Below, piece by piece: positions 1 through 64,000 of a stretch of DNA of 64,000 nucleotides. Each line of letters opens with the position of its first letter. Positions within the stretch are counted from its first letter, which is position 1. The stretch comes from a virus (taxonomy: Duplodnaviria; Caudoviricetes). Made by a program: the position numbers and the translations under genes. Location: positions 192,001-256,000 of the IMG/VR virus record IMGVR_UViG_3300031088_000008, one strand, 5' to 3'. Below the pieces are notes generated by a model, which was not told where the DNA came from, searched no databases, and saw only the letters and a list, made by a program, of their open reading frames with translations.

Positions 1-163
1 TGGTAAGAACCAACGCACCCAGCTTTAGATTGGTGATAGCGATCTTGTCGCGTTCCACGATGTTGTCACGAACCTGGAGTCCGCCCTTGATATACTGGTC
101 TTCCAGCAGGTAGAATGTACCACCACCTGCTGGAGCGAGATCAGAAGCAATCTGTAGTGCCAT
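1..163 (-). CDS. Partial virion structural protein (5' part; runs off window)
   Basis: ATG at 163 after an AAGGGG RBS; reads MALQIASDLAPAGGGTFYLLEDQYIKGG and stays open to the edge; follows 176..1558. Confidence 0.6.
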   Translation of the reverse strand, partial: MALQIASDLAPAGGGTFYLLEDQYIKGGLQVRDNIVERDKIAITNLKLGALVLT

Positions 164-175
164 GGTGCTTTCCCC

Positions 176-1558
176 TTATGCGCTGACGACCCAAGTCTCA
201 GCAAACGTACCGCTGGCAACCTTGTTGTCCGTGCGGTAGAGATAGAAGGGAGTTGCGACGCCATTGACGGTAACGCTGACTTCCAGTGGACCTTCGCCGC
301 TGGAATCGCCGTACCAAGCAACACCAGTCTTGCCGTTTGGAGCAAGAGCGGAATCCCAACCACCTGGGCCGGGCTGTCCATTGCCCTTGATCTTTGCTGT
401 TGGCATCAGACCATAGCTCTTGGGGTATGCGTACCAACCATACTGGTCAACGCCCTGTACGGTTGAGAAAGTGTTGACCTTGGAGGCATTCGTTCCTCGT
501 CCAGCCAGACCATTGACGAACTCGCTCCACTTGGTGTAGGTGCCGGGTTCAGTGGTGGTACCTGCTACGGGGTGAACGGCAACGCCATAGAATGGCTTGA
601 TACCCTCAGCTACTGGTGCAGCCAGGGAAACATTCGTTTGTCCGCTTACCGTTGTGGTGCCTTCAACGAATGTTGCCTTCACGATACCCGTGATGTTGCT
701 GGTCGTTGATGCTGCAACCTTCAAGCTGTTGCCAGTCAGGACACCAATGGAAGCATTGCTCAGCGTCCAAGTCGTACCACTCAGCGCAGTAACAACCTTG
801 CTGGTACCGTCTGTGTAATAAACAGTTGCCACATAAGTGGTAGTCGCACCGGCAGTCAGGACCGTTGGGCCACTCACGGCCAACGATGCAGGCTTCAGAG
901 CCTTGATCGTAACGTTGGTGCTTGCCGTGTACTTCTTGTTCTTGCTGTCCGTGTAGTTGGCAACAACCGTAACCGGCGTATCAATCTGCACATCAGCACC
1001 AGTCAGGACACCACTAGCCGTGATGGTTGCTGCACCGCTGGCGATCGACCAGATGGGAGTAACGATCGTGCTGGTGTTTGCCACACTGTCAACAAGTTCA
1101 ACCTGCAACGTAATGGACTTGGTGCCGAATACCGACGTGGGAGTTCCATTGACATACTTCAGACTCTTAAAGTTCAGCATATCGTCGAGCATTGACTGGA
1201 TCAAGTCCCTGAGCTTGTCATAGTCTACTTCACCGGGAGGACCGTCTGCGCCGTTATCACCCTTATCGCCCTTGTCTCCCTTATCACCCTTGGGTCCCTG
1301 ACCACCAGCCTCAACGGGGAGGTTGGTTTGGATCACGGGAACGGTTGTTTCGTTTCCTTTGGGCTTTGAAGAGATGAAGAGTTTGCCATCGTTGGCATTG
1401 GGATTGACTACGATCTCATTGCTGGTCGCAGCCGTTTCACTGGCCGATGTGTTCCTGGCGGCAATCTTAGCCGCGTTTGCCTCATCGGGCGTTGCGGTCG
1501 TTTGGCCAGGGATCGGAAGATAAGTTCCGGGATTTTCCGGAGTTGGTTTTTTAGCCAT
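176..1558 (-). CDS. Virion structural protein with collagen-like repeat and Ig-like domains
   Basis: GPKGDKGDKGDKGDNGADGPPG Gly-X-Y run, Thr/Val-rich Ig-like repeats, AAGGAG RBS, TAAATA upstream. Confidence 0.75.
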   Translation of the reverse strand: MAKKPTPENPGTYLPIPGQTTATPDEANAAKIAARNTSASETAATSNEIVVNPNANDGKLFISSKPKGNETTVPVIQTNLPVEAGGQGPKGDKGDKGDKGDNGADGPPGEVDYDKLRDLIQSMLDDMLNFKSLKYVNGTPTSVFGTKSITLQVELVDSVANTSTIVTPIWSIASGAATITASGVLTGADVQIDTPVTVVANYTDSKNKKYTASTNVTIKALKPASLAVSGPTVLTAGATTTYVATVYYTDGTSKVVTALSGTTWTLSNASIGVLTGNSLKVAASTTSNITGIVKATFVEGTTTVSGQTNVSLAAPVAEGIKPFYGVAVHPVAGTTTEPGTYTKWSEFVNGLAGRGTNASKVNTFSTVQGVDQYGWYAYPKSYGLMPTAKIKGNGQPGPGGWDSALAPNGKTGVAWYGDSSGEGPLEVSVTVNGVATPFYLYRTDNKVASGTFAETWVVSA

Positions 1559-1597
1559 AACGATCTCCTTGGAGAGGATTTCCGATATTTACCAACT

Positions 1598-1861
1598 CTA
1601 CTTTTTTGTGATTGCGGTTGAAAACGCGGGGTTGACAACCTTGTGGATTGCACCACATTTGGCGCAGTGAAAGTCTACCGATCTAAAAATCATGTTTTGC
1701 GAATCAAAGGAAACCTTGGTATCGCACTTGAAGCAAGTGTATTCCCACGGCCCTATTAGCATTGGATATGAACCGTCTTTGACTGTGGCCTTGGCCGGTT
1801 CTAGTGTCATTGCCCCGCGACTTGCCTGTACCGCGTTGGGAAAGTGAATGATATTGCTCAT
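1598..1861 (-). CDS. Small zinc-ribbon protein
   Basis: CFKC...CAKC pairs; TAAATA at 1901-1906 on minus strand. Confidence 0.65.
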   Translation of the reverse strand: MSNIIHFPNAVQASRGAMTLEPAKATVKDGSYPMLIGPWEYTCFKCDTKVSFDSQNMIFRSVDFHCAKCGAIHKVVNPAFSTAITKK

Positions 1862-2053
1862 AGCCTAACTCACTATTAACTCCTGCGGGCTGCTCGCTGA
1901 TATTTAGTACAAGGTATCAGGGCTTATCCACGTACTTTGTGGTTTCCGCCCTGGCATATATGCGGTTGACAAAGAGTGCCAATAGAGCATATACATATTG
2001 CTGCTTGGGAAGCTTCTGTAGTAGGGTTGTATTCTAGGAAAGGATACAACCCT

Positions 2054-2296
2054 ATGCACATTCTAAGTGTTATGTTCTTTGGTCTCCTGGGCCTCGCCCT
2101 CTCTGGCGTCAGCGTTATCATGGCTGCGATCACCATCTTGGCATTGATCCTCGCGTACAGCTATGTGATCTCCAAGGGCATCAGCATCAGGGAAAAGACC
2201 ATTCTTGTTGCCATCCTCTTGTTCATTGCTGGGTGGGGTGGATTCCTCACATATCTGGCTGGACATTTTGGTTTGCTCTACTTGACAATTCAGTAA
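2054..2296 (+). CDS. Small membrane protein
   Basis: Two to three hydrophobic segments; AGGA before ATG 2054. Confidence 0.6.
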   Translation: MHILSVMFFGLLGLALSGVSVIMAAITILALILAYSYVISKGISIREKTILVAILLFIAGWGGFLTYLAGHFGLLYLTIQ

Positions 2297-2326
2297 TCCA
2301 TCGTAAACTGTCATTCACATCATAAG

Positions 2327-2587
2327 GTGAGAAGTGTGGAAAGTCCCGTAAAGATGCTTAGCCAGGAACCGCATATCTTCCGCGTAACGCTGAGCTTTCT
2401 AGCAACCGGCGCTACCAAGATGGTTGTTGTCAGTTATGATGGCTCCATCGTGTACGTTATGGATGCCGATGATTCCTGGCTCCGGGAGTTCAAGTCCGGT
2501 GAGCACAAGATCTACGTGGACGGCCACTATGATCTGCTGGACTGCAATATCTATCTGGGCAAGCGACGGGAAGATCAGGATTGGTAG
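2327..2587 (+). CDS. Hypothetical protein
   Basis: 86 aa ORF overlapping the first array gene. Confidence 0.55.
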   Translation: MRSVESPVKMLSQEPHIFRVTLSFLATGATKMVVVSYDGSIVYVMDADDSWLREFKSGEHKIYVDGHYDLLDCNIYLGKRREDQDW

Positions 2588-2796
2588 AGCCCACCTTTGA
2601 ACAGCAATGGCCGCACCGTGTAGAACTGGCATGCTGTATTACCGACTACACGGATGCCTTTTCCTGGCTGTGGGCTCAGATCCTCAAGAACAATCTAGAG
2701 AGTCGAAAGGTCTTCACCACCTTTGGCCAGCGTAGCGTTGGCTTCAGCGACGAGCATCGACAACTGGCCATGCACTTCAAGCTACGATTTGGTTGA
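2581..2796 (+). CDS. FKLxW-family protein
   Basis: Ends AMHFKLRFG. Confidence 0.75.
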   Translation: MVEPTFEQQWPHRVELACCITDYTDAFSWLWAQILKNNLESRKVFTTFGQRSVGFSDEHRQLAMHFKLRFG

Positions 2797-2820
2797 CATA
2801 GAGTAGAGCGGTGCTAAGCC
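2791..2820 (+). promoter_or_regulatory. Host sigma70-type early promoter
   Basis: GGTTGACATAGAGTAGAGCGGTGCTAAG, same consensus as promoters at 34-60 kb. Confidence 0.65.
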
Positions 2821-2826
2821 AGTTCT

Positions 2827-3087
2827 ATGAAACAGATCGACAGCAAGTACCGCCAATTTCCCACCGCGCTGGAACTGCCTGATCTTCCCACTGATCGTCA
2901 GTTAGCCCGCAGCGAGGAAATGATTGCGTGGATCAAGGAAAGCAACCTAGTCTACCAAAAGGACTTTGTTTGCTTTGAGCACCAGACCGGCAAGCCCGGT
3001 CACAGCAAGAAGGTCACGATGGCCTGGGCCTTCCGCGATCGTGGCACCGCCCTTCACTTCAAACTAACCTTTGGTGGCTGGCGATGA
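2827..3087 (+). CDS. FKLxW-family protein
   Basis: Ends ALHFKLTFGGWR. Confidence 0.85.
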   Translation: MKQIDSKYRQFPTALELPDLPTDRQLARSEEMIAWIKESNLVYQKDFVCFEHQTGKPGHSKKVTMAWAFRDRGTALHFKLTFGGWR

Positions 3088-3584
3088 TGGTGGTCTGCAT
3101 TTCAATCCGCCAGTATTGCAGGGTTGACTACAATACACTCAAGATTCAGCTGGGCACTATGGTCAGTGGATGGATGGATGATTATCTGGTCTGGGAAGGT
3201 GTCGACCACGATTGGCCCGATGCTGATGCCGGGGAAGTTCGTCACCTTCAGACTTGGGTGGCCATTGATGACCACTGGGTAGCGTTCATTTGGAACAGCG
3301 ACGAAATCGGCACCATGTTCAAGAGTTATTTCACGGACTGGAATCCCTCGCACAAGCATCGAGTAATCATCGACGGTATCCGCTACACCGAGGGAACCCT
3401 CAACGGAACTGACATCTTCAAGTGGTTCAAGGAGCGCGACCTCGCCAACTCCGGAGACTACAGCTTTGCTCCTCACATAGATGATAGTACGACACTGGCC
3501 ACGGCCTTTGAGTTCAAGAATGCCCAGACTGCCATGTTGTTCAAGTTGACTTTCGGAGGTACTCATGTTCAAAGCCTTATCTAG
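3084..3584 (+). CDS. FKLxW-family protein, two-unit fusion
   Basis: Internal degenerate IGTMFKSYF plus terminal AMLFKLTFGG; ATGA overlap. Confidence 0.85.
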   Translation: MMVVCISIRQYCRVDYNTLKIQLGTMVSGWMDDYLVWEGVDHDWPDADAGEVRHLQTWVAIDDHWVAFIWNSDEIGTMFKSYFTDWNPSHKHRVIIDGIRYTEGTLNGTDIFKWFKERDLANSGDYSFAPHIDDSTTLATAFEFKNAQTAMLFKLTFGGTHVQSLI

Positions 3585-3897
3585 GGCCAACCGTGAGATG
3601 CAATTGGAAAGCTGGACACCCGTTACAATCACGATGGGAACCATGTTCCACTTGTTCGATCAGGAACGGGAAGACATGGCCACTCCTCTGGACGATCTAA
3701 AGTCCACGTCCGTTCTGTTGTTTCTGGAAACTTGGTGCAAGGCCCATATCAAACAGGGCTTCGCAGTCAAGAGGGAACCGGCATCACTGACCTCCTTTAC
3801 CCAAGTGGGGAAAGATGATAACACCGCATGTCTGATATTTTTGTTCAAATTGTCCAGCGAAGCCGTCCGCTTCAAGATGACGTGGGGCGGACGGTGA
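3565..3897 (+). CDS. FKLxW-family protein
   Basis: Ends AVRFKMTWGGR. Confidence 0.85.
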   Translation: MFKALSRANREMQLESWTPVTITMGTMFHLFDQEREDMATPLDDLKSTSVLLFLETWCKAHIKQGFAVKREPASLTSFTQVGKDDNTACLIFLFKLSSEAVRFKMTWGGR

Positions 3898-4139
3898 GTC
3901 ATACCTTTGTTAAATCCGATGACCACATCTGGGCATGGAACGACGAACCCTTTGTTATGCGAGCCAGCGACGAGGTGAAAAACTGGTTGTTGGCCCACGT
4001 GGGAAAGGAAATGACCTATAGCAGCAAGTGGGGCTGGAAAGGTTCCTGGCGGATACTCCGCATCGATGGCTGCGCTCACTTTGGCTTCGCGGATCCCAAG
4101 AAAGCCATGCTGTTCAAGTTGGCCTGGAGCGGCGTGTGA
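3894..4139 (+). CDS. FKLxW-family protein
   Basis: GTGA overlap start; ends AMLFKLAWSGV. Confidence 0.85.
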   Translation: MSHTFVKSDDHIWAWNDEPFVMRASDEVKNWLLAHVGKEMTYSSKWGWKGSWRILRIDGCAHFGFADPKKAMLFKLAWSGV

Positions 4140-4345
4140 GAAAGCAATTCATCTATGAGGTAAAGATCAGCTGGGCCAAGGATCCCTATGGTGACAATTC
4201 GATCGAGTGGCTGATTGAAAACAAGCTCAAGCCGGAACGTGACTGGCAGATTGACATGCACGGCGGAAAGCTGGACTATCTTAGCTTTTGGTTCCACGAC
4301 GCCAACAAAGCCCTGATCGTCAAGCTCACACTGGGTGGCATGTGA
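4136..4345 (+). CDS. FKLxW-family protein
   Basis: GTGA overlap; ends ALIVKLTLGGM. Confidence 0.8.
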   Translation: MRKQFIYEVKISWAKDPYGDNSIEWLIENKLKPERDWQIDMHGGKLDYLSFWFHDANKALIVKLTLGGM

Positions 4346-4566
4346 GTACCGAGTATCCATTCTGCAAGACGGTGGCGATCAGTACTCGTCAGGGTCGTGC
4401 CCGTTATCCTGAACTCGTAAAATGGCTTGAGGATCAAAACTGGTCCGAGGGCTTTGATTACTCCGTGGATCTCCTATACGGTGAGCCCATGGGTGATCCG
4501 GTTGCTTGGCAGTTTGCCTTTGATGATGCGCGGAAGGCTGTGGCCTTCAAGCTGGTATGGGGATGA
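4342..4566 (+). CDS. FKLxW-family protein
   Basis: GTGA overlap; ends AVAFKLVWG. Confidence 0.85.
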   Translation: MSTEYPFCKTVAISTRQGRARYPELVKWLEDQNWSEGFDYSVDLLYGEPMGDPVAWQFAFDDARKAVAFKLVWG

Positions 4567-4856
4567 AGAACGCCCAGCAGCGCCTGGCTGCTCTTCCCTA
4601 CCATATAATCGTGCCTGGGGTCTGGCATGAGGATCCCATATATGATCGTCTGATCGACGCCATCAACTGGTTGTATGATGATGGTCCGCAATCCACTGAT
4701 TGGTTTGTACACCAGTGTGAAGATGGTATCTTCATAGATAAGAAGAACAAGTACCAGATGTATCCAAGGAAAACAACTGCCTACACGTTCGCGTTCAGGA
4801 ATCGAAACGAAGCCGCGTTATTCAAATTGTTGTGGTTTTATAAATTGAAGTATTGA
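4563..4856 (+). CDS. FKLxW-family protein
   Basis: ATGA overlap; ends AALFKLLWFYKLKY. Confidence 0.85.
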   Translation: MKNAQQRLAALPYHIIVPGVWHEDPIYDRLIDAINWLYDDGPQSTDWFVHQCEDGIFIDKKNKYQMYPRKTTAYTFAFRNRNEAALFKLLWFYKLKY

Positions 4857-4890
4857 AAGTGCGCCTGCTACCTAGGAGGTAGGAGGAGCG

Positions 4891-5181
4891 ATGTTCAATT
4901 TGCCAGAAGAGTCCGATGGTGAGACCAACTATCACATCGTATATCTGAAATTGCCTGGTAGCGTCTGGTGTGAGAGTACCCAGGATCTCCGCGATGACAT
5001 TGATGCGTGGCTGGAAACCAATGATGTTGGTGACGACCAGTACAACAGCTTCTACTTCCGAGACCCAGAGAACGCACAAGAGGGTGACTGGTACCACAAT
5101 GCGGTGACCAGTAACAAATATATCTGTTACTGCTTCGCGGACCGCAACCACGCACTCCTATTCAAACTCACATTCAAGTAG
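4891..5181 (+). CDS. FKLxW-family protein (acidic)
   Basis: AGGAGG RBS; ends ALLFKLTFK. Confidence 0.85.
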   Translation: MFNLPEESDGETNYHIVYLKLPGSVWCESTQDLRDDIDAWLETNDVGDDQYNSFYFRDPENAQEGDWYHNAVTSNKYICYCFADRNHALLFKLTFK

Positions 5182-5183
5182 TC

Positions 5184-5213
5184 GCTTGACACTGGAAACC
5201 CTGGTGCTACAAA
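5184..5213 (+). promoter_or_regulatory. Host sigma70-type early promoter inside the array
   Basis: CTTGACACTGGAAACCCTGGTGCTACA. Confidence 0.65.
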
Positions 5214-5219
5214 GCTGGC

Positions 5220-5501
5220 ATGAAGCGTCTAGTTGATCCTCTCGTGGCAGAAGGCCATAAGGTATTCGTATCCTATGATAGCAGCGCCTTTGAGACTGTG
5301 AAGGTCTCCACTTCCAAGGGGTTCAGCTATACGAGGAGTCGTAGTCCAACAGCTGGATTCCAAGCGTGGCTACAGGACACTGCCGGTCCTCTTGGTATTC
5401 TCTGGACCACGACCAAGGATGAAGAGGGCAAGGGCTTGTTTATCTTTTTCTACAGGTCCAGTCACGCTATGCTATGCAAGCTCACTTGGGGAGGATCATG
5501 A
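5220..5501 (+). CDS. FKLxW-family protein
   Basis: Ends AMLCKLTWGGS. Confidence 0.85.
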   Translation: MKRLVDPLVAEGHKVFVSYDSSAFETVKVSTSKGFSYTRSRSPTAGFQAWLQDTAGPLGILWTTTKDEEGKGLFIFFYRSSHAMLCKLTWGGS

Positions 5502-5785
5502 CGCACGTCTGCATCAAGGTCAATGACGAGATTTGGGATGGCTACGGTCTCCGCCTCGTCATGCACGACTGGCTGGTGCAGAATGTAGGTCAACAGGCCA
5601 GCGACATGACGGATTATACATGGAGCCGGAAAGCTGCCTTTTATCTGAGGGCCAGCGAGAGTTCCATTGATCCCATGTATCTGGCAACCGGTGATCGCCA
5701 GAATGGTCCAGCAAAATTCCTTCACTTCAAGTTCAAAGACCCCGCGAAGGCTATGATGTTCAAACTTGCATGGGGTGGTCGATGA
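5498..5785 (+). CDS. FKLxW-family protein
   Basis: ATGA overlap; ends AMMFKLAWGGR. Confidence 0.85.
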   Translation: MTHVCIKVNDEIWDGYGLRLVMHDWLVQNVGQQASDMTDYTWSRKAAFYLRASESSIDPMYLATGDRQNGPAKFLHFKFKDPAKAMMFKLAWGGR

Positions 5786-6036
5786 CTATTCGGGATAATG
5801 TGATCATCACAACCATCTTCATACCCACGGACAGGTTTCCCTGGAAGCTAGTCAAGGACGATGATGGAGTGGAGCGAAAGCTCTATGATGTCACAGCCGA
5901 ACCTCTAGCAACTGTGGTGTCCATGAACACTGTGTGGGGATTCAACGACAGCACAGATAGCGTGATGATATCATTTCTAGAGGGTTGTGATCTGGATAAG
6001 GTCATGTTATTCAAACTGACTTGGGGAGGATTGTAG
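5782..6036 (+). CDS. FKLxW-family protein
   Basis: ATGA overlap; ends VMLFKLTWGGL. Confidence 0.85.
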   Translation: MTIRDNVIITTIFIPTDRFPWKLVKDDDGVERKLYDVTAEPLATVVSMNTVWGFNDSTDSVMISFLEGCDLDKVMLFKLTWGGL

Positions 6037-6299
6037 TGGCCGACCAGCGTGTGATGCGAAATCTCTTTTACGTCTCGATCATCAAGCGAGCGGAGCTCTT
6101 TCATCAGCTGGCCGACCAGGTCTGCGCTCGAATGGGCCCTCCGCCAGAAGGCATTGAAGCAATGCACCGTCATTTGGAAAAGAGTCACGAGGACGATCTC
6201 CGGTGGCTGGTGGACAACGACGTACAGGTCACCATGAAGATGATCGACCTTATCTCCCAGCGGACTGCGGAGATCAGGAGCAAGTTGATTGCAGACTAG
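6036..6299 (+). CDS. Hypothetical helical protein (non-family passenger in the array)
   Basis: TAGTG overlap after GGAGG; lacks the motif. Confidence 0.65.
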   Translation: MADQRVMRNLFYVSIIKRAELFHQLADQVCARMGPPPEGIEAMHRHLEKSHEDDLRWLVDNDVQVTMKMIDLISQRTAEIRSKLIAD

Positions 6300-6624
6300 C
6301 TATAAGATGGTCTGGGATCGGGGCAATCCACTCAAGGTGGTTGTCGAGGGTTGTGTTCCTGAGAACTCCTTTGTGTTGCGCGGACCTGAGACTCCCGAGG
6401 AACGGCTTGCACGAAAGGCTCAGGAAGCTGCCAACACTCATATGGAAAATCTAGCTCAGCTTTTCCGAAATCACTTTGACAGTCGGTGGCGTGCCAGTGA
6501 TCTCTATCCATGGATGGAAGAGAACGCACCCGGCTACAAAGTTGGAGTATCCAACAAGAGCGGTGCCATTTTGGTATTCCAAGAAAAGCATCACGCTATG
6601 ATGTTCAAGCTAGCCTGGTCATGA
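6289..6624 (+). CDS. FKLxW-family protein
   Basis: Ends AMMFKLAWS. Confidence 0.85.
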   Translation: MQTSYKMVWDRGNPLKVVVEGCVPENSFVLRGPETPEERLARKAQEAANTHMENLAQLFRNHFDSRWRASDLYPWMEENAPGYKVGVSNKSGAILVFQEKHHAMMFKLAWS

Positions 6625-6854
6625 GTGTCAACGTCGTCCTGCCTTTTAGTACCTGTGCTAGTTCTTCAAGCAATGGGTCGGTGAAAGTCCATCTCAACCC
6701 AGATATTTTGGATTGGCTCGCTGACAATGCGCCCCCAATCAGCCAGAAGGTAAACTGGATGTTGGGTCGCGATTACAGTCGATGGCAGGTAATGTTCAAC
6801 CTCCCCGATAAACACACCGCTGTCTTGTTCAAATTGACTTTTGGAGGCCGTTGA
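6621..6854 (+). CDS. FKLxW-family protein
   Basis: ATGA overlap; ends AVLFKLTFGGR. Confidence 0.85.
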   Translation: MSVNVVLPFSTCASSSSNGSVKVHLNPDILDWLADNAPPISQKVNWMLGRDYSRWQVMFNLPDKHTAVLFKLTFGGR

Positions 6855-6869
6855 CCCCATAATGGGTTA

Positions 6870-7307
6870 ATGCGTATCCTGGAACACTTCGACGTTAAAT
6901 TCTCTGGTCCGTTGAAAGCGACAACTCGTAGCCGCTTCACGCTCCAGAATGACGACGGTACAATCTTTGATGTCATGATCCCCGGTGAGGAAAAACTCCT
7001 CGCGGCATTTCGGTGGATGGGCGAGAATGATTGCCTTCGTCATCTGAGATCCGTCGAGCCTGAATACCATGATAATCTCAAGGATATCATGAAGATTGAG
7101 GAATACAACACCCAGGTTCGAGAACACGCTCATCTGGTTGGAAGTCTTCAAACAGGAATCAACTATAACAATTACTCGCCCCAACATTACTCCAGTAATG
7201 GATATCCAATACCGCAGCTTCAACCTGTTCCCTCTGCGGTCTATGAGTGTACGTGGACCTTCTACAGCAAGGAACACGCAGTGATGTTCAAGTTGGCGTG
7301 CGGCTGA
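6870..7307 (+). CDS. FKLxW-family protein with long insertion
   Basis: Ends AVMFKLACG. Confidence 0.8.
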   Translation: MRILEHFDVKFSGPLKATTRSRFTLQNDDGTIFDVMIPGEEKLLAAFRWMGENDCLRHLRSVEPEYHDNLKDIMKIEEYNTQVREHAHLVGSLQTGINYNNYSPQHYSSNGYPIPQLQPVPSAVYECTWTFYSKEHAVMFKLACG

Positions 7308-7672
7308 TGAAACTCATCGAGAAACATCATCAGTGGTATATTGTTCCCAGCGATGGAGAAATGTTCTTTGCCTGGGAAGCCATTGATGCTGAAGTGCCCA
7401 CGCATATTCGTGCCAATCCCCGCATCTTACCTTTTCTTGCCGAATGGATGGATAACACCTGTCCCGGTCGATGGGGAACGGCATGGATGGATAAAGGCAG
7501 GGCTATCTGGATTGAGGACCCCAGTGTCTTTCAATTGTTCAAGTTAGCCTGGCACGATCACGCCGATATCCAGATAGTAGTGATGCCGGAGATCACGGCC
7601 TTCTACTGCCCCTATATTCCACTGACGATCACGAGTGCAATTCCACAGGTGGGCGATGGCGAGGAGGCTTGA
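7307..7672 (+). CDS. FKLxW-family protein with C-terminal gp23-like peptide
   Basis: FQLFKLAWH followed by AFYCPYIPL. Confidence 0.8.
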   Translation: MKLIEKHHQWYIVPSDGEMFFAWEAIDAEVPTHIRANPRILPFLAEWMDNTCPGRWGTAWMDKGRAIWIEDPSVFQLFKLAWHDHADIQIVVMPEITAFYCPYIPLTITSAIPQVGDGEEA

Positions 7673-7904
7673 CGGCGTTCGGGTCGTGATACCCAAGAGC
7701 CGCGTCTGCATTATAGATGAACACGGCTTCGACGACAGTCTCTCGGACGAGTGCTGGGACTGGATCCAAGAAAACATTGGCGCATGGGGTGTGGACTGGG
7801 AACATGGCGAATGTTGGATGTTCGAAGATTATGGGATGACAAGTTTGGAATTTCACTTTAAGAGAGCTTCCGATGCAATGTTGTTCAAACTCACCTGGGC
7901 CTAG
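7656..7904 (+). CDS. FKLxW-family protein
   Basis: Ends AMLFKLTWA. Confidence 0.85.
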   Translation: MARRLDGVRVVIPKSRVCIIDEHGFDDSLSDECWDWIQENIGAWGVDWEHGECWMFEDYGMTSLEFHFKRASDAMLFKLTWA

Positions 7905-8157
7905 CTATTGGGATTTTCCGCTTCCCAATAAAAAGCTCTATCGGGATCTCAGTTGGCGGGCTGAGGATGATGCCAGTCGTTTATTCGATCAGGAAATGAA
8001 GGACTGGCTAGACCAGCACAACTTCTCCTACAATGGCAGGTTTGTTCATGCCTCCACGGATCTCAGCCAGTATGGCGAACAAGTCTATTCCTGGAGGCTT
8101 ATGATTCGACTCTATGATTCCAAAGCTGCCGTGCTATACAAGCTGACATGGATCTAG
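7873..8157 (+). CDS. FKLxW-family protein (start uncertain)
   Basis: Ends AVLYKLTWI. Confidence 0.75.
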   Translation: MQCCSNSPGPSYWDFPLPNKKLYRDLSWRAEDDASRLFDQEMKDWLDQHNFSYNGRFVHASTDLSQYGEQVYSWRLMIRLYDSKAAVLYKLTWI

Positions 8158-8438
8158 AAGCTACCATTCACACCATTGAGGTGCCAGTCAACGCCGAGTG
8201 CATTGATCGCGCTGGCCGATGGCTCGCAGAGCGTCTGGGTGAGCCCGGATGGAAAAGCAAGCCCCGCACCAACGAACATGGCGATGTGGCCTTTGATGCG
8301 TCTCGTATCTATATGGAAGACGTGCTTTGGGACGCATACGTCAACCCCAGCAGCTTTCGCGCTTTCTTTTTGATCAAAGAAAACGACAACCTTGCCATGT
8401 TGTTCAAGCTGACCTTTGGAGGACAGAATGCTGATTGA
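8148..8438 (+). CDS. FKLxW-family protein
   Basis: Ends AMLFKLTFGGQNAD. Confidence 0.85.
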   Translation: MDLEATIHTIEVPVNAECIDRAGRWLAERLGEPGWKSKPRTNEHGDVAFDASRIYMEDVLWDAYVNPSSFRAFFLIKENDNLAMLFKLTFGGQNAD

Positions 8439-8853
8439 GGAAGTCAAGTGGCGCAAATGGCTGGGACTTCCCTACATCAGTGTTCAGGGGGAATGGCTGG
8501 AAGAGTTCTATCAGCGAAAGCTCAATCAGGGAGATGTCTCGAGCGCACGATGGACTGGTGGCTTCGAGGAATACCGCTGGGCAAAACCCATAAGGGATTG
8601 GCTCCAGGAAAGTGGCGGACGTTACAAGCTAGAAAAGTGTGGGCAAGCCAGCGACTTCGCGGTTGGAAGGCAAGCTAAGATCTGGTTTCGTGATATGAAG
8701 AATGTCACGATGTTCAAGCTGGCTTGGGGTGGGGCAAAGAAGCCTGAGGATCCGCCAGTTGTGTTTGGTGTTACGAGAACTCTCGTCAAGGCCAAGAGTA
8801 GAAAGCTGAAGGGCACTTGGTCCCTTCAGCCTCCTGAAAAATCTACGAAGTAA
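8428..8853 (+). CDS. FKLxW-family protein with C-terminal gp23-like peptide
   Basis: VTMFKLAWGG followed by VTRTLVKAKSRKLKGTWSL. Confidence 0.8.
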   Translation: MLIEEVKWRKWLGLPYISVQGEWLEEFYQRKLNQGDVSSARWTGGFEEYRWAKPIRDWLQESGGRYKLEKCGQASDFAVGRQAKIWFRDMKNVTMFKLAWGGAKKPEDPPVVFGVTRTLVKAKSRKLKGTWSLQPPEKSTK

Positions 8854-9294
8854 TTACTTGACCAGACCAGGAAGGTAACGACCGCCTGCTGGTGGAAGAG
8901 TCAAGACCTGCTGACGGTGACTGATGCCTCCCTTGAGACCAAAGCCAATGTGGACCCAACGGCGCTTTTCGTGGATAAGCTGGTCGAACTTTAGACCACC
9001 CTTGATCAGTGCGGCACAAATCTCATAGGGAGTTCCAAAGTCAGGGCTTACAAAGTCAACACCAAAGCCAAAGCTGTGAGCGGAAGTTACCACGCCACCA
9101 ACGGCACGGTTTACCGCATCACAACGGAAGCCACTGTTGACGCTGATTGGTGTGCCAAGAATTGCACGGACCTTTTCCATCATCTGAGCAGTGTGGGTCA
9201 AGTTTGCCAATTGTGCGGCGTTGGGAACATTCTTGATACCCGTTCCGGTAACGGTCATCTCGGCCAAACTAAAATGCGGTGTAAGCTGGGTCAT
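8854..9294 (-). CDS. Peptidase M15A-family endolysin/peptidoglycan hydrolase
   Basis: LTPHFSLAEM, NSGFRC..VN..VGG...SAH..G..VD, DQLIHE..WVHIG zinc motifs; AAGGAG RBS; TAAATA upstream. Confidence 0.9.
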   Translation of the reverse strand: MTQLTPHFSLAEMTVTGTGIKNVPNAAQLANLTHTAQMMEKVRAILGTPISVNSGFRCDAVNRAVGGVVTSAHSFGFGVDFVSPDFGTPYEICAALIKGGLKFDQLIHEKRRWVHIGFGLKGGISHRQQVLTLPPAGGRYLPGLVK

Positions 9295-9320
9295 GATCGA
9301 TCTCCTTTTGGGGTACAGAA

Positions 9321-9350
9321 TATTTAAGGAGATTTTCCACCCATTAAATA
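9321..9350. promoter_or_regulatory. Back-to-back TAAATA late-promoter boxes
   Basis: TATTTA 9321-9326 and TAAATA 9345-9350. Confidence 0.6.
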
Positions 9351-9354
9351 GGCT

Positions 9355-9585
9355 GTGGATGACCTTTTTGAATATCCCCCGCAAACTAGATCGATCAGGG
9401 TTCAGTTGCCTATGGTCAAGAGTTCCATGCACCACTATGCGGTTCGCACCTGGCTATTGGAGCAGACTTGGCAGGAATATGAAGACTGGATAATTGGTCG
9501 AGAGAGTTTTCACACCGGCATTTATGAGGTGTGGTTTACAGATGTGGGCAAGGCAGTATATTTCAAACTATGTTTCAGTATCTAG
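9355..9585 (+). CDS. FKLxW-family protein (divergent)
   Basis: Ends AVYFKLCFSI. Confidence 0.75.
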   Translation: MDDLFEYPPQTRSIRVQLPMVKSSMHHYAVRTWLLEQTWQEYEDWIIGRESFHTGIYEVWFTDVGKAVYFKLCFSI

Positions 9586-9821
9586 ACCGCAGGCTTGAAT
9601 ACTACTTCAGCCACTACATGGAACTGCCCTACAGCTTTCGCGGTCACTTCTTCCACAACCTATCCCAACGAGACACCGTGGTAGATCAGCTGGAAGAGAT
9701 GCTGCTCTCTTATGGCATCCGTGGGTGGGATTATCTTCTAATAGTACAGCAGGATCGTTTCTGCGTGTATTTTCAAAAACACAGTGCCGCAGTGCGGTTT
9801 TATCTAAATTGGTATCTGTGA
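9570..9821 (+). CDS. FKLxW-family protein (degenerate motif)
   Basis: Ends AVRFYLNWYL. Confidence 0.7.
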   Translation: MFQYLDRRLEYYFSHYMELPYSFRGHFFHNLSQRDTVVDQLEEMLLSYGIRGWDYLLIVQQDRFCVYFQKHSAAVRFYLNWYL

Positions 9822-10097
9822 AGCTTCTTTGGGGCGTCCTGAAGCATTCCAACATAAAAGAAACAACTGGGCAGTGCGGCGCTCTCCGAACTGAAATATC
9901 CGCCCCACATGCTCCATACCCGCGTCGGGACCAAATTCTCCATAGGTAACATAGGGGCGATACCAATTTACCAGCCCCCAATCCCCGCCATGGGCATCCA
10001 GCCACTCCTGTACTTTTTCGGACAGGCAACGTGTTTTGGCGCGCTTGGCTCCAAAGACACCGTTGTTGGCAAAGTGGACTGCTACTTCGTAATTCAC
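9804..10097 (-). CDS. FKLxW-family protein (degenerate motif)
   Basis: GTGA overlap; AQLFLLCWN. Confidence 0.75.
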   Translation of the reverse strand: MNYEVAVHFANNGVFGAKRAKTRCLSEKVQEWLDAHGGDWGLVNWYRPYVTYGEFGPDAGMEHVGRIFQFGERRTAQLFLLCWNASGRPKEASQIPI

Positions 10098-10330
10098 GGG
10101 TTCGCCAAAGAGTCCAGGCCATAAAAGCTCAACTTGAACATGGTCGCCCATGAAGCCTCCCGAAAACAATAGACCCTGAGGTCGCCAACTTCCTGAAAAT
10201 AATCCATGTAATCAACGGCGTTCATGTGAAGCCAGGCATCCGCCCTTGCCTCGAGCGACATGTCATACTCTGGAAGACCAACCTCGTGGGGATAGTCGGC
10301 TTGGATCATGCGAATATAGGCATTGGGCAT
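10094..10330 (-). CDS. FKLxW-family protein
   Basis: ATMFKLSFYG. Confidence 0.8.
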   Translation of the reverse strand: MPNAYIRMIQADYPHEVGLPEYDMSLEARADAWLHMNAVDYMDYFQEVGDLRVYCFREASWATMFKLSFYGLDSLANP

Positions 10331-10614
10331 TAGATGCTCCCACACCAGCGAAGCTTGAACAGCATGGCCGCATTGGCATCCGAAAAGCCAATTATCCGAC
10401 CACGTGCTGGATCACCTTTGGGCAAATTGTTGTTCCACTGTCGCCAGTAGCCCTGCAGGTTTTCCTCGCACCAGTCCCACACTTCATCGCGGATTTCATA
10501 TCCATCGGGAAACTTTGTGGCGCTGTGGTTGGTCCTCAGGTACTCTTTCCATTCAATGTACCGACACACCCGGTCATTGCTGTATGGTACGCTGATTGTG
10601 ACCTCAAATTCCAT
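10330..10614 (-). CDS. FKLxW-family protein
   Basis: AMLFKLRWCGSI. Confidence 0.85.
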   Translation of the reverse strand: MEFEVTISVPYSNDRVCRYIEWKEYLRTNHSATKFPDGYEIRDEVWDWCEENLQGYWRQWNNNLPKGDPARGRIIGFSDANAAMLFKLRWCGSI

Positions 10615-10632
10615 GCCACGTCCTAGCAGTCT

Positions 10633-10917
10633 TTAGCCCCAAGTCAACTTGAACAAGAGTGCCTTGTTGGGATCCTTAAAGTAGAAGTTGGTATCGGTAA
10701 CCAACAATGGAATGTCGTTTCTCCACATTCCAATCTCCCTCATGGTGTTCTTGGGGCCAACGTGTTCTATGAGCCAGTTCAAGACGTCTTCCCTGAGATG
10801 CAGGGATTTGATACGAAAGCCGTTTTCATCCACGATGGACCACACGCATTGGTTGGCAATGTTGGCGCAAAACCATCCGTTCTCGTCTTCGTCATCAAAG
10901 ACGCCAGGATTATTCAC
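10633..10917 (-). CDS. FKLxW-family protein
   Basis: ALLFKLTWG. Confidence 0.85.
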   Translation of the reverse strand: MNNPGVFDDEDENGWFCANIANQCVWSIVDENGFRIKSLHLREDVLNWLIEHVGPKNTMREIGMWRNDIPLLVTDTNFYFKDPNKALLFKLTWG

Positions 10918-11185
10918 TGGCCCACCTCATCTTAAACAGCTGGGCGTCCCGCATCTCGGCAAAGAACCAAATGATGTGCTCGTCAATCGTCCTAAGACCC
11001 ATCTTGCTACCAGAGAGAACATCCTCTTTGGTCAGGATGGCGCCCGTTCGGACCAGCATTAGGTCGTAGTCGCCCTCGATGGTTGCAAGCCAGGCATAGA
11101 TCTCGTCAAGCCATGTCCCACGATGTTCCTGGCTATCTGGATTAGGAACAGGCATCATCACGCAATGGCCGGTAAAAACTGTCAT
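10910..11185 (-). CDS. FKLxW-family protein
   Basis: AQLFKMRWASE. Confidence 0.85.
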   Translation of the reverse strand: MTVFTGHCVMMPVPNPDSQEHRGTWLDEIYAWLATIEGDYDLMLVRTGAILTKEDVLSGSKMGLRTIDEHIIWFFAEMRDAQLFKMRWASE

Positions 11186-11472
11186 AGAAACTTCAACTTG
11201 AAAAGAGCCGCGCGGCCTCGATCACTAATGGACAAGTGCCAGTGATCATAGACATTACACCAGAGTTGATATGTACTCGATCCAATAACCAACAGGGCAT
11301 CATCACTTAAAAAGTACCAGGGAGCCAGGCCGATACTCTTAGGCTTCATAATTTGGGCACTGCTCACACATAGGCGGTCAGTTGGCGGATTGAAATGGTC
11401 GTGACTGTACCAGAGCCACCCATCTTTGTTTATGGTGTCAATGCGATGTGGTAGCATGAAGGTTGTGCTCAT
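11182..11472 (-). CDS. FKLxW-family protein
   Basis: AALFKLKFL. Confidence 0.8.
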   Translation of the reverse strand: MSTTFMLPHRIDTINKDGWLWYSHDHFNPPTDRLCVSSAQIMKPKSIGLAPWYFLSDDALLVIGSSTYQLWCNVYDHWHLSISDRGRAALFKLKFL

Positions 11473-11475
11473 AGC

Positions 11476-11739
11476 TCAGGCATTCTGTATGTGGTGATAC
11501 CATCGAAGCTTGAAAATCATACCATCGCTGTTCTTGTAGAAGAGGATGTGGGTCTCAAACACCTGTGCCTTTTGGTGCTTTCCCTCGGAAGCCTTTTCGT
11601 TGTGCTTCCACTCCAATCCATACTCCGTGATCCCGCTATCGTCGAGCCAATCCTGAACTTCATAGGGGAGACGAGGTGGTGCGAGTTCCTCGTTGCGGTT
11701 TCCCCACACGTGGTAATCTTTGATAATGAACTGAATCAT
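11476..11739 (-). CDS. FKLxW-family protein
   Basis: GMIFKLRWY. Confidence 0.85.
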   Translation of the reverse strand: MIQFIIKDYHVWGNRNEELAPPRLPYEVQDWLDDSGITEYGLEWKHNEKASEGKHQKAQVFETHILFYKNSDGMIFKLRWYHHIQNA

Positions 11740-11960
11740 CGATACCACGCCAGCTTGAACAACATGGCGTCCTTTCGATCTTTGAACAAGATGTCCTGCT
11801 GAAGGTGGTCAGGATCTGCGCTCTTGTGCTGATTGTCACCAAACTTCATCGTAACGCGCAGCTCATGCCCAGCCGCATGTAGCCAAGCCAAAAGAGCCTG
11901 AAACTCCAAGCGGTGAAGCCGGATGGTTACCTTGTTGGGAAAGTCTTTATTTCGCACCAT
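11736..11960 (-). CDS. FKLxW-family protein
   Basis: AMLFKLAWYR. Confidence 0.85.
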   Translation of the reverse strand: MVRNKDFPNKVTIRLHRLEFQALLAWLHAAGHELRVTMKFGDNQHKSADPDHLQQDILFKDRKDAMLFKLAWYR

Positions 11961-12255
11961 GGTCCCACCTCAACTTGAACAACATTAGGTCTCGACGAAA
12001 ACGAAAGTAGATGGGACGCATCCATCGTGGACCTGTGATGTCTATGAGACCAGTACCATCGGGACTTTCAACCCACCATCGACCACGAGGCAATTTGTCC
12101 AGCCACGCCCTAACATCTTCCCTCAGAGGATAGGCATCATAGTCGTCATATTGCTCGTCTTCAATTCGATCAAAGAATTCACTGGACCACTCGGCCACGG
12201 CACGCCATGCTCGCCCCTGGGCAATAAAGGATTTCCAGGAGTGGTGCGTTTCCAT
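11947..12255 (-). CDS. FKLxW-family protein
   Basis: LMLFKLRWDHGAK. Confidence 0.85.
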   Translation of the reverse strand: METHHSWKSFIAQGRAWRAVAEWSSEFFDRIEDEQYDDYDAYPLREDVRAWLDKLPRGRWWVESPDGTGLIDITGPRWMRPIYFRFRRDLMLFKLRWDHGAK

Positions 12256-12275
12256 ACCTGTACCGTAAAGCCAGG

Positions 12276-12494
12276 TTAGGCAAAAGTCAACTTGAACAAC
12301 ACGGCTGCCTGTGGATCGTCGAAGTGAAAGAGAATGGTATCCAGGCCAAAGGAAACGTCCCATCCATTATAGACCCTATTGGGATCCTTGCTCGCAAGGC
12401 AGAGCTCGGGAAAGTGGGCTATCAACCATTCAGCAGATTCCCTGTAGGTGCTCTGCCAATTTCCTCGATCAGAGATTTCCACCGTTACAGCCAT
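12276..12494 (-). CDS. FKLxW-family protein
   Basis: AVLFKLTFA. Confidence 0.85.
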   Translation of the reverse strand: MAVTVEISDRGNWQSTYRESAEWLIAHFPELCLASKDPNRVYNGWDVSFGLDTILFHFDDPQAAVLFKLTFA

Positions 12495-12721
12495 GAGAGT
12501 TTGAACAGCATGGCTGCCTCTCGGTCCTCGGTCTTAAAGCAGAAGTGACGCAGGAATGGAAATGGTGCGATACCCGAGGTGTCCACATTGGAACTCCAAA
12601 TGACATCAAGCGCCCGGTCGTCAAACCATTCGGCTATCTCAATCCAGTGATCATCGCTCTGATCCATTGGCATGCTGACGATTACGGGATGAGTTTGCAT
12701 GACCAGTGACATCAAGGGCAT
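12485..12721 (-). CDS. FKLxW-family protein
   Basis: AMLFKLSWL. Confidence 0.85.
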   Translation of the reverse strand: MPLMSLVMQTHPVIVSMPMDQSDDHWIEIAEWFDDRALDVIWSSNVDTSGIAPFPFLRHFCFKTEDREAAMLFKLSWL

Positions 12722-12954
12722 TATGCCCACCTCAATTTGAACATCATGGCATTTTGGGGCTCACGGAACTCAAACATGATCCCCACAAATTCCACATTGT
12801 TGTGGACGCCTGGCTTGCTCACCACGGTGCTAATAGGTCGTTCCTTGACATGTTCCACGGCCCATTCTACCAGATAGGTCTGAACAGCTTTTACCTTGTT
12901 GATCTCTTCATTGATCTCGCGAAGGCGCGCCAGAGATAGTTCAACTTCCCTCAT
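12721..12954 (-). CDS. FKLxW-family protein
   Basis: AMMFKLRWA. Confidence 0.85.
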   Translation of the reverse strand: MREVELSLARLREINEEINKVKAVQTYLVEWAVEHVKERPISTVVSKPGVHNNVEFVGIMFEFREPQNAMMFKLRWA

Positions 12955-13265
12955 GCCCACCTCAACTTGAATAGGACTGCTCTCGAGGGATCACGGAACA
13001 CAAAGAAGGCGTTATCGGTCCGTGTGGCGATCACCCAGCCCCAGTCCTCATGACCCACGCATTGTTCTCCCGAAGAGACGCAACCCGGTCCATCGTTCTC
13101 GCAGTGGTCAAGATGAAAGACCAATTCCACAATGTTGGTCCACCAACGGCTATCACCCAGGCCAACGTTTGCCCGGAGCCAGTCTAGGACTTCCGGCTTT
13201 AGGGTGATACCCATTTCCCAGTTGACCAGTCGCTCATAGGGCAGCTCAACAGTCGCGCTAGTCAT
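12951..13265 (-). CDS. FKLxW-family protein
   Basis: AVLFKLRWA. Confidence 0.85.
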   Translation of the reverse strand: MTSATVELPYERLVNWEMGITLKPEVLDWLRANVGLGDSRWWTNIVELVFHLDHCENDGPGCVSSGEQCVGHEDWGWVIATRTDNAFFVFRDPSRAVLFKLRWA

Positions 13266-13546
13266 CGACCACCAAATGTAAGTTTGAATAGAACAATGGT
13301 ATCAAGGTCCACTTCGTCACCAAAGTAAAAATGTAGATCCTTGCTTCCAAACTGCGCCAGCCATCCAGGAGTGAAGTCCCAGTTCTTGCCTCTGATATCC
13401 CCACCGTTGCCGTTGCTGGGTCCCAGACGCTCTCCCGCCCACATGACTGCATCGGCAATCTTCTCACCACTGGGATCGTGGAGTGTCACGACAGTAACCT
13501 TTGGGAGGTCTATATCGCTGGGAACCCAAAAGACTTGCTGCTTCAT
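13262..13546 (-). CDS. FKLxW-family protein
   Basis: IVLFKLTFGGR. Confidence 0.85.
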   Translation of the reverse strand: MKQQVFWVPSDIDLPKVTVVTLHDPSGEKIADAVMWAGERLGPSNGNGGDIRGKNWDFTPGWLAQFGSKDLHFYFGDEVDLDTIVLFKLTFGGR

Positions 13547-13842
13547 TGTCCACCCCAGCGAAGCTTGAACAACATGGCGTGTTTGGCATCCGCATCATTG
13601 AAGCAGATCATCCGGTGATTCCAGATGCCACCACTTCCCTCTCGACGCCTCTGGTCGTAATTGTAGCTCTTCACGCACCAATGCCCGGGAGGCAATTCCT
13701 TCAACGTGGATCCGCTGGGAATGTACTGGAGGTTCATCTCCTTGGCCCAGGTCTTTATCGCATCAAGGACCGCCACCCAGGGGTTTGAGGTGTCTTCAGA
13801 CAGGTTGTAGATCTGTTTGTCAGTGAGAGGAAAGGTGATCAT
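13543..13842 (-). CDS. FKLxW-family protein
   Basis: AMLFKLRWGGQ; GGAGG RBS. Confidence 0.85.
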   Translation of the reverse strand: MITFPLTDKQIYNLSEDTSNPWVAVLDAIKTWAKEMNLQYIPSGSTLKELPPGHWCVKSYNYDQRRREGSGGIWNHRMICFNDADAKHAMLFKLRWGGQ

Positions 13843-13862
13843 TAATCCTCCCTATAGAGTAT

Positions 13863-14123
13863 CTAGCCCCAAGTCAATTTGAACAGCATGGCAAAATCAG
13901 GATCGTTCTGAAAGTAAAAGACCCACTCATCACTGGTGCGACCAGAAGTCCAACCCCAGCCAACTCTGTCCTCACTATACAGTCGATCGTGCCCGCTCAG
14001 TCCCTTCTTTTCCACACACCAGGAAAGTGCATCATTCAAACTGGCTGTTGGAACGCGGACAAACGTGCAGGAATTGTACCACTCCATGCTCTTGCTCAGC
14101 GTGTCTCCCCAAAGGTCGCTCAC
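13863..14123 (-). CDS. FKLxW-family protein
   Basis: AMLFKLTWG. Confidence 0.85.
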   Translation of the reverse strand: MSDLWGDTLSKSMEWYNSCTFVRVPTASLNDALSWCVEKKGLSGHDRLYSEDRVGWGWTSGRTSDEWVFYFQNDPDFAMLFKLTWG

Positions 14124-14350
14124 TTTCCACCCCACGTTAGTTTGAACAACATGGCATCCCTGGCAAACTCATCAGGAAATACCACCGACCAGTCCTGCTC
14201 ACTGAGGCTGGCATTGGATCGAAAAGGAATTCCTCGACTATCCATAAAGTCAAGCACTTCGGGGCGAACTTTCCAATACCCACCCCGTCGATTTCTTGCC
14301 TCCAACCACTCGCAGGCTTTTGAAAGATCACAGTGAACACGAATACCCAT
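14120..14350 (-). CDS. FKLxW-family protein
   Basis: AMLFKLTWGGK. Confidence 0.85.
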   Translation of the reverse strand: MGIRVHCDLSKACEWLEARNRRGGYWKVRPEVLDFMDSRGIPFRSNASLSEQDWSVVFPDEFARDAMLFKLTWGGK

Positions 14351-14718
14351 CAGGGAATACTCAGCTTGAACAAGAGCGCATCGCTCTTCAATTCAAAGGC
14401 AATCTCACGGATGCTGCGGAACTTGTCGCGTATCTCATCAGTTACCATATTCAGTTTGCGGGCCAACCGCAACTCTTCCTGGTCATCACGGGTAACGGTT
14501 ATCTGTTCAATGGTGGTGAACCGACGATTGTTCACGTAGTACCAGCGACCCTTGCAGTTTGCCTCCAACCACTCAAATACATGGTCGGCAATGGGGACGC
14601 CATAGGTTGCCGGTCGACCATCAGGTCGCCAGCGATGGACCGGAGAAGTCTCCGAGTTGAAACCCTTACGGGAAAAGTACCGGACGCCATAGAGGGGCAC
14701 GAATGTCCACTCAATCAT
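14350..14718 (-). CDS. FKLxW-family protein
   Basis: ALLFKLSIP. Confidence 0.8.
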   Translation of the reverse strand: MIEWTFVPLYGVRYFSRKGFNSETSPVHRWRPDGRPATYGVPIADHVFEWLEANCKGRWYYVNNRRFTTIEQITVTRDDQEELRLARKLNMVTDEIRDKFRSIREIAFELKSDALLFKLSIP

Positions 14719-14948
14719 ATCCAGGTCAACTTGAACAAAAGTGCCACATCCTTGTCCTCTATGGTCACGATACAGTTCTGTGTGTCAAAGTCAATGTCGT
14801 GGTCCCACTTGTTGGGAGCCAGTCGGGCATCTAGCCAGTCGGCTATCTCGGGGTTGAATATCTGATAACTTCCCCAGGGGCTTTCCGTACAGTGGTGTTC
14901 CCTGTAGGCAACCTTATCACTGAGTATGATGCTGTACTCTACGCCCAT
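14715..14948 (-). CDS. FKLxW-family protein
   Basis: ALLFKLTWI. Confidence 0.85.
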   Translation of the reverse strand: MGVEYSIILSDKVAYREHHCTESPWGSYQIFNPEIADWLDARLAPNKWDHDIDFDTQNCIVTIEDKDVALLFKLTWI

Positions 14949-15193
14949 GTGAGTTTGAACAACATGGCAGCTTTGGGATCCTGGAAGGATATGGCATTGT
15001 TGGTGGGTTGCCCATCAACAAAGGCGTAGACCCATATCCACTCACACTCCCCGGACCAACCACCAGCTTGATTTCCTCGTCCCACAAAGGTGGTCAACCA
15101 CTGAAAAACATCCTGGCGAATCCACCATCCACTACTGTAGGGGTGAGTGTCCCTATATAGGATGCTGCTGGGAATGGGGACCACACTATCCAT
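14939..15193 (-). CDS. FKLxW-family protein
   Basis: AMLFKLTWA. Confidence 0.85.
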   Translation of the reverse strand: MDSVVPIPSSILYRDTHPYSSGWWIRQDVFQWLTTFVGRGNQAGGWSGECEWIWVYAFVDGQPTNNAISFQDPKAAMLFKLTWA

Positions 15194-15549
15194 TAGCCCC
15201 AAGCCAGCTTGAACATCATCACGTCTTTACGACGCCGGAAAAGGATCCCACACTCCTCACCAAACTCACTGGGATGCTCGGTGGTCCAGTCCATGTAGTT
15301 CAAGCTATCGTGGAGCCAGTTACGGATATCTGGACGAAGGTAATCGTAGTTGGGATGAAAATCGTAGTTGTGGTTGTGGTCTTCACTCTCGAGGGTAAAG
15401 AGCTCATTGTCATAGCCAAAAGCCGAGTTGCTCTGCCGACCGCGAACCAGCGAGGGAGCATCCACCTTGGGCTTTCCAATGGCGGTCACGCGATAGCGAT
15501 AGTTCCAGGGCCACCAGGGGATACCAATGTCATGAATCTGTATTTTCAT
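15193..15549 (-). CDS. FKLxW-family protein
   Basis: VMMFKLAWG. Confidence 0.85.
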   Translation of the reverse strand: MKIQIHDIGIPWWPWNYRYRVTAIGKPKVDAPSLVRGRQSNSAFGYDNELFTLESEDHNHNYDFHPNYDYLRPDIRNWLHDSLNYMDWTTEHPSEFGEECGILFRRRKDVMMFKLAWG

Positions 15550-15790
15550 CAGCCCTGCTTTCTACGAGAAGAAAAATCAGTTGGGCGGTCCGGCGGTCCT
15601 GAAATGCCAGGTCGTGACGGTAGGAGGGGTTCATAGCCATCCACCAATCACGTCGCCACTCAAGACCCAGTTCCTCAAACCACAGGTCGATCTCCCAATC
15701 GAGATCGCCATTCATATTGGCCCACGTACTTGGCATGATGCTGCTGGGAATGCTTACCAGCCAGGAAGTTTGAGGACGCCGTCTAGCCAT
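15530..15790 (-). CDS. FKLxW-family protein (degenerate motif)
   Basis: AFQDRRTAQLIFLL. Confidence 0.7.
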   Translation of the reverse strand: MARRRPQTSWLVSIPSSIMPSTWANMNGDLDWEIDLWFEELGLEWRRDWWMAMNPSYRHDLAFQDRRTAQLIFLLVESRADENTDS

Positions 15791-15811
15791 CTTCCTCTCT
15801 ATAGAGCAGAA

Positions 15812-16093
15812 CTATAACCAAGTCAACTTGAACAAGAGGGCATCAGAGGCTTCCCGGAAACCAAAGGAAACTCCAATGACTTCTCGGTGAGGCTCCCAAA
15901 CACTGGAGTTTCTATGAAGCAACTCAATGGTAGCGTGGCTACGGGTAAAAGAAGTAAGCCACTCGCATAGCTCATCAGTTGGAACTATCTGGTATCCCCG
16001 GGGCTTTCCCCACTCCAATCCCCGGGGAAGAGAAGTGTGTCGGCGATTGTAATTTCCAAGTGCTCCTGGGAGCATGATCGAGAGTTCATACAT
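15812..16093 (-). CDS. FKLxW-family protein
   Basis: ALLFKLTWL. Confidence 0.85.
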   Translation of the reverse strand: MYELSIMLPGALGNYNRRHTSLPRGLEWGKPRGYQIVPTDELCEWLTSFTRSHATIELLHRNSSVWEPHREVIGVSFGFREASDALLFKLTWL

Positions 16094-16114
16094 AAGCCCA
16101 CTATAGGAGTGGAC

Positions 16115-16459
16115 TTATCCCCACGTCAATTTAAAGAGCACTGCATCGCTCGGGTTAGGAATGTAAACTCCACACTTCGCAGCATAGGTTGCTAGACCCC
16201 AATCTTCATCAGATTCAGGAACCTTGTATATTGAACATAGTTCATAGGCTATGTTGTTAGCAATGAGCCAATTCTTTTCTCGACAAGTTTCGGTGCTATC
16301 CCACCAGAATAGAAATCCAAACTCTATAGAGCCTGCAGGATCCCCTACAAACATGGGTCTGAACTCAAAACTGTCACCGGTGATGTCAAGTAGCTCACGA
16401 TGACTATGCTTGATCGGAAAAATCTGATTGGGGTTCCACCCCGGATGAGGCCGCTTCAA
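16115..16459 (-). CDS. FKLxW-family protein
   Basis: AVLFKLTWG. Confidence 0.85.
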   Translation of the reverse strand: MKRPHPGWNPNQIFPIKHSHRELLDITGDSFEFRPMFVGDPAGSIEFGFLFWWDSTETCREKNWLIANNIAYELCSIYKVPESDEDWGLATYAAKCGVYIPNPSDAVLFKLTWG

Positions 16460-16935
16460 AACAGCGGCCTCATGGACCAGAGGAAGTCGATGGCATTGGA
16501 GATTGTCGAGACCGCGGTAATCTCATCAGAGTGACCTGCGAAACTCAAGTCCATACGGACCACTTTGTTTTTGGAATAAACTGATGCAGTCGATGCACCA
16601 ATCGCTTGTCGTATGGAGGAAGCCTTTGCGCTGGCAATCTGTGGATCTTCATAGAAGCGGTACAGACACACGCGAATAACACTGTTACTTGGGTCACCCT
16701 GAAAAGCGAGCGTGGGCTGTCCTAGCTGAGAAAGGATGGTCTCCCTACCAAGATCACCAGTGGTCTTGCGACACGCTCGAATCCGGTCGTAACCTTTGGC
16801 TTTATCTTGATCTGCCATTTTGTAGCTCTGACCGTTCAGCGTGATAAAGTCTCCCAAGGTCCCTGAGGAGATTCGCTGAAGCAGCGCAATGCTGGCATAT
16901 TCAGTGCATGAATTGATTAGGATTGATTTTGACAT
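16456..16935 (-). CDS. Hypothetical protein (non-family passenger with own promoter)
   Basis: 159 aa ORF; TTGACA-N17-TCTATA upstream at about 17038-17010. Confidence 0.65.
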   Translation of the reverse strand: MSKSILINSCTEYASIALLQRISSGTLGDFITLNGQSYKMADQDKAKGYDRIRACRKTTGDLGRETILSQLGQPTLAFQGDPSNSVIRVCLYRFYEDPQIASAKASSIRQAIGASTASVYSKNKVVRMDLSFAGHSDEITAVSTISNAIDFLWSMRPLF

Positions 16936-17056
16936 GGTGCGGTTCCCTATAAGAGAGGTTAGAGTTGAGTTAGAGTTTCCAACGCCGCACCATTGCGATC
17001 ATCTACCTCCTATAGAACACCGTTAACTCAGTATGTCAATTACGTTTTCTAATTGA

Positions 17057-17323
17057 CTAGCCCCACGTCAATTTAAAGAGCGTGGCAATCGCAGGGTCCT
17101 TGAAGGCGAAGACTACCTGACCAGGAACGACATCATTGCCATCGTCGTAGTCCTGAATGATATCCCACTCATCGACCTCAACGCGCTGCTGGTCTATCCA
17201 CTCCCAAAAGCCATCGGTTGCCCTATAGCCCTCATTGTAGTCGCTGGCCAGATTCCACCACACGACACCGGGTCCCGATGGATCGTAGTGGTCCTCTTTT
17301 ACTATGATGTGAACGTTGTGCAT
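17057..17323 (-). CDS. FKLxW-family protein (acidic)
   Basis: ATLFKLTWG. Confidence 0.85.
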   Translation of the reverse strand: MHNVHIIVKEDHYDPSGPGVVWWNLASDYNEGYRATDGFWEWIDQQRVEVDEWDIIQDYDDGNDVVPGQVVFAFKDPAIATLFKLTWG

Positions 17324-17562
17324 CAGTGGTTCCAAATCAGCTTGAACAACATGGCAGTTCTCCGATCTTCAAAGGTGAACTCATAGGATTCAACACCAAG
17401 GACGAGGTCCTTGGAGAACCCACCAGTCCACTGACCATAGGGATTCTGCTCGCTCAGGACCCGCCCAACGGTCGCCTCAAGCCAGTCCCAAATACCATTC
17501 CTCTCCCCATGGTATGACTCAAAGGGAATCAGTACACGGTATCTAAACTTTTTACGCCGCAT
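17323..17562 (-). CDS. FKLxW-family protein
   Basis: AMLFKLIWNH. Confidence 0.85.
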   Translation of the reverse strand: MRRKKFRYRVLIPFESYHGERNGIWDWLEATVGRVLSEQNPYGQWTGGFSKDLVLGVESYEFTFEDRRTAMLFKLIWNH

Positions 17563-17845
17563 CAATGACTCCATACCAAGTGAGCTTGAACAACATAGCG
17601 GCACGCTGATCGGGAATATCCACGTGACTGTCGCCGCTGATTAGGTCAATGTCCATTCCATAGAAGACATCTCGATCCTCAAGCCACTGATGCATGGTAT
17701 CCTGCAGAACATAGATGGTGCAGAGGTCATCCCACAATCGAACATAGGGGCGTCCACGATGGATACCACAACCCATGTCCAGTTCATAATAGTGGGGGTC
17801 GGACCTGATCTCAAAGAAGTCCGCGGACACAGCTATCTCACTCAC
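17552..17845 (-). CDS. FKLxW-family protein
   Basis: AMLFKLTWYG. Confidence 0.85.
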   Translation of the reverse strand: MSEIAVSADFFEIRSDPHYYELDMGCGIHRGRPYVRLWDDLCTIYVLQDTMHQWLEDRDVFYGMDIDLISGDSHVDIPDQRAAMLFKLTWYGVIDAA

Positions 17846-18093
17846 TGGAAATCATGCCACGTGAGCTTGAACAACATAGCGATGCCCTTGTCTTTGAAGC
17901 GAAAGCGAACGCTATTCAATCCCTCTACGGGGCGTTGACTTACCCAAGCATCCCAACCCAGGCCCTCACCAATCACTGGGAAACCCTCCTCCACTATAGG
18001 GACACCATTGGCTGCAAACCACCCCTTTAGAGCAGGTGCGAAGAGGCCCTTCTCAAGAGGAACGCTGGCCGCGAAGGTGTCACTATAGGTCAT
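17842..18093 (-). CDS. FKLxW-family protein
   Basis: AMLFKLTWHDFQ. Confidence 0.85.
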   Translation of the reverse strand: MTYSDTFAASVPLEKGLFAPALKGWFAANGVPIVEEGFPVIGEGLGWDAWVSQRPVEGLNSVRFRFKDKGIAMLFKLTWHDFQ

Positions 18094-18116
18094 CTTTTCT
18101 CTCTATAGAGGAAGAG

Positions 18117-18335
18117 TTAGCCCCAAGTCAACTTGTACAGCATGGCCTTCTGGGGGTCGCGAATACTGACTATCAAGCGGTCATCCAGTTCCTCAGGACG
18201 AACGTTTACGCGCCAAAACCACTCACCAGTAGTGTCCAGCTTGGATAGCGATTGAGCGCCCACATGCTCCAGTAGCCAGTTCTGCACCTCGATGTGAAGT
18301 TCCATCCCTATAGGGAAGTTGTGCCACTCTGTCAT
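18117..18335 (-). CDS. FKLxW-family protein
   Basis: AMLYKLTWG. Confidence 0.85.
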   Translation of the reverse strand: MTEWHNFPIGMELHIEVQNWLLEHVGAQSLSKLDTTGEWFWRVNVRPEELDDRLIVSIRDPQKAMLYKLTWG

Positions 18336-18344
18336 GTTTCCGCT

Positions 18345-18566
18345 CTATAGGGGAAAGGTACACCACGTCAAGTGAAACAGCTGAGCAATCCTCCGCTTCT
18401 CAAAGACAAGGGAATCCACCCCTATCCTGTTGAAATCAAAGTCAAACCACCAGTGAACACCCTCGTGAAAACGGTTTCTGATAAACCATTCCTCTATGTC
18501 GGGAAGCAACTCACTACTATAGGTGCCGATTACCATGTAGGCCTGAACAGGGATGCGGACTTCCAT
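18345..18566 (-). CDS. FKLxW-family protein
   Basis: AQLFHLTWC. Confidence 0.8.
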   Translation of the reverse strand: MEVRIPVQAYMVIGTYSSELLPDIEEWFIRNRFHEGVHWWFDFDFNRIGVDSLVFEKRRIAQLFHLTWCTFPL

Positions 18567-18588
18567 GTTTCTCTCTATAGAGGAAGAG

Positions 18589-18846
18589 TTAACCCCAAGT
18601 CAACTTGAACAAAAGAGCAGTGGATTGCTCCTGGAATTCGACCTCTAGGCCCTCCGGATAGAAGCTATAGTGGGCATCAAAGAACGTACTATAGGAGAAA
18701 GAACCACCATGCTCCTGTAACCACCGAGTCATACGTGGCCCCGGACCAAATCCCGTCACATAGCTTCCACTAGAAGGGTTGTGAACGGTCTGATAACACA
18801 GATCCTTACTGTCCTCACGATACTCTATAAAGACACTGGTAGTCAT
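18589..18846 (-). CDS. FKLxW-family protein (first gene of minus arm)
   Basis: ALLFKLTWG. Confidence 0.85.
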   Translation of the reverse strand: MTTSVFIEYREDSKDLCYQTVHNPSSGSYVTGFGPGPRMTRWLQEHGGSFSYSTFFDAHYSFYPEGLEVEFQEQSTALLFKLTWG

Positions 18847-18849
18847 CCG

Positions 18850-20140
18850 CCCTCTATAGAACACCCCTATAGAGAGTTCAACTATTTTGTCCCTAGTGGA
18901 GAGTTGAACTTTCCTCTCTATAGCGTAGACTCTGGTTTCCCACTATAGAGGACACTATAGTGGAACTCTGGTGATAGCTATGGCAAGGCACACTCTGGTG
19001 TACTCTGGGCTAACTCTGGTGACAGATATGCGTGATACGTGAAAGGCACAGTAAAAGGCTATTATGGCATAATAAAGCTGAATTACCGTGCTTTTATGAG
19101 CATTTATTGAACACTATAGGGTCTAAAAAGCCACGCAAATCTGCGACTTTTGAGCAAGTTTTGGCATAGTTAAGTACCATTAAATCAATAATAATTCTTT
19201 CGCCGCACATATAGATTTGACGTGATTTGACACCTTTTTCCACGCTCCTGGGAGCGTCCTCTAGGTGGACTCCTGACGTCCAGGGTCCTCACTAGAGTGG
19301 TCCTATAGTGGATCCATAGTGTCTGAACTCTGTCTATAGTACCTTCTACTATGGCTTCTACTATAGTCTTGGCTATATGAGTCACAGCTATAGTCTACAC
19401 TAGAGTCTATGCTATAGGGAACTTCATGGATTCTCTATAGAGCATTACTATAGGTGTTTCCACTACTGTGATTGGTAATGTGGGGGTGGCTATCTGATGG
19501 TGGATCAAAGATATGAAAAAGCGTACAGTGCCACTTTGAAGTCGCGCTCCGCGCCTAGCATTTTGCGCGGGCATGGTTGGAGGTTTTTCTAAGGTAGTGA
19601 GCATTCTATGAGCAGCTTTTCACTACTATAGAGGCACTATTGGGCACGTTCTCGCGGGCACTTTTGTTCCACTATACGGGAACTCTACTCAACTATAGAC
19701 CAACTCTGCGGGCGATTTGCGGGCGATCAGCCCAAATTTTTGCGCTACTCTGCTCAACTCTAGACCAGCTTTTGGGGCCACTCTCGCGGGCAAATTCCTT
19801 CCACTGCTCGCCCAGCCGTAGGCTTGCTCGCCCAAAATCACGGGCTGTTCGGCGGATTTCACGGGTAGTTTTGGGAAAATCACGGGCTCCTGGGATCAGG
19901 ACCCTCCACAATGGAAGCACCATGTCAACACTATAGCGGCACTATGGGAGAACTATTACTCCACTATAGAGGCACTATAGGTTGCTTGAAAAAACCTTAC
20001 AGGGAATGTCAAAAATTTGATACGCGTGATAAAGGCGATCTGAGGATTATGAAGTTTCTGGGATTCTATACCCTCGGCCCTTCACGTTTTTCAGAATCAT
20101 ATTCTTTCATTAACCCTTTTCATTTACTCAGTTTGGTTTA
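18850..20140. repeat. Non-coding locus with dense CTATAG palindromes, ACTCTGG repeats and AT-rich patches (candidate origin/packaging/leader site)
   Basis: About 18 CTATAG in 18854-19980; five ACTCTGG in 18929-19019; no credible ORF. Confidence 0.7.
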
Positions 20141-20899
20141 TCAAAGTTGGCTAACGGAAACTTGATCAACAAACATTGCTGGACTGTTCGTCTTCTGAGA
20201 GATCAACCTAACGAACATTTGATTGCCGGTAACAAAATTGAAATCATAAGGTTTCCACTCTGTGGTGAGATCTATTGTGGTGTTCACGGCATAGGCCAAG
20301 TTAGTATAGACCAGCAGGTGTAACTGTGTGGGTTGGCTTTCCGCGCGTGCCCACACCCTAACCCTATAGTTGGTACTGCCCGGCAATGCGTTGAAGTACC
20401 CAGTTGTTATGTCCGATGGGTTACCCGATGCTACCGGATCCAGCCTTAGCATCCTAGATCCCTGTAGAGCTAGGGGACTGGCCACTATAGTGGCCGCACC
20501 ATAGTTTACCACCCACACACCATTACCCTCGAATGCATCAGAGAAGACAGCGGTTCCGCTCTGAACAAGTACAGTCTTCACCGTGGAGTTCGTGCTCACT
20601 GTCTCGGTCCCAATGGTTGCTGTTACTCTGCATTGTAGGTTAGTGGCACTGCTAGGCCAATAGGTGTCTTTGTTTGGACTAAACTTGGCCTTGACTCCAT
20701 TGACCAGCCACTCATAGGTTACCGTATCGGGTACTCTATTGGTGGCCCAGTTGACTTTGAACTGCTCACCTATCCTCGTGCCAGTGATAGTTGGTATGGC
20801 AGTAAAGGCAAGTGGTGGGACAACAATCAGCTTGCTTGGTGCCTCGCGGCTGATCAGCTTTCCAATAGGTCGGAACGCTCCTGTGAACTTCATTGCCAT
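20141..20899 (-). CDS. Virion protein, Ig-like plus carbohydrate-binding-like domain
   Basis: TYEWLVNG...LQCRVTAT Ig signature; C-terminal YRVRVWAR...LTTEWK.Y.F.F. Confidence 0.65.
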   Translation of the reverse strand: MAMKFTGAFRPIGKLISREAPSKLIVVPPLAFTAIPTITGTRIGEQFKVNWATNRVPDTVTYEWLVNGVKAKFSPNKDTYWPSSATNLQCRVTATIGTETVSTNSTVKTVLVQSGTAVFSDAFEGNGVWVVNYGAATIVASPLALQGSRMLRLDPVASGNPSDITTGYFNALPGSTNYRVRVWARAESQPTQLHLLVYTNLAYAVNTTIDLTTEWKPYDFNFVTGNQMFVRLISQKTNSPAMFVDQVSVSQL

Positions 20900-20900
20900 C

Positions 20901-21275
20901 TTAGGTTACCTTCTGATACTGTGGGATTATCATGTGTCGTACCTCTTCAGCATAGAGGTCGTGGGTGACGATGTAGAAGCGGATCTCCTCACTCTGTCCA
21001 GCGGTGCTCTGCCTGAGTACGTCTTCCAGAGCTGGTACATAGTGTGCTCCATAGGCTTCTGGGTTCTCCCTGAAGTACTGGAGCGCAGTCCTGATAGCAC
21101 GACTACTGGGTGGGTGGCGATCTGCCCACGCTCGGTGGCCGCGCTGGATTGAGTTGGCATAGGTCAATACTTGACAGCGTTCCAACCTGAGGTGTACCTC
21201 TTTGTCCTGTTCCGCCATGGAAAGTGGTGCATCCTCACCGCTAAAGTTCAGCTCAAGTTGATTGGTGTCGCGCAT
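20901..21275 (-). CDS. Hypothetical protein
   Basis: ORF filling the gap between structural genes; start uncertain. Confidence 0.55.
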   Translation of the reverse strand: MRDTNQLELNFSGEDAPLSMAEQDKEVHLRLERCQVLTYANSIQRGHRAWADRHPPSSRAIRTALQYFRENPEAYGAHYVPALEDVLRQSTAGQSEEIRFYIVTHDLYAEEVRHMIIPQYQKVT

Positions 21276-21288
21276 GATTGGTAGCCTC

Positions 21289-22623
21289 TTATCTAAGGTA
21301 GGAGTTGCGTGTTGCCATAATATCATTCCAGCTTTGGTAGCCAGAGGGCACCCCGTATTTGAAGGGCTCTGCCCCTGCGTTAATGGACCACTCTCCCCTG
21401 ACAGTAACGTTGGGCTCAGTGATACAAAAGTAGTTTTCCAAGTTCATATTGCCGTATGGATCCCAGTCCAATCCCAGTGACGCGGGATCGCTGGCAACTG
21501 GTGTGCCCATCCAACCCTGCTCATCTCTGAGGTACCATTTGCTCTGAAAGTATTGAGGAGTATTCATTGCAAAGCCCCAAGTCTTCGTCCCACCAACGGG
21601 AGTTGCTCGTGCTCCACCTCTATTCAAAGACGCTGCATTGACTGTCAATGCTAGGCTGGTTGCCAGGATGCCGCTTTCCTGTGTGTCGCCGGCACCTCCC
21701 AACACGAAGGCATTCGTCCTTCTATAGTGTCTGGTACCAAATCGAGAACTAGCGGCACCAACTTTGTGGGCGGTTACCTCGAAATACATCTTGCTCATGT
21801 TGGGGATTGGAACGTTACTGTATGCGCTGGCAATGAACGATGTGGAAACTGTGCTATTGGTAAGTGAAACTCTAGTATCATTTACCTGCACTCCACCATA
21901 ACCGGCCATCAAGCGCACCTTGTGGTCGCGATAGCCAAGGAAATTGTAGTTGGCTGGAAGATAGGGTGTTGACAGTTGTCCTGCGTTCAGAGTAATATTC
22001 AAGCCTGTTGCTGCTAGAACTTGCACCATGGGAGTAATGGATCCAGCGATACCAGTGCTACTTGCCATGGAATAGCTGAGTGTTCCCATGTCCTGCGTGG
22101 TAACTGGTGAGCCTAAGGTAGCCCAAACACCATTGACATGAAAGGTCGTCTTGATAGTGTTGGTTCCAGCACCTGAGGCATCAACCACCATGCCCACAAT
22201 ATCACCGTTCTTTAGTTCTGGAAAATACTTTCCCAATACAGTGGTGCTACTGCCGGAAAAGACTGTACCATCCGTTCTAAGCCACACACCATTGAGTGTG
22301 TTAGCGGTAATCGCGCTTGTACTGCCCACTCCCCAAGCGTTGGTCCAACCCAGTCTGCTAAGTGCTCTGATGTCATTGATGCGCCACTCAACGTATCGTC
22401 GATCGTTGTAGATGTTGGTGTTGATTACCGCATGGGAAAGAGTGGTAACCTTCTTTTGAATCGTGAGACCATTGTCAAAAAAGTCATAGACATTTGACGC
22501 GGTATCATAGGTCGCACCTTGGAAACTTGGGTACATTCCATCAAATACTTGGGAAACCAGAGGAGGAGTGGTCACCTTAATAAATGGGATAGGCTTGAAG
22601 GCGCCAGTAAATTTCAAAGACAT
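21289..22623 (-). CDS. Virion protein with SPRY/ConA-like domains
   Basis: YVEW, GDIVGMVVD, YFEVT, NAGAEPFKYGVPSGY motifs; AAAGGAG RBS. Confidence 0.7.
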   Translation of the reverse strand: MSLKFTGAFKPIPFIKVTTPPLVSQVFDGMYPSFQGATYDTASNVYDFFDNGLTIQKKVTTLSHAVINTNIYNDRRYVEWRINDIRALSRLGWTNAWGVGSTSAITANTLNGVWLRTDGTVFSGSSTTVLGKYFPELKNGDIVGMVVDASGAGTNTIKTTFHVNGVWATLGSPVTTQDMGTLSYSMASSTGIAGSITPMVQVLAATGLNITLNAGQLSTPYLPANYNFLGYRDHKVRLMAGYGGVQVNDTRVSLTNSTVSTSFIASAYSNVPIPNMSKMYFEVTAHKVGAASSRFGTRHYRRTNAFVLGGAGDTQESGILATSLALTVNAASLNRGGARATPVGGTKTWGFAMNTPQYFQSKWYLRDEQGWMGTPVASDPASLGLDWDPYGNMNLENYFCITEPNVTVRGEWSINAGAEPFKYGVPSGYQSWNDIMATRNSYLR

Positions 22624-22659
22624 CAGGTAACTCCTTTAACAGGATACTTATTAGTCATG

Positions 22660-22690
22660 GAAAAGCCCGGAGGATTGCTTCTCCGGGCCC
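22660..22690 (-). terminator. Rho-independent terminator
   Basis: GCCCGGAG-loop-CTCCGGGC followed by TTTT on minus strand. Confidence 0.7.
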
Positions 22691-22696
22691 ATCCTC

Positions 22697-23857
22697 TTAG
22701 TTGTGGAGTACGACTACCAGCTTGTCCAGCTTGCTGTCCTGTACCGCGGGGCTTACGATCTCAAGATAGTCCGCAAGAACCAGTGCTCGATCGCTGCTCG
22801 TTGGCACCGCAATAGTTCCAACTGTCTCACCGGCCAAGAAGGTGATCGTACCAATATTGGTACCGTTCTTGGCGATGTTGAACACGGTGTCCGCATCTGG
22901 TGCAACCAAGACCTTGGCCTTGCTGTTTCCAACAACGATCGTGAAGTCATCTGTTACCACGTCGGCACGGCTGCGGGCATTAGCTGCCATGGTTGGTACG
23001 GCGTTCATGTAGAACTTTACCGCGTAGGTCTGAACACTTGTGGAACCACTACCGCCGGGCACTGCCCAAGTTCCATCTGCCCTCAGATACTTGGTTGTAC
23101 CGCCACCACTCTTTGGTACGATACCAGCGGTCGTGCTGGTGAACACGGGCTTGTCGGCGTCCGCAGTATTGTCCACGTTGGAGAGACCAACCGTTGTCTT
23201 GTCCACTACGACGAAAGCCTTGCTTCCATTGAGGAACTTGGTTGTTGGCGAGGTCGTGGGTGCAACCAGCTTGTCTTCCTTGCCATCCAGTGCCGCTTGT
23301 GCCAGGGTACTGATGGGCTTGGAGAGGTCGCTGGTGTTATCAACGAGTGCCAGACCAACTGCCGTCTTGTTCAAGTCCTGGAAGGTCTTGTCACCACGGT
23401 AATACTGTCCAACGCCACCACCGGTTACGGTTGGTTCCTTGGCATCAAGTGCAGTCTTGGTTGCCGTGCTGATTGGCTTGTTGGCATCACTGGTGTTGCT
23501 GACATTGTCGAGCAACAATAGTGTCTTGGCTTCCAGGGGATCCAAGTTCTCAATGGCACCTGTGTTGGCGCTCTTGCGTCCCAACAGGATTCCACTGTTG
23601 GTTGTCAGACCGCTGCTGGTGATGCCACCCTTGTTTACCTTGGTACCTAGGGTGTCCTGGAGATCCTCGTCATCAAGCAGGTTGCCCCAAGTCTTGTCAC
23701 CCTTAAAGTATTGGGCGGGCTGGGCAAAGGAAATAGAAGGTTCCTTGCCACTGTAAAGTTCGGTGAAGTTGGCGTTTGCTTTACTGAACGCCAAGTTCAG
23801 CTTGTCACCAGTGCCGTCGTTGGCCGTGGTTCCAACATTGATAGTCTGCTTTGCCAT
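22697..23857 (-). CDS. Tail fibre/baseplate protein
   Basis: N-terminal INVGTTANDGTGDKL (T4 gp9/gp10-type) and three NV(D/S)NT(S/A)DxxKP repeats. Confidence 0.8.
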   Translation of the reverse strand: MAKQTINVGTTANDGTGDKLNLAFSKANANFTELYSGKEPSISFAQPAQYFKGDKTWGNLLDDEDLQDTLGTKVNKGGITSSGLTTNSGILLGRKSANTGAIENLDPLEAKTLLLLDNVSNTSDANKPISTATKTALDAKEPTVTGGGVGQYYRGDKTFQDLNKTAVGLALVDNTSDLSKPISTLAQAALDGKEDKLVAPTTSPTTKFLNGSKAFVVVDKTTVGLSNVDNTADADKPVFTSTTAGIVPKSGGGTTKYLRADGTWAVPGGSGSTSVQTYAVKFYMNAVPTMAANARSRADVVTDDFTIVVGNSKAKVLVAPDADTVFNIAKNGTNIGTITFLAGETVGTIAVPTSSDRALVLADYLEIVSPAVQDSKLDKLVVVLHN

Positions 23858-23868
23858 GTTGTTTCTCC

Positions 23869-26289
23869 TTAGCCGTTGTCAACGGTAATGGTGTCGTCGT
23901 CTGCGGAAATCTGATCACTGTCAACGCGAGTAACTGGTGCGATGATGATGTTCTCATCCAAGTCTCCCGAGAGATCCCAGATGTTGTTTCCCACATAGAT
24001 AAGTTCAGCCCTGCTGTAACGTCGCCTCAATGCGTAACCATTGGGAGTATTGACAGTTACGTTGCCGGTTGGTGTAATGCTCGTTGGCCCAATACCAGTC
24101 TGTGCAATCCTGATTGTGGCACCTAGGTTAAACTCCACTTGCTCACTGTCAGGGATCATTACCTCATTGGGCACCGATACGTTGACCCTCAGGTACTTTC
24201 CAACATCGTTCAAGGTCAGCATCCTATCGGTGTCAACGGAAACGATTGGGATATTGTTGTCCAGCTTGCTCAGGAGACTGGTGATCAGTACCTCACCATC
24301 ATCGCTTAGGATCATCTCATTGACTGTGATGCCCCGAATGTCGCAATCCAGGAACTGTACTCGACCAGTTGTTGGTCCATACAATCCCAGGGCAACCTGC
24401 TGGCGATCTGCCTTCAAGAAGCCGCAGTTCTTGATCGTTCCCCTTACCAATCCACCGGACACGATCATCGCTGGTCCGGTATCACTGGCGCGGTCGCTGA
24501 TGTCCCAGGTGATGTTGCTCATATTGAACTCATCAACATTGGAACCAATCTGCAGATCACCCTTTACCACAGTATTGGTGGAGTCAAAGAAGCTCTCAAA
24601 AGAGATCCTGCGGAAGTTTTGAACAACCACATCCTCATTGTATAGGTTGCCCATTAGAACGATAGTCCAGTGGGCATTGGTGTTGGTTGGGATGGTTGTC
24701 AATGCCTTGTTGATGGTCAGGTATGGGTTAGTGAATGCACCATTTCCATCACCGTCCGTTCCATGTGGGGCAACGAATACTGTCTGGGCCAGCGTCTGTG
24801 CTTCAACCTCTTCCTCGGTGTACCAAGTCAAGCCCTGAACGCCCATGATCATAAACTGACCGGGCTGTCCGCGTGTGGTTGGCCACAGAGTATTGTTCAG
24901 TCGAAGTGTTGAGCCACCAATCTGAACCGTATCGTCGGATTGGATGTTCATTGGACCAGTGCCCTGGACTGTGATATCCGAGCCCCTTAGACCAATTGAT
25001 CCACCCTGATAGTCAAGTGCGGTTCCCTTTAGTGTCAGGGCTCCCTCGCTGGTGATACCAACGCTCTTACCATTTAGAGCCAGGGCACCAGTGCTGTTGA
25101 TGTTTACACCAACGCCACCCAACGTTACTGCGCCACTGCTTTGCAGATTCGTGGACGTGGACAGGACGGTAAGTGCCTTGCCCGTTAGGCCAATGTCACC
25201 GCTGCTCTGAAGCAGAAGCGACGTGCCGGTAACTGACACAGGACCGCCTTGTAGAACAATTGGCGTGCTGCCAGTGCCCTGAATGCTGATACCAGTCTGC
25301 GCTACCGTAATGGTGCTCGCTGGGTTGCTGGATCCACTCTTAAGGACCAAGCTACCAGTTGAACTCCGGATTGAATAGTTCTTTGTGTCCAGGTCACCGC
25401 CTAGGATTGGTGCAGTATCGCTCTCAATCTTTGCCAGTTGTGCCCGGAGATTTGCCACAGTGGTGTTCTTTGGCAAGTTGTCCCGGAGGTCGTGCCAGAC
25501 AATCAAGTCCTGGTCACGAATGTTGTCTTTTGCCTCAGTGTTTCCAATGTCCAGCTGAACCACTGGCGCCGAAGGATCAGGAGTTACCTTGATACCCAGT
25601 CCACCAATGACACCCTGGATTGTTCCCGCACCAACAGGCTGCCAGGAAACCGTGGGACCATTGGCCACCAGAGCATAGGCTGCACCGGAGGGAGGAGGAG
25701 CAAGTTCCTTGGAACTATTCGTGCTGTCACCGATCAACAGGGCACCGCTTGCCAGCTTGTGGCTGTTTAGACCATAGCTAACCGACCGCGTACCAGTTGC
25801 AATCAGGCGTCCAAGACCATTAAAGCGGTATGTGGGAAAGTGTACCGTTCCCGTACCAATACCCAGCGAGGAAGCATCCGTTCCAATCTCTTGGTTCTCA
25901 CCGCCAACCGCCCAAGAGATCGTGTGAGTCGTTGGTGTTACCTGAACGATTCGACCCTTGGCATCGATCTGTAGGTCAAAGTCCTGGCCCTTAGTGGAAA
26001 GTACCGCACCGGCGGGCAATACATTGGCTAGGGTAAAGTTTACTTCAAGATTGGGATCAGAGGTGTTGAACACCATCGCGTTACCAATGCGATCACTCTT
26101 ACCTGCCGCGTCACCAACAAAGCTGAAGCGAGTATTCTGAAACTTTGTTAGCTCATCACTTGCCTGCTGAAAGCCGGCCAAGACTGCCCTTGAGTTCTGA
26201 CGGAAGCCAGCTGAAGAGTTGTTTTGACCCGAAATCGGGAAATCAGTGTTGAGACCAATCTGGTTGACCTTTGTGAGAATGTCACTCAT
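23869..26289 (-). CDS. Large virion structural/tail protein
   Basis: 806 aa, Gly/Ser/Thr beta-solenoid-like repeats, VFVAPHGTDGDGNG..TNPYLTI.KA motif. Confidence 0.7.
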   Translation of the reverse strand: MSDILTKVNQIGLNTDFPISGQNNSSAGFRQNSRAVLAGFQQASDELTKFQNTRFSFVGDAAGKSDRIGNAMVFNTSDPNLEVNFTLANVLPAGAVLSTKGQDFDLQIDAKGRIVQVTPTTHTISWAVGGENQEIGTDASSLGIGTGTVHFPTYRFNGLGRLIATGTRSVSYGLNSHKLASGALLIGDSTNSSKELAPPPSGAAYALVANGPTVSWQPVGAGTIQGVIGGLGIKVTPDPSAPVVQLDIGNTEAKDNIRDQDLIVWHDLRDNLPKNTTVANLRAQLAKIESDTAPILGGDLDTKNYSIRSSTGSLVLKSGSSNPASTITVAQTGISIQGTGSTPIVLQGGPVSVTGTSLLLQSSGDIGLTGKALTVLSTSTNLQSSGAVTLGGVGVNINSTGALALNGKSVGITSEGALTLKGTALDYQGGSIGLRGSDITVQGTGPMNIQSDDTVQIGGSTLRLNNTLWPTTRGQPGQFMIMGVQGLTWYTEEEVEAQTLAQTVFVAPHGTDGDGNGAFTNPYLTINKALTTIPTNTNAHWTIVLMGNLYNEDVVVQNFRRISFESFFDSTNTVVKGDLQIGSNVDEFNMSNITWDISDRASDTGPAMIVSGGLVRGTIKNCGFLKADRQQVALGLYGPTTGRVQFLDCDIRGITVNEMILSDDGEVLITSLLSKLDNNIPIVSVDTDRMLTLNDVGKYLRVNVSVPNEVMIPDSEQVEFNLGATIRIAQTGIGPTSITPTGNVTVNTPNGYALRRRYSRAELIYVGNNIWDLSGDLDENIIIAPVTRVDSDQISADDDTITVDNG

Positions 26290-26297
26290 CGGTTCTC

Positions 26298-28304
26298 CTA
26301 TTTGTCACCTGGCGGAAACTTGTAGTATTTACTCTCAGACTGGAGTACCTTATCAAAGGAAGTCAGCTGAGTGGTACGGTTCTCCGCATTGTCGGGACCA
26401 TCAAAGGTTGTCAGCGCACCAGTATCTGGATCGAAATCAAAAGTAGTCGAGGTAAAGCCATCACTTAGGAGAAGGTACCTATCCACTGAGATAGTCGTAC
26501 CCTGTAAGTCCTCGTTGAATCCTGCTTGCTCCAAGGCTCTTACCAGTGCGGGACCCGATCCTGCCTTAACGTAAGCCAGCTCAATGACAGTTTGGTATCC
26601 AGGAATGGTTGCTGGCTTTCCAGCTTCCTGTTCACTCATCATCCAGAGTGGCAAACCCTCTCGACCAACCAGTCCATAGCCGCGCGTTCCAGCAGTCTGG
26701 GCCTGTTCTGCCCAGTCCTGTCGGTTGCGATTGCTCTGCATGTCCAGCCGCATGTTACGGATACTATTGGGAAAGTAATGGCTGTCTTCCTTGGATAGGT
26801 TCATCACAGGAATTGCCGTCTGCTTTTGCCCTGGCTGGTAACGAGATAGAGTTACCTCTTTGTTTCCAGCATCAAATCCACCAGCACCTGACATTGGATC
26901 AATAACCGTCAGGTAGAGTACATCATAGAGGTGGACACCCTCTGGACTCCTGGCGCGACTGCTGGCCAGCTTTCCAATCCTCCAAGTGGTTGGATGGTGA
27001 TAGTCCTTGAGTTTGTCCAAAAAGCTACCATCTTGAACATAATTCAAGCCGGCGGCTACCAAGATGTTGTATTCCTTTTTCTTACCAAACAATTGGTCGC
27101 TGGGTCGGAAGTTGTTGTCACGTCCCAACAAAGTTAGTTCATGCGGTGCCTTGGCCGATGGTTCTTTCAGCTCTGCGGTGTTGCCCCAAATCCACCGGAC
27201 AATCTTTCTCCGTGCATCGCCAGGAACATTTACCTGCAAGGTTGTCACACTATCGGAGGCAAAGATGCTGCGAATGGTCACGCTAAAGCTGCGCTCGCTT
27301 GCCACACTACTCTGGCGAACCTCACCAGTGATCTGGTTTTGAAAGACCACTCGGGCCTCAACCTTGAACTCAAAGGAAGTATTGGTTACCACATAGGGGC
27401 AACGTCCAAGTATCAGTCCAGTGTTGGGATCAAGGAGGAGACCATCGGGAAGTGGATTGCTCCTGCCGGTCAAAGTGTAGCGGATGATCTGCACTTCCAG
27501 GTTGTTGCTTCCGTTTACCTGATACTGTGGTACTGCCTTGACTGCAAAGTGACTGGGATAGGTCTCATAAGTGGATCCTAGGCTTCCCGCAGGAGTCTCC
27601 CACCTAACCGTATCGCTGAGTCGGGCATCCAGGACGATCTCTGAATTGAGTGTGATCCTGTAGGTTTTCTCTGAGGTACGGGGCGCACCCTCGCCATGAG
27701 GATTGCGAGCCACGTCATCGGGATCGCGGGCGTACACCTTAAAATAGTAGGCACCAGGTTGGTTGCCAGTAACCGTTGGTGATCCAATGATGCGAACAAT
27801 GTTGGGCTGCGCTTGCTCAACTGCCAGACCATTTGGAAGACCCTCGTGGGTACCTGGGATACCAGTACGAACACCCATTGCCTTGTAGGTCAGGTTGTCC
27901 ATGTCGGGGTTGATAATGTCCAGCTGGATGTTGACACTTGAGCCACGGTTTACCGCACCAAGATCCTGAAGACCAGCGGGCATTGCCCAGCTCTGTTCCT
28001 CATCCCTGGGGTCCACGATCCACTTGTAGGATCGATCAAAGGTCTTGGTTGGATCGGAAGCACTGACAGCACGAAAGACCACGGGATAGCTGTCCTGGTC
28101 TTTGGAGAGAGCCAAGATGGTTCCATAGATGCGTCGAGTAGCGCCATTGAAGTTTAGACCTGGGGGCAGGTCGCCGCCGATCAGGTCAATCCTCTGTGGA
28201 CTGTTGTTGAATTCGAGGAGAAGATCTACCACATCGCCACGGCGCCATGGTTGTCCACCATTCAAGAGCTTTCCACTTGCTGGAGACTTCCAAAGGTTTG
28301 CCAC
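26298..28304 (-). CDS. Putative Ig (He_PIG) domain baseplate/virion protein
   Basis: GDLPPGLNF, LPDGLLLDPNTGLILG, WETPAGSLG repeats. Confidence 0.75.
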   Translation of the reverse strand: MANLWKSPASGKLLNGGQPWRRGDVVDLLLEFNNSPQRIDLIGGDLPPGLNFNGATRRIYGTILALSKDQDSYPVVFRAVSASDPTKTFDRSYKWIVDPRDEEQSWAMPAGLQDLGAVNRGSSVNIQLDIINPDMDNLTYKAMGVRTGIPGTHEGLPNGLAVEQAQPNIVRIIGSPTVTGNQPGAYYFKVYARDPDDVARNPHGEGAPRTSEKTYRITLNSEIVLDARLSDTVRWETPAGSLGSTYETYPSHFAVKAVPQYQVNGSNNLEVQIIRYTLTGRSNPLPDGLLLDPNTGLILGRCPYVVTNTSFEFKVEARVVFQNQITGEVRQSSVASERSFSVTIRSIFASDSVTTLQVNVPGDARRKIVRWIWGNTAELKEPSAKAPHELTLLGRDNNFRPSDQLFGKKKEYNILVAAGLNYVQDGSFLDKLKDYHHPTTWRIGKLASSRARSPEGVHLYDVLYLTVIDPMSGAGGFDAGNKEVTLSRYQPGQKQTAIPVMNLSKEDSHYFPNSIRNMRLDMQSNRNRQDWAEQAQTAGTRGYGLVGREGLPLWMMSEQEAGKPATIPGYQTVIELAYVKAGSGPALVRALEQAGFNEDLQGTTISVDRYLLLSDGFTSTTFDFDPDTGALTTFDGPDNAENRTTQLTSFDKVLQSESKYYKFPPGDK

Positions 28305-28325
28305 TACGATACTCCCTAGTTTCTA

Positions 28326-28355
28326 TATTTACCTACGGGGCGGGAGCGGTAAATA
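28326..28355. promoter_or_regulatory. Back-to-back TAAATA late-promoter boxes
   Basis: TATTTA 28326-28331 and TAAATA 28350-28355 between divergent structural operons. Confidence 0.65.
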
Positions 28356-28376
28356 GGGCACTAGGTGGAGATGTTG

Positions 28377-28841
28377 ATGAGTATCAAATTGATTGGCCGT
28401 TACAAGCCCCACGGTAGAGTACACTTCAAGAGAATCTACCGAGCCCCAGCAGTTGCCAACCCTCCTGTTTGGGTTACCAGCAGTGGATTGATTGGTGCCT
28501 ACAAAGAAGGCGAAGCCATTGATCTGGCGTTGATTGCCAGCGATCCCAATGGTGACATTCAAAGCTATTCAGTACATGATGGTCTTCTTCCCGACGGTGT
28601 ATCACTGAATGCAATCTCTGGTCACCTTCTTGGTACCATTGGTCAGGTTGGACAGGACACCACGTTTACCTTTACGGCTCGCGTCACGGATCGGACTGGA
28701 CTCTTTGCAGACCAGCAGTTCAACCTTGTGGTAAAGGATCTGGGAACGCAAGTCAGCTGGGAAACACCAAGTGGTAGCTTGGGAGCCGGTGACAGTGGTA
28801 TGGATTACTCCAAGCAAGTAAAGGCAAACAGCAATGGCTAA
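28377..28841 (+). CDS. He_PIG Ig-domain adaptor, module 1 gene A
   Basis: One full PPVW...LPDGVSL...FTARVTD domain plus a C-terminal partial domain. Confidence 0.8.
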   Translation: MSIKLIGRYKPHGRVHFKRIYRAPAVANPPVWVTSSGLIGAYKEGEAIDLALIASDPNGDIQSYSVHDGLLPDGVSLNAISGHLLGTIGQVGQDTTFTFTARVTDRTGLFADQQFNLVVKDLGTQVSWETPSGSLGAGDSGMDYSKQVKANSNG

Positions 28842-29997
28842 AGGACAGATCCAATACACGATTGCTGGCGGTGATCTTCCCGTTGGCGTTAGAATGGAAC
28901 CCAACACTGGTGCCCTAATGGGCAACTTGAGTCCGGAGAATGTTGGTGCAGGTCCCGTTTGGAATGGACCTGACAATGGTGCCGTTCTAGGAAGTGCAAA
29001 CGTTGGTGACAATGTCAACTTCACGGCCATCAATGTTGCACCACGTGCAGGCAAGACGCTTGCAGGTGTTGCGGTTGTTGGTAGGCGTCCACTTCCCTGG
29101 GGTCTCAGAATGGAACCCAAGACTGGTGCCATCACAGGAAAGGTTGCAGAACTCAAAGGTGAACAGCTTAACCAAACAACCAATACCAATCCACCACTTT
29201 GGGTCACACAGTTTGGTACTCTGGCCAGCTTCTCGGAAAGTGCAACGGTAAGCCTAACGGTTGCCGCAACACCACAGGCAAACAAGACACACAGAAGTTA
29301 CACCGTTGCTTCTGGTGGTCTGCCCTGGGGATTGAGCTTGGATCCCCGCAGTGGTAAGATCACAGGAACTGCTCTGGAACTTAAGGCTCCTGGCTTTGAT
29401 CTTGGCCTGAGTCCATCGGTGTTGACACCTCCGGTGTGGACCACACTTCCTGGAACCCTTAAGGTGTTCAACGAAACCGATGTTCTAAGCACCGCTAACG
29501 CGAATACTATCACGTTGGCTGCATCTGGACAAGCCGGTAAGACAATGGCAAGTTACCGAGTAATTGGTGGCGCTCTGCCCTGGGGCTTTGGTATTGATCC
29601 AAGGACTGGTGTCATTTCAGGAACGGCCGCAGAAGTAAAGCTGGCAACCGATCCCGTCTATTATGATCGTACCAAGGATCCCGTGTTGTCCAACACCGTT
29701 ACGGTAAATGGTAGCTCAATGGTGTTGACCAGCGATGGTTCCAGCTTGGGATCATTTGCCAAAGGTGCCGCGGTATCTGCTCAGATGGTTGTTCAACCAT
29801 ACGCAGGTCGAACCGCCCGAGCACACTTGGTCAATGGAACTCTACCAATTGGTCTTACCTTTGACAGCACGGGCAAGATTCAGGGAACTATTGCGTCCAC
29901 TAAGTATGTGACTAGTGGAGTCTACAATTTTACCGTAAGGGTCGTGGATAATATTCAGGCTTACAGCCTCCGCGCCTATTCTATCACTGTTCAGTAA
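28834..29997 (+). CDS. Multi He_PIG Ig-repeat protein, module 1 gene B
   Basis: Five LP(W/V/I)G...G.I.G repeats. Confidence 0.85.
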   Translation: MAKGQIQYTIAGGDLPVGVRMEPNTGALMGNLSPENVGAGPVWNGPDNGAVLGSANVGDNVNFTAINVAPRAGKTLAGVAVVGRRPLPWGLRMEPKTGAITGKVAELKGEQLNQTTNTNPPLWVTQFGTLASFSESATVSLTVAATPQANKTHRSYTVASGGLPWGLSLDPRSGKITGTALELKAPGFDLGLSPSVLTPPVWTTLPGTLKVFNETDVLSTANANTITLAASGQAGKTMASYRVIGGALPWGFGIDPRTGVISGTAAEVKLATDPVYYDRTKDPVLSNTVTVNGSSMVLTSDGSSLGSFAKGAAVSAQMVVQPYAGRTARAHLVNGTLPIGLTFDSTGKIQGTIASTKYVTSGVYNFTVRVVDNIQAYSLRAYSITVQ

Positions 29998-30008
29998 AGG
30001 AACAAACA

Positions 30009-31283
30009 ATGGCAAACTTCAACTTTACCGTTCGCGCCACGGACAGTGACGGTGCATACGCTGATCGTAATTTTGCGATCACCATCAATAACACTCGTGT
30101 TGAGCGCTACATGGTTGTTGACAACATTCACGCTTATACCAGTCCCGATCTTGTCAACTGGACCACACGAAACAACCAGGGTGGTTGGGACGTTTCCTAT
30201 GGCAACAGCATGTGGTTGATTGCAACCACCAGCGCGACTCCAGCTGCGACTCCTCAGGGCCTAGCATCACTCGGCGGTAGCGCCTATTATGCCAAGAGCA
30301 CCTTTGTTGTTCGAAAGAGCCCCGATGGTGTTAACTTCAGCATCATCAATCAAGCAGACATGACCTTTCTAAAGCCTGATGGCACCGCCTTTGTGGTCCC
30401 CTCAGTGGCCACCAACTACATGGTCAACGGTCGCCTGTCCTTTTCCAATGGCTTCTTTTGGTATCCAATGAGCTGGGGAACAAATTACACCACGACCGCG
30501 GCCAACTATACTTCTTATATTGCACGAAGCCCCGATGGTATTACTTGGACGATGTTTGCTTCACCAAACAAAGGTGCTTTTTACTATGATAACAGCCAGT
30601 ATGGCCATTATTTTCGTTCCTTCCACAAGGTAACGGACAGTGGCGCCGATCTATTCCTCCCCAGCTATGGCACGGCAAATGGTCACGTTGGTGGTCTCTA
30701 TGGATGGAAGAGCAGCGATCTTGGTGCTACTTGGACACCAGTCATCGACAGCACAGGAAAGGTAAACAATTCAACCGCGTTTATCTCCACGTATCTGACC
30801 CGCATCAATGGTCTTTATCTGGCAGCCAACCCTTCTAGCACAAGTCAGCCAGTCATGGTAAGCAATGATGGATACAATTGGTCCCCTTGTAATGTGATGG
30901 CCAACTCCATTAATGGTCAGGTAGCTGACATTGTCTATGCAAATGGAACCTTGTATGCTCATAGTTTCTCGTCAACCAGTCTATCTGGTTCATATTCCAG
31001 CACCCTGACGAGCACCGATGGCATCAATTGGACCAACGTTACACCAGCTGGCATGCAGATGTCGGCCAATAGCCCAAGTACAAACAATGTGATGACACTG
31101 ATTTACAAGAACGGCTACGTGATTCACGGACAGAGTTCCGCTTCAACTTCCTCTCAGTATCCCATGTATTACCAGTTCGCTGGTTCGGCTGATGGATTCG
31201 TCAGACCGGCTACTCCCTTTGTTGGTTCTGGCACTCCGACGCCATTTACCTACACCAACGGTATTGCGGCAATGGGAAGCTAA
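30009..31283 (+). CDS. Asp-box/BNR beta-propeller protein (putative receptor-binding), module 1 gene C
   Basis: Repeated SPDG(I/V)xW, SSDLGATW, STDGINW; N-terminal FTVRATD. Confidence 0.8.
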   Translation: MANFNFTVRATDSDGAYADRNFAITINNTRVERYMVVDNIHAYTSPDLVNWTTRNNQGGWDVSYGNSMWLIATTSATPAATPQGLASLGGSAYYAKSTFVVRKSPDGVNFSIINQADMTFLKPDGTAFVVPSVATNYMVNGRLSFSNGFFWYPMSWGTNYTTTAANYTSYIARSPDGITWTMFASPNKGAFYYDNSQYGHYFRSFHKVTDSGADLFLPSYGTANGHVGGLYGWKSSDLGATWTPVIDSTGKVNNSTAFISTYLTRINGLYLAANPSSTSQPVMVSNDGYNWSPCNVMANSINGQVADIVYANGTLYAHSFSSTSLSGSYSSTLTSTDGINWTNVTPAGMQMSANSPSTNNVMTLIYKNGYVIHGQSSASTSSQYPMYYQFAGSADGFVRPATPFVGSGTPTPFTYTNGIAAMGS

Positions 31284-31296
31284 TCTATACGATACT

Positions 31297-31327
31297 TTGG
31301 GGAGAGTGGAAACGCTCTCCCCATTTC
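31297..31327 (+). terminator. Rho-independent terminator
   Basis: TGGGGAGAG-loop-CTCTCCCCA then TTT. Confidence 0.7.
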
Positions 31328-31364
31328 CATGAGTGGGTAAATAGACGACTAATGGAGGTAAACG

Positions 31365-32084
31365 ATGAGCATTCGCATCACAGGTCGGTACAAACCCCGT
31401 GGAATACTTCGATTTGCACCCCTGGTTACTGTTCCTTCCTTTGAGACACTTGCATCCATTACGCCAACAAGTGGTCAAATGGGCACCACATTCACAGGTG
31501 TGGATCCCATAGTCAGGAATGCAGTGATCATCAATCGAGCGTGGTTGTTGAATGGTGTAGTGGTTCCCAACCAGACTCTCAATACCTACCTTAGTGATGG
31601 TACGGGAAGTCTAGTCTACAGGGTCACGGCTAGGGGTCAGGGAGGAACGGTTGTTTCCTCATCCACCCCAGTAACCGTTACGGCCAATCCTGCCAAGCAG
31701 AACGCGCCACGATGGATAACTCAGCCAGGTCTTCTGGGAACCTTTGCGGAAGGTTCCAGTATCAGCATTCCACTACAGGCAAGCGATCAGGACAACAATA
31801 TTGCCAGCTATTCCATTACCGGCGGCACGCTGCCCAATGGTACATCGCTGAATATGTTCGATGGTCTATTATCGGGAACACTGGCCGAGGTTGCCTCCGA
31901 TACCGTCTATACTTTTGAGATCACGGTCACGGATCGTACCAACCTCAAATTGGTGGGAAGTTTCTCCATCAACGTTGCCAACGTCAAGACCACGGTTGTC
32001 TGGAACACCGACAATGATCAGTCACTGGCATCCCCGGCCCCTGGTGAGCCGGTGAGCGTTTCCTTGGGAGCATCGAGCAGCTAA
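31365..32084 (+). CDS. He_PIG Ig-domain adaptor, module 2 gene A
   Basis: Paralog of 28377..28841 with an extra Ig domain; TAAATA at 31338. Confidence 0.8.
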   Translation: MSIRITGRYKPRGILRFAPLVTVPSFETLASITPTSGQMGTTFTGVDPIVRNAVIINRAWLLNGVVVPNQTLNTYLSDGTGSLVYRVTARGQGGTVVSSSTPVTVTANPAKQNAPRWITQPGLLGTFAEGSSISIPLQASDQDNNIASYSITGGTLPNGTSLNMFDGLLSGTLAEVASDTVYTFEITVTDRTNLKLVGSFSINVANVKTTVVWNTDNDQSLASPAPGEPVSVSLGASSS

Positions 32085-33229
32085 TGGCAAAGACACTGAA
32101 GATCCGCTACACAGTTCAGTCGGGCCCTTTGCCCAATGGACTAACATTGAACCCCGATACAGGTCTTCTGGAAGGCAATGTGGGCTGGGACGCACTTGGG
32201 CTAGGGCCTCGATGGACAGGCCCCAAGGCGGGCTCCATTGGCGCCTACAATGAGAACGATCCATTCGATGCCGCAACCTTCTCGGCCACAACTGATAAGA
32301 CGCCGGTCAGATACAGTATCGTCGGTGGTGTGATCCCCTGGGGTCTGGTGTTTAACGCACAGAGTGGCATGTTGACTGGCACGATCTCCCCGCTAAAACA
32401 GAGAACCAACGAGACGGCATCCAACTATGATGGCCCGGCTTGGAACACTTCCTTTGGTACCCTGGCAAACTTTGATGAAGGTTCGACCTCATCGCTGGTT
32501 CTTTCCGCTACACCAATTGGCAACAGGACGATGCGTGGTTTCCAGATCGTTGATGGCTATCTTCCCTGGGGACTGAGGCTGGACTTGAACAGTGGTATTA
32601 TCTCTGGTAATACCGCGCCACTGAAGAACCCCGGTGCCTATGTGGATGTTCCCAAACTGCCCGTTCCAGTCTGGACCACACCCGGCGGCACGATGGGAAC
32701 TTTTGATGAGTTGGCAACCTTCAACCTAACTCTCGCGGCTACTCCAGCCTCTGGTCGTTCAATGGCAAAATACAACATCAACCGTGGTGCATTGCCATTT
32801 GGTTTGAGGCTAAACCAGAGAACAGGTGCTATCACTGGTGACTTCGCCAACATGTTCGTTGAAGAAGCTAGTTTTGTTGATCCGGCTAACAATCCAACGA
32901 TCTCCAACGCGATGGTAATTCAGAGTGGAAACGCTATCGTGGCAGATGGTGGGTCTCTGGGCTCCTATGCCAAAGGTACCGAGGTAAGTATTGGTTTGAT
33001 TGCAAGGGCGATCACAGGGCGCCAGATCAAGAGCTACCAGATAACCAGCGGTTATCTACCATTTGGTCTGAGGTTGAATCTTCAAAATGGTGTAATCTCT
33101 GGAACCGTTCTAAACAACATTAGAACACAGAGTGGAACCTATACTTTCACCGTTCAAGTTTACGACAAAGGCGATGCTCTGCTTCGTCAGAACTCGGTAA
33201 GCCGAACCTATTCTATCACTGTCCAGTAA
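32084..33229 (+). CDS. Multi He_PIG Ig-repeat protein, module 2 gene B
   Basis: Paralog of 28834..29997; both end YSITVQ. Confidence 0.85.
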   Translation: MAKTLKIRYTVQSGPLPNGLTLNPDTGLLEGNVGWDALGLGPRWTGPKAGSIGAYNENDPFDAATFSATTDKTPVRYSIVGGVIPWGLVFNAQSGMLTGTISPLKQRTNETASNYDGPAWNTSFGTLANFDEGSTSSLVLSATPIGNRTMRGFQIVDGYLPWGLRLDLNSGIISGNTAPLKNPGAYVDVPKLPVPVWTTPGGTMGTFDELATFNLTLAATPASGRSMAKYNINRGALPFGLRLNQRTGAITGDFANMFVEEASFVDPANNPTISNAMVIQSGNAIVADGGSLGSYAKGTEVSIGLIARAITGRQIKSYQITSGYLPFGLRLNLQNGVISGTVLNNIRTQSGTYTFTVQVYDKGDALLRQNSVSRTYSITVQ

Positions 33230-33241
33230 GAGGTAAACCAA

Positions 33242-34468
33242 ATGGCAGTATTTCCTTTCACCGTCCGTGCAACTGATAGCGAAGGTTCCTATGCGGATCG
33301 TCAGTTCTCCATTACGGTTCGCAACAGTCGCGTTGAACGCTTTATGCTTCTAAATGCTACCGATGCCTACACCAGCCCAGATGCAACCTCTTGGACCAAG
33401 AGGACCGGTCAGGGTGGTACAATGTGTGCCTATGGTAATGGTTTCTGGCTCACAGTATTGACAAATCAGACCAATCAGTTTGGCTCGTTCAGTGGTATCT
33501 CCATCCGTAAATCAACTGATGGTATCAACTACCAGTTCTCTCCTGGTACTTCTCTGACCTTTCTAAAAAGTGATGGTACACCCTGGTCCACTAATCTTAA
33601 CCTATTCTTTGGCATGGGTACTCCAACCAGCGGCTACAAGTTGACGTTTTGGAACGGTAAGTTTTGGTTCCTGTCTCCGGGAAATACATTGACCTCTGCT
33701 GTCATCGCAAACACAATGCTCTTGTGGTCGTCGCCGGATGGCCTGACGTGGACCTCGACGGTTCTCAATACGTCCACCAGTGCCACCAATGCCATTAGCA
33801 TGAACTCTGTTGGAAACATCTTTTCTGTCAGCGTTTCCGATGGTGTAATGATGGTTCCAAACTATGCTCTAGGTGGCACCACCTTCTGCATGGGTTGGGT
33901 AACCAGCGATGGCGTAAACTTTACCCAGCTTAAGAACAGTGCAAGTTCCGCGGCAACTAATCAATACAGTCACAGCCTGACGCGAATCAATGGTCTATAC
34001 CTGTCCATGTACAATCAGGTTACCGGTACTGGTACATCTTCCTATAACATCTATCAGTTTTCTACTGATGGTCTTAACTGGACAACCGCACCATTGCCCA
34101 CCACCCCAAGTGGATCAAACTACTCAGGTCCGTTCTTTTATATGAATGGCTTGGTTTATAGTTTCTACTCGTCCACTGTCGCCAACCAGCCTGCTTCATT
34201 CCTTTACTCCAGTGATGCAATCAATTGGACCATTGGCCAGTTTCAGAGTTCTACCAATGCCACTGGTAGCTTTCCCTACTCGGTTGTTGCGAAGAATGGC
34301 TTGCTGGTTGCAGCTTGTCAGAAACAGATGGCTACTGACCTGCCAAACTCTTCCCCCGGCACTCCCACCAATGGTATTAGGGTGTCGGTTGATGGCTTGA
34401 CCTTTACCAGTGTGAGTCTTCCAGGATTGCCAACTGACTTGGTTTCGGACTTGGCTGCAATGAGCTAA
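33242..34468 (+). CDS. Asp-box/BNR beta-propeller protein, module 2 gene C
   Basis: Paralog of 30009..31283; starts FPFTVRATDSEGSYADRQF. Confidence 0.8.
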   Translation: MAVFPFTVRATDSEGSYADRQFSITVRNSRVERFMLLNATDAYTSPDATSWTKRTGQGGTMCAYGNGFWLTVLTNQTNQFGSFSGISIRKSTDGINYQFSPGTSLTFLKSDGTPWSTNLNLFFGMGTPTSGYKLTFWNGKFWFLSPGNTLTSAVIANTMLLWSSPDGLTWTSTVLNTSTSATNAISMNSVGNIFSVSVSDGVMMVPNYALGGTTFCMGWVTSDGVNFTQLKNSASSAATNQYSHSLTRINGLYLSMYNQVTGTGTSSYNIYQFSTDGLNWTTAPLPTTPSGSNYSGPFFYMNGLVYSFYSSTVANQPASFLYSSDAINWTIGQFQSSTNATGSFPYSVVAKNGLLVAACQKQMATDLPNSSPGTPTNGIRVSVDGLTFTSVSLPGLPTDLVSDLAAMS

Positions 34469-34474
34469 GGGTGT

Positions 34475-34503
34475 GGCCCAGGGTTCCTTAAAACCCTGGG
34501 CCC
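34475..34503 (+). terminator. Hairpin terminator ending late operon
   Basis: GCCCAGGGTT-loop-AACCCTGGGC. Confidence 0.6.
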
Positions 34504-34622
34504 ATTAACTATACCTGTTAGGGTTAATAAAAAGAGTTGGAAAGTGGCTCTTATTCTGGTTGACTGGCTCTTTGTTGGTGCTAATTCTGGTACATCGGAA
34601 ACGCACACAGGAGTTTGGCAAA

Positions 34623-34919
34623 ATGAAGATCGGTAAAGTGTTCGAGACCCTGCAGGCAAACAAGAAGGTCGAGAAGATCGAGTTCGCTTTCGGCAAGTCC
34701 AAAGTAACGCTCAAGCAGGGCTTCAAGACTGGCGACGAACGTGTTGCCCTTTGTGCAAACGCCCGGGAAGCAAACGCTTTCGTCCGCGCTGCCAAGCCCG
34801 TCGCTGTGGTGCCGGAAATGAAGACCGTTACGAACATGATGAGCGGCAAGCCCATCCAGATCGCTGCTGATACTCCTCGTTGCTGCGATCCGTCGACCGA
34901 ACTTTACTGGAGCATGTAA
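34623..34919 (+). CDS. Hypothetical early protein
   Basis: Promoter, AGGAG RBS, followed by GGGGC-TTCG-GCCCC terminator. Confidence 0.75.
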   Translation: MKIGKVFETLQANKKVEKIEFAFGKSKVTLKQGFKTGDERVALCANAREANAFVRAAKPVAVVPEMKTVTNMMSGKPIQIAADTPRCCDPSTELYWSM

Positions 34920-34922
34920 AAC

Positions 34923-34948
34923 TGGGGGCTTCGGCCCCCAACTCATTT
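34923..34948 (+). terminator. Terminator hairpin
   Basis: TGGGGGC TTCG GCCCCCA. Confidence 0.7.
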
Positions 34949-34968
34949 CAATCACAGGGAGAAACCTC

Positions 34969-35445
34969 TTGAATAAGATCGTGAAGTATAGCCTGGTTGG
35001 CTTCGGTTCGTTCGTAGCACTTGGTACACTCGGGAATCTGCTACCTGATCAGCCAGTCCAGAATACCACAGTTGCTTCATCGACTGCCGCGCCGGAAAAG
35101 GTAACTGAAGTTACTGAAAAGAAAGAGGTCAAGGCCCCAATCGACAATACCAAACAAATCGCAAAGGTAGAGTCCGAACTCAAGCGTGAGGCCAAAATCA
35201 AAGACCTCTTCCACGATTCATCCCTTGCAGTTCAGTGGACCGTTGGAGTTCTGGATGACGGCTCACGCCGGTTCGGATATGCTGGATATGTTTGCCAAGT
35301 CATCACCGATGGAGGTGCGCTGGAAAACGACGGCAGCACCTATGTTCGAGTAGTCGACGTGGTAAAGGTTGCGAACGGCGAATCTCCTCGTTCTGCAAGT
35401 CTCGGACAGGTTCGTTGCAATGATCAGGAGGTTATCGAAAGATAA
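34969..35445 (+). CDS. Membrane-anchored hypothetical protein
   Basis: N-terminal hydrophobic segment. Confidence 0.7.
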   Translation: MNKIVKYSLVGFGSFVALGTLGNLLPDQPVQNTTVASSTAAPEKVTEVTEKKEVKAPIDNTKQIAKVESELKREAKIKDLFHDSSLAVQWTVGVLDDGSRRFGYAGYVCQVITDGGALENDGSTYVRVVDVVKVANGESPRSASLGQVRCNDQEVIER

Positions 35446-35593
35446 TGAGCAAAAGCAAATTCGGATCCTACCTGGGGCTGGCACTTGTGCTGGCCCTTCT
35501 CGTCCTCATGGTTTCTTTGATGTTTCTGTGAACTCTTTGGTTGCAAGCTGGTAACCAGGTTGTAAAAAGAGAACAACAGCAAGGAGATCAAAG

Positions 35594-35809
35594 ATGGCCG
35601 GCAAGCGCAGCTTGGAAGTAGTTCTCAAAAACTGGAACGCAGGTGATCGAGTAGCAGCCGTTGGCGCGCTCGAGGACGCGGGCATCCAGATCGCTGAAGC
35701 GCGTCAGAATTGGATCCAGGTTCGCAACACGACGCCAACCGAAATCCGCCGTCTCGTCAAGCCCACGGGCATCAAGATTCACAACATTGGCGAGGGCTTT
35801 CGTCGCTGA
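35594..35809 (+). CDS. Hypothetical protein
   Basis: AAGGAG RBS. Confidence 0.7.
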   Translation: MAGKRSLEVVLKNWNAGDRVAAVGALEDAGIQIAEARQNWIQVRNTTPTEIRRLVKPTGIKIHNIGEGFRR

Positions 35810-35866
35810 TCCTGGTTGACACCAGAAACCCAGAGTGCTAGGGCTGTGGCAACAAAGGAGCAAACG

Positions 35867-36154
35867 ATGATCGAACAAGCAAAGGCCCGCCTGCTGGAAA
35901 GCAACCTCTCGGCACAGGAACTGGCCGACATTGCGTCCTGCTCCTCAACGTCGGGCTCGTACAGCTGGGCAGAGATTGCGGCGGCCGCTGAGCTGTCCAT
36001 CAAGCCGGGTTCGATGGTTCGAATGGAGTTCGCAGAGGGGCTCTATGAGCTGGTTCACGTGGAGGCCATTGAAGATGGTGTCGTTTATGGAACTGGTGAA
36101 GATGGCGAGCCATTTTGCTCGCCGGTCAACAACTGTGAAGTGGAATCCACTTAA
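35867..36154 (+). CDS. Hypothetical protein
   Basis: Promoter plus AAGGAG RBS. Confidence 0.7.
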   Translation: MIEQAKARLLESNLSAQELADIASCSSTSGSYSWAEIAAAAELSIKPGSMVRMEFAEGLYELVHVEAIEDGVVYGTGEDGEPFCSPVNNCEVEST

Positions 36155-36357
36155 TGGACTTGATCTTTCAAGTCATCGCCCTCGCCTATATTGCCACAGG
36201 TACCTGGCTTGCCTGTGATACCATGGATGCCTGCGCGAAGAACGATCCCAAGTACACCCTGTTCCAGAACTTCGTCGGCCAATACATCATCGTCATGCTG
36301 GTGGTCGTTGGCTGGGGGTTTGTCTTTTTGTGGGTTTTCTTCCGCGAGAAGCGATAA
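36154..36357 (+). CDS. Small membrane protein
   Basis: TAATG overlap; two hydrophobic segments. Confidence 0.65.
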   Translation: MDLIFQVIALAYIATGTWLACDTMDACAKNDPKYTLFQNFVGQYIIVMLVVVGWGFVFLWVFFREKR

Positions 36358-36420
36358 ACTGGTTGCGCTCCTCACCAGTCCTGCTAGTGTCTGTTTATCG
36401 GAACAAACAGGAGTGAGCAA

Positions 36421-36708
36421 ATGCAGATCATCGCAACGCCAAACAGCCCGTATGGTAACGCCAGCGATCGCAGCTTCAAGACCGTTGGTAGCGCGCTGAC
36501 CTTTATCCTGCGCTCCTACTTTGTCAAAGGCGGTGTTGCCCGCCACGTCGCAGTCTACAACATGACTGCTCCTCTTGTGCGCTTCGACTTTACTGAAGAC
36601 ATGGAAATTATCCTGACGAGCGGGTCGGTTGACGATTGGAATGTTGGTGACGTCAAGACGCTCACGCAGGCTCTGAAGCTTGTGAAAACTTATCACCACG
36701 AGGGCTAA
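36421..36708 (+). CDS. Hypothetical protein
   Basis: Promoter cassette plus AGGAG. Confidence 0.7.
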   Translation: MQIIATPNSPYGNASDRSFKTVGSALTFILRSYFVKGGVARHVAVYNMTAPLVRFDFTEDMEIILTSGSVDDWNVGDVKTLTQALKLVKTYHHEG

Positions 36709-36767
36709 AAAGCGGTTGATCCCCTGTCCAGTTCTGCTATTCAGGATTGGACAGCAGGGAGATCGAG

Positions 36768-37199
36768 ATGCTCATTTACAGGATCGAAAGCGACGAAGGC
36801 AAGGGCATTTACAGTGCTGGCTTTGGTCATCGCTTTACCCGCGCAGTCCTGGAGGGAAATGAGGATCGGCTCTGCCATCCCAGCCCCGAAGAGGAAGAGG
36901 AACTCCGCGTCTTTTGGCTGGGCCTGAAAATGAGCCGGGCCAAGCAACGCGACTGGGAGCTCAATGGCCGGCGTGAGTGGTTTTGCGGCTTTGACAGCAT
37001 GGAGCAGCTTCTCGCCTGGTGGTCACGCGATGGTCTAAAGCTGATGTGGATGACGATGCTCAAGCATGGTCGCACGGCGCGGATCGTCACTTACAAGATC
37101 AACGCCAATCAGACAAAGCGTGGCACCAAGCAAACGGTGTTCCGCAAGGCCAAAGCTGAACAGATTGCAAGCCAGCCCTTGGAGCGTTTTGTTCCATAA
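36768..37199 (+). CDS. Hypothetical protein
   Basis: Promoter plus GGGAG. Confidence 0.7.
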   Translation: MLIYRIESDEGKGIYSAGFGHRFTRAVLEGNEDRLCHPSPEEEEELRVFWLGLKMSRAKQRDWELNGRREWFCGFDSMEQLLAWWSRDGLKLMWMTMLKHGRTARIVTYKINANQTKRGTKQTVFRKAKAEQIASQPLERFVP

Positions 37200-37234
37200 G
37201 ACGGTTGACAGTAGAGTTTTAGAAGCTAAGTTGG

Positions 37235-37450
37235 TTGAACAAGTTTGGTGCCCCCGATTTCAAAAAGTCCGAACGTCTTGGGCTTGGAGGCTCCAGCTGC
37301 CAAAGGTGACGATCTCGTTGTAGACAAAAATCATTGTCGTCCCGGGAGGTAAACGCGGTCGGGTAAGGGTGCTCAAGACGGGGTGTGCCGCGAAGCTGGA
37401 GAAAGACAAAGATCGTGGGGTGGATTGTTAGCGCAGTCCACCCCATTTTC
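37235..37450 (+). ncRNA. Candidate structured ncRNA
   Basis: Own promoter at 37203, several long-range complementary pairs, terminal GGGGTGGA/TCCACCCC hairpin plus TTTT. Confidence 0.45.
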
Positions 37451-37510
37451 TTGGTTGACAAGGATTGTTCTGGGATTAATACCAGAACATAGGCAACGAG
37501 GAGACAGTGG

Positions 37511-37669
37511 ATGCAGATCGAACGGGCGTTTAAGGCAGAGGATGTAAAAGATCTTCCGCGCTTCAAACAAAGCCAGGGCGCTCTGAACGATCAGCTGGCC
37601 CGTCTTTACGATGTCGCCAACCAGCTTGGGCTGTATGATGCAGCCAGCTTTATCTCGCGGAGTTTCTGA
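37511..37669 (+). CDS. Small hypothetical protein
   Basis: Promoter cassette plus GAGGAG; 52 aa. Confidence 0.6.
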   Translation: MQIERAFKAEDVKDLPRFKQSQGALNDQLARLYDVANQLGLYDAASFISRSF

Positions 37670-37671
37670 AC

Positions 37672-38178
37672 ATGGACGACGAAATGAAGGCAGCCTATAA
37701 CGCTTGCTGCGACGCAATCATCGAATCGCAGATGAAGGATGCTGGGATGACCATTCCGCCTTCCGCTCCGCTTACCCTGTCGTCAGCGGCCTGGGATGGC
37801 GTCACTCTCCTGATGGGTCCCCACATCAGCGATTTTCCTGCTCTGCAGCACGATATGCGGGATGCTCCGCTGGTTCTGGCAATCGTTGGCGAGCCTGGCC
37901 TGGGCAAAAGCTACCACTTCAATCCCTTCACGCATGAGAGCGCAGCAGAGCGCGAGAGCCGCGAGGAAGGCCCAATGTGGCGCGAGCAACTGGTTGAGCG
38001 AAAGCTGACCATCAACTATCTGGGCTTCGATGAATATTTTCCCAACATCGACTATCAGAACTATCGACTGCTCGACGAGGACAAAAAGGCTCCTGAGTGG
38101 CAAAAGCGGCGCAACCGCAGCGCGTCGGCCAAACAGGATCTGATCGACAAGCTGAAGGCCAAGCGCAATGCTCGTTGA
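37672..38178 (+). CDS. Hypothetical protein with isolated Walker A-like motif
   Basis: LAIVGEPGLGKS. Confidence 0.6.
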   Translation: MDDEMKAAYNACCDAIIESQMKDAGMTIPPSAPLTLSSAAWDGVTLLMGPHISDFPALQHDMRDAPLVLAIVGEPGLGKSYHFNPFTHESAAERESREEGPMWREQLVERKLTINYLGFDEYFPNIDYQNYRLLDEDKKAPEWQKRRNRSASAKQDLIDKLKAKRNAR

Positions 38179-38767
38179 TATCACGTTCCGCCCCTTTGCG
38201 GACGATCATCAGGCACGATACAGGGCGCTGGCCGAGGAGCACAACGCCAAGAATCCTGATGATCTCCTGCCCCTGGAGCTCAGCCATCCGCCCCGCATGG
38301 CCAAGGGCATGTACGTGGCAAATGGCAACTTCAACGTTCGTGACATCGTTCAGACAGTGGTCGAGGATGTTCCTCCCTATTATGAGCTGATGCGAAAGGA
38401 CAACTGGGAGGGCTATCACGAGGCCCGGAGCGCCTACAAGCGGAAGATGAACAAACTGTACTCGGAAAAGTACAAGAAGGGGCCGTACCGCGGCGTGGAA
38501 GGTCTGGGTGCATACGGGCTTTGCGATTCGCCTGAACAGTTCCTTGAATGCTTTCCGCACATCGCTGATGACGAGATTCCCCGCTTTCTAACCTTTTATG
38601 GCATCAAGCGAGAGCACCAGAGTCCGCAGGGTGGTTTCCGCTACCACAAGAACGGAACCTACTATGGCAAACAGAAGCCGCGTTGCGAGTATCTGTACGA
38701 TGACACCCACATCGACATGATCTGCGGCTTCCACATTTATAGGGTGGAGGATGTGATCAGCGCATGA
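38168..38767 (+). CDS. Hypothetical phage protein
   Basis: YGLCDSPEQF...GGFRYHKNGTYYG. Confidence 0.7.
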   Translation: MLVDITFRPFADDHQARYRALAEEHNAKNPDDLLPLELSHPPRMAKGMYVANGNFNVRDIVQTVVEDVPPYYELMRKDNWEGYHEARSAYKRKMNKLYSEKYKKGPYRGVEGLGAYGLCDSPEQFLECFPHIADDEIPRFLTFYGIKREHQSPQGGFRYHKNGTYYGKQKPRCEYLYDDTHIDMICGFHIYRVEDVISA

Positions 38768-38976
38768 AACTATATCTGGCCAATGTAACGCTCCACGTCA
38801 GCCCCTACATGGAAAAGAGCTACCAGGAAAAGGTCCAGACGCTGGTCTGGGGCACCGACTACGAGGATGCGGAAAACAAGATTCGCGAACATTATACCAA
38901 CGACGACCAGTATGGTCTGGACAAAAGCGTCTGGGAGGTTGAACTAATTGCAGCCTTGGGTGATTTTCCCGGTTGA
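38764..38976 (+). CDS. Hypothetical protein
   Basis: ATGA overlap. Confidence 0.65.
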   Translation: MKLYLANVTLHVSPYMEKSYQEKVQTLVWGTDYEDAENKIREHYTNDDQYGLDKSVWEVELIAALGDFPG

Positions 38977-39033
38977 CGCACCTGACTCTGGTGTTAAAAC
39001 CAGAACATAGGCAAGCAACACGGAGATCGGTCG

Positions 39034-39468
39034 ATGGCAAACTGGAACGAGATGAGCAAGGGCGCGCAGAAGGCAGCAAGCACGGCAGCGCACGTTCTCA
39101 ACGAGCTGGAAATCCAGGGCAAGGCGCGCTTTACGATGACCGAGGCCACGACGGCGATCTGGGGCACGTCGGGCACTGGCAACCCCAACGCGGTCCGGCT
39201 GATCGAGGCAACTGCGGCGCTAGGCTTTCTCAAGATCGTGCCCCACGGCAAGCGGACGCGCTACGTTGAAGCAGGTGCGAAGCCGGTCCCCAGCGAGGCG
39301 ATGTCGCAGGAGGACAAGGACTTTGCAAAGCGGATGCACCAGGAAACGATCCAGATCGAGGCAGACGCCATGGAGCGTCGGGTCAGGGACGCAATCCAGA
39401 ATGATCCCAAGAATGCCAGTAAGGTGTTTATGAGCGAGCTGGGCAACTTCCTCGGAGGTCGTCGCTGA
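39034..39468 (+). CDS. Hypothetical protein, possible winged helix
   Basis: Promoter cassette plus GGAG. Confidence 0.65.
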   Translation: MANWNEMSKGAQKAASTAAHVLNELEIQGKARFTMTEATTAIWGTSGTGNPNAVRLIEATAALGFLKIVPHGKRTRYVEAGAKPVPSEAMSQEDKDFAKRMHQETIQIEADAMERRVRDAIQNDPKNASKVFMSELGNFLGGRR

Positions 39469-39805
39469 TGGCACAGGAAATCATGCCCAAGGCTCTCGAG
39501 GGAGAGATCGTGGCCGACCTCGCGCTCACTGGTCTGGAGACTCCAGAGGAGATCTACGATATGCTGGAGCGTCTGCATTCCGTTCTCCTCAAGCCGGTTG
39601 AGGCGGCGTGATGCGGCGCCTTCCCCTGATCCTCTTTTGGGTCCTGCTCGCTGGTGCGGTGCTCTTTGCGTTCGATCGCATGATGAAGCACGATGAACAG
39701 GTGCTTTGCAAGCGCGGCGTGGAAAGATTCTGCGACGTCTAAAAAGTGGTTGCAACTGTCTGTTCTGGTGTTAGATCCAGAACATCGGCAACGAGGAGAT
39801 CGAAA

Positions 39806-40255
39806 ATGAACGCAGAGCAGCAGGCACGTTTTGACGCAGTAGCGCCCATTGTGGCAGCACACGGCCGCGCACTCGTTGAGCTGGCCGCCGACAAGACGGT
39901 CGCAGTGGTGGGCAAGACGCGCAAGCGTTATGGTCAGGTCTATCCTGGTCAGGACAGCGGCCTCAAGGCAACTGTCGGCAAGCGCGAAGGTGTCAAGTTC
40001 ATCCGACTGTTTGGCACTTACAATAACAAGGCCGTGGATCGGACTTTCAAGGTCGGCGAAACTGTCGAGTACGACAGCTACAATCTTCGTTACTTGGGCG
40101 TGATCACCAACATCACCGACAAGCGCGTAACGGTCCAGCCACGTTATGGTGCAGGCGCCAAGTCGATGGATCTTTACGGATTCGCCTGGCGCAACTACAA
40201 TTTCAATCTTGAGCAGGCTGTCGAAGAAAATCACCAGACCAGCTATTATATCTGA
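39806..40255 (+). CDS. Hypothetical protein
   Basis: Promoter cassette plus GAGGAG. Confidence 0.75.
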   Translation: MNAEQQARFDAVAPIVAAHGRALVELAADKTVAVVGKTRKRYGQVYPGQDSGLKATVGKREGVKFIRLFGTYNNKAVDRTFKVGETVEYDSYNLRYLGVITNITDKRVTVQPRYGAGAKSMDLYGFAWRNYNFNLEQAVEENHQTSYYI

Positions 40256-40436
40256 GGGAGTAAACCATGTTCATCGGTATCGCAATCGGGCTCATTCTCT
40301 GGACGATCTTTTTCGTCGCCAATCTCCTGACGCTGAAGAACTATGAGAACATCAACGTCAAGATGACCTTCTGCTGGTTCGTGGTCTTCGTGAGCTTCTT
40401 CGGCGCAGCGGGCTATCTGATCTCACTGTTCTTCTG

Positions 40437-40688
40437 ATGCAACTGGCGATCATCGAGGCAGTAATCGACAACTATGGTCGACTCAGCCGGGTCATCGAGG
40501 AGATCGCCAGAAAGCACGTGGAGGCCGAGAAGTCTGAAAAGGACTTTCAGGTCTTCAAGACCAACGCCCATATGGAGTCCTTCTACGTTGAGGAGGACTC
40601 CACCATCACAGTCTATTTTGATTACAGCCATCCCTACGAGGGCGACGAGACGATCTCCTTTGATGTCTCGGAGATTGAGCACTTTTAG
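40437..40688 (+). CDS. Acidic hypothetical protein
   Basis: TGATG overlap. Confidence 0.65.
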   Translation: MQLAIIEAVIDNYGRLSRVIEEIARKHVEAEKSEKDFQVFKTNAHMESFYVEEDSTITVYFDYSHPYEGDETISFDVSEIEHF

Positions 40689-40727
40689 TTTCTTGCGGCG
40701 AGGTGCTCCCTAGCGTAACATTCCGCT

Positions 40728-41162
40728 ATGAATGTTCTCATTGTAGGCGATCGGCCTGGACCCAACACGGATCCCAAAGATCCACTGTTCATCCACACGA
40801 CCACTGGCGCGGCTGCGCGGCTTGCCAAGATGATGGCTCTGGACAGTGATGCCTATCACGCAATCCGCCGCATCAACGCTCGTCACGATGGTGAAAAGCT
40901 TCTGGAACTCGATGAAGCGCGAACCCGCCTCCGCAAGACGCTGATGGATCTTGAGGGTCCCTGGCTAACGATCCTCGTGGGAGCCGAGGCAGCGCGCGTC
41001 TATGGCGGTTCCCTGATAGCAGGAAACCCCGTTAGCAGTGGCGATCTCCGTGCCCTCTACATTCCCCACACAAGTGGGATGAATCGTTTCTGGAACGTCC
41101 CCGAAAACGTCCAGTTCTATGAGATGCTCCTAAAAGCGGAACTGGCTAAGATAACTGGTTGA
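40728..41162 (+). CDS. Uracil-DNA glycosylase superfamily-like protein
   Basis: VLIVGDRPG, ILVGAEA, IPHTSGMNRFWN resemble UDG motifs A and B. Confidence 0.6.
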   Translation: MNVLIVGDRPGPNTDPKDPLFIHTTTGAAARLAKMMALDSDAYHAIRRINARHDGEKLLELDEARTRLRKTLMDLEGPWLTILVGAEAARVYGGSLIAGNPVSSGDLRALYIPHTSGMNRFWNVPENVQFYEMLLKAELAKITG

Positions 41163-41220
41163 CGTGCTCAACTCTGGTGCTATTCCTGGTACATAGGAAA
41201 CGCACACAGGGAGACAGCAG

Positions 41221-41592
41221 ATGGCCGTTGTGATCAAGATCAAGGCGACGAAGATTTCGGCAAAGAGCAAGCAGGATATCATCCGCAAGCTCGAAGGTGA
41301 TTTCCGCACTGGTTTCCAGCGCCATTACGGCTACGGTCTGGTCGGTCGACGGGATGGCCGTTACGATGGCATCGTCCGCCTTTACAGCCTCGAGAAGCAC
41401 AATCGGAAGGTGCAGGTCACCAAGAAGCTGATCACTCGCGGCAAGGACAAGGGCAAGCTCGCAGAGACGCGGACGGTGCTTCGTGAGAGCGGCTGGATCG
41501 CCCACTACTACGATATCCCCGAGGATATGGTCGAGACGGCGGGTACTTCGCAGGGTACTCGGACGTTCAAGCTCAAGCTGAAGGGCGCGTAA
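41221..41592 (+). CDS. Basic hypothetical protein
   Basis: Promoter cassette; Lys/Arg rich. Confidence 0.7.
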   Translation: MAVVIKIKATKISAKSKQDIIRKLEGDFRTGFQRHYGYGLVGRRDGRYDGIVRLYSLEKHNRKVQVTKKLITRGKDKGKLAETRTVLRESGWIAHYYDIPEDMVETAGTSQGTRTFKLKLKGA

Positions 41593-41828
41593 TGGACTGT
41601 GGTCATCAGTGCCATGAGATCGGGGGTCCCTGGATAGCAGAGGACCCCAACTGCCCCATTCATGGCACCAACGGCGTTGGGGAAGATCTTGAGCGTATGG
41701 TTGACATGCGTGAGGTCATCCGTCTTCTGGTCGAGGCACTGGAACTTCATGAGCGGAACGCCCACTGCTCGCTTTCCCTGGATAGTGAGGACAAGGCGTT
41801 GATCGAGAGGGCCAACTCTTTTCTGTAA
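41592..41828 (+). CDS. Hypothetical protein
   Basis: TAATG overlap; CGHQC..CPIH. Confidence 0.65.
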   Translation: MDCGHQCHEIGGPWIAEDPNCPIHGTNGVGEDLERMVDMREVIRLLVEALELHERNAHCSLSLDSEDKALIERANSFL

Positions 41829-41892
41829 AACTGGTTGACAGCCCTGTCCAGTTTGCTAGGACAGGGGTGTAGGCAACGTAGGGAGAAACAAG

Positions 41893-42069
41893 ATGAGCAA
41901 CACGACGGGAAAGCGGGGCGTTCGCAACATGCAGCGCCGCCAGGTGCGACGTGTTCTCAACGGCTCCCCTGAGTTCTTCACCCGCGCTGGCTCGGCCATC
42001 ACCATCCGCAAGGGCTGGGGCGGCGGCATCGGAAAGAACAATCTCCTCGACCGCAGCGTGGAGGCATAA
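41893..42069 (+). CDS. Small basic protein
   Basis: Promoter plus GGGAG; 58 aa. Confidence 0.55.
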   Translation: MSNTTGKRGVRNMQRRQVRRVLNGSPEFFTRAGSAITIRKGWGGGIGKNNLLDRSVEA

Positions 42070-42070
42070 A

Positions 42071-42373
42071 ATGGGCTACGCGGATCTTCTGAGCGGCTCC
42101 AGTATTGCTGGCATGCTGGCACAGGCCATCGCCGAAATGAGCACCCAGACCGAGGACACTCCTCACTGGGAAGAGGGTCGGCAGATCGACATGGATGCGT
42201 TCGATCGTCTCCCACGTCAGGTTCGCGACCACATCAACGAGCATGGCAGCTTTTACCCCATCGAGGACGTCCTCTGGGAACATCAGAACGATCATCGCGG
42301 TGACTGGGAGCTCACGCTGGTCTGGCTGCTGGAATGTGAGGACTTGGAGCGCGAACTCGCGACCGTCCACTGA
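42071..42373 (+). CDS. Acidic hypothetical protein
   Basis: GGAGG RBS. Confidence 0.65.
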   Translation: MGYADLLSGSSIAGMLAQAIAEMSTQTEDTPHWEEGRQIDMDAFDRLPRQVRDHINEHGSFYPIEDVLWEHQNDHRGDWELTLVWLLECEDLERELATVH

Positions 42374-42822
42374 TGAGCAGCCGTCCCAAAGCCCCTGTTG
42401 GTCTCTTTATTGGCGGACCACGTTGCAAGCGGTGCGATGTTCCGTTTGCCTCTGGCATAATGAGCGATGGTATTGGCTACTGCCGAAACTGTCAATGGGA
42501 ACAAGGCTATGAGGGACCGCAGCGTGAGAGCCAGTGCCTTTCCTGTTTCAACAACATTGGGCTTGACAAAAAGGGTCACGTTCAATGCGCGGCGCTGATG
42601 TATCAGATGCGCGATGGCACCTGGAGGGATCGAACCAACCAAGCGGAACGTTGTCACTTCATTGAAATGGGCATGAAGAAGATCTGTCAGCCCATTGTTC
42701 CAGATACTCGCAAGAAGCCTGAGTTCATGTGCGAATGTTATGAGGACTTAAAGGGCAAGAGCCGGAACTGTGTTCAGGTAATGGATCCAGAAAACTTCTT
42801 CTCGCGCAAGAGATTCTGGTAG
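42373..42822 (+). CDS. Cys-rich hypothetical protein
   Basis: Multiple CxxC. Confidence 0.65.
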   Translation: MSSRPKAPVGLFIGGPRCKRCDVPFASGIMSDGIGYCRNCQWEQGYEGPQRESQCLSCFNNIGLDKKGHVQCAALMYQMRDGTWRDRTNQAERCHFIEMGMKKICQPIVPDTRKKPEFMCECYEDLKGKSRNCVQVMDPENFFSRKRFW

Positions 42823-42873
42823 ACAACCAGGATGGGTCTGCTATCCAGAATGCAGACAACGAGGAGAAACGCG

Positions 42874-43530
42874 GTGGCGAAGACGATCGAACAACTGACG
42901 GCAGATCTTGATCGAGCCCGCAATGCTCTCAAGAGGGCCCAGGACAACTTCCACATCGCCCACAACGCTTTCACCACCGCCCAGCTGGCCGAAGAGGCCA
43001 AGGAAGCGATGACGCTGGAAAAGGCGCTGGAAACCAACGTGGCCAGCGGCTGGAACAAGCGCGGCGATGCGTATCTCTCGCAGCTTTCCTGGAAGGGCGC
43101 ATGGGCCGGCACTGGTCTGCGGAACGGTGGCGGTCACTGGTGCCGGACGGATCAGAACTGCCTCACGGTCGCGGTCAACCACAAGTGGGATGACGACAAG
43201 CTGGTGACCCTGAGCCAGCTGATCGAAAGCGTCCTGCCCGTGATCCGCCCCGGAATGTTCGAGGGAACGCTCAAGCTGACCAGCAAGGGAGCAGCGGTCA
43301 AGACTGACCTGATGCGCGGATTTAACATTGCGGAGCACACTCTTTCCCGCTATAGCGACTGGAAGTTGGCGTGGATCCAGGGTGACGAGTGGGCGATCTT
43401 TGATCACCGTGACATCGATCGCAGCTGGGGCAGGGCTCGGGTTACTGGTTCGCTTTTGGAATGCTTGAAGGAAATCAGGCAGTACCTCTGGAGCGAGGGT
43501 GGGACTTATTCGGAAGAGGATGACAACTGA
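42874..43530 (+). CDS. Hypothetical protein with N-terminal coiled coil
   Basis: GAGGAG plus GTG. Confidence 0.7.
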   Translation: MAKTIEQLTADLDRARNALKRAQDNFHIAHNAFTTAQLAEEAKEAMTLEKALETNVASGWNKRGDAYLSQLSWKGAWAGTGLRNGGGHWCRTDQNCLTVAVNHKWDDDKLVTLSQLIESVLPVIRPGMFEGTLKLTSKGAAVKTDLMRGFNIAEHTLSRYSDWKLAWIQGDEWAIFDHRDIDRSWGRARVTGSLLECLKEIRQYLWSEGGTYSEEDDN

Positions 43531-44399
43531 TGTCGTGGTACCATTTGCACAACAATCCTGACACGATGGTTGAGATAGGAAATCTCAAGGGCGACATCTA
43601 CCGGGGACGGTACGCTGACCAGTCCGACGAGACGATCGAGAATGTGATCGCCAATCGCCAGCTTCTCATCCAGGGCATGGCCAAGATGGTCGAGGACTTC
43701 AAGGCTGGTCGGCCCATCTATGCCAAGATCCACAGTGGTGCAAGGGCCGGCAGCATCGCAAAGATCGAGCGCGACTGTCTTCAACTCCGCAACATAAGTT
43801 CAGTTCCCAAGGGCCCCGCTTATAATATCATCCGCCAAGGAACGTTGCCAACGGATCCCAACATCTTCATCCGCGAAAGCAAGTCGGGTTTCATGGGTAT
43901 CAGGGAGCCCAACCTGCTGGAAATCTACATGATGGAGTGGATTGAGCAGGACGGCTCAAAGACGCTTCGTTACGAGTTCGATGGTCGAAAGCCCGTTGCT
44001 ACTAACTGGGGCGACCAAACCGGCCTGGAGATCCTTCCCAATCACGTGGGACCAACGGTTTATCTGTTTGCCAAAAAGCCTCCCAAGACCGAGGAGGAAA
44101 AGGCCAAGAAGGTTGATCTCCTGCCCTGCGTTCCCCTGGATATGTTCGGCAACGAGCTGGCAATCGGTGACATGTTCATCTATTCGCGCCGCGATGAGCT
44201 GGTGATCGCACGTCTGAAAAGAACCCACGCCAGCGGTTTCATCACCGCAGAGACCATCCTTGACAAAAAGGAAGTGCGGCTGCAGGGAGAAGTCAGCAGC
44301 CACGCGACCAAGACTGGTCAGCACAATCCGGCGCTGATGAAGTTTGACAAAAACGAGGTGCTCAGCACCAAACTGATGATGGAGAAATTGAAGCGGTGA
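43530..44399 (+). CDS. Hypothetical protein
   Basis: 289 aa; TGATG overlap. Confidence 0.75.
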   Translation: MSWYHLHNNPDTMVEIGNLKGDIYRGRYADQSDETIENVIANRQLLIQGMAKMVEDFKAGRPIYAKIHSGARAGSIAKIERDCLQLRNISSVPKGPAYNIIRQGTLPTDPNIFIRESKSGFMGIREPNLLEIYMMEWIEQDGSKTLRYEFDGRKPVATNWGDQTGLEILPNHVGPTVYLFAKKPPKTEEEKAKKVDLLPCVPLDMFGNELAIGDMFIYSRRDELVIARLKRTHASGFITAETILDKKEVRLQGEVSSHATKTGQHNPALMKFDKNEVLSTKLMMEKLKR

Positions 44400-44725
44400 G
44401 TGACCTTTTAGCCAGAGCCCAAGCGGCGTTGAAGAAGGCTGAGCAGGACACACTCAACTGGCCCGGTCCCTGTCATCAGTGCAAATACTGGAAAAGCTGG
44501 CTGGGAGGTGTGTCCAATTTCGACTACTGCACCAACGAGCTGGCGCGTCTCGAGACATTCACTCCTCATGGTGGCTACGATGTCAAGCTGCCAGAGTGTG
44601 CCAACGTTCGCTCCCAAAAGGGAATGTGCGGCCCAGAGGGAAAACTCTTTGAGCCCAAGGCCACCGCGGTCATCGCCAAAAACATCGCCAAAAAGGGTTT
44701 CTGGGCCTGGCTTCGAGGCAAATAA
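44396..44725 (+). CDS. Cys-rich hypothetical protein
   Basis: CxxC..C..C..R...CGPEGKLF. Confidence 0.7.
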   Translation: MSDLLARAQAALKKAEQDTLNWPGPCHQCKYWKSWLGGVSNFDYCTNELARLETFTPHGGYDVKLPECANVRSQKGMCGPEGKLFEPKATAVIAKNIAKKGFWAWLRGK

Positions 44726-44785
44726 CTGGTTGCATAGCCAAACTCTGGTGCTAGTGTCTGTTTATCGGACGCACAGGAGATAGAC

Positions 44786-45088
44786 ATGCTGCTCATTTAC
44801 ACCCACAATACGCGCATGAAGACCGGTTGGATCATCACCGAGGATCTGATCGCGCCGGGTGGCGGCAAGTATATCCCCGCAAAGCTCAAGCATCCGCAAG
44901 CGCAAAATGCCCAGCTGATGTGCGAGGCGCTCTCGCGTTACTTCCGCGAAGACACTAACATGCGTGTGCGGCCAACGCTCCGCGCTGCATACGAAGGTGC
45001 CCTCAAGTATCTCGCAAACGCAACCGACTACAAGTATTTGCCCGCAACTGCTCTCGCTGCAGAGCGTATTCTCGTAAAGGGGAACTGA
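44786..45088 (+). CDS. Hypothetical protein
   Basis: Promoter cassette plus AGGAG. Confidence 0.7.
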   Translation: MLLIYTHNTRMKTGWIITEDLIAPGGGKYIPAKLKHPQAQNAQLMCEALSRYFREDTNMRVRPTLRAAYEGALKYLANATDYKYLPATALAAERILVKGN

Positions 45089-45089
45089 T

Positions 45090-45665
45090 ATGCCGTGGAA
45101 CAAGGTCGAGGACATTGCTCCTCCCACCGATCGCGTGGTCGAGGTAACAAGCGGCGGAGCGTGGACCTACGAGGACAGCTTTCTCGACTCCACGCATCGC
45201 CATCGTCCCAACACAACCGCTCGCCACTGGACATATCAGGGCGATGTTGCCCTTGTGCTCTGGTACAGCGCCGAGGCACTTGGTACCAAGCAAGGTTCCT
45301 TTCTGTCCACCAAGGGAGGCATGATGCCTCCGTTTACCTTCTGGCGGGAGTATGAGAATCCACTCGCCGGCCTTGAGGGCTACATCACGGACACCACGCC
45401 ACCTCGTCCAATCAACGAGCGGTTCGATGGCGATGCTCGCCTCCGACTGTATCCTGATATCGAGGCAGCAGCCAACAAAAACATCGCCTGGCTGCAGGAC
45501 GTGATCGGTCGCGATGTGGCCGCTGGTCGTCCACCCCTTCCATCGTCGGAGCGTGGTCTGCGACTGGGTATCGAGCATGCCAACAAGGTCACCGCCGACC
45601 GCGCAGCGGCGTATGACCCCTATGAGCTTCCAGAAAACGTCCGAGGAAAAGCAAAAAGCGGTTGA
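45090..45665 (+). CDS. Hypothetical protein
   Basis: 191 aa ORF. Confidence 0.7.
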   Translation: MPWNKVEDIAPPTDRVVEVTSGGAWTYEDSFLDSTHRHRPNTTARHWTYQGDVALVLWYSAEALGTKQGSFLSTKGGMMPPFTFWREYENPLAGLEGYITDTTPPRPINERFDGDARLRLYPDIEAAANKNIAWLQDVIGRDVAAGRPPLPSSERGLRLGIEHANKVTADRAAAYDPYELPENVRGKAKSG

Positions 45666-45986
45666 TCACCAGGATCCTGGTGTTACCCCTCTTTTATAGA
45701 AAACACCAGGAGGTCAACTATGGGTGGTAAAATTCGTACCGGTTGGTTCATCGAGATCCTCGCCAAGCTACACCGCAGCAACAAAAACGGTGGCATGGAC
45801 GGCGGCGACCATCGAAAGGACATGAGCTACCGTGCCACCAGCGCGCGGAAGCGTCGCCGTGAGGGCAAAAAGATCGACCTCGATGATTGATCAAATTATC
45901 TGAACAAAACCAGAACAAAACTGGTTGACGTTCCATTTCCTGGTGTTAGAGCTTGTTTATCGGAAACGCAAACAAAGGAACACAAG

Positions 45987-46352
45987 ATGGGCAAGCTGGT
46001 AAACCTGAACAAGAACGCTTCGGCACTGATCGGCACTTCGGCTAAGGTTCGCGTCCGCGTCCTCGGCGGCATGTTGCAGATTCTCCCCACGAATCGTGTC
46101 AAGTCCATCAACTTGCCCAAGGGCGAAATGCTTGCTGAACTGAAGGTTCGCGCAGATCGCGGTACGGTTCGCTTCCAGATGCCCGACGTGGCCGGTCTCA
46201 ACGAACTCGACGGCGCAGAGGGCGCAAAGTTCAACATCGTCCAGGGCAAGCATGGCTGGCTCACGATGGTCAACGTGACCGAGGCCGCAGAGCTGCTGAA
46301 GACCCCGATCGGTCAGGCTGCCCCAGCTGGCGCAAGCATCACCGCAAAGTAA
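45987..46352 (+). CDS. Hypothetical protein, paralog A
   Basis: LQILPTNRVKSINLPKGE shared with next gene. Confidence 0.8.
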   Translation: MGKLVNLNKNASALIGTSAKVRVRVLGGMLQILPTNRVKSINLPKGEMLAELKVRADRGTVRFQMPDVAGLNELDGAEGAKFNIVQGKHGWLTMVNVTEAAELLKTPIGQAAPAGASITAK

Positions 46353-46455
46353 AAGACTTTGCAACTCTGGTGAGAAAGTGGTTGACGCCCTCTCACCAGA
46401 GTGTAGATCCAGAACATGGACGGGGCGATGGTCGCCCACAGCGAGGAGATCGAAA

Positions 46456-46812
46456 ATGGCTACTGTGAACCTGAACAAGCTGGCATCGGCAATGATCGGC
46501 GAAAACACCAAGGTCCGGATTCGACTGGTCGATGGTGCGCTCCAGATGCTGCCGACCAACCGGGTCAAGTCCATCAATCTCCCCAAGGGTGAGACGCTGG
46601 TCGATCTCCGAGTCAAGAAGGGCGCAGTCAACACGTTCCGCTTCACGCTTCCCAAGGAAATGGAACTGCAGGTCTCGATGATGCATCGTGCGGTTCGCGG
46701 AAAGCACGGCTGGATTGCCCTGGAAGCGATGTCGGCCGAGGAGCGCGCAGCGGCGCTGATCGTCAACGGCGCAGGCCCCAAGCCAGCCCACGCTTCGGTG
46801 TCGGAAAAGTAA
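46456..46812 (+). CDS. Hypothetical protein, paralog B
   Basis: LQMLPTNRVKSINLPKGE, GKHGW. Confidence 0.8.
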   Translation: MATVNLNKLASAMIGENTKVRIRLVDGALQMLPTNRVKSINLPKGETLVDLRVKKGAVNTFRFTLPKEMELQVSMMHRAVRGKHGWIALEAMSAEERAAALIVNGAGPKPAHASVSEK

Positions 46813-46814
46813 AA

Positions 46815-47200
46815 TAACGGTTGACGCTCAGGATGTTGGCACTAACGTCCTGAGTGTTACTACGGACTTACAACGGATCAACGCTAACTGAAAGGAGGTA
46901 CGTATGCGCTAAGGAACATGGCGTCGCCCCATAGCGCCGAGGGGCTTTAGAGAAAAGATAGGATCGGGATTACTGCTGCCATGGAAGTTGGCGCGGAATC
47001 CAATGGACTCCAGCCCAACGGCGCCCTCAGGGGCGCTGTTGTCGTATCCGGCGTCCAGCGCGGCACCCAATTGGAAGACTTCTCCTTTAGCGGATGGTAA
47101 AGCGAGGAAGTCGCGCCTTTGTGTTGCTTCTTAATTGAGATATTCTGAAATCCATGCTATTCCGGGTCAGCCCGCTGGAAGGGGCTGGGTCGTAATATCG
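46815..47200 (+). ncRNA. Candidate structured RNA with strong SD-ATG-CGC-TAA minigene
   Basis: Promoter at 46819, AAAGGAGGT at 46891, several hairpins, no long ORF. Confidence 0.4.
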
Positions 47201-47256
47201 TGTATCTCATATCTAATTTAGTTGCAAGCCAAAGTAGCTTATAATATGGGTCAAAG

Positions 47257-47733
47257 ATGATGAAGACACTCTGGCTATACCGACCCCTATTGAACACCAG
47301 CGATGTGGTGCAGTGGGCCTATGAGACTGGGATCAAGAAGATCATGCCAGTCCATGAGCTGCACTTGACACTGGCAACCTGTCGAGAACCCGTTGACTGG
47401 AGTGGCATCACCCTTCAGACCAATCAGCTGGTTATCCCCGAAGGTTACAAGACCATTCAGATCTTCGGCTACATCGCGAAAGCTATCAGCTTCGGCCATC
47501 CCGCAGTCAAGGAACGCCACGAGGCGCTCGCAGCACTCCTGCCCACGATGGATCATTCAAACATCCTACGGCCCCACGTCACGCTGATGCGTGGTGGAAA
47601 GATGCCCCGCGAGGGCTATCCCGGCAAGCTGGTCTTTGGTCCTGAGGTACTCGAGGAGTTCAACGAAACTGCGGTGAAGAATATCAAGCACGTTCTGGTC
47701 AAGGACTTGATGCCCGAGGAACCCACTGAATAA
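47257..47733 (+). CDS. acb1: Acb1-like 2H phosphoesterase (putative anti-CBASS nuclease)
   Basis: Two HxT motifs (LHLTLA, PHVTL) with TLW.YR.LLN...W...G and R.PVDW context; C-terminal L.FGPE. Confidence 0.75.
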   Translation: MMKTLWLYRPLLNTSDVVQWAYETGIKKIMPVHELHLTLATCREPVDWSGITLQTNQLVIPEGYKTIQIFGYIAKAISFGHPAVKERHEALAALLPTMDHSNILRPHVTLMRGGKMPREGYPGKLVFGPEVLEEFNETAVKNIKHVLVKDLMPEEPTE

Positions 47734-47793
47734 TCTGGTTGCCCTGTGAGTTCCTGGTGTTAATTCCAGGACAACAGATGCAGGAGACAGGCA

Positions 47794-48396
47794 GTGATTG
47801 ACCAGGAACAGATCGAACTAGTCCGCAAGATGTGCAAGCGTCCGGCAAGTGGTTCGCCCATCGTGATCGGCATCTGGGGCGATGATCGGACGTCCACCGT
47901 GGAGTCGATCATGGGCCCCGACATCAAGTATCGGATGCTGGGTGCCAAGGCCCTGGACGCGATCAACGACAAGGAGATCACCGTCCTGGTCGACTTCTGG
48001 CCCGAGCATGAAACGGAATGGACGCGCCACTTCGATCAGCTTCGCTTCCGCAACCAGATCATCATCATGCTCGACCCTGGTCAGCCCTATGGCGAGCGTT
48101 TTCTCTCGCGCATCGCGCTGGTCGGCGAGCGTGAGCCCAAGCCAACCCCGCCGGTCAACTTCCGCAAGTCGCTCAACGCCTATACGTCGATGCAGACCAA
48201 TCACCGTGATGCGCGGAACTTTGTCCTGGACATTGAGGCAAAGTACGACCTGGAACCTCGCAGCACTTTCAGCGGTGGTGGTCTGGAGAGCGTGACGTTT
48301 TACAAGGCCGATGGTGAAAAGGATAACCGCTTTATCGTTTGCTTTCTCTTCCAAGATGCTGCACAGGTCGATATCCTCTTTGGAGAGCTAGTGTGA
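47794..48396 (+). CDS. Hypothetical protein
   Basis: Promoter plus AGGAG. Confidence 0.7.
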   Translation: MIDQEQIELVRKMCKRPASGSPIVIGIWGDDRTSTVESIMGPDIKYRMLGAKALDAINDKEITVLVDFWPEHETEWTRHFDQLRFRNQIIIMLDPGQPYGERFLSRIALVGEREPKPTPPVNFRKSLNAYTSMQTNHRDARNFVLDIEAKYDLEPRSTFSGGGLESVTFYKADGEKDNRFIVCFLFQDAAQVDILFGELV

Positions 48397-48818
48397 TCGA
48401 GGCAACGGCCAGGGCAATATTCGACAAGCTCAGCGAGGGTACGCCCAAACGTACCCCTGACTGGGACAAACAGCCCGAGCATCTAAAGGATGTCTTCCGT
48501 CGAAAGGTCGTGGCCGGCAATCGGTGGTACCACTATGGCGCCAACCTCGCTTTCATTGTCCGTGGCGACCTGACACTGGCAACCTACACGCCCTTTACCG
48601 AGCGCCTGGCCATGAAGCAGTTCAATGGTCCGCCTCCCGCTCCTCGCTTTGGTGCCCAGATCCAACTCGACAAAGAGATCGCGGTCGCCCGCAAGGAAGC
48701 CCATGAGGCCGAGGAAAAGGTAAAGCTCAATCCTGGTTCGCTGGGTCATCAACAGATGGCGCAGGTGTCTCAGGACAAACTGGCAGAACTCCTGCATAGA
48801 AAGGAACTGATATCGTGA
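48393..48818 (+). CDS. Hypothetical protein
   Basis: GTGA overlap. Confidence 0.65.
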   Translation: MIEATARAIFDKLSEGTPKRTPDWDKQPEHLKDVFRRKVVAGNRWYHYGANLAFIVRGDLTLATYTPFTERLAMKQFNGPPPAPRFGAQIQLDKEIAVARKEAHEAEEKVKLNPGSLGHQQMAQVSQDKLAELLHRKELIS

Positions 48819-49000
48819 CCCGTGCAACCAAGCTGGACTTCAGTGCCAACGAGGAAGCGGAATTCCTAAAGGAAACTGGCTTTCAAAAGCTGGAGGGCAA
48901 GGGTGTCCTGGCAATCATCGACCTGATCCTGATCAAGCGGGTTGCCCGTATGCGTGAAGACGAGGAGCATCGTCGCTGGGAAGCACAGGGCGGCTATTAA
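48815..49000 (+). CDS. Small hypothetical protein
   Basis: GTGA overlap. Confidence 0.55.
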   Translation: MTRATKLDFSANEEAEFLKETGFQKLEGKGVLAIIDLILIKRVARMREDEEHRRWEAQGGY

Positions 49001-49059
49001 ACTGGTTGACAGCTTCCACTCTTGGCTCCATAGTTGGACACACACAACGGGAGGTAGCA

Positions 49060-49410
49060 GTGGCATCAACGGCAACATATTCGTGCAAGCGGTGCCAGCA
49101 GCCTTTTACGGCTAGGACGGCAGATCGCGCACGTGGATGGGCACAGTTTTGCAGCAAGTCCTGCAAGGCCATCAAACAGGTTCAGAGCGGCGGCGCATCA
49201 GGCCCCGGTCACGTGGGTAACAGCAAGCCCAGCAAAAAGTATCCGCGCCACGATGGTCGTTCGCCCATGAAGTACAAGTTCTGCGATACGTGTGGCGAGC
49301 CCGCGATCAATGGCGCGATCGGGGCCGGTGGTATCGAATGGTATTGCCAGCGACATGAGCATGAGGCTCGTACTCATCCCTTCTCCAGTGAGGCACACGG
49401 GCAGTGGTAG
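49060..49410 (+). CDS. Zinc-binding hypothetical protein
   Basis: CKRC...RGWAQFCSKSCKA; CDTC. Confidence 0.7.
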   Translation: MASTATYSCKRCQQPFTARTADRARGWAQFCSKSCKAIKQVQSGGASGPGHVGNSKPSKKYPRHDGRSPMKYKFCDTCGEPAINGAIGAGGIEWYCQRHEHEARTHPFSSEAHGQW

Positions 49411-49709
49411 ACAACCTGTTTCCCAAAACGCCCCACAAGTGGCGTGCTAGTCAGATGGGTTACGATCCATCGAGCTATTGCGACCACTGTGGTGCCAACA
49501 ATTACGCAAGTTTTGGCACTGAGTATTGCGAAGACTATGTTCAGGCCAAGCTGGAAGAAGAGCAGAAGAAAACTCACACTCATCCACCAACCGAGGCAGC
49601 TTTCGCCAAGGCCAGGACGCTTTTGACGGAAGAGGAGTGGAAGCTTCTTGGTCTCGACCGCTATCCAAACGGTCGTGAGTACCGTCCCAAGGATTATATT
49701 CGGGTATGA
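49404..49709 (+). CDS. Hypothetical protein
   Basis: CDHC motif. Confidence 0.65.
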   Translation: MVDNLFPKTPHKWRASQMGYDPSSYCDHCGANNYASFGTEYCEDYVQAKLEEEQKKTHTHPPTEAAFAKARTLLTEEEWKLLGLDRYPNGREYRPKDYIRV

Positions 49710-49826
49710 CACATGATCACTGGATTGGCGTCATAATAGGATTGGGAGGTTTTCTCTTGATCCTCGTCCTAATCGTGCTATTCACACCAAGTGGAAAAGC
49801 CCCAGGGGGCTGGTAGGAGATCGAAC

Positions 49827-50522
49827 GTGGCAAAACTATCGGAAGATGAACTCAACAAGATTCGGCAGGATGTCAAGAACATTGCCCTGGGCATCGCAGT
49901 GCAGATGACTCCCGAGGAAGAGGAAGCTGCCCATCAGAATCGGATGACTCCGGCGGGCGGTGAGGAGGCCGAATATGCGATGGATCGTTTTGCCATCGCA
50001 CAGGACAGCTTGTTCGCCAATCATCCCATGTTCAGCAATCCAGTCTCGATCTATCGACAGGCGCTGACCACCTATCCCATCGTGCCCACGTATGGTTCGG
50101 GATCAATCAGCTTCGACGGCGACAAGATCTACGTATCGCCCGAGTGGTATTCGGAACGTCCGCTCGAGGAACTCAAGTTCACGACCGCCTGGATGGCCTT
50201 TCTGATCGCACGTGGTCATCACAAGACCGGGCAGGATCGAAAGGACGAGGAGGGCTTTTCCTTTTATCACTGGAACACGGCCGCCAATCTCCTGATCAAT
50301 CGCGTGATGGTCGACGCCAAGACGGGAACTCTGCCGCAGGTCGGTGTCTTCCTCACCGGCATCGGCAACGAACTCAACGCCGAGACGACCATCGAGGAAG
50401 TCTACGAGCTGATTCGTGAAAAGTCGGAGCGTGAGCTGAACAAGCTGTTCTGGCCGCTGTTGGCTGGCAAGTGGATCGACTACGATGAACTCGACGTTCT
50501 GGATGTGGACTTTCCCGAATGA
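49827..50522 (+). CDS. DUF2201-like metallopeptidase-fold protein lacking HExxH
   Basis: FDG..IYV.P.W...ELKF...H...R...WNTAANLLIN pattern. Confidence 0.5.
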   Translation: MAKLSEDELNKIRQDVKNIALGIAVQMTPEEEEAAHQNRMTPAGGEEAEYAMDRFAIAQDSLFANHPMFSNPVSIYRQALTTYPIVPTYGSGSISFDGDKIYVSPEWYSERPLEELKFTTAWMAFLIARGHHKTGQDRKDEEGFSFYHWNTAANLLINRVMVDAKTGTLPQVGVFLTGIGNELNAETTIEEVYELIREKSERELNKLFWPLLAGKWIDYDELDVLDVDFPE

Positions 50523-51538
50523 GCACAATCGTTTCCGGAGTTCAGACCACCGGCTCACTGCATCTGGGAAACTACCTAGGTGCAGTGAAAAACTGGGTTG
50601 AACTTGCTCGGCAGGGTCATACCAGTTACCTGATGCTGGCCGACCTCCACGCCATCACGGTCTATCAGAAGCCCTCGGACCTCGCAGCCAGTGTGAAGAA
50701 CATCGCACGACTGCTGATGGCCTGTGGTCTGGCCGATGATGATCTGATGTGGCCCAACGGCTCCACGTATCTGTTCCGTCAGTCATCGGTTTCCCAGCAC
50801 ACCGAACTTCAGTGGCTTCTAATGGGCACAGCACGAATGGGCTGGCTCAACAGGATGACGCAGTTCAAGGACAAGGGTGGAGCAGGCACCAGCGTGAGCG
50901 CCGGGCTGTTCGCATACCCAGTGCTTCAGGCCGCTGATATTCTGCTCTACGGTGCTGATCTGGTGCCCGTTGGTGATGATCAGAGCCAGCACTTGCAACT
51001 GACACGGGACATTGCCGAAAAGTTCAACGCGGACTTTGGTCAGACGTTCAAGCTGCCTCAGGCTCTGGTTCCGCCGATCAACGCGCGGGTGATGAGCCTT
51101 CAGGATCCAATGAAGAAGATGAGCAAGAGCGAGCCCAATGATAGCTCGCGCATCAACCTTCTGGACACCGACGTGATGATCAGCAAAAAGTACCGAGCAG
51201 CGGTCGCCGACAGCGTCACAACTCTGCCCAGCGAACCTGAGGGGCTTGAGGGCCGGGTAGCGGTGGGCAATCTCGTGTCGCTTCTTGCGGGCATTCAAGA
51301 CCGGAAGGTCGAGGAAGTCCTGCGGGATCTGGGCGGAAAGGGCAACGGAGCTCTCAAGTCGGCACTGACTGACGCGACGATCTCGCTTCTGGAACCCATC
51401 AAGGAAGCATTCTCGCAGCTGAGCGATCGTCAGGTCGAGGATCATCTGGAGTTCTCGACCAGTTCCTTTGGTGGACCTAGACTGGTTGCCCTAGACACCA
51501 TGAACAATGTAAAAGCAGCAATGGGATTGTGGGACTGA
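50519..51538 (+). CDS. trpS: Tryptophanyl-tRNA synthetase
   Basis: SGVQTTGSLHLGNYLGA (HIGH), ADLHAIT, YPVLQAADIL, VPVGDDQ.QH, KMSKS. Confidence 0.95.
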   Translation: MSTIVSGVQTTGSLHLGNYLGAVKNWVELARQGHTSYLMLADLHAITVYQKPSDLAASVKNIARLLMACGLADDDLMWPNGSTYLFRQSSVSQHTELQWLLMGTARMGWLNRMTQFKDKGGAGTSVSAGLFAYPVLQAADILLYGADLVPVGDDQSQHLQLTRDIAEKFNADFGQTFKLPQALVPPINARVMSLQDPMKKMSKSEPNDSSRINLLDTDVMISKKYRAAVADSVTTLPSEPEGLEGRVAVGNLVSLLAGIQDRKVEEVLRDLGGKGNGALKSALTDATISLLEPIKEAFSQLSDRQVEDHLEFSTSSFGGPRLVALDTMNNVKAAMGLWD

Positions 51539-51539
51539 T

Positions 51540-51896
51540 ATGGCAGACGGATACACAGACGAAAACATCGCCTCCAAGGTGGAGATGACCCAGTTCCGCT
51601 GGGGCATGAGCGCACTGATCGTGGGCATCGTGACGGTCCTGGGCTGTCTCACATTCTCCTGTGCCGACAGTCGGATGAAGGATGCGGATCAGAAGCGAGC
51701 CGACACTCAGATCACCGCTGGTCAAAAGGTGGAGTGCGTGAAGGCCGGTGGCTCGTGGATTCCCGTTCAGGGTGTGAAGATGAGCAACGGTGCGCCCTAT
51801 CCTGACTACGATATGGGTTGCGTCAGCCAGAGCGCCCAGGGGGCGATCATCGCGCAGAACTCCAAAGTCATCGAAACATTCAAGCCCAAAGATTAA
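51540..51896 (+). CDS. Membrane-anchored protein
   Basis: One TM segment; CVKAGGSW. Confidence 0.65.
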   Translation: MADGYTDENIASKVEMTQFRWGMSALIVGIVTVLGCLTFSCADSRMKDADQKRADTQITAGQKVECVKAGGSWIPVQGVKMSNGAPYPDYDMGCVSQSAQGAIIAQNSKVIETFKPKD

Positions 51897-51964
51897 CTCC
51901 TTTGTGGTTGCAACTCTGGACAACCCTGCTAGTGTCTCTTTATAGGAACTAGCAGGAGTTTGGC

Positions 51965-52189
51965 ATGCGGTACGTTGCATACACCACCGAGGGAATGTTC
52001 GAAGAGCGCGACAGCAAAGAGGGCGCTCTCAAGGTCTGCAAGCATGAGTTCGTCAATGAACCGGGCTGCATCATCTATCTTCTCGAAATCAACGCTCGCG
52101 ACCTGGTGGAAAACACCTGGATCCTGACCGACGTTGACACGCTGGTCATGGACAGCACGTTCAACGGTGACGACGTCGATTCGCTGTAA
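51965..52189 (+). CDS. Hypothetical protein
   Basis: Promoter plus AGGAG. Confidence 0.65.
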   Translation: MRYVAYTTEGMFEERDSKEGALKVCKHEFVNEPGCIIYLLEINARDLVENTWILTDVDTLVMDSTFNGDDVDSL

Positions 52190-52251
52190 AAAGTGGTTGC
52201 AGGCTCCTGTTCTGGTGTTAGGAACAGGAGCAACAACTAGGGAGATCGAGC

Positions 52252-52752
52252 ATGGCGTTGAAGCCGGAAACTATCGCGAGGATCCAAGGCATCCTTGATG
52301 GCACAATCAAGGTAGAACCCGCTCCGCCGCCCGATCTTTCCAAGCTGAGTGAAGGAACTCGAGCCCGCATTCAGGAGATACTCGACAGGCCACGTGAGCC
52401 TGCTGCCGCTCCCCTCACATCCATCGAGGAAACTGACGTGACAGACGAACAACCAGACGCAGGTTCGCTCCGCGATGCCGACAGTCTGATGGAAATGCTC
52501 GACGATCGCGGGTATGGCGACTACAGGGCGTTCCGAAATGAGATTGCCCTAGACATTTACGACAAGGGTCACTACTCGGGTCACGACACGGCGCACTTCA
52601 ACCCCGAAGAGTATGACGAAACGTCCACGCTACAGGGCTTCTACGTGATCCAGGAAGATCACTACGACCAGCACATGGACGACGATCCCGACAAGCCCTC
52701 CTGGGAAAGCATGGTAGCTGAAGTGCCCAACGGTTATCTCTGGATGAATTAA
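52252..52752 (+). CDS. Acidic hypothetical protein
   Basis: Short duplicated T.ARIQ.ILD N-terminus; Asp/Glu-rich C-terminus. Confidence 0.65.
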   Translation: MALKPETIARIQGILDGTIKVEPAPPPDLSKLSEGTRARIQEILDRPREPAAAPLTSIEETDVTDEQPDAGSLRDADSLMEMLDDRGYGDYRAFRNEIALDIYDKGHYSGHDTAHFNPEEYDETSTLQGFYVIQEDHYDQHMDDDPDKPSWESMVAEVPNGYLWMN

Positions 52753-52814
52753 CTGGTTGACGCGCACCTGTGTGGTGCTATTCCTGGTTTATCGGAACAA
52801 AAAGGAGATCGAGC

Positions 52815-53390
52815 GTGGGCTACAAGATGAAAGCACCCAAGTCCTTCAAGGCACTTCGCGAGCAGTCGGACACTCGGAAGGAAGCGCGTCGCCAGATGGG
52901 CGCGCTCTCGCGTCGGATGGATGGCCTTCGACAGAGCTTTGAGAGCGTTGAGGATCTTCGCGCAGCCAAGGCGGTCGCAGAGTCCACCCCAGCGCATTCC
53001 TATTACGATCTCCCCTCGCGGAGCGATCAGGCCGGCGACGCGATCGTCGAGGCGATGAATCGCGCAAGGGCTCGCGACAATGAGCGCCACAAGGTCAACG
53101 GCTACACGCTGCCCAAGTATATGAGCCAGGCATACGTGGACAACCTGGAGACCAACAAGGCCGAACTCGAGGGCAAGGGCGAAAAAGGCCAGCGTTGCAA
53201 TCGGACGGCCTGCCAGGCTCCTGGTGCGTACTGGTTCAACCACAGCACTCGGAAGTATTACTGCGGCACGTGCGCTGACATCATCAACGATGACAGCACC
53301 AAGTTCCGCGACACGTATCTGGAGTCCCTGGGGCATCCACTCCTCACGATCGACCCCGACTTCGCCGACAAAATAAACGAGCGGATGTGA
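52815..53390 (+). CDS. Zinc-finger hypothetical protein
   Basis: CNRTAC...YYCGTCA. Confidence 0.7.
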   Translation: MGYKMKAPKSFKALREQSDTRKEARRQMGALSRRMDGLRQSFESVEDLRAAKAVAESTPAHSYYDLPSRSDQAGDAIVEAMNRARARDNERHKVNGYTLPKYMSQAYVDNLETNKAELEGKGEKGQRCNRTACQAPGAYWFNHSTRKYYCGTCADIINDDSTKFRDTYLESLGHPLLTIDPDFADKINERM

Positions 53391-53671
53391 AAACTCTGGT
53401 TGCAAACACTCTGGATACTGCTATCCAGATGTGGTGCGCAGGCGTTGCGCTGGGTGGTCCGCTGATCACCCTCGCAGCGGCCCTTCTTTGTTTTGCACCG
53501 GGAGATTATCTGATGGGCATCGTTGTCGTGATCGCACTTGCGAGTTTCTTCTTTGGGCTTTACATTGCTCCAAAGATGGTCATGAAGCGGCTGCTCTCCA
53601 GGCTCCGTACGCGCACGTTCTACCACAAGCTGGATGACGGACGCTTTCTGATCGAGGAAGTCAGAGGGTAA
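53387..53671 (+). CDS. Membrane protein
   Basis: Two TM segments. Confidence 0.6.
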   Translation: MKTLVANTLDTAIQMWCAGVALGGPLITLAAALLCFAPGDYLMGIVVVIALASFFFGLYIAPKMVMKRLLSRLRTRTFYHKLDDGRFLIEEVRG

Positions 53672-53673
53672 TA

Positions 53674-54039
53674 GTGAGCGTAAGGTTTGGTCATCGGTGC
53701 AAGAACTTCTTCACTACCCTGAGTTTCGGGGCGGTGAGGGAGGACGTCATGCTGATTGTTCGCCTGCTGGAAATAAACAAGGATTGGCAAAAGACCCAAT
53801 ACGTCTGGTATCATCCCAGCGGCGTGTCGCTCTGGGTCGCAAATCTGAACATTGGTATCTCGGTCAAGTGGAATACCAATAGTCTGCAGGACTACCATGC
53901 CATCTATCAGGCAGGAAAGTGGCGCCTCAATCGGCCAGAGGTCCGGCTTGTCAAGCGGGCAATGACAGAGCATCATGTCAGCGAGGATGAGCAAAAGGTT
54001 CGCGACGTGGCGGCCAAGATCCTAAAAATGTACGGCTAG
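53674..54039 (+). CDS. Hypothetical protein
   Basis: ORF in operon. Confidence 0.6.
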   Translation: MSVRFGHRCKNFFTTLSFGAVREDVMLIVRLLEINKDWQKTQYVWYHPSGVSLWVANLNIGISVKWNTNSLQDYHAIYQAGKWRLNRPEVRLVKRAMTEHHVSEDEQKVRDVAAKILKMYG

Positions 54040-54107
54040 ACATCCTGAGTGGTTGACTGCCAGGATTGGGCTGCTAAATCCTGGTGTAACGGTAACGGAG
54101 ACACTAG

Positions 54108-54620
54108 ATGAAACTTTTCCTCGCAGCAATGGCACTCTCGATGGCACCCCTGGTCGCAAGCGCGCAGGACATCACTGGCGTCAAAGAGGTCTCCGATGTT
54201 TCCATTCTTCGAGCCGGCCAGTTTTACTGGAGCGACGATGCAATGGTCGATGGCGCCGTTTACGTTCGGGTAAATCTCGCCACGCAGATGGCGCAAGTCT
54301 ATCGCGGCGATATGCTGATCGGACTGTCCACGATCTCGTCGGGAAAGCCGGGCAAGGAAACGCCCACTGGGGTGTTCAACATCCTGCAAAAGGCGGCCAC
54401 GCATCGGAGCAACAAATACGCCAACGCTCCCATGCCATTCATGCAGCGGCTGACCTGGGACGGCATCGCCCTTCACGCAGGACACCTTCCCGGCTATCCT
54501 GCAAGCCACGGCTGCATCCGCTTGCCCAAGGCGTTTGCGGCACTTCTCTTCGCTGCCACGCAAAAGGGTGATCGCGTGGAGGTGGTCGACGATGAGCCCT
54601 ACATCGAAGGCATCTACTAA
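54108..54620 (+). CDS. Secreted L,D-transpeptidase (YkuD family)
   Basis: Signal peptide; ISSGKPGKETPTGVF; IALHAG..PGYPASHGCIRL catalytic motif. Confidence 0.92.
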   Translation: MKLFLAAMALSMAPLVASAQDITGVKEVSDVSILRAGQFYWSDDAMVDGAVYVRVNLATQMAQVYRGDMLIGLSTISSGKPGKETPTGVFNILQKAATHRSNKYANAPMPFMQRLTWDGIALHAGHLPGYPASHGCIRLPKAFAALLFAATQKGDRVEVVDDEPYIEGIY

Positions 54621-54677
54621 ACTGGTTGACACTGGGGGCGTTGGTGCTAACTCTGGTGTAACAGCAGGAGACACTAA

Positions 54678-54953
54678 GTGATCATCAACGCAAACCTTCA
54701 TAGCAAGGTAGACGCAATCGTTTCTCGCGTTCGTCAGCTTGGTCAGCACTCGCGACCAGTGCTCAGCAGCACTGATACGTGGGAATACTGCGGGATCAGG
54801 GTTATGGTAAGCGATGGTGGCTACAGTCAAAAGCTGGTCACCGACAAGGTGAATGTTTGGGTCGAGCATGGCTCCGGCAACAGCGGCTGGTCACTTGGTG
54901 GTCCACAGCAGATCGATCGTCTCCTCTATGAACTGGGGATCGCAGCACAATGA
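54678..54953 (+). CDS. Hypothetical protein
   Basis: Promoter plus AGGAG. Confidence 0.65.
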   Translation: MIINANLHSKVDAIVSRVRQLGQHSRPVLSSTDTWEYCGIRVMVSDGGYSQKLVTDKVNVWVEHGSGNSGWSLGGPQQIDRLLYELGIAAQ

Positions 54954-55147
54954 GCGCGGACATAATCTATCGCAACTATGCGATCCGCTACATAAAGCGA
55001 TCGGATACCTGGGCGGTTCTGGAGCCACACAGCGATATCCTGATCAAGTGTGGCGGGTTCGCCCACTCCGAGGACGCGGCCAAGTTCATCGACGCGGATA
55101 TCGAGCGTATCCGCCTTGCCAATGAGGACGAAGGAGAATACGATTGA
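54950..55147 (+). CDS. Hypothetical protein
   Basis: ATGA overlap. Confidence 0.6.
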   Translation: MSADIIYRNYAIRYIKRSDTWAVLEPHSDILIKCGGFAHSEDAAKFIDADIERIRLANEDEGEYD

Positions 55148-55286
55148 TTCGCTCAGTTCGTTACCTGATCGGCCTCACCGCTATTCTAGCAGCCGAGACC
55201 TCGGCGGGCACGCCAACCATTCACACAGGGTCGGAAATCTGCATTGTGATCGGTGATCAATTCTCCTGCACGAAGGAACGTTTTTG

Positions 55287-55586
55287 ATGGCACATGCCAG
55301 CAACATTGTGCTCTGCACTGGTCCCGAGGACCCATACGCGCTGTTCAACATATCACTGGTACCACGCAATGGTGCCCTGGATGCTAGGTGCCCAGTGTGT
55401 CATGGCCACGGTCAATGGAACGCGGAAATCGACCTCGTGAGCATGAGAAGCAAGCGGGCAATCTGCGACAACTGCTATGGTGCAGGCTGGGTCGAGACGG
55501 GCAACGATGCCAGGGCAGTCCCCGACATTGTAATGACTCCCGAGGGCTACCCCAAGTGGATTATCCGCTACATTCCCTGCAGGTAG
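55287..55586 (+). CDS. DnaJ-type zinc-finger protein
   Basis: CPVCHGHG and CDNCYGAG. Confidence 0.7.
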   Translation: MAHASNIVLCTGPEDPYALFNISLVPRNGALDARCPVCHGHGQWNAEIDLVSMRSKRAICDNCYGAGWVETGNDARAVPDIVMTPEGYPKWIIRYIPCR

Positions 55587-55650
55587 ATATTGACGCACAG
55601 GAACTAGGCGCTATGGTGTCCAGTACCAATAGTTGGTCTAGGAGTTTTAT

Positions 55651-55812
55651 ATGAAGAAGATTGTTCTCGTCGCTGGTCTGGTTTCGGCTCTCGCACTCGC
55701 AGCTTGCGATGGTCGCGATGACGCGGTCACCAACAACTCGACCTCGACGACCCAGGTTCTGGACAACGGCACGGTCGCCACGACCAACACCACGACGACC
55801 GCCAAGCACTAA
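55651..55812 (+). CDS. Small lipoprotein
   Basis: MKKIVLVAGLVSALALAAC lipobox; AGGAG RBS. Confidence 0.7.
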   Translation: MKKIVLVAGLVSALALAACDGRDDAVTNNSTSTTQVLDNGTVATTNTTTTAKH

Positions 55813-55902
55813 GAGAAACTGGCGCGAGGGTAAAACTTCGCGCCATTTCTTTGGTTGATTTCCATGTCCAGAGTGCTAACTGGGGTGGGAAGGAGATCGA
55901 CC

Positions 55903-56232
55903 GTGGATAAGAACGTCATCAATATCAAGGGCGTCTCGTGGGCCAAACTGCCCGCCAAGGACAAACTGTTCATCATCAATCACGAGGTTCTCCATCGCGT
56001 CTGGTACAACACCAAGGCCGCAGAGATGGGCGAAGAACTCCAGCCGCTTCCAACCAACCATGTTCTCCTGATGGAGCCCGGCGAGCGGCAGATCGAACTT
56101 TCTCGCGCACTGGACAACTACCTGGCCCGCATGGCCGATCAGGAAGCGGTCTTTGAACTGATGGAGCGCGCCGACTGGTCCATGGAAGCAATGGTCGACA
56201 CCCTGGCCCGATATCAGTTGATGCGAGGCTAA
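55903..56232 (+). CDS. Hypothetical protein with HExxH
   Basis: FIINHEVLH. Confidence 0.6.
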   Translation: MDKNVINIKGVSWAKLPAKDKLFIINHEVLHRVWYNTKAAEMGEELQPLPTNHVLLMEPGERQIELSRALDNYLARMADQEAVFELMERADWSMEAMVDTLARYQLMRG

Positions 56233-56524
56233 AAAGCGGTTGATCTCCTCACCAGTTCTGCTAGGACTGGTACATCGGAAACGAGGAGATTGAACGTGAA
56301 GAAGATGCTGCAGACTCGGTCGCGCAATTCCAGCAACGAAGCTGATTGGCGGAACGAAAAAGTCTTCAAGTTCAACAAGTTCAACGAGCTCAGCGACGGG
56401 GGCGAAAAGTTCCTGAGGTCGATTGATCGTGATCGCCACGAGATTCGGTGGGTGGCCGCATAAAGCGGTTGCCCTACCAAACTCTGGTGTTAGATCCAGA
56501 ACATCGGCAACGAGGAGATCTAGA

Positions 56525-56986
56525 ATGGCACACGGCGGAACGTTCAGCAACATGGCAGCTTTTCGTAAGTTCGCTCTGGCGGGCAACGCCGTGTTCACTG
56601 TGGTCAGCAAGCGGACGGGAACTCGCTTCACCTATCGGGTGCGAAAGCCCCGCGCAGAGGGCGCCAAGAACCCATATTTCGTCCAGCTTCTCAACGGCCC
56701 CGACAACACCAACAGCTACGCCTATTTTGGCATCATGTTCGGCAAGGGCGCTGATACGGACTTTGCCAGCTATCGTTACGGCGGGGCCAAGGCCAAAGTT
56801 TCCCAGACGGCTCCCAGTGTTCAGGGGCTCGAATGGCTGTTCAGCAACATCATGAACGAGAAGGTGCTGGAGCGCGTTGAGATCTGGCACCAGGGAAAGT
56901 GCGGAAAGTGCCGCAAGGCATTGACTGTGCCGGAAAGCATTGCTAGCGGGTTGGGACCAGTTTGTGCAAAGGGTGGTCGAGACTAA
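56525..56986 (+). CDS. DUF6011-like zinc-finger protein
   Basis: CGKCRKALTVPESIASGLGPVC. Confidence 0.7.
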   Translation: MAHGGTFSNMAAFRKFALAGNAVFTVVSKRTGTRFTYRVRKPRAEGAKNPYFVQLLNGPDNTNSYAYFGIMFGKGADTDFASYRYGGAKAKVSQTAPSVQGLEWLFSNIMNEKVLERVEIWHQGKCGKCRKALTVPESIASGLGPVCAKGGRD

Positions 56987-57174
56987 TGGCAACGAGTACT
57001 GCGGCATTCATCGTCGGCCAGCTGGAGCCTGAGGGCGGCTGGTGGACTTCCGCCACGCAAGAGATCCTGCTGGAAATCTCCGATGACATGCTGGCTGGTG
57101 GCGCTGACCCCGAGGATATCAGGGACGTGCTGAGCCGCCTGATCTCGGCCATCCGTGCTGAGTATGGTGAGTGA
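56986..57174 (+). CDS. Hypothetical protein
   Basis: TAATG overlap. Confidence 0.6.
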   Translation: MATSTAAFIVGQLEPEGGWWTSATQEILLEISDDMLAGGADPEDIRDVLSRLISAIRAEYGE

Positions 57175-57389
57175 ATCGCTGGATTATTGAATACTACGAC
57201 AACCTGTGGTATCGTCGCGGCTCCAAGGTAAAGCGGGGATCCTGGACTGCCAAGGACTCGGTGGACCGTATGGAGGCCGCTGACACGTTTGAAACGCTCG
57301 CGGAAGCGCAAAAGGCCAAGGTTGCACGCCTGGTGCGCCGTTACGTTGAAGTAGTCGTGACCATGCAGGAAACCGGCAACGCCGTTTAG
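57171..57389 (+). CDS. Hypothetical protein
   Basis: GTGA overlap. Confidence 0.6.
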   Translation: MNRWIIEYYDNLWYRRGSKVKRGSWTAKDSVDRMEAADTFETLAEAQKAKVARLVRRYVEVVVTMQETGNAV

Positions 57390-57727
57390 TCCATGACTCC
57401 GGACAGCTTGGCTGCCACGATGTTGCCACCCTTCAGAAATACTTCCTGAAGCTTTTTCAGCTCTTCGATCCGAGTGGCAGCAGTGTCGGCCTTTTCCCTG
57501 ATCTTGGATCCATCGTCACAGATATAGGGGATAACCTTTAGCCAGCCCTCCATTTCCGCTGTGAATACATGGTTGTGGTCGACATCAGCCAAGTTGGTCT
57601 TGGTCCACTGATCCATTCGAGTAACGGTCTTTTTCAGGACTTCCATTACCACGAGGCTATTTTCCAGCCGTCGGAGTTCATCCGAGATTGTGATAAAGGC
57701 TCGTTCATTGGGAGTCATCTCTGCCAT
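57386..57727 (-). CDS. Helical hypothetical protein
   Basis: Minus-strand ORF with AGAAGG RBS. Confidence 0.6.
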   Translation of the reverse strand: MAEMTPNERAFITISDELRRLENSLVVMEVLKKTVTRMDQWTKTNLADVDHNHVFTAEMEGWLKVIPYICDDGSKIREKADTAATRIEELKKLQEVFLKGGNIVAAKLSGVMD

Positions 57728-57816
57728 CCTTCTCTTATAGCAGGTTTCCACTACGTTTCAATAACTGGTTGCCCTGGCGCCCAGTCCTGCTATTGTGGAG
57801 ATCAGAGGAGATCACG

Positions 57817-57978
57817 ATGGCACTTGGACCCCGGCACCCTGCAGACACGATGACCTACGAGGACTGGGTTGAGCGCTGCGCCGACTATCGGACCCGAGAG
57901 CTGTGGGAAATGCTCAAGTATGCCGAGGGCAAGCGTGATGCAGCCCTCAAGGCCAAACGATTCAGAAAGGTTGCCTAA
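57817..57978 (+). CDS. Small hypothetical protein
   Basis: Promoter plus GAGGAG. Confidence 0.6.
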   Translation: MALGPRHPADTMTYEDWVERCADYRTRELWEMLKYAEGKRDAALKAKRFRKVA

Positions 57979-58304
57979 TGGACACCAACAATCCCATTGA
58001 TATCGTGCGGCATTTTGCCCGCGAGATCAACAACGGCCGGACTCTCTTCGACATTCATGCCCACGGCGAGCGTGAGATGGTTGAGCTCAAGGATGAGCTG
58101 ATCGCAGACGTGGACCAGAGTGATCATGGTTCCGATGGTGTGGTCGGCGAAGCCATCGACGTAATCGCTTGTATGCTGGACGCTATCTTTGTATATCGTC
58201 CGGAGACAACCGACGAGGAAATCACAACTATCCTGCTTGCCAAGTGCCAGAAGTGGTCACGACGTTACCGGGATAGTGTGGAAGGAGACCGATCCATTGA
58301 CTGA
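57978..58304 (+). CDS. MazG-like nucleotide pyrophosphohydrolase
   Basis: E..EL.DE...GEAIDVIAC.LD...KCQKW. Confidence 0.65.
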   Translation: MDTNNPIDIVRHFAREINNGRTLFDIHAHGEREMVELKDELIADVDQSDHGSDGVVGEAIDVIACMLDAIFVYRPETTDEEITTILLAKCQKWSRRYRDSVEGDRSID

Positions 58305-58554
58305 GAAGCTTCCACCCTTTTGGGCAGTCCGTCAGGCACTTGGGCTCAGCAGCAACGATGTTCGCATCATCAGCCACGATACCGGCGTTGATACGGATGC
58401 CATCGACCATGAGCCCATCGAGGCCTTGGGTGTTCTGGCCGACACCATGAACAACTATCATGGTCAGATGCGGTTGACAATCCTCAATCCAGACAACAGT
58501 GTGTTCAAGCAGTGGAATGTTACCACTGATGGATACTTGCAGGAGATCGAATAA
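58297..58554 (+). CDS. Hypothetical protein
   Basis: AAGGAG plus TTG. Confidence 0.6.
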   Translation: MTEKLPPFWAVRQALGLSSNDVRIISHDTGVDTDAIDHEPIEALGVLADTMNNYHGQMRLTILNPDNSVFKQWNVTTDGYLQEIE

Positions 58555-58871
58555 TGGCCGTTGACATGGCTACCCTGAAGGCAGTCACGTTCGGCGATCC
58601 CGAATCGAGCCTGACCGTCAAGCGAAAGTGGCTGGGAGAAGTCTACAAACTTCTGGTCGAAGGCGCGCAAGCCAAAGCTGATCTGGCCCATCTGAAGGCC
58701 AAGGTCGCTGAGCACAACAAGATGCTGGAAGCCCACAACGCTGGTCTTCGTCGTCCCAGTGATCGCGACATGGACGAGGGCTTCGCGCAGATGGACGAGG
58801 GAATGGGCAAGATCTTCGGCGAGGGCGGTGCCTTTGACACGATCTTTGGCAAGGGTCGGAAGCGACGCTGA
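58554..58871 (+). CDS. Hypothetical protein
   Basis: AGGAG; TAATG overlap. Confidence 0.65.
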   Translation: MAVDMATLKAVTFGDPESSLTVKRKWLGEVYKLLVEGAQAKADLAHLKAKVAEHNKMLEAHNAGLRRPSDRDMDEGFAQMDEGMGKIFGEGGAFDTIFGKGRKRR

Positions 58872-59053
58872 TGTCAAGGCAATCCGACATCATAGATCGG
58901 ATGACAGAGAAGATGCGAGAGGAGGCCGAGACTGGTCTTCCTGATCGCATCTTCCGTCACATCAATTTCAGAGCCCTTGCCCTCTCGGCATACCTGGCAA
59001 TACGAACAGACTTAAAGGAGATCGATGATGGCGATCAATCTGTGGCACCATGA
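58871..59053 (+). CDS. Small hypothetical protein
   Basis: TGATG overlap. Confidence 0.55.
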   Translation: MSRQSDIIDRMTEKMREEAETGLPDRIFRHINFRALALSAYLAIRTDLKEIDDGDQSVAP

Positions 59054-59261
59054 AGAAGAGCCGGGCTACGACAAGAACAAAAGCACAACCGCTTTTACCA
59101 AGTGGCGCGTTCTCGTAATGGAACGTCTGGGTCAGCTCAACCAGCAGGGTAACGATGCGGCGGTTCAGACCATGCACGCCTATGGTCTGGAAGCTCTGGG
59201 CACCTCGTATGAGGATGGCACCACGGCCGAGGAACTGGCTCAGAAGCTGAACAGCAAGTGA
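59025..59261 (+). CDS. Hypothetical protein
   Basis: AAAGGAG RBS. Confidence 0.65.
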   Translation: MMAINLWHHEEEPGYDKNKSTTAFTKWRVLVMERLGQLNQQGNDAAVQTMHAYGLEALGTSYEDGTTAEELAQKLNSK

Positions 59262-59421
59262 TCGGCTGGATCAAAGGCCTATTCAGGAGGTCGCGGAGCA
59301 TTCCACTTCGTGTGGGCGATGTTGCTCCCGACAGCTTGCTGAATCGCGAACCAGGTACAAATATCGGGGCCTTTGTTTCCATCGACCCCGACACCAAAAT
59401 CATCACCGCGATCTTTATACC

Positions 59422-59805
59422 TTAGTAGGTCAGTTCCTCCTGCCCCTCAAGCTGCCCATACTGCATTACCAGCAACGTTAGCTCGATGACCAGCATCGCG
59501 CGCTCCTCGATCTCGACCGGGCCCCAAACGTCCCCAAAGTCCTTCCGATCCAAATACCAGCCGTTGTCGCCAGTTTTCTTAATTGCCATCGTGCCATCTT
59601 TTAGCACGTTTACCAGCTGCTCGCCGTATGCAAGACCAACAGCGTACCAGCTGCCCGGCTTCGCACCATAGCTGTTCGTGATCATGCGCTTTCGCTGTAT
59701 CATGTAGCGCGTCGTCGAACCCTGCCCCAAAGTGATCCGCAGACCAAAAGCCTTCAAAGTCTTGTTAATTGCCTTCTTTGCTTTTGCGTCGATCTCTAAG
59801 TGCAT
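59422..59805 (-). CDS. Hypothetical early protein
   Basis: Promoter cassette on minus strand plus GGAG. Confidence 0.7.
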   Translation of the reverse strand: MHLEIDAKAKKAINKTLKAFGLRITLGQGSTTRYMIQRKRMITNSYGAKPGSWYAVGLAYGEQLVNVLKDGTMAIKKTGDNGWYLDRKDFGDVWGPVEIEERAMLVIELTLLVMQYGQLEGQEELTY

Positions 59806-59827
59806 TTTGTTACTCCGCTTTGTGCGT

Positions 59828-59984
59828 TTCCGATAAACAGACATTAGCATAAACCAGAGTTACTGCAACCAGTTTTACGCAAAAAGGGCAATTTTGCGCG
59901 CATTTTTTAGTTCAATTATTTTTGAAACTGAGTACTTTTTTGCTTGCGCGTTTCCAGTTTTATGCTAATGTCTGTTTATCGGAA
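59828..59984. repeat. 26 bp perfect inverted repeat forming divergent promoter-leader pair
   Basis: TTTATGCTAATGTCTGTTTATCGGAA at 59959-59984 and its reverse complement at 59828-59853. Confidence 0.85.
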
Positions 59985-60007
59985 GCAAACAAACAAAGGA
60001 CTACAAA

Positions 60008-60355
60008 ATGAGCAAGATCGAAAACACGCTTGTTGTGCGCGCTGCAATCCAGACTGCAAACACTTTCAATGACGACACGCTGTACAACTGGGCATCAGAC
60101 TTGACGCTGCACAACAACAATGAGCACGCAAGCGTTGACGTAACAAACGATGAGCTTGACGACACGTTTGAAGCAGACATGAAAGCACTGGGACATGATA
60201 CTGACGCAGTGTACAACATGACTGACAATGAGTTGCAGTTGACTGGGCGCGCTTTTGTTTATGAAGCGATGGAACTTAAGGGCAACAACAGCAAAGTTAT
60301 TGCAGCTTACAAAAAAGCAATTAAGCAGCGCACAAAGTGGCTTAAGACGCGTTAA
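60008..60355 (+). CDS. Hypothetical protein with acidic core and atypical CC-poor DNA
   Basis: AAAGGA RBS; followed by AGCGCGCT hairpin plus T-run. Confidence 0.75.
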   Translation: MSKIENTLVVRAAIQTANTFNDDTLYNWASDLTLHNNNEHASVDVTNDELDDTFEADMKALGHDTDAVYNMTDNELQLTGRAFVYEAMELKGNNSKVIAAYKKAIKQRTKWLKTR

Positions 60356-60364
60356 GCAAAAGAG

Positions 60365-60394
60365 AGCGCGCTGGGAAACTAGCGCGCTTTTTTG
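60365..60394 (+). terminator. Rho-independent terminator
   Basis: AGCGCGCT-GGGAAACT-AGCGCGCT-TTTTT. Confidence 0.75.
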
Positions 60395-60458
60395 TGACTA
60401 AACTGGTTGACGCGTTCCAGTCTGGCACTATGTTGAATGGAACAACAGGAGATCGAAA

Positions 60459-61487
60459 TTGGAAATTCGTAACGAAAAGACCAACATGGTCATGGAGCCC
60501 GCGCTCAAGAGGGCACTGGAAATTGTCCGCGAGGCACGGAACTTCGTGGTCGAGGACTACATCGAACGAAAGACCATTCTCCTCAACGACTACTATCGTC
60601 AGGCAGGGCTCAAGTCCGCCGTTGTCGCAGTGTCGGGCGGCATCGACAGCGCAGTCGTCCTCGGCCTCGTGGAAATGGCTGCTCGGGCCGACAACAGCCC
60701 CATCGAGCGCATCGTGGCAATCACAATGCCCGACAACGTCAACCCAGGGGTCACGGGCCAGAAGCAGGCCACGCGGCTCGCACAGGAAGTCTGCGAGGCT
60801 TTTGGTGTCAAGGCCGCAGTGATCAATATGAGCCGAATCACTGGTCCACTGATCGCAGAGGTCGAGAGCGCAGTCGGGTATCCCAGCGACGAAAAGGAAC
60901 TGTGGTGCGCTGGTCAGGCAACCAGCTACGCACGGACGCCCGCTTACTATTACGTGACCAGCATCCTGGCAGCACAGGGTCAGCCTGGCCTGATGATCGG
61001 CACGACCAATCTTTCGGAGGGCGGCTATCTGGGATACTTCGGCAAGGCCAGCGATGGCATGGTCGACGTTCAGCTGATCAGCGATGCGTACAAGAGTGAG
61101 ATCTACGATCTGGGTCGTTTCCTGGGTGTGCCCGAGGAGGTCCTGAATCGCGCCCCAACTGGCGATATGTATGACGCGACGACCGACGAGGTTGTGTTCG
61201 GCGCTCCATATGATTTCGTGGAGCTCTACATGGAGTTCAAGCGCGCTGGTGCTCGACAGCTTGCCTATGGTGGCGTCGACAGTGTGGTCTATGATGTCAC
61301 GCGCTGCCTGAGCATCGGCAACAATCTCCCAGCAGCCCAGGCACAGTGGGAGGAATATTCGGAAAACCTGGAGCGTATGCACAAGTACAACTCCCACAAA
61401 TATCTGGGTAGGTCGCCTGCTGTCCACCTTGACATCCTGGATTGTGGTGTTACTGGTGGCTGGAACAACACTCCCTGGAGGGCATGA
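60459..61487 (+). CDS. nadE: NH3-dependent NAD+ synthetase
   Basis: VVAVSGGIDSAVV PP-loop, GTTNLSE..LGYFGK.SDG, I.DAYKSEIY.LG..LGVP, PTGDM. Confidence 0.9.
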   Translation: MEIRNEKTNMVMEPALKRALEIVREARNFVVEDYIERKTILLNDYYRQAGLKSAVVAVSGGIDSAVVLGLVEMAARADNSPIERIVAITMPDNVNPGVTGQKQATRLAQEVCEAFGVKAAVINMSRITGPLIAEVESAVGYPSDEKELWCAGQATSYARTPAYYYVTSILAAQGQPGLMIGTTNLSEGGYLGYFGKASDGMVDVQLISDAYKSEIYDLGRFLGVPEEVLNRAPTGDMYDATTDEVVFGAPYDFVELYMEFKRAGARQLAYGGVDSVVYDVTRCLSIGNNLPAAQAQWEEYSENLERMHKYNSHKYLGRSPAVHLDILDCGVTGGWNNTPWRA

Positions 61488-61645
61488 TGAGCCATTACGG
61501 ACAGGTTATCGCAGAGATCGAAATGCGCGAAGCGGCACGAAAGGTAGAGGCCCAGAAGGCCGCTGATGCCGCGGCTGCCAAGAACCATCGCGCATGGCTT
61601 CGGCTTTGCGGTATGATGGATCCAATCGGTCGTCTCCAGGACTGA
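61484..61645 (+). CDS. Small hypothetical protein
   Basis: ATGA overlap. Confidence 0.5.
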   Translation: MMSHYGQVIAEIEMREAARKVEAQKAADAAAAKNHRAWLRLCGMMDPIGRLQD

Positions 61646-61646
61646 T

Positions 61647-62417
61647 GTGATGGTTGACAAGTCCAACTTTGTAAACCACTTCGAACTCGATGATGCTGCA
61701 CAGGCTTCCATCGACGATAGCTGGGGCGTTCTGCCCGGTCGGACCTTCGAGAATGTTCCCGGCACCCCACACAGCGTGGAAGTGATCGACAATCTGTTGG
61801 GCTGGCAGATCACCGCGACGCTCCGGGAGCAGCTGGACAAGAACAAGTGGCTGGCAGTGGGACTGGATGGCAAAGCCGACCATACCTACAATGAGATCGG
61901 AAACTACAGGCTTTCCAACTGGAACCCCGCGCTGGCGGAACGCATCTGGGAACGCCTGCGGCCCTTCTATGGTGACCGGATGCTCTGTGAAGCAACCTCG
62001 CCCACCGATCACGACGGCTACCCCGTATGGCGCCCCATTGGCGTATCTCCGCTATTCCGTTACATTCGGTACGCAGAAGGCGGAAAGCTGGTTGCCCACT
62101 ATGACGAGACGTTTCGTCAAAGCCGTGAGATCAGGACCCTGGAAACGCTGGTCATTTACTTGACCACTAACGAGCATGGCGCGACACGATTCATCCACGA
62201 CGAGCAAGTAGGAAAGCCCATGTGGGAATACAACTTCTCGGACTGGGATCGCAGTGCTCGAGAGGATGAGGTAGCCCTTCGCGTGGCACCACAGGAAGGT
62301 TCCGCGCTATTGTTCCCGCATCGTATGCTCCACGACAGCGAGCCACTGGCAGTCGGTGATCCTGAGAAGATCATCATCCGCACCGACATTTTGTTTGAAA
62401 GGGTTCCCCTTGCCTGA
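61647..62417 (+). CDS. 2OG-Fe(II) oxygenase (prolyl-4-hydroxylase-like)
   Basis: FRYIRY..GG..VAHYD, LVIYL, GATRF, P..G.ALLF.H...H, IIRTDI. Confidence 0.85.
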   Translation: MMVDKSNFVNHFELDDAAQASIDDSWGVLPGRTFENVPGTPHSVEVIDNLLGWQITATLREQLDKNKWLAVGLDGKADHTYNEIGNYRLSNWNPALAERIWERLRPFYGDRMLCEATSPTDHDGYPVWRPIGVSPLFRYIRYAEGGKLVAHYDETFRQSREIRTLETLVIYLTTNEHGATRFIHDEQVGKPMWEYNFSDWDRSAREDEVALRVAPQEGSALLFPHRMLHDSEPLAVGDPEKIIIRTDILFERVPLA

Positions 62418-62418
62418 G

Positions 62419-62577
62419 ATGTTTCTCATCTTCCTCGGCGTCATTGCCAGCATCGTCGTAACAGCAATCAAGGCGCTTTTCGCCATCACGGCCTTTGGTT
62501 GGCTCGCCTGTTGGATTCCGCTTCTCATCGCAGTGGTGATCGTTCTGCTCATGAACGGCATCGACTTTTGGGATTAA
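62419..62577 (+). CDS. Small membrane protein
   Basis: Two hydrophobic segments. Confidence 0.6.
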   Translation: MFLIFLGVIASIVVTAIKALFAITAFGWLACWIPLLIAVVIVLLMNGIDFWD

Positions 62578-62694
62578 CCAAGGCGTAGGTTGTAATTAAC
62601 CTGCACTCCAGTTTAACATCCTTAATATATCGCAACACTTTTTAATCAAAAACGTTGCGATTTTTGTTTGACAGCCCTGCAGAATTGTCGCAGC

Positions 62695-62710
62695 TTAACT
62701 ACAGCTTAAC
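62695..62710 (+). promoter_or_regulatory. CtrA-binding box
   Basis: TTAA-CTACAGC-TTAAC matches TTAA-N7-TTAAC. Confidence 0.65.
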
Positions 62711-62734
62711 GCTTTGTTAGGCCTTAGGAGATCG

Positions 62735-63385
62735 ATGATGAAGCACATCTTTATGGGCGCCGTTGCGGCGCTGGCACTGACGGTTGCGGGCGCGGCTTCG
62801 GCACAGTCCAACACACAGTCGAACAGCAACAGCGCATCGCAGAGCGGTTCGCAGGCCTCGACGACGACCATCAACAATGGTCAGAACGCCTTCAGCACGA
62901 TGGGCTTCTCCAATCAGGGCGGCACCAACAACGCCGGCCAGTCGGCCAACATCAACGGCACGTTCAACGGCAACGGCAACACGATCGGTTCGTCCGCATC
63001 AGGTTTCAACACCACGTTGGGCGGTTCGGCCAATGATGCGTTCGCGCGCTTCGAGAGCAATGGCACGGCATACAGCCAGACCAGCGTGACGCCGTTCGAG
63101 ACCACAACGACCAGCAACCACTCGGGCTTCGCAACGGGCACCGTTGACAATGGCGGCGCGTTCCAGGCTTCGGTCCAGACGTTCGGTCAGAGCAATGGCG
63201 GTTCGGCCTTCTCGGTTCGCGTCGACGGTGGCTACACTGCCTACGAAAACACCACGGGGTATGCCAACCAGGCTTCCAACTACTCCAACTACCAGGCCGC
63301 CCAGTCGTCCTTCCAGGACTTCTCGGCCAGCAACAGCAACTCCAACAGCGCCAGCAACTCGCATAGCGACGAGTCGAACAACTGA
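62735..63385 (+). CDS. Secreted Ser/Asn/Gln/Gly-rich low-complexity protein
   Basis: Signal peptide ending ASA-Q; AGGAG RBS. Confidence 0.75.
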   Translation: MMKHIFMGAVAALALTVAGAASAQSNTQSNSNSASQSGSQASTTTINNGQNAFSTMGFSNQGGTNNAGQSANINGTFNGNGNTIGSSASGFNTTLGGSANDAFARFESNGTAYSQTSVTPFETTTTSNHSGFATGTVDNGGAFQASVQTFGQSNGGSAFSVRVDGGYTAYENTTGYANQASNYSNYQAAQSSFQDFSASNSNSNSASNSHSDESNN

Positions 63386-63395
63386 GCCAACTCCC

Positions 63396-63426
63396 TGGGA
63401 GGGGCCTAAAACCCCTCCCAACTTTT
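63396..63426 (+). terminator. Terminator hairpin
   Basis: TGGGAGGGG-loop-CCCCTCCCA then TTTT. Confidence 0.65.
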
Positions 63427-63451
63427 AATCCGTGAAACTAAGGGGAGAGAG

Positions 63452-64000
63452 ATGCGTAAACTCATTCTATTGTTGAGCATGTTGCTCAGCGGTCCGGCTC
63501 TGGCACAGACCACAGACGGAAACGCCAATGGTTCCACACCGGGTACCAACAGCACAACTGGTACCAGTCAAGCAACGAACGTAGTGAACGTTCAAGCAAT
63601 CACAGGTCCCCAGACCAATGTCCCGCAAAAGCAGGATGTCAACTATAGCGGCCACACCTACACGACTCCGAGTGTTAGTGGCAGTTACTTTGCTGGTGCT
63701 AACCCATGCTTGGTTGGTACTGGTGTGGGGGGCGCAGGTGGTCCCATCGGCTTCAACATCAACATCGGCAAGAATGACCAGGACTGTACGCGGAGAAGTG
63801 ACGCAGCAGCGTGGTTTGCGCTTGGACTCTCGGGCGTCGCAGTCACACGCCTCTGCCAAGATCGAGACAGCCGCAACCCAATGAACGCCGACGCCTTCTA
63901 CAGCGCAACTGGCTTCGCATGTCCGGGCAGCAACACCAAGGGCCGGTACAAGCTGGCAGATGGTACGCTGGCTCCCTATGCCATGCTGGGCAATGCGATG
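63452..64000 (+). CDS. Secreted protein, partial (runs off window)
   Basis: MRKLILLLSMLLSGPALAQ signal peptide; open frame to the end. Confidence 0.7.
   Translation, partial: MRKLILLLSMLLSGPALAQTTDGNANGSTPGTNSTTGTSQATNVVNVQAITGPQTNVPQKQDVNYSGHTYTTPSVSGSYFAGANPCLVGTGVGGAGGPIGFNINIGKNDQDCTRRSDAAAWFALGLSGVAVTRLCQDRDSRNPMNADAFYSATGFACPGSNTKGRYKLADGTLAPYAMLGNAM

Follow-up and report, generated by a model that had tools for sequence, protein, structure and literature searches.

Gene content of the locus and size of the family

The array spans positions 2581-18864 of the window, the whole 64,000-nucleotide stretch that was analysed, and is flanked on both sides by tail-fibre genes. It comprises 53 members (22 on the plus strand and 31 on the minus strand), of which 52 are supported by hidden Markov models (HMMs) and one, at 15530-15790(-), is a degenerate candidate scoring only 8 bits; the earlier note had arrived at about 53 genes with the same strand distribution, in exact agreement. 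The seed HMM, built from 44 seeds and applied genome-wide at E<0.01, placed 51 members within 2533-18942 (21 plus, 30 minus), and a second HMM from alignment A2 (146 sequences) gained one more at 9531-9821(+). Of the 40 stop-to-stop frames that a strict regular expression for the tail matched in the window, 39 fall within 2979-18942. Gene models are 53 to 166 amino acids long (median, 88). The plus arm is broken by a non-member open reading frame (ORF) and by an endolysin gene on the minus strand, and the minus arm converges with it near 9.8 kb (Table 1). Terminator-like sites, one of which lies at this convergence, showed no overall enrichment (17 versus 15.7 ± 4.4 in shuffles). About 37 of the genome's 52 copies of CTATAG fall within 13852-20485 of the window.

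The array resides in a soil or plant-associated megaphage genome (416.7 kb, IMG/VR) that is collinear with a 462-kb relative, and among cultured phages its closest relative is Sinorhizobium phage Phosso, whose major capsid protein (MCP) is 86% identical. Genome-wide, the seed HMM matched 99 of 5,605 frames and none of the 5,605 reversed frames, the A2 HMM gave 103 matches (union of both, 106), and the strict tail expression was found in 84 of 5,605 frames versus 6 to 12 in five shuffled genomes. Roughly 100 highly divergent copies of one small domain make up about 6% of the genome. The complete relatives G001 and G002 hold 81 and 89 family matches (91 copies in G002 with our own HMM), Phosso holds 52, and Atu_ph07 only 3, all marginal; in metagenomes, 1,989 clusters at 50% identity match the family at E≤1e-3.

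Table 1. Features of the array and its surroundings (window coordinates)
Feature	Position	Strand	Evidence or remark
Plus arm	2581..9821	+	22 family genes; HMM matches, gene models, junctions
Minus arm	9804..18864	-	30 family genes and the degenerate candidate; HMM matches
Non-member ORF	6021-6299	+	Inside array span
Peptidase_M15_3 endolysin, non-member	8854..9435	-	Pfam 8.3e-17; phrog_894 1.6e-34
159-aa non-family gene	16456..16935	-	No family or HMM match; within 942-bp strain-variable module
Terminator-like hairpin, convergence of arms	9786..9798	+	Pattern scan only
ORF-poor stretch	18865..20140	.	Upstream of minus arm; dense (C)ACTATAG / CTCTATAGAG copies
21-bp exact repeat, copy 1 (tail codons LFKLTWG)	16119..16139	-	Longest common substring
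21-bp exact repeat, copy 2	17061..17081	-	942 bp from copy 1
Compact 72-aa member	18117..18335	-	Structure-model query; AlphaFold2 on A2
Member with MCP-like extension after FKLAW	7307..7672 (also 7247-7672)	+	Like MCP 353-367, AFYCPYIPLT
Member with 35-aa extension after FKLAWGG	8428..8853 (also 8416-8853)	+	Capsid likeness at chance
Promoter-like GTTGAC-N18-CTATAG-N8-ATG	18564..18603	-	TTGAC is Leu-Thr codons of upstream gene's tail
Promoter-like CTTGAC-N16-CTATAG-N9-ATG	18333..18371	-	Sequence pattern
Promoter-like GTTGAC-N18-CTATAG-N9-ATG	18091..18131	-	Sequence pattern
Promoter-like ATTGAC-N18-CTATAG-N7-ATG	16091..16129	-	Sequence pattern
Promoter-like TTGACT-N17-(C)TATAG-N8-ATG	15788..15826	-	Precedes degenerate candidate
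Promoter-like ATTGAC-N15-CTATAG-N9-ATG	13840..13877	-	Sequence pattern
TTGACA-N19-(C)TATAG module	17010..17039	-	Upstream of region with non-family gene
Earlier-proposed site GTTGAC-N16-CTAAGC-N7-ATG	2792..2829	+	Read from sequence
Earlier-proposed site CTTGAC-N16-CTACAA-N7-ATG	5185..5222	+	Read from sequence

Conservation and predicted fold

A constant tail behind a variable body and a mid-protein xxWL helix had been described by eye, and the alignment bears out both: the tail F, K, and L are at least 90% conserved and every one of 46 members has the W of the WL motif, while the bodies are barely alignable (14 to 37% identical to the first sequence, with column identity averaging 14%). In two members (7307..7672 and 8428..8853), the tail motif is not terminal but runs on into an extension. 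AlphaFold2 modeled the compact 18117..18335 member as a beta-alpha-beta-beta-alpha domain (pLDDT, 90.8; pTM, 0.79) with elements β1 (residues 5-10), α1 (11-24), β2 (39-43), β3 (53-58), and α2 (61-71). The conserved columns map onto these regular secondary-structure elements, namely, V/I-x-V/I-P in β1; L13, V17, W20, and L21 in α1; W39 and W41 in β2; F56 and F58 in β3; and A-M-L-F-K-L-T-W in α2. In the model, the constant tail is the last helix, α2, in which eight consecutive residues (A64-W71) are 51 to 99% conserved (K68, 98%; T70, 84%), and the diversity is located in the N-terminus and in two loops (27-38 and 42-53) that vary in sequence and length. Each array gene would encode such a domain of 60 to 70 residues, which fits the option raised in the earlier note that the tail completes a small alpha/beta fold with a diversified surface.

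The same note knew of no characterised function for the family, and database searches agree with it: Pfam, PHROGs, and NCBIfam gave no shared match (0 of 46 members), a PDB profile search found nothing below E 0.7, and Foldseek with the model returned no match at E≤0.001. The family is an undescribed phage protein family. The best VIA Z score of the model was 6.3. Imm6 was matched by one member only, at E 0.05.

Gene junctions and putative promoters

Neighboring genes overlap by 1 to 11 nt at 29 of 49 junctions, and 15 of 30 starts that overlap or lie close to the preceding gene have at least four of the five GGAGG positions matched upstream, versus 263 of 2,000 random 13-mers. The codons for the tail overlap Shine-Dalgarno-like sequences or a putative TTGAC -35 box for the gene that follows. 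Overlapping stop and start codons would link the genes, with Shine-Dalgarno-like sequences often lying in the tail codons.

The module TTGACn-N15-19-TATAG occurs 12 times genome-wide (0 to 7 across 20 shuffles), including seven copies on the minus strand at 13.8-18.6 kb, six of which precede an array gene start. In the excerpted text of PMC2873474, the Sinorhizobium meliloti sigma70 consensus is CTTGAC-N17-CTATAT; the array modules, (C/G/A)TTGAC-N15-18-CTATAG, resemble it but end the -10 element with G, not T. Rhizobial sigma70-like promoters may be scattered through the array, 7 to 9 nt before the ATG, a spacing past the putative -10 element that would imply nearly leaderless mRNAs. Alternatively, CTCTATAGAG, a perfect palindrome, could be an operator instead of a -10 element. 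Promoter activity, promoter use, and expression timing are predictions from these sequence patterns. The array stretch occurred in none of the RNA runs. Two host-type promoters had been proposed at 2791 and 5184; they resemble the S. meliloti consensus, but a generic sigma70 scan recovered neither and its 19 sites show no enrichment (18.6 ± 3.9 in shuffles). Where a gap of 9 to 40 nt follows, 9 of 14 tails write the Leu-Thr pair as TTGAC; where the junction overlaps, 1 of 30 does (Fisher p = 2.5e-5). In the megaphage, the Leu-Thr codons TTG-ACN in the tail of the gene before would often form the -35 box. This codon association was not replicated in G002 (2/8 versus 5/33, p = 0.6).

Divergence and strain-level variation

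Reciprocal best matches in G002 were found for 55 of 99 members at a median identity of 38%, versus 62% for 138 long ORFs compared between the two genomes. They include 14 of 21 plus-arm members (12 in the syntenic array) and 11 of 30 minus-arm members, and syntenic orthologs are 22 to 59% identical. The closest within-genome paralog has a median identity of 33%, and no recent duplicates were found. Within the genome no paralog pair exceeds 33% over at least 70 residues; the paralogs therefore diverged long ago, and the sequence diversity is old and does not stem from ongoing hypermutation.

The array content, for which the earlier note had suggested a comparison among related phages, is not fixed and differs both from G002 and among contigs of close strains, where cassette differences are concentrated in the minus arm at 15.8-18.9 kb. 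In contigs from other studies, a 942-bp module is missing exactly between the two 21-bp repeats; runs X6 and X4 place the joint of this deletion (16116/16118 to 17059/17061) on the repeat. The contigs from other studies also have one or three genes deleted at CTCTATAGAG modules, and gene bodies replaced with the tails kept, and the strain joints have a common boundary at 18876. The tail-codon repeats are recombination sites, and the breakpoints of missing cassettes sit there. Short conserved DNA in tail codons and promoter modules would be the recombination substrate for the gain, loss, and exchange of cassettes among close strains.

Fusions with major capsid protein segments

Two members carry at their C-terminus a conserved copy of a major-capsid segment. 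One, at genome positions 162400-162897, is 57.5% identical over 40 aa to residues 81-120 of the megaphage's own MCP (E 1.6e-13) and matches Pfam Gp23 at 45 bits, and the fusion is intact as an ORF in G001, G002, and G003. Its extension aligns with T4 gp23 residues ∼93-131, a stretch in which 12 residues are invariant among T4 gp23, the megaphage MCP, and the three fused orthologs. We take Gol to lie at about residues 94-122 of T4 gp23, that is, in the stretch aligned to this extension. According to the excerpted text of PMC3014915, Gol is the most conserved gp23 region and is sensed by the Lit protease together with EF-Tu, with a wider EF-Tu-binding stretch in the first quarter of gp23. Unlike Gol in T4, the megaphage fragment is free-standing, fused behind another domain and not part of the capsid protein.

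The second fusion, 7307..7672, lies in the array; its extension matches the megaphage's own MCP (blastp-short, 34.6 bits; E 8e-7), and the syntenic G002 ortholog retains the capsid segment in a pair only 34% identical overall. The extension of 8428..8853 was rejected as a capsid fragment (19.3 bits against gp23, where shuffles reach 24.4; Pfam Gp23, E 0.27), and self-BLAST found no other capsid snippets at E<0.01. A few members may act as carriers of peptides copied from the megaphage's own MCP. Phosso has a Gol-like fragment on a non-family protein, so the link between domain and capsid fragment is loose.

Candidate functions

The proteins are most plausibly a binder repertoire aimed at host factors. 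Their genes would be transcribed by the host RNA polymerase, and the diversified small binders would act against factors of the host or of competitors, in host takeover or anti-defence. The members' charges are mixed (median pI, 5.45; pI >8 in 12 of 51; median net charge, -3) and give no uniform clue to function. Taken as a whole, the proposal of a two-armed convergent array of 52 to 53 coupled and recombining genes, encoding a diversified binder repertoire with a few capsid-peptide carriers, is a tentative one.

It is unlikely that the conserved last helix instead docks all members on one partner, the other option of the earlier note, or on each other, with the variable parts as alternative specificity subunits. 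The conservation of A64-W71, polar K68 and T70 included, exceeds the need of one buried helix face, and translational coupling is what one typically sees in subunits that are produced together; but two members accommodate long extensions immediately behind the helix, and Shine-Dalgarno, -35, and recombination roles may explain part of the conservation of the tail DNA. T4-type phages package small internal proteins against defence, and the members could likewise enter the very large capsid, whether as internal proteins, ejected proteins, or assembly factors, with the capsid fragments on some of them reflecting capsid targeting or co-assembly. The two conserved MCP segments and the position between tail-fibre genes agree with this reading, which we consider rather unlikely given that the supported segments occur on only 2 of ∼100 members, that no T4-type late promoter word TATAAATA was recognised at the array, that the sigma70-like modules suggest host-polymerase transcription, and that the Gol-like fragment of Phosso is on a different protein.

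Selfish cassettes, which would persist mainly because recombination at their conserved ends duplicates and exchanges them while the phage gains little, would account for indels exactly at repeats and for gene content that differs among near-identical strains. We regard them as improbable, since the reading frames are unbroken, the core residues stay conserved over ∼2,000 clusters, syntenic orthologs are retained at 22 to 59% identity where the long ORFs are 62% identical, and recent duplicates are missing. Least expected, and in our judgment quite improbable, are small nucleic acid- or ligand-binding regulators of phage or host gene expression. The top structural neighbors of the model are the Pol II N-terminal domain and ACT, KH, and PII-like domains (Z, 4.5 to 6.3), and the last helix has a conserved lysine. 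The element order and packing resemble ACT/KH/PII-like two-layer alpha/beta sandwiches over 53 to 66 residues (rmsd, 2.1 to 4.1 Å), but the array domain lacks the fourth strand, sequence identity is 3 to 19%, and these Z scores are in the range that the tool calls a common arrangement, so the likeness does not establish homology. Moreover, we noted neither a KH GXXG loop nor an ACT ligand motif among the aligned sequences, the net charge is mostly negative, and there would be no precedent for a single phage with ∼100 paralogous regulators.

For the binder repertoire, analogies are offered by the diversified small proteins of polymorphic-toxin immunity arrays and by effector families that vary at the surface around a conserved core, such as the oomycete WY-domain effectors. 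Neither showed a relation to the array family in sequence or fold, and the resemblance, by analogy only, would lie in tandem paralogs, a conserved hydrophobic core, variable surfaces, and strain turnover. The excerpted text of PMC7824862, which does not mention the array family, describes a zinc ribbon in ∼35 copies in Bacillus phage G as a lineage-specific expansion in a jumbo phage, likewise one small domain multiplied in a very large phage genome. Compared with the zinc ribbon as described there, the array family has a beta-alpha-beta-beta-alpha fold without zinc ligands, three times the copies, and an arrangement in coupled cassettes with dual-use tail codons.

Size and layout of the family

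The small proteins with a constant FKLxW C-terminal tail form a real family, far beyond what chance would produce. Genome-wide, a strict regular expression for the tail matched 84 of 5,605 frames, against 6 to 12 in shuffled genomes, and a seed HMM recovered 99 frames, with 0/5,605 among reversed frames; a second, broader HMM brought the union of family frames to 106. The array (window 2581-18864) holds 52 supported members and one degenerate frame (15530-15790), and the HMM matches, with the degenerate frame included, bear out the 22 plus-strand and 31 minus-strand genes that the earlier note had counted by hand. The plus and minus arms converge near 9.8 kb; terminator-like sites showed no overall enrichment in the array region. 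Family proteins are rich in tryptophan, at 4.8% against 1.4% for long frames, and their charges are mixed. The genome has more clusters beyond this array, one of them with 13 genes at 403.8-408.4 kb, and this one domain, which lies outside every curated library, takes up about 6% of the 417-kb genome, with a comparable share in the relatives.

Outside the window, a 537-aa frame at genome 381432-383045 (minus strand) matches the profile of alignment A2 (146 family sequences) and carries no Pfam domain. Its residues 343-534 align with the family member 36326-36952, and the frame is an extended family form whose N-terminal part is of no recognised kind.

Features in and around the array (window coordinates unless stated otherwise)
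Feature	Position	Strand	Remarks
Collagen-like GDK-repeat fibre	176-1558	-	phrog_14098, 1.9e-24; array flank, tail-fibre-like
Non-member in array span	6021-6299		no family match
M15 endolysin, non-member	8854-9435		opposite strand to surrounding arm
GC-rich hairpin, then T-run	9786-9798	+	at arm convergence
Non-family gene in array span	16456-16935		
Modelled member, element order	18117-18335		residues: b1 5-10, a1 11-24, b2 39-43, b3 53-58, a2 61-71
ORF-poor 1.3-kb stretch	18865-20140		dense in (C)ACTATAG / CTCTATAGAG copies
Fibre- or baseplate-connector-like proteins	20141-28304	-	phrog_38418 and others; other array flank, tail-fibre-like

The source genome is a 416,714-bp IMG/VR virus record with an estimated completeness of about 90%. 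Its gp23-type major capsid protein (MCP) is 86% identical to the MCP of the 469-kb Sinorhizobium phage Phosso and 69% identical to the one in Agrobacterium phage Atu_ph07. G002, a relative with a complete 462-kb genome bearing terminal repeats, runs collinear to the source genome; median identity is 62% over 138 long ORFs, and the MCPs are 93% identical. Near-identical DNA is present in phyllosphere and plant metagenomes of several studies, the runs listed as containing it included no RNA run, and a megablast search of window 1-20000 against INPHARED returned no match. From about 36 kb onward (window ~36000-64000), G+C stands at about 55-56%, up from about 50%, AT skew is positive, and this part may be a different genome module.

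Database identity of the family

The family is new to the curated libraries, none of which holds this domain. When 46 members were scanned singly against Pfam-A, PHROGs v4, and NCBIfam, no two members hit the same family (best E values of 0.0092, 0.031, and 0.063, respectively), eight longer members had no Pfam match at E<=0.01, and the profile of alignment A1 found a sole match, at E 0.7, among 177,635 distinct PDB sequences. These results agree with the earlier note, whose author knew of no characterised function. A profile search of 1.84 billion representatives identified 1,989 clusters at E<=1e-3, nearly all of 60-115 aa with the domain at the C-terminal end. Public metagenomes contain roughly 2,000 sequence clusters of the family, and its recognition would take many "unique hypothetical" ORFs out of megaphage annotations. 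Four long proteins among the top HMM matches (P0001, P0002, P0043, and P0089; 1,349-2,701 aa) are bacterial Ig-repeat surface proteins and were treated as false positives because only the loop part of the profile matched.

Other searches returned only viral or weak neighbours. A near-length word-index search gave at least 11 matches, tblastn with one member found Phosso alone, at E 0.3, and BFVD yielded weak rows only (best E 0.03), all uncharacterised phage proteins, including ones of BcepSauron and Atu_ph07. Neighbours in the Protein Atlas were all viral "hypothetical protein" clusters with scores of 0.89-0.90. Phage T4 had no match to the A2 profile, and none of 8,000 candidates was a longer fused form of the family at E<=0.001, which is weak evidence by the tool's own account. 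A search of the available literature found no description of the family; queries with tail motif strings returned only unrelated papers.

Predicted fold

The family is confidently modelled as a small two-layer alpha/beta fold. AlphaFold2 with alignment A2 predicted the member at 18117-18335 with a pLDDT of 90.8 and a pTM of 0.79, and replaced a first model of the member at 10633-10917, built on 46 paralogs, that reached a pLDDT of only 70 and found nothing at E<=0.001 in fold searches. The conserved columns sit in the elements of the fold: V7, I9, and P10; L13, V17, W20 (99%), and L21; W39 (95%) and W41; F56, F58, and D60; and, in a2, A64-M-L-F67-K68-L69-T70-W71. Loops 27-38 and 42-53 and the N terminus vary in both sequence and length. 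Because the conserved columns map to these elements, what had been described as a constant tail corresponds in the model to the helix that closes a compact domain, and a1 is the "WL helix", which favours the suggestion of a shared small alpha/beta fold with a diversified surface.

Foldseek found nothing at E<=0.001 with the A2-based model. In a structural comparison, nine of 48,161 chains reached Z>=5, with a best Z of 6.3; the neighbours were ACT, KH, and PII-like (ferredoxin-like) folds and the Pol II N-domain, and values under 8 may reflect a common arrangement only. The family's conservation table shows no conserved motif of the kind of the KH GXXG loop, and the model has one helix only before b2.

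Gene junctions and promoter-like modules

Successive members are packed tightly, and 29 of the 49 junctions overlap by 1-11 nt. Matches to at least four of the five GGAGG positions lie upstream of 15 of 30 overlapping or closely spaced starts, compared with 13% of random 13-mers, and often fall within the W-G-G codons of the preceding tail. Junctions with a gap of 9-40 nt instead show a module of (C/G/A)TTGAC, 15-18 nt, CTATAG, 7-9 nt, and ATG, whose TTGAC is in most cases formed by the Leu-Thr codons in the tail of the gene before it. TTG-AC occurs in 9 of 14 tails before a spaced junction versus 1 of 30 before an overlapping one (p = 2.5e-5); the association was not significant in G002. The module resembles the Sinorhizobium meliloti sigma70 promoter consensus CTTGAC-N17-CTATAT (PMC2873474). 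Such rhizobial sigma70-like boxes occur in this genome above chance frequency: TTGACn-N15-19-TATAG was found 12 times genome-wide, against 0-7 in 20 shuffles, and seven copies lie in a 5-kb part of the minus arm. Two host-type promoters proposed previously, at 2791 and 5184, share the geometry of the module but have weaker -10 boxes. A generic sigma70 scan showed no enrichment, which counts against a promoter role.

The modules may act as promoters, with near-leaderless starts and early expression of the array, as the sequence suggests. The T4-type late promoter word TATAAATA occurs eight times genome-wide and never in the 20-kb bins of the array, although this word is that of T4 and may not be that of this phage. 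A search of the genome for a T7-like RNA polymerase (PF00940) gave no match, but with a control that was silent too it is uninformative. CTATAG is under-represented overall (52 copies versus about 100 expected), and about 37 of these copies lie within window 13852-20485; the syntenic array of G002 is similarly enriched (19 of 102 copies at 30-40 kb). The CTCTATAGAG palindrome could be an operator, and the ORF-poor stretch next to the minus arm could hold a bank of promoters or operators, or serve as an origin.

Turnover between strains

Cassettes of the array turn over between strains. Contigs of four runs from four studies were compared with the array at >=80% likeness, using in each run only the parts covered by contigs. 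The contigs cover the array mostly at 90-99% identity, yet their structure differs. A 942-bp module, consisting of one member body and the non-family gene at 16456-16935, is missing in two runs, and the deletion joint falls exactly between identical 21-bp copies of tail codons (16119-16139 and 17061-17081). One run joins 18115 to 18876 and another 18587 to 18876, with the loss of three genes or one gene, and the breakpoints of these joints lie at CTCTATAGAG modules. Gene bodies were also swapped for unrelated sequence of like length at 3118-3330 (three runs), 14969-15187 (three runs), and 4369-4492 (one run); at 14969-15187, the tail is kept because the swapped stretch lies upstream of the tail codons. 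One assembled contig per run stands behind each joint, and several of the joints were seen in more than one study. With an assembler word length that we take to be 31, the 21-bp repeat is too short for a collapse artefact to be likely. An unusual trait of the gene architecture is that one short sequence serves as a structural helix, as a putative ribosome-binding site or -35 box, and as a recombination site at which cassettes pass from strain to strain.

Capsid fragments fused to family members

A comparison of all member frames against the proteins of the phage itself revealed two conserved fusions to capsid fragments. At genome 162400-162897 (outside the window), a 40-residue stretch after the FKLVW helix is 57.5% identical to residues 81-120 of the phage's own MCP (E 1.6e-13), and Pfam Gp23 scores 45.2 bits, above the cut-off. 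In alignment A3, this fragment aligns to T4 gp23 ~93-131, where twelve residues are invariant, and it is the only one to align with the conserved N-terminal gp23 block, the Gol-equivalent region. We take T4 Gol to span residues ~94-122. Intact orthologs of the fusion occur in the related genomes G001, G002, and G003 at 39-46% identity. The second fusion is the member at window 7307-7672, whose C-terminal AFYCPYIPLT matches MCP 353-367 (34.6 bits) and whose ortholog in G002 keeps the MCP-like segment. Likeness of a third capsid-like extension (8416-8853) was at chance level. A self-BLAST that set 99 member frames against 603 long frames gave no snippets of terminase-, PolB-, or RNR-like or other core proteins at E<0.01, though very short motifs could escape such a comparison.

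In Phosso, a 226-aa ORF (locus L079 1396-2076; PV764938.1, about 182175-182855) is headed by a Gol-like MCP block with 48% identity to the fused fragment; the remainder is unrelated sequence, and the ORF is not a family member. What has been conserved here seems to be the fragment and not the protein that carries it, and free-standing capsid fragments may be a clade-wide feature. Cleavage by the Lit protease requires binding of Gol to EF-Tu, and a wider EF-Tu-binding stretch lies in the first quarter of gp23, according to PMC3014915. The conserved free-standing copies of the Gol-equivalent region suggest that pieces of immune-visible phage proteins may be put to use by the phages themselves; confirmation would make this a new counter-defence principle.

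Possible functions

Our leading reading, held tentatively, is that the array would be transcribed by the host polymerase, probably early, and would encode diversified binders of host or competitor factors. We consider it rather unlikely that the members instead share a docking partner or assemble into hetero-oligomers, and packaging as virion proteins is a weaker candidate. There is also a slim chance that the fold is a display scaffold, in which an early, bulk library of small stable proteins would present decoy epitopes of immune-visible phage proteins. Loops or appended peptides would then imitate conserved epitopes of the phage's own core proteins, a likeness seen for two capsid segments, one of which aligns to the Gol region, and perhaps of host proteins; host immune sensors for such epitopes would be occupied or misled by the copies; and recombination at the dual-use tail and promoter DNA would reshuffle the library from strain to strain.

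Still less probable is a set of selfish cassettes. That the members are nucleic-acid or ligand-binding regulators appears the least probable of these alternatives.

Evolution and distribution

The paralogs are old: the median identity between a member and its best paralog in this genome is 33%, and no pair exceeds 33% over >=70 residues. Array positions are conserved while sequences diverge fast. The array at 194.5-211 kb of this genome corresponds to 23-37 kb of G002, and the cluster at 403.8-408.4 kb to 233-237 kb. Of the 99 members, 55 have a reciprocal best hit in G002, with a median identity of 38%. Within this array, 14 of the 21 plus-arm members have one, mostly in collinear order, as do 11 of the 30 minus-arm members, and the content of the array is conserved only in part, not fixed among relatives. 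Similar arrays, for which the earlier note had proposed an HMM search of phage genomes, were located in G002, and there were 52 matches in Phosso and three marginal ones in Atu_ph07. On these counts, the expansion is specific to the Phosso-like clade, and since Phosso is cultured, with Sinorhizobium meliloti as its host, the function is directly testable.

Another phage, AP-J-162, is a candidate further carrier; the available passages of its paper (PMC11242549) make no mention of paralogs or gene families. Single family members also occur outside the Phosso-like clade, including on a Novosphingobium contig. The neighbourhoods in this contig (locus L067) and in provirus L021 contain phage-like genes only and give no functional clue. 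On the Novosphingobium guangzhouense contig, two family members (L067 2034-3307) lie beside a collagen-repeat protein and a DEAD/ResIII helicase, and the locus is probably a prophage or a phage-derived island.

Follow-up and report, generated by a model that had tools for sequence, protein, structure and literature searches.

In a family of small phage genes, the Gly-Gly codons that close about one quarter of the members probably act as ordinary intragenic Shine-Dalgarno (SD) sequences for the genes that follow, with translational coupling arising from operon packing and with no special plug-and-play device. The family uses several solutions, of which the Gly-Gly tail is one, and this tail is not a dedicated portable element. 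The window, that is the whole 64,000-nucleotide stretch that was analyzed, lies within a phage record of 416,714 bp and carries two arrays of small paralogous genes at 2.5-18.9 kb (Table 1). Family genes end in ...a[ML]LFKLtW, followed by a short variable tail, and a genome-wide profile search identified 97 family ORFs. We defined a GG tail as a gene tail with [WFL]GG, and its core as GGNGG. A sequence-only reading had described Trp/Phe-Gly-Gly as the conserved tail of these genes; a GG tail is present in only 12 of the 38 family ORFs with stops in 3084-14350 and in 24 of the 97 genome-wide. The cores of these 24 tails are GGTGG (12), GGAGG (8) and GGCGG (4), with 6, 5 and 1, respectively, among the 12 in the window; the canonical GGAGG is therefore a minority core (8/24). 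The four strings that this reading gave as examples are all present: on the plus strand, TGGGGAGGATCATGA at 5487-5501, TTCGGAGGTACTCATG at 3552-3567 and TTTGGAGGACAGAATG at 8415-8430, and on the minus strand TGGGGTGGAAAGTGA, the tail of the gene at 14350..14120, whose stop ends at 14120.

The geometry of the junctions is that expected of closely packed genes. In 11 of the 12 window cases an ATG or GTG opening a frame of at least 60 aa lies 3-6 nt past the core, and from this we infer the start sites, the start codons being predicted rather than mapped. Nine of the 12 junctions are 4-nt or 1-nt overlaps (five ATGA, three GTGA and one TAGTG), and in two more the ATG lies inside the upstream gene. 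Across the family, stop and start overlap by 4 nt or 1 nt at 43 junctions, an arrangement commoner at GG tails (15/23) than at the remainder (28/74; Fisher p=0.03). Where stop and start overlap, the downstream SD must sit within the final codons of the upstream gene, and it recurs on the same residues because all of the upstream genes are paralogues with the same C-terminal helix (...FKLTW) and a short tail. We propose that the small family genes are stacked such that each stop overlaps or nearly touches the next predicted start (ATGA, GTGA, TAATG or TAGTG). With three residues past the Trp, the SD would fall on Trp-Gly-Gly (TGG GGN GG), and with one residue it would fall on the GAGGTG of Arg(AGG)-Trp; a ribosome that is terminating or has newly bound would then pair its 16S tail with the G-rich stretch and start at the overlapping ATG or GTG. 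Two observations count against an SD role. Just 3 nt separate the core from the start at 7 of the 12 window junctions and at 12 of the 24 across the genome, and in the upstream regions of 273 long ORFs no GGAGG is found as near to the start as 3 nt. Moreover, three of the 24 GG tails lack any start in the 14 nt past the core.

Table 1. Gene arrays and junctions in the window (predicted pairing in kcal/mol)
Feature	Position	Strand	Arrangement	Pairing
Array, ~21 small paralogous genes (ORF lists, family HMM matches)	2533..9585	+		
Array, ~33 family genes, few non-family ORFs between (ORF lists, family HMM matches)	9804..18864	-		
Tail FGGWR*	3073..3086	+	GGTGG 3073-3077, 6-nt spacer, ATG 3084 (ATGA overlap)	
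Tail FGGTHVQSLI*	3555..3567	+	GGAGG 3555-3559, 5-nt spacer, ATG 3565 inside upstream gene (20-nt overlap)	-10.8
Tail WGGR*	3886..3896	+	GGCGG 3886-3890, 3-nt spacer, GTG 3894 (GTGA overlap)	
Tail LGGM*	4334..4344	+	GGTGG 4334-4338, 3-nt spacer, GTG 4342 (GTGA overlap)	
Tail WGGS*	5490..5500	+	GGAGG 5490-5494, 3-nt spacer, ATG 5498 (ATGA overlap)	-10.8
Tail WGGR*	5774..5784	+	GGTGG 5774-5778, 3-nt spacer, ATG 5782 (ATGA overlap)	
Tail WGGL*	6025..6038	+	GGAGG 6025-6029, 6-nt spacer, GTG 6036 (TAGTG overlap) of non-family 87-aa ORF	-11.4
Tail FGGR*, counter-example	6843..6847	+	GGAGG; no start within 15 nt; next ATG 6870, 22 nt off	
Tail FGGQNAD*	8418..8430	+	GGAGG 8418-8422, 5-nt spacer, ATG 8428 inside upstream gene (11-nt overlap)	-9.3
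Tail FGGR*	13263..13273	-	GGTGG 13273-13269, 3-nt spacer, ATG 13265 (ATGA overlap)	
Tail WGGQ*	13544..13554	-	GGTGG 13554-13550, 3-nt spacer, ATG 13546 (ATGA overlap)	
Tail WGGK*	14121..14131	-	GGTGG 14131-14127, 3-nt spacer, GTG 14123 (GTGA overlap)	
Tail RWA*	12952..12963	-	Arg(AGG)-Trp, GAGGTG 12963-12958, 3-nt spacer, ATG 12954 (ATGA overlap)	
Tail RWA*	12719..12733	-	GAGGTG 12733-12728, 6-nt spacer, ATG 12721 (TAATG overlap)	
Tail RWDHGAK*	11958..11971	-	GAGGTG 11971-11966, 5-nt spacer, ATG 11960 inside upstream gene	
Tail RWASE*	10915..10928	-	GAGGTG 10928-10923, 5-nt spacer, GTG 10917	
W-G-stop junction	13843..13862	-	20-nt spacer with CTATAG-core motif and own GGGAGGA SD, then ATG 13842	-11.9

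The phage uses canonical SD sequences: upstream of the 273 long ORFs, GGAG is most frequent at -11 to -9 (21, 20 and 16 occurrences against ~1 expected) and GGAGG begins at -12 to -9. Pairing was predicted against a generic 16S tail, which may not be that of the host (9 nt in a first model, 13 nt in a second); a search of the phage record found no 16S gene. When the register was left free, the mean at the 15 GG-tail overlap junctions was -6.79 kcal/mol, the comparison values being -5.11 for starts of the 273 long ORFs and -2.67 for 822 coding positions taken at random. When only the registers preferred by the phage were allowed, the corresponding values were -5.23 (60% at or below -4), -3.02 and -0.76. 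The predicted pairing of GG tails thus equals or beats that of the ordinary starts of the phage. The proposal that the Gly-Gly codons form an SD-like run before an overlapping start is supported by these energies and by the 11 window junctions, and breaks down at 6843-6847. Complementarity to this generic anti-SD within ~12 nt of the start is weak at overlaps of other types: the 28 family overlaps without a GG tail have a mean of -3.37, a slight excess over the coding background, and 21% are at or below -4 in the preferred registers.

Genes outside the family behave in the same manner. The 60 non-family overlapping pairs of this genome have a mean pairing of -5.14, and four of them have Gly-Gly within the last six residues, coded GGAGG in three; placing an SD in the tail is a habit of genome-wide packing and not a property of the cassette. 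An intragenic SD before overlapping genes is described as typical by Huber et al. 2019 (PMC6728339), whose account of E. coli pairs includes a 60-90% loss of reinitiation upon SD removal in three of five. The junctions here resemble the pairs described there in being co-directional 4-nt (ATGA/GTGA) or 1-nt (TAATG/TAGTG) overlaps with an SD-like motif at the coding end of the upstream gene, at most ~12 nt from the downstream start. They differ in that the upstream genes are dozens of paralogues, with the SD repeatedly on W-G-G or R-W, and in that we infer both the coupling and the relevance of the pairing in vivo.

Codon choice bears on another explanation, which we consider rather unlikely: that Gly-Gly is retained for the protein, as a helix cap or C-terminal recognition motif, its likeness to an SD being incidental and reinitiation proceeding without it. 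Family-wide occurrence of Gly-Gly is compatible with a protein-level role such as a helix cap. GG tails are present in 55 of 145 diverse family representatives, in which tail length is two-peaked (one residue past the Trp in 57, three in 55), and 49 of the 55 three-residue tails have Gly at position 2, among them tails with another residue at position 1. Gly is also the commonest first residue past the Trp (45 of 92 members; otherwise A, L, H, S, Y and others). The near-background pairing of the 28 other overlaps and the three GG tails that lack a nearby start point in the same direction, as does the share of the SD in reinitiation, which the same study of overlapping pairs describes as ranging from essential to none (PMC6728339). 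A first synonymous test likewise gave no excess: with a free register, a 9-nt anti-SD and an independent-codon null, the observed value was -6.79 and that under the null -6.91.

In contrast, a synonymous null that takes codon pairs into account gave -5.23 against -3.76 for the GG overlaps (p=0.013) and -3.23 against -1.89 for all 43 overlaps (p=0.007), a result that depends on the 13-nt generic anti-SD tail, the restricted registers and the codon-pair null and is one of two models tried. The tabulation of Gly codons in tails and elsewhere, proposed as a check by the sequence-only reading, showed individual codons to be skewed. GGA opens the Gly-Gly pair in 8 of 24 tails and in 40 of 522 pairs in gene interiors, a fourfold difference (p=3e-4); interior pairs avoid GGAGG, with GGA at 8% compared with 18% overall. 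Codon choice also tracks geometry, GGA being used in 5 of 8 tails with the start at least 4 nt past the core and in 2 of 12 with the start 3 nt past it (p=0.06). At ATGA junctions with this 3-nt spacing, GGT yields a run of seven bases (GGGGUGG) lying in the preferred register (-8.1 kcal/mol), whereas GGA places GGAGG in a register used by only 6 of 123 long-ORF sites. In ATGA/GTGA-overlap tails of other viral contigs the first Gly is GGT in 24 of 29; its share is 41% within the bodies of those genes (p=5e-6) and 55% in interior Gly-Gly pairs (p=0.002). Paralogues and orthologues are non-independent observations in all of these codon and junction statistics, and the codon evidence for SD selection is real, modest and model-dependent. 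A role confined to the protein is further opposed by the association of GG tails with overlap junctions, by the AlphaFold model, in which the last helix stops at the Trp (mean pLDDT 68.6), and by the lability of the tail: on an 88-member tree the GG state shows no clustering, with 20 changes compared with 21.2 ± 1.6 for shuffled labels. The skew agrees with the enrichment of SD-like hexamers at C-terminal gene regions and their avoidance inside genes described by Diwan and Agashe 2016 (PMC4943179), in that GGAGG is avoided in interior Gly-Gly and used at gene ends before close neighbours; here, unlike in that account, it concerns one phage genome and one family, at the level of a single dipeptide. 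The GGT-GGA Gly-Gly of the SUMO tag, described as a cryptic ribosome-binding site in E. coli (PMC11653089), is likewise an SD-like C-terminal Gly-Gly just before an ATG; that site is an accident in a recombinant fusion, whereas the phage arrangement is natural and recurrent.

Other junctions of the family use other means. Arg(AGG)-Trp appears, from its codons, to be an alternative to Gly-Gly for embedding an SD-like run. All seven AGG-coded KLRW members have an ATG or GTG 2-5 nt past the TGG, whereas the five non-AGG members offer only a GTG that lies 1 nt before the TGG end and is not the likely start. The excess of AGG relative to Arg usage across the genome is confounded, AGR being one step from the consensus Thr codon ACR; on external contigs the Arg codon before the Trp is AGG in 12, AGA in 10 and CGN in 4 (n=26, six identical copies included). 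The gene at the RWASE* junction has 94-96-aa relatives predicted by gene callers on other contigs. In the W-G-stop class the SD is intergenic and belongs to the spacer. As candidate sigma-70-like -35 and -10 boxes, five such junctions carry TTGAC[TG] in the Leu-Thr codons and, after 15-18 nt, TATAG[AGT]; the CTATAG core is palindromic, and a consensus promoter scan gave 17 promoter-like sites against 17.7 expected.

These classes weigh on the idea, put forward by the sequence-only reading, of a dual-coded plug-and-play element: a tail selected as a portable ribosome-binding site in each cassette, with immediate translation of any gene that lands behind it. We regard this as very improbable. 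Three GG tails are indeed followed by non-family genes (one of them at GTG 6036, the other two beyond the window), and at one orthologous junction between a family gene and a conserved 'MAKKP...' gene the GG tail is kept in seven other distinct contigs in which the upstream body is only 19-64% identical. One further contig also keeps the tail there and is identical to this phage at that junction. The arrays also resemble the hyperplastic regions of T4-type phages as described by Arbiol et al. 2010 (PMC2839356), whose PeSL cassettes (promoter-early stem-loop plus SD) share with them small-gene arrays and short repeated junction elements ending in SD and start. PeSLs as described there are intergenic and hold a promoter and a terminator stem-loop, whereas GG-tail junctions are without any intergenic DNA; the PeSL-like look is limited to the W-G-stop class. 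That each cassette supplies the signal of the next gene is not supported in view of the 73 of 97 members without a GG tail and of the 28 weakly pairing overlaps, and the portable element is overstated given the spacer-borne SD of the W-G-stop class and the SDs embedded likewise by non-family genes. Exchange inside the conserved motif DNA would, furthermore, move the tail with the downstream gene and not with the upstream cassette. Five related jumbo-phage records that were searched share only 26-53-base stretches with this region, so they offer no insertion polymorphism to compare. A 49-nt stretch across the WGGQ* junction is 88% identical in another jumbo-phage record. We also think it unlikely that the residues past the invariant Trp are a translated ribosome-binding leader of the next gene and not truly protein, in which case the two tail lengths would be two SD registers (R-W GAGGTG and W-G-G GGGGTG) and motif plus tail would form a portable junction for swapping genes while they stay coupled.

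The ordinary intragenic SD that we favour reveals no new mechanism, an SD in the gene tail being how bacteria and phages usually translate genes that are packed tightly. What deserves interest is the family as such, which has 97 copies in this genome, over 1,500 sequence clusters in public data and no assigned function: a Pfam scan of 40 members gave no significant profile match (the sole match, in one member, was weak, E=0.0095), none of seven members matched PHROGs, and Foldseek found no match in the PDB at E<=0.001. The main value of the finding is for annotation, in that it gives probable start positions for ~97 unannotated small genes, about one quarter of which are predicted to carry the ribosome-binding site of the next gene in their last codons. 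It is also a clean case from nature in which a protein tail shares its bases with a translation signal and the codons bear a signature that can be measured, GGAGG being avoided inside genes and tolerated at their ends.

The window covers bases 192,001-256,000 of a virus record of 416,714 bp that is about 90% complete (CheckV). It encodes T4-like baseplate proteins and tail proteins with Ig domains, besides an M15 endolysin and a homologue of class-I tRNA synthetases. A megablast search of window positions 1-20000 against the phage collection gave no match. Two arrays of small genes, one per strand, lie at about 2.5-18.9 kb; their ORFs of 70-140 aa share the ending ...a[ML]LFKLtW, to which each adds a short tail that varies. 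When the C-terminal 60 residues were made into a profile and searched against the stop-to-stop ORFs of the genome (E<0.01), 97 ORFs of this one phage matched, within window positions 2533-18864 and at 40-odd further genome sites, and public data hold 1,582 family representatives or clusters at E<=0.001. A related-loci search with a single family member returned one short contig. The family gave no usable match to Pfam, PHROGs or Foldseek/PDB and no fold match, and a literature text search for the motif letters returned chance matches in unrelated texts only. The three top profile matches (P0005-P0007) are proteins of 1,659-2,701 aa. P0005 and P0006 have 13 matched stretches each, the best-scoring one lying in the 'WL...' helix region (profile positions 22-51, approximately), and none is listed for P0007; the stretches may be artefactual or may repeat a part of the fold.

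Two genes of the window and their positions
Feature	Position	Strand	Remark
M15-family endolysin gene	8854-9435	-	between the plus-strand and minus-strand small-gene arrays
Class-I tRNA synthetase, Trp/Tyr type, phage-encoded	50519-51538	+	Pfam E=3e-65

The sequence-only reading had proposed that a conserved Trp/Phe-Gly-Gly tail at the end of the family genes gives the next gene its Shine-Dalgarno (SD) sequence. The four strings that it quoted were all found, three on the plus strand and the fourth on the minus strand. The tail [WFL]GG (hereafter, GG tail) is the minority state, present in 12 of the 38 family ORFs that end in 3084-14350 and in 24 of 97 genome-wide (26 with a looser tail pattern), and the residue after the Trp is G in 45 of 92 family members and otherwise A, L, H, S, Y and others. 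Where the GG tail occurs, its geometry is regular. An ATG or GTG opening a frame of at least 60 aa lies 3-6 nt past the GGNGG core in 11 of the 12 GG-tailed family genes of the window, the exception being the core at 6843-6847, and the junctions are ATGA, GTGA, TAGTG, or an ATG within the upstream gene. The cores of the 24 tails in the genome are GGTGG (12), GGAGG (8) and GGCGG (4), and overlaps of 4 nt or 1 nt are commoner with GG tails than in the rest of the family (15/23 vs 28/74, p=0.03).

Upstream of 273 long ORFs, GGAG peaks at -11 to -9 (21, 20 and 16 counts vs about 1 expected) and GGAGG starts at -12 to -9, never at -8. Since a search for a 16S gene in the virus record found none, a generic anti-SD tail was assumed. 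Predicted pairing with this generic tail, which may differ from the host's 16S tail, averaged -5.11 kcal/mol at long-ORF starts and -2.67 kcal/mol at random coding positions; it was -6.79 kcal/mol at GG-tail overlaps (n=15) and weak, at -3.37 kcal/mol, at the family overlaps that lack a GG tail (n=28). The GG tails thus resemble ribosome-binding sites, more closely than chance would give.

Gly codon usage had been suggested as a check. On a first pass GGA was the first Gly codon in 8 of 26 tails, vs 17.5% in overall Gly usage (p=0.07), a background that was dropped for one specific to Gly-Gly. Interior Gly-Gly pairs in long ORFs genome-wide begin with GGA in 40 of 522 cases (8%, vs 18% for all Gly) and with GGT in 55%, so that GGAGG is avoided, and hence counter-selected, inside the genes of this phage. 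Against the interior background, GGA in first position in 8 of 24 tails is a four-fold excess (p=3e-4; in all of these codon statistics paralogues and orthologues are non-independent observations). A first synonymous-codon resampling, in which a span of 10 residues caused one GG tail (stop 3584) to be counted as non-GG, gave no excess (-6.79 observed vs -6.91 for the null).

Codon choice also varies with the distance to the start: of 8 tails whose start lies 4 nt or more past the core, 5 have GGA, vs 2 of 12 with the 3-nt ATGA/GTGA geometry, where GGT is dominant (p=0.06). A register-aware model attributes this dependence to the SD register. In the SD sites of the phage itself, GGAGG has its first G at -12 to -9. 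At a W-G-G-x-stop/ATGA junction, a GGT codon creates GGGGUGG as a run in register -11 (-8.1 kcal/mol), a GGA codon brings GGAGG to -8, the register of 6 of 123 long-ORF sites, and GGC reaches only -2.8 kcal/mol. This model agrees with an independent sample, 83 unique contexts taken from further viral contigs: 29 of them have this geometry, with GGT in 24, GGC in 3 and GGA in 2, whereas Gly codons in the bodies of those genes are 41% GGT. With restricted registers and a codon-pair null, the GG overlaps score -5.23 vs -3.76 (p=0.013) and all 43 family overlaps -3.23 vs -1.89 (p=0.007); this was the positive one of two pairing models tried, and it rests on an assumed 13-nt anti-SD.

Gly-Gly may be kept for the protein or for the junction. 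A demand of the protein would fit the presence of GG tails in 55 of 145 diverse family representatives, the Gly at the second position of 49 of 55 three-residue tails, and the three GG tails of this phage that have no nearby start. However, the AlphaFold model (three strands, helix, strand, helix; mean pLDDT 68.6) ends its last helix at the Trp, and tail lengths are bimodal (57 tails of one residue, 55 of three); both favor the junction. On an 88-member tree, itself weak, the GG state takes 20 changes vs 21.2 +/- 1.6 with shuffled labels and so has no subfamily signal, which again points to the junction. An orthologous junction, at which a family gene is followed by a conserved 'MAKKP...' gene, argues in the same direction, as GG is kept there in seven other distinct contigs and in L008, a viral contig of 36.9 kb, while the upstream body falls to 19-64% identity and codons and tail length vary among the contigs. 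L008 is identical to this phage at the junction (100% in both flanking proteins); the contig probably represents a piece of this phage or of one nearly identical to it.

Two other kinds of family gene end were found. Where Arg precedes the Trp, a start lies 2-5 nt past TGG in all seven members coded by AGG (GAGGTG), and none of the five without AGG has a plausible start; AGG-Trp coding (GAGGTG) is a predicted second solution beside Gly-Gly. The excess of AGG over genome-wide Arg usage (p=6e-5) is no longer relied on, being confounded by a Thr-to-Arg route: the consensus Thr codon becomes AGR by a single mutation, and AGA is equally common externally (AGG 12, AGA 10 and CGN 4 in other contigs). 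Junctions whose upstream gene ends in Trp-Gly-stop have a 20-nt spacer holding a CTATAG-core motif and an SD of their own. The motif, C[CT]TATAG[AGT]G, whose CTATAG core is a palindrome, has 19 matches in the genome, 14 of them in window 13851-19981; several lie in these junctions, 8-12 nt upstream of start codons, with TTGAC[TG] within Leu-Thr codons 15-18 nt further upstream. The motif resembles promoters of single-subunit RNA polymerases in their initiation region. A search for a T7-like RNA polymerase (PF00940) gave no match in this genome, but none in control genomes either, and a generic sigma-70 and terminator scan of window 1800-19500 showed no enrichment.

When five related jumbo-phage records were searched at the DNA level against the arrays, the sole matches had 26-53 bases and fell on motifs and junctions. 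The best (49 nt, 88% identical), between window 13521-13569 and the jumbo-phage record L112, crosses the junction at 13546 and spans the motif, the tail WGGQ, the stop/start and the first eight codons of the next gene (MKQQVFW); the gene bodies on either side are diverged. PeSL cassettes of T4-type phages are treated in PMC2839356. Exchange inside the motif, if it occurs, would carry the tail along with the downstream gene, the opposite of the proposed plug-and-play cassette that brings a translation signal for whatever follows it.

The embedded SD is not special to the family. In the same genome, 60 non-family overlaps of 4 nt or 1 nt have a mean of -5.14 (restricted score -2.39, 27% at or below -4), and Gly-Gly occurs among the last six residues in four of them, coded GGAGG in three. 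PMC6728339 describes an intragenic SD upstream of overlapping genes as typical of most prokaryote groups, with a variable share in reinitiation; PMC4943179 reports SD-like hexamers enriched in C-terminal regions and avoided in interiors, and PMC11653089 has Gly-Gly coded GGT-GGA working as a cryptic ribosome-binding site. The GG-tail junctions show the same arrangement as the intragenic SD at overlapping genes in PMC6728339. Together, these data partly confirm the original observation and partly support its interpretation: for roughly one family member in four the tail may plausibly act as the next gene's SD, with codon support that is modest and model-dependent. The GG-tail junctions are probably an instance of a known arrangement, an intragenic SD with predicted translational coupling.

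Follow-up and report, generated by a model that had tools for sequence, protein, structure and literature searches.

A small protein from a paralogue array of a giant T4-type phage carries a gp23-like capsid segment and may act as a peptide mimic

[quoted passage not shown] The protein (141 aa) is the product of an open reading frame (ORF) at 8428-8853 on the plus strand, and the segment that its tail resembles is the conserved strand that precedes the gp23 spine helix. What is such a tail for? The likeliest answer, by analogy with known systems, is that it is a peptide mimic or bait, and first of all a decoy, aimed at a host sensor or other factor that recognises conserved stretches of gp23. 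We hold this answer tentatively and would give it somewhat less than an even chance. Positions refer to the window, i.e., the whole 64,000-nucleotide stretch of DNA that was analysed (bases 192,001-256,000 of the source record), unless they are marked as genome positions.

The source record is 416,714 bp long, is ~90% complete according to CheckV, and belongs to a giant (jumbo) T4-type phage that is soil- or plant-associated. It contains one full-length T4-type major capsid gene, located at genome position 49,297-50,559 on the minus strand. The product of this gene, called the phage's own gp23 below, matches Pfam Gp23 (PF07068) at E=1.1e-95 and aligns to the solved T4 gp23 structures 5vf3, 6uzc, and 8gmo at E ~2e-42. 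By gp23 identity, the nearest deposited phage is Sinorhizobium phage Phosso (469 kb, 86%), followed by Agrobacterium phage Atu_ph07 (69%) and Pseudomonas PA5oct-like phages (68%). DNA near-identical to the stretch 7200-8900 was found in plant and phyllosphere metagenome runs. Eight runs contain at least half of the sampled words of this stretch, the source run possibly being one of them, and no RNA run is among those listed.

The array consists of genes for a family of mini-proteins that share a C-terminal motif. A motif scan identified 41 ORFs at 3.5-18.6 kb of the window that end in A-x-LFKL[TA]W, often with GG next. A hidden Markov model (HMM) built from these ORFs found 93 ORFs genome-wide at E<=1e-3, 49 of them inside the window; a further member that the HMM missed at this threshold (the L002 fusion described below) was added by hand, bringing the family to 94. 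The window members detected by the HMM form a plus-strand block of 19 ORFs (2818-9585) and a minus-strand block of 30 ORFs (9804-18942). AlphaFold2, run with 39 paralogues as the alignment, modelled the paralogue domain as strands and two helices with a pLDDT of 80.6, the last helix being the motif. In other words, the family domain is predicted to be a small alpha/beta mini-domain of 60-70 residues. Searches with this model returned no structure in the PDB at E<=0.001 (best 1.9) and nothing significant in BFVD, where the best hits (0.087) were uncharacterised phage proteins. None of the 49 window members matched PHROGs at E<=0.01, and the single one that matched Pfam did so at the chance level (E=0.0097). 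The A-x-LFKL[TA]W family is unannotated and is absent from Pfam and PHROGs.

The family extends well beyond this phage. A profile search of 1.84 billion representative proteins recovered 974 family clusters (50% identity) at E<=0.001. The analysis thereby delimits a sizeable group of small phage proteins that had no annotation. Nearly all of the 974 representatives are 66-110 residues long and have the domain at the C-terminus; a few have tandem double domains. Tandem double domains were also noted in four members from other phages (P0024, P0027, P0033, and P0063), in which the motif closes each domain.

ORF 8428-8853 is a member of this family by the HMM (E=2.2e-6, HMM positions 27-74), the C-terminal helix motif included, and is composed of three parts. 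The body, which starts with an ATG at 8428 and runs to 8727, is the family domain; it closes with the ..MFKLAW helix, whose Trp codon occupies 8725-8727. Next come GG and a Pro-rich linker (8728-8763) that is variable among orthologues. The third part is the gp23-like core V-x-A-K-S-R-x-L-K-x-x-W-S-L (8764-8826, plus strand), which corresponds to residues ~252-273 of T4 gp23 in the P domain. Eight residues follow the core, and the stop codon lies at 8851-8853. With 41 residues after the motif, this ORF departs from the family rule of a C-terminal motif: 39 of the 41 ORFs from the motif scan have at most nine residues there, and only two have long tails, of 39 and 41 residues. The first-pass annotation had described an ORF that extends past the motif with a Pro-rich linker and a tail, and the parts lie where it had placed them. 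AlphaFold2 modelling of the whole 141-aa protein from a 4-row alignment was uninformative (pLDDT 35.6). Directly after the ORF, and between members of the array, lies a minus-strand gene at 8854-9435 that encodes a peptidase M15/endolysin-like protein (Pfam PF08291, E=8.3e-17; phrog_894 endolysin, E=1.6e-34) and overlaps the plus-strand family ORF 9355-9585 by ~80 bases on the opposite strand.

Is the tail really a piece of gp23? Taken alone, the window protein matches the Pfam profile weakly (E=0.26), with amino acids 106-133 aligned to profile positions 129-156 of 376 and a score of 11.1 bits that does not reach the gathering cut-off of 24.4 bits. The same residues match the major head protein family phrog_138 at E=0.2. 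When the bare tail was compared with 50,697 phage records by tblastn (E<=10), all 25 listed rows fell in major head protein genes of unrelated phages, each at a non-significant E of ~2; with both fusions of the window as queries, the same records gave no match at E<=1e-3. A scan of a viral contig collection with the alignment of four orthologues yielded 65 pattern matches, none of which was confirmed. The single-sequence values (~2 with tblastn and 0.26 with Pfam) are what an accidental resemblance of a basic, amphipathic tail to gp23 would have in its favour.

Comparisons that include relatives of the protein give a different answer. Three database orthologues (P0002-P0004) are 55-83% identical to it over the full length. 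All four proteins share the pattern V-x-A-K-[ST]-R-x-L-x-x-x-W-[ST]-L, in which V, A, K, R, L, W, and L never change, and the linker varies. Orthologue P0003, scanned against the whole libraries, matched Pfam Gp23 at E=5.1e-4 (20.0 bits) and phrog_138 at E=2.1e-4. The tails of the four orthologues were also combined into an HMM and compared, with every filter switched off, with the 1,244 ORFs of the genome that lie outside the family and encode 100 aa or more; the only significant match was gp23, at E=4.3e-7, and the runner-up had an E of 0.91. When the Phosso genome was translated in six frames, the tail part of this profile matched the gp23 gene at E=6.9e-4. The single sequence is itself suggestive when it is aligned to the phage's own gp23 by Smith-Waterman: it scored 38 and fell at the homologous place, compared with 24.2+-3.6 for shuffled sequences, 8 of 2,000 of which reached that score. 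Given the orthologue, tail-profile, and Phosso matches, the likeness is real. These matches, and the sister tails that match other segments of gp23, refute an accidental resemblance, which is hardly credible any longer. The first-pass annotation had taken the tail for a gp23-type segment, and the profile similarity on which that reading turns is present: it is weak for the single sequence and clear for its relatives. The protein is by no means a small capsid protein, since its match is confined to the 28 profile positions given above and the remainder is the unrelated family domain, which leaves no full-length HK97-type fold with A, P, and insertion domains.

A second fusion lies close by. The sister ORF at 7307-7672 (plus strand; its start was assigned from orthologues) comprises a family domain and a 39-residue tail with YCPYIPLT that copies the P-loop strand of gp23, approximately T4 residues 445-461. 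Its gp23-like core (7589-7639, plus strand) was delimited by Smith-Waterman alignment, orthologue alignment, and profile search. The tail scores 59 against the phage's own gp23, as opposed to 25.3+-4.1 for shuffled sequences, none of 2,000 of which reached that value, and a profile of eight orthologous sister tails matched gp23 alone (E=2.4e-7; next best 0.11). The motifs of the two fusions start at 7535 and 8710, i.e., 1,175 bases apart. The earlier observation of two capsid-like peptides on the same scaffold ~1.2 kb apart is thereby borne out, the other peptide being gp23-derived as well.

A third fusion, L002, was found elsewhere in the genome (genome position 162,400-162,897). It has a variant motif followed by ~70 residues that match Pfam Gp23 at profile positions 3-49 with E=2.1e-12 to ~1e-11. 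It passes the Pfam threshold with 44.9 bits, over profile positions 3-48 only. A 119-residue relative, P0014, retains the L002 tail almost unchanged, with an invariant core and a diverged body. Directly upstream of L002 is another family member (L002:627-1307; genome position 161,832-162,512, plus strand) with a 144-residue tail; the best Pfam match of this tail was E=0.058, PHROGs gave none, and the best BLAST match within the phage's own proteome was E=0.041. Two shorter tails, of 20 and 24 residues at genome positions 66.2 kb and 277.5 kb, were considered as gp23 pieces and rejected as chance, because 142 and 368 of 2,000 shuffled sequences reached their scores.

It had also been suggested that the array collects mimic epitopes. 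A BLAST comparison of the 94 family ORFs with the 1,244 other ORFs gave no significant match to a recognisable protein except gp23, and the PHROG and Pfam scans of the 49 window members described above added none. Since every recognisable appended piece is gp23, the array is no general collector of epitopes, and the suggestion is not supported in that general form. Pieces of gp23 are carried by only 3 of the ~93 family members.

The design recurs in Phosso, where 48 matches to the family and two additional gp23 fragments, differently arranged, were counted. In one of its proteins, XYS97328.1 (127 aa), a P-loop hairpin piece stands at the N-terminus and the family domain follows (Pfam E=9e-6). 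These arrangements point to repeated, independent fusions. Atu_ph07, which has a similar genome size, contains neither the family nor the fragments. The second Phosso fragment is a Gol-like gp23 segment that lies in frame upstream of the annotated start of XYS97433.1 (PV764938.1 ~182,169-182,855; L015:1370-2056) and has a Pfam E of 2.3e-9 when translation begins at an ATG upstream. The annotation may place the start of this protein too far downstream. In the ESM Atlas, the cluster nearest to the family domain that bears any Pfam annotation is a viral one of 113 members with a representative of 114 aa (score 0.80, to be taken as a lead only). PF07068 Gp23 is borne by 13% of its members, which suggests that further small proteins with capsid pieces exist.

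How old are the tails, and does selection maintain them? Where the three tails agree with the phage's own gp23, the same codon is used at 8 of 23, 3 of 8, and 2 of 5 identical residues, which amounts to synonymous saturation. Because synonymous sites are saturated, the tails are old copies rather than recent DNA transfers. The tail of ORF 8428-8853 shares only 5 of 20 residues with own gp23. The sister motif YCPY[IV]PL is invariant in all eight database orthologues, which are ~50% identical, and in all six metagenome loci (38-99% identical), where its codons differ by synonymous changes. In three other runs, contigs cover 7200-8900 in one piece at 97-98% identity and with no indels. Among the listed population differences in ORF 8428-8853, 13 of 15 are synonymous, and the others are D108V, in the linker, and V115I; a further 44 differences occur across 7200-8900 beyond those listed. 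Because the motifs stay invariant in diverged bodies, the linker is variable, and synonymous codons turn over, the tail peptides are, on this comparative evidence, under selection as protein.

These data also bear on the view that the tails are functionless leftovers, either of a broken gp23 copy or of illegitimate recombination that happened to be in frame. The family does sit in rearrangement-prone arrays, and its arrangement differs from that in Phosso, as such a history would leave it. However, debris is not expected to hold its motifs constant while synonymous codons turn over and the bodies of the orthologues drift to 38-59% identity, and the population variants indicate purifying selection. 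Furthermore, the order of the two pieces in the window, with the C-terminal piece first, is not colinear with gp23. We consider leftovers highly improbable. Even jointly with an accidental resemblance they are very improbable, both being disfavoured by the conservation data.

Where do the three pieces fall in the capsid protein? T4 numbering was obtained by alignment of own gp23 to the T4 structures, as the 5vf3 index plus 65. On this scale the tails cover residues ~93-132 (L002), 252-273 (ORF 8428-8853), and 445-461 (sister). Gol is taken here to be residues 93-122 of T4 gp23, and on that assumption the L002 tail is Gol-like. The tail of ORF 8428-8853 lies outside the Gol region, which is N-proximal and is where the L002 tail maps. 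T4 head-length mutations fall into three groups, and every tail takes in one or more positions of one of them. As described in PMC9546572, these groups are A66/A94/G97, A268/A275/D285/D287, and T457/R460/G461 of the P loop, all near quasi-threefold axes, and the N-terminal group probably touches the scaffolding core. The same paper places the gp31-bypass change A455V in the P-domain sheet and describes the insertion domain as joined via two E-loop-like linkers (PMC9546572).

The mapping brings in a different kind of function. The tails may dock small proteins on the prohead or the scaffolding core, either as cargo to be injected or to tune capsid geometry. The three tails together cover positions of all three head-length groups, and their architecture, in which a brief conserved peptide hangs from one end of a protein on a flexible linker, would suit docking. 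Peptides that target HK97-fold shells include the capsid targeting sequence of T4 internal proteins, the cargo-loading peptides of encapsulins, and satellite proteins that copy the ends of scaffold proteins. They resemble the tails in being short, conserved, flexibly tethered, located at a protein end, and tied to head assembly; unlike the tails, none of them is a copy of the shell protein itself. In folded gp23, moreover, the strands already pair within the subunit, so that a free copy has no evident partner. The coincidence with the mutation groups may just reflect that the most conserved parts of gp23 were copied, and a docking function has to contend with the tail being present on such a small part of the family. 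Docking is rather unlikely in our judgement.

The choice of targets could also lie outside the phage's own particle. According to a further explanation, the tails are dominant-negative strand mimics that poison capsid folding or assembly of co-infecting T4-type phages, and the phage's own diverged gp23 escapes. The tail of ORF 8428-8853 and its orthologues do keep the gp23 consensus A-K-S/T-R-x-L, from which own gp23 differs, as the low identity given above indicates, and the listed tblastn rows of the bare tail, non-significant one by one, all fell in genes for head proteins of phages that are not related to this one. A large, variable array of small genes would, in addition, be typical of conflict functions. 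The other two tails do not behave in this manner: for them, own gp23 is as near a match as any other gp23 (23 of 40 residues, compared with at most 57.8% over 45 residues among GenBank phages). Interference with rival phages is unlikely, and less likely than docking.

The peptide-mimic reading remains the likeliest in our view. It draws on three results, namely that the gp23 homology is real, that the peptide is selected, and that the design recurs in Phosso, and from three precedents: Gol, the role of capsid proteins as defence triggers, and the decoy proposal for Bodo saltans virus. In T4, the Gol region (~29 residues) binds EF-Tu and activates Lit, and it is called the most conserved part of gp23 (PMC3014915). 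Defence systems are commonly set off by major capsid proteins (PMC9712102; PMC11312562). How would the tail act? It would be a linear peptide mimic shown in trans, which could compete for, or bait, a factor that reads the conserved segment in new or unassembled capsid protein. Likeliest among such factors would be those of the host, whether immune sensors or others, of the type exemplified by Lit/Gol/EF-Tu or CapRel. The protein would then be a decoy, with the family domain as its soluble carrier or as the bearer of a further function, for instance blocking or docking.

Several observations sit less comfortably with the decoy reading. An early Gol-like peptide could trigger a Lit-type system instead of blocking it. 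Residues on both faces of the strands are kept, and structural complementation or contacts made during assembly would account for this as readily as the groove of a sensor would. The three segments also include positions of all three head-length mutation clusters, and a role in capsid assembly is at least as natural a reading of that. The case of Atu_ph07, with neither family nor fragments, indicates that the function would be accessory. The tail of ORF 8428-8853 is also no closer to own gp23 (5 of 20) than to the general family consensus.

How does the fusion compare with known systems? With T4-type gp23 itself (PF07068; 5vf3, 6uzc, 8gmo) it shares the conserved strand before the spine helix, and one sister shares the P-loop strand and the other the N-proximal region, which is the most conserved; unlike gp23, these proteins have only ~21-45 of the >400 residues, placed on an unrelated mini-domain, and hence no HK97 fold. 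We know of no trans activity for the segment around T4 gp23 252-273. A Gol-type peptide binds domains II/III of EF-Tu and makes cleavage by Lit possible. The Gol/EF-Tu/Lit system (e14 exclusion) is alike in that it involves a short linear stretch of gp23 which works as a free peptide and which host proteins recognise (PMC3014915), and L002 carries the homologous region. It differs in that the peptide of T4 is part of gp23 and triggers defence, whereas here it belongs to a separate gene product and the tail of ORF 8428-8853 is another segment.

The closest published analogue in design is the family of ankyrin proteins of Bodo saltans virus. Pieces of genes that this virus cannot do without are attached to members of its expanded ankyrin family, for which a role as decoys against host antiviral factors was proposed (Deeg et al. 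2018, PMC5871332). The likeness lies in a massively expanded paralogue array of which some members bear pieces of essential genes from the virus itself (PMC5871332); here, 3 of ~93 paralogues have gp23 pieces. The differences are that Bodo saltans virus is a giant virus of eukaryotes whose ankyrin repeats carry N-terminal fragments of DNA polymerase or of the MutS catalytic domain (PMC5871332), whereas the present case is a bacteriophage with an alpha/beta domain and short, mostly C-terminal capsid strands. A decoy role is a proposal in both. The finding is thus a variant of a known theme, viral proteins that bear mimic fragments of essential viral genes. Neither the motif nor capsid-fragment fusions in phages are described in the article texts covered, including the jumbo-phage comparative review PMC7824862.

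A broader proposal can be built on the three fusions. Giant T4-type phages may run a capsid-peptide mimicry system of three mini-proteins with one gp23 element each, one of them Gol-like and presumably EF-Tu-binding, that act as baits and either blind sensors of nascent capsid protein or redirect assembly. Such a system would be widespread and unrecognised. We regard this proposal as possible but, on balance, doubtful. Hardly any phage answer other than escape mutations in the capsid gene is known to us. Capsid proteins are emerging as a main signal by which bacteria perceive phage infection, with CapRel, Lit/Gol, Thoeris, and CBASS as examples (PMC9712102; PMC11312562). A phage that expresses separate and selected copies of the least changeable capsid segments would represent a novel kind of answer or an additional level of control over head assembly. 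A mimicry system, if true, would be the phage counterpart of the decoy idea for Bodo saltans virus, with a role in counter-defence or assembly control. The idea is testable because the Sinorhizobium phage Phosso is in culture, on a bacterium that is a harmless symbiont of plants, and has the family as well as two capsid-fragment genes.

Some further features of the array region were recorded. A scan of window positions 1-20,000 found promoters and terminators at chance frequency (19 promoters vs 19.6+-4.8 expected; 20 terminators vs 16.2+-4.2). The idea that a 'WGG' ending doubles as the Shine-Dalgarno sequence of the next gene was rejected: it is true at 8416-8430, before ORF 8428-8853, but only 7 of 21 [WF]GG endings have a Shine-Dalgarno sequence plus start downstream. 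Beside the array are three genes for large proteins with He_PIG Ig-like domains (26301-28304, minus strand; 28834-29997 and 32084-33229, plus strand; E 6e-19 to 4e-28), which are probably virion surface or fibre proteins. Among the other large neighbours of the array that were scanned, six of seven had no Pfam match, and the seventh lies at 179-1558, on the opposite side of the array. The palindrome CTCTATAGRG occurs at eight sites (13 matches on both strands; expected 0.08) at 13850-19442. All eight sites in the genome fall within this one 5.6-kb stretch, and those checked lie just upstream of minus-strand family genes. The palindrome may serve this stretch as a promoter or another regulatory element, or it may be the trace of a recent tandem duplication.
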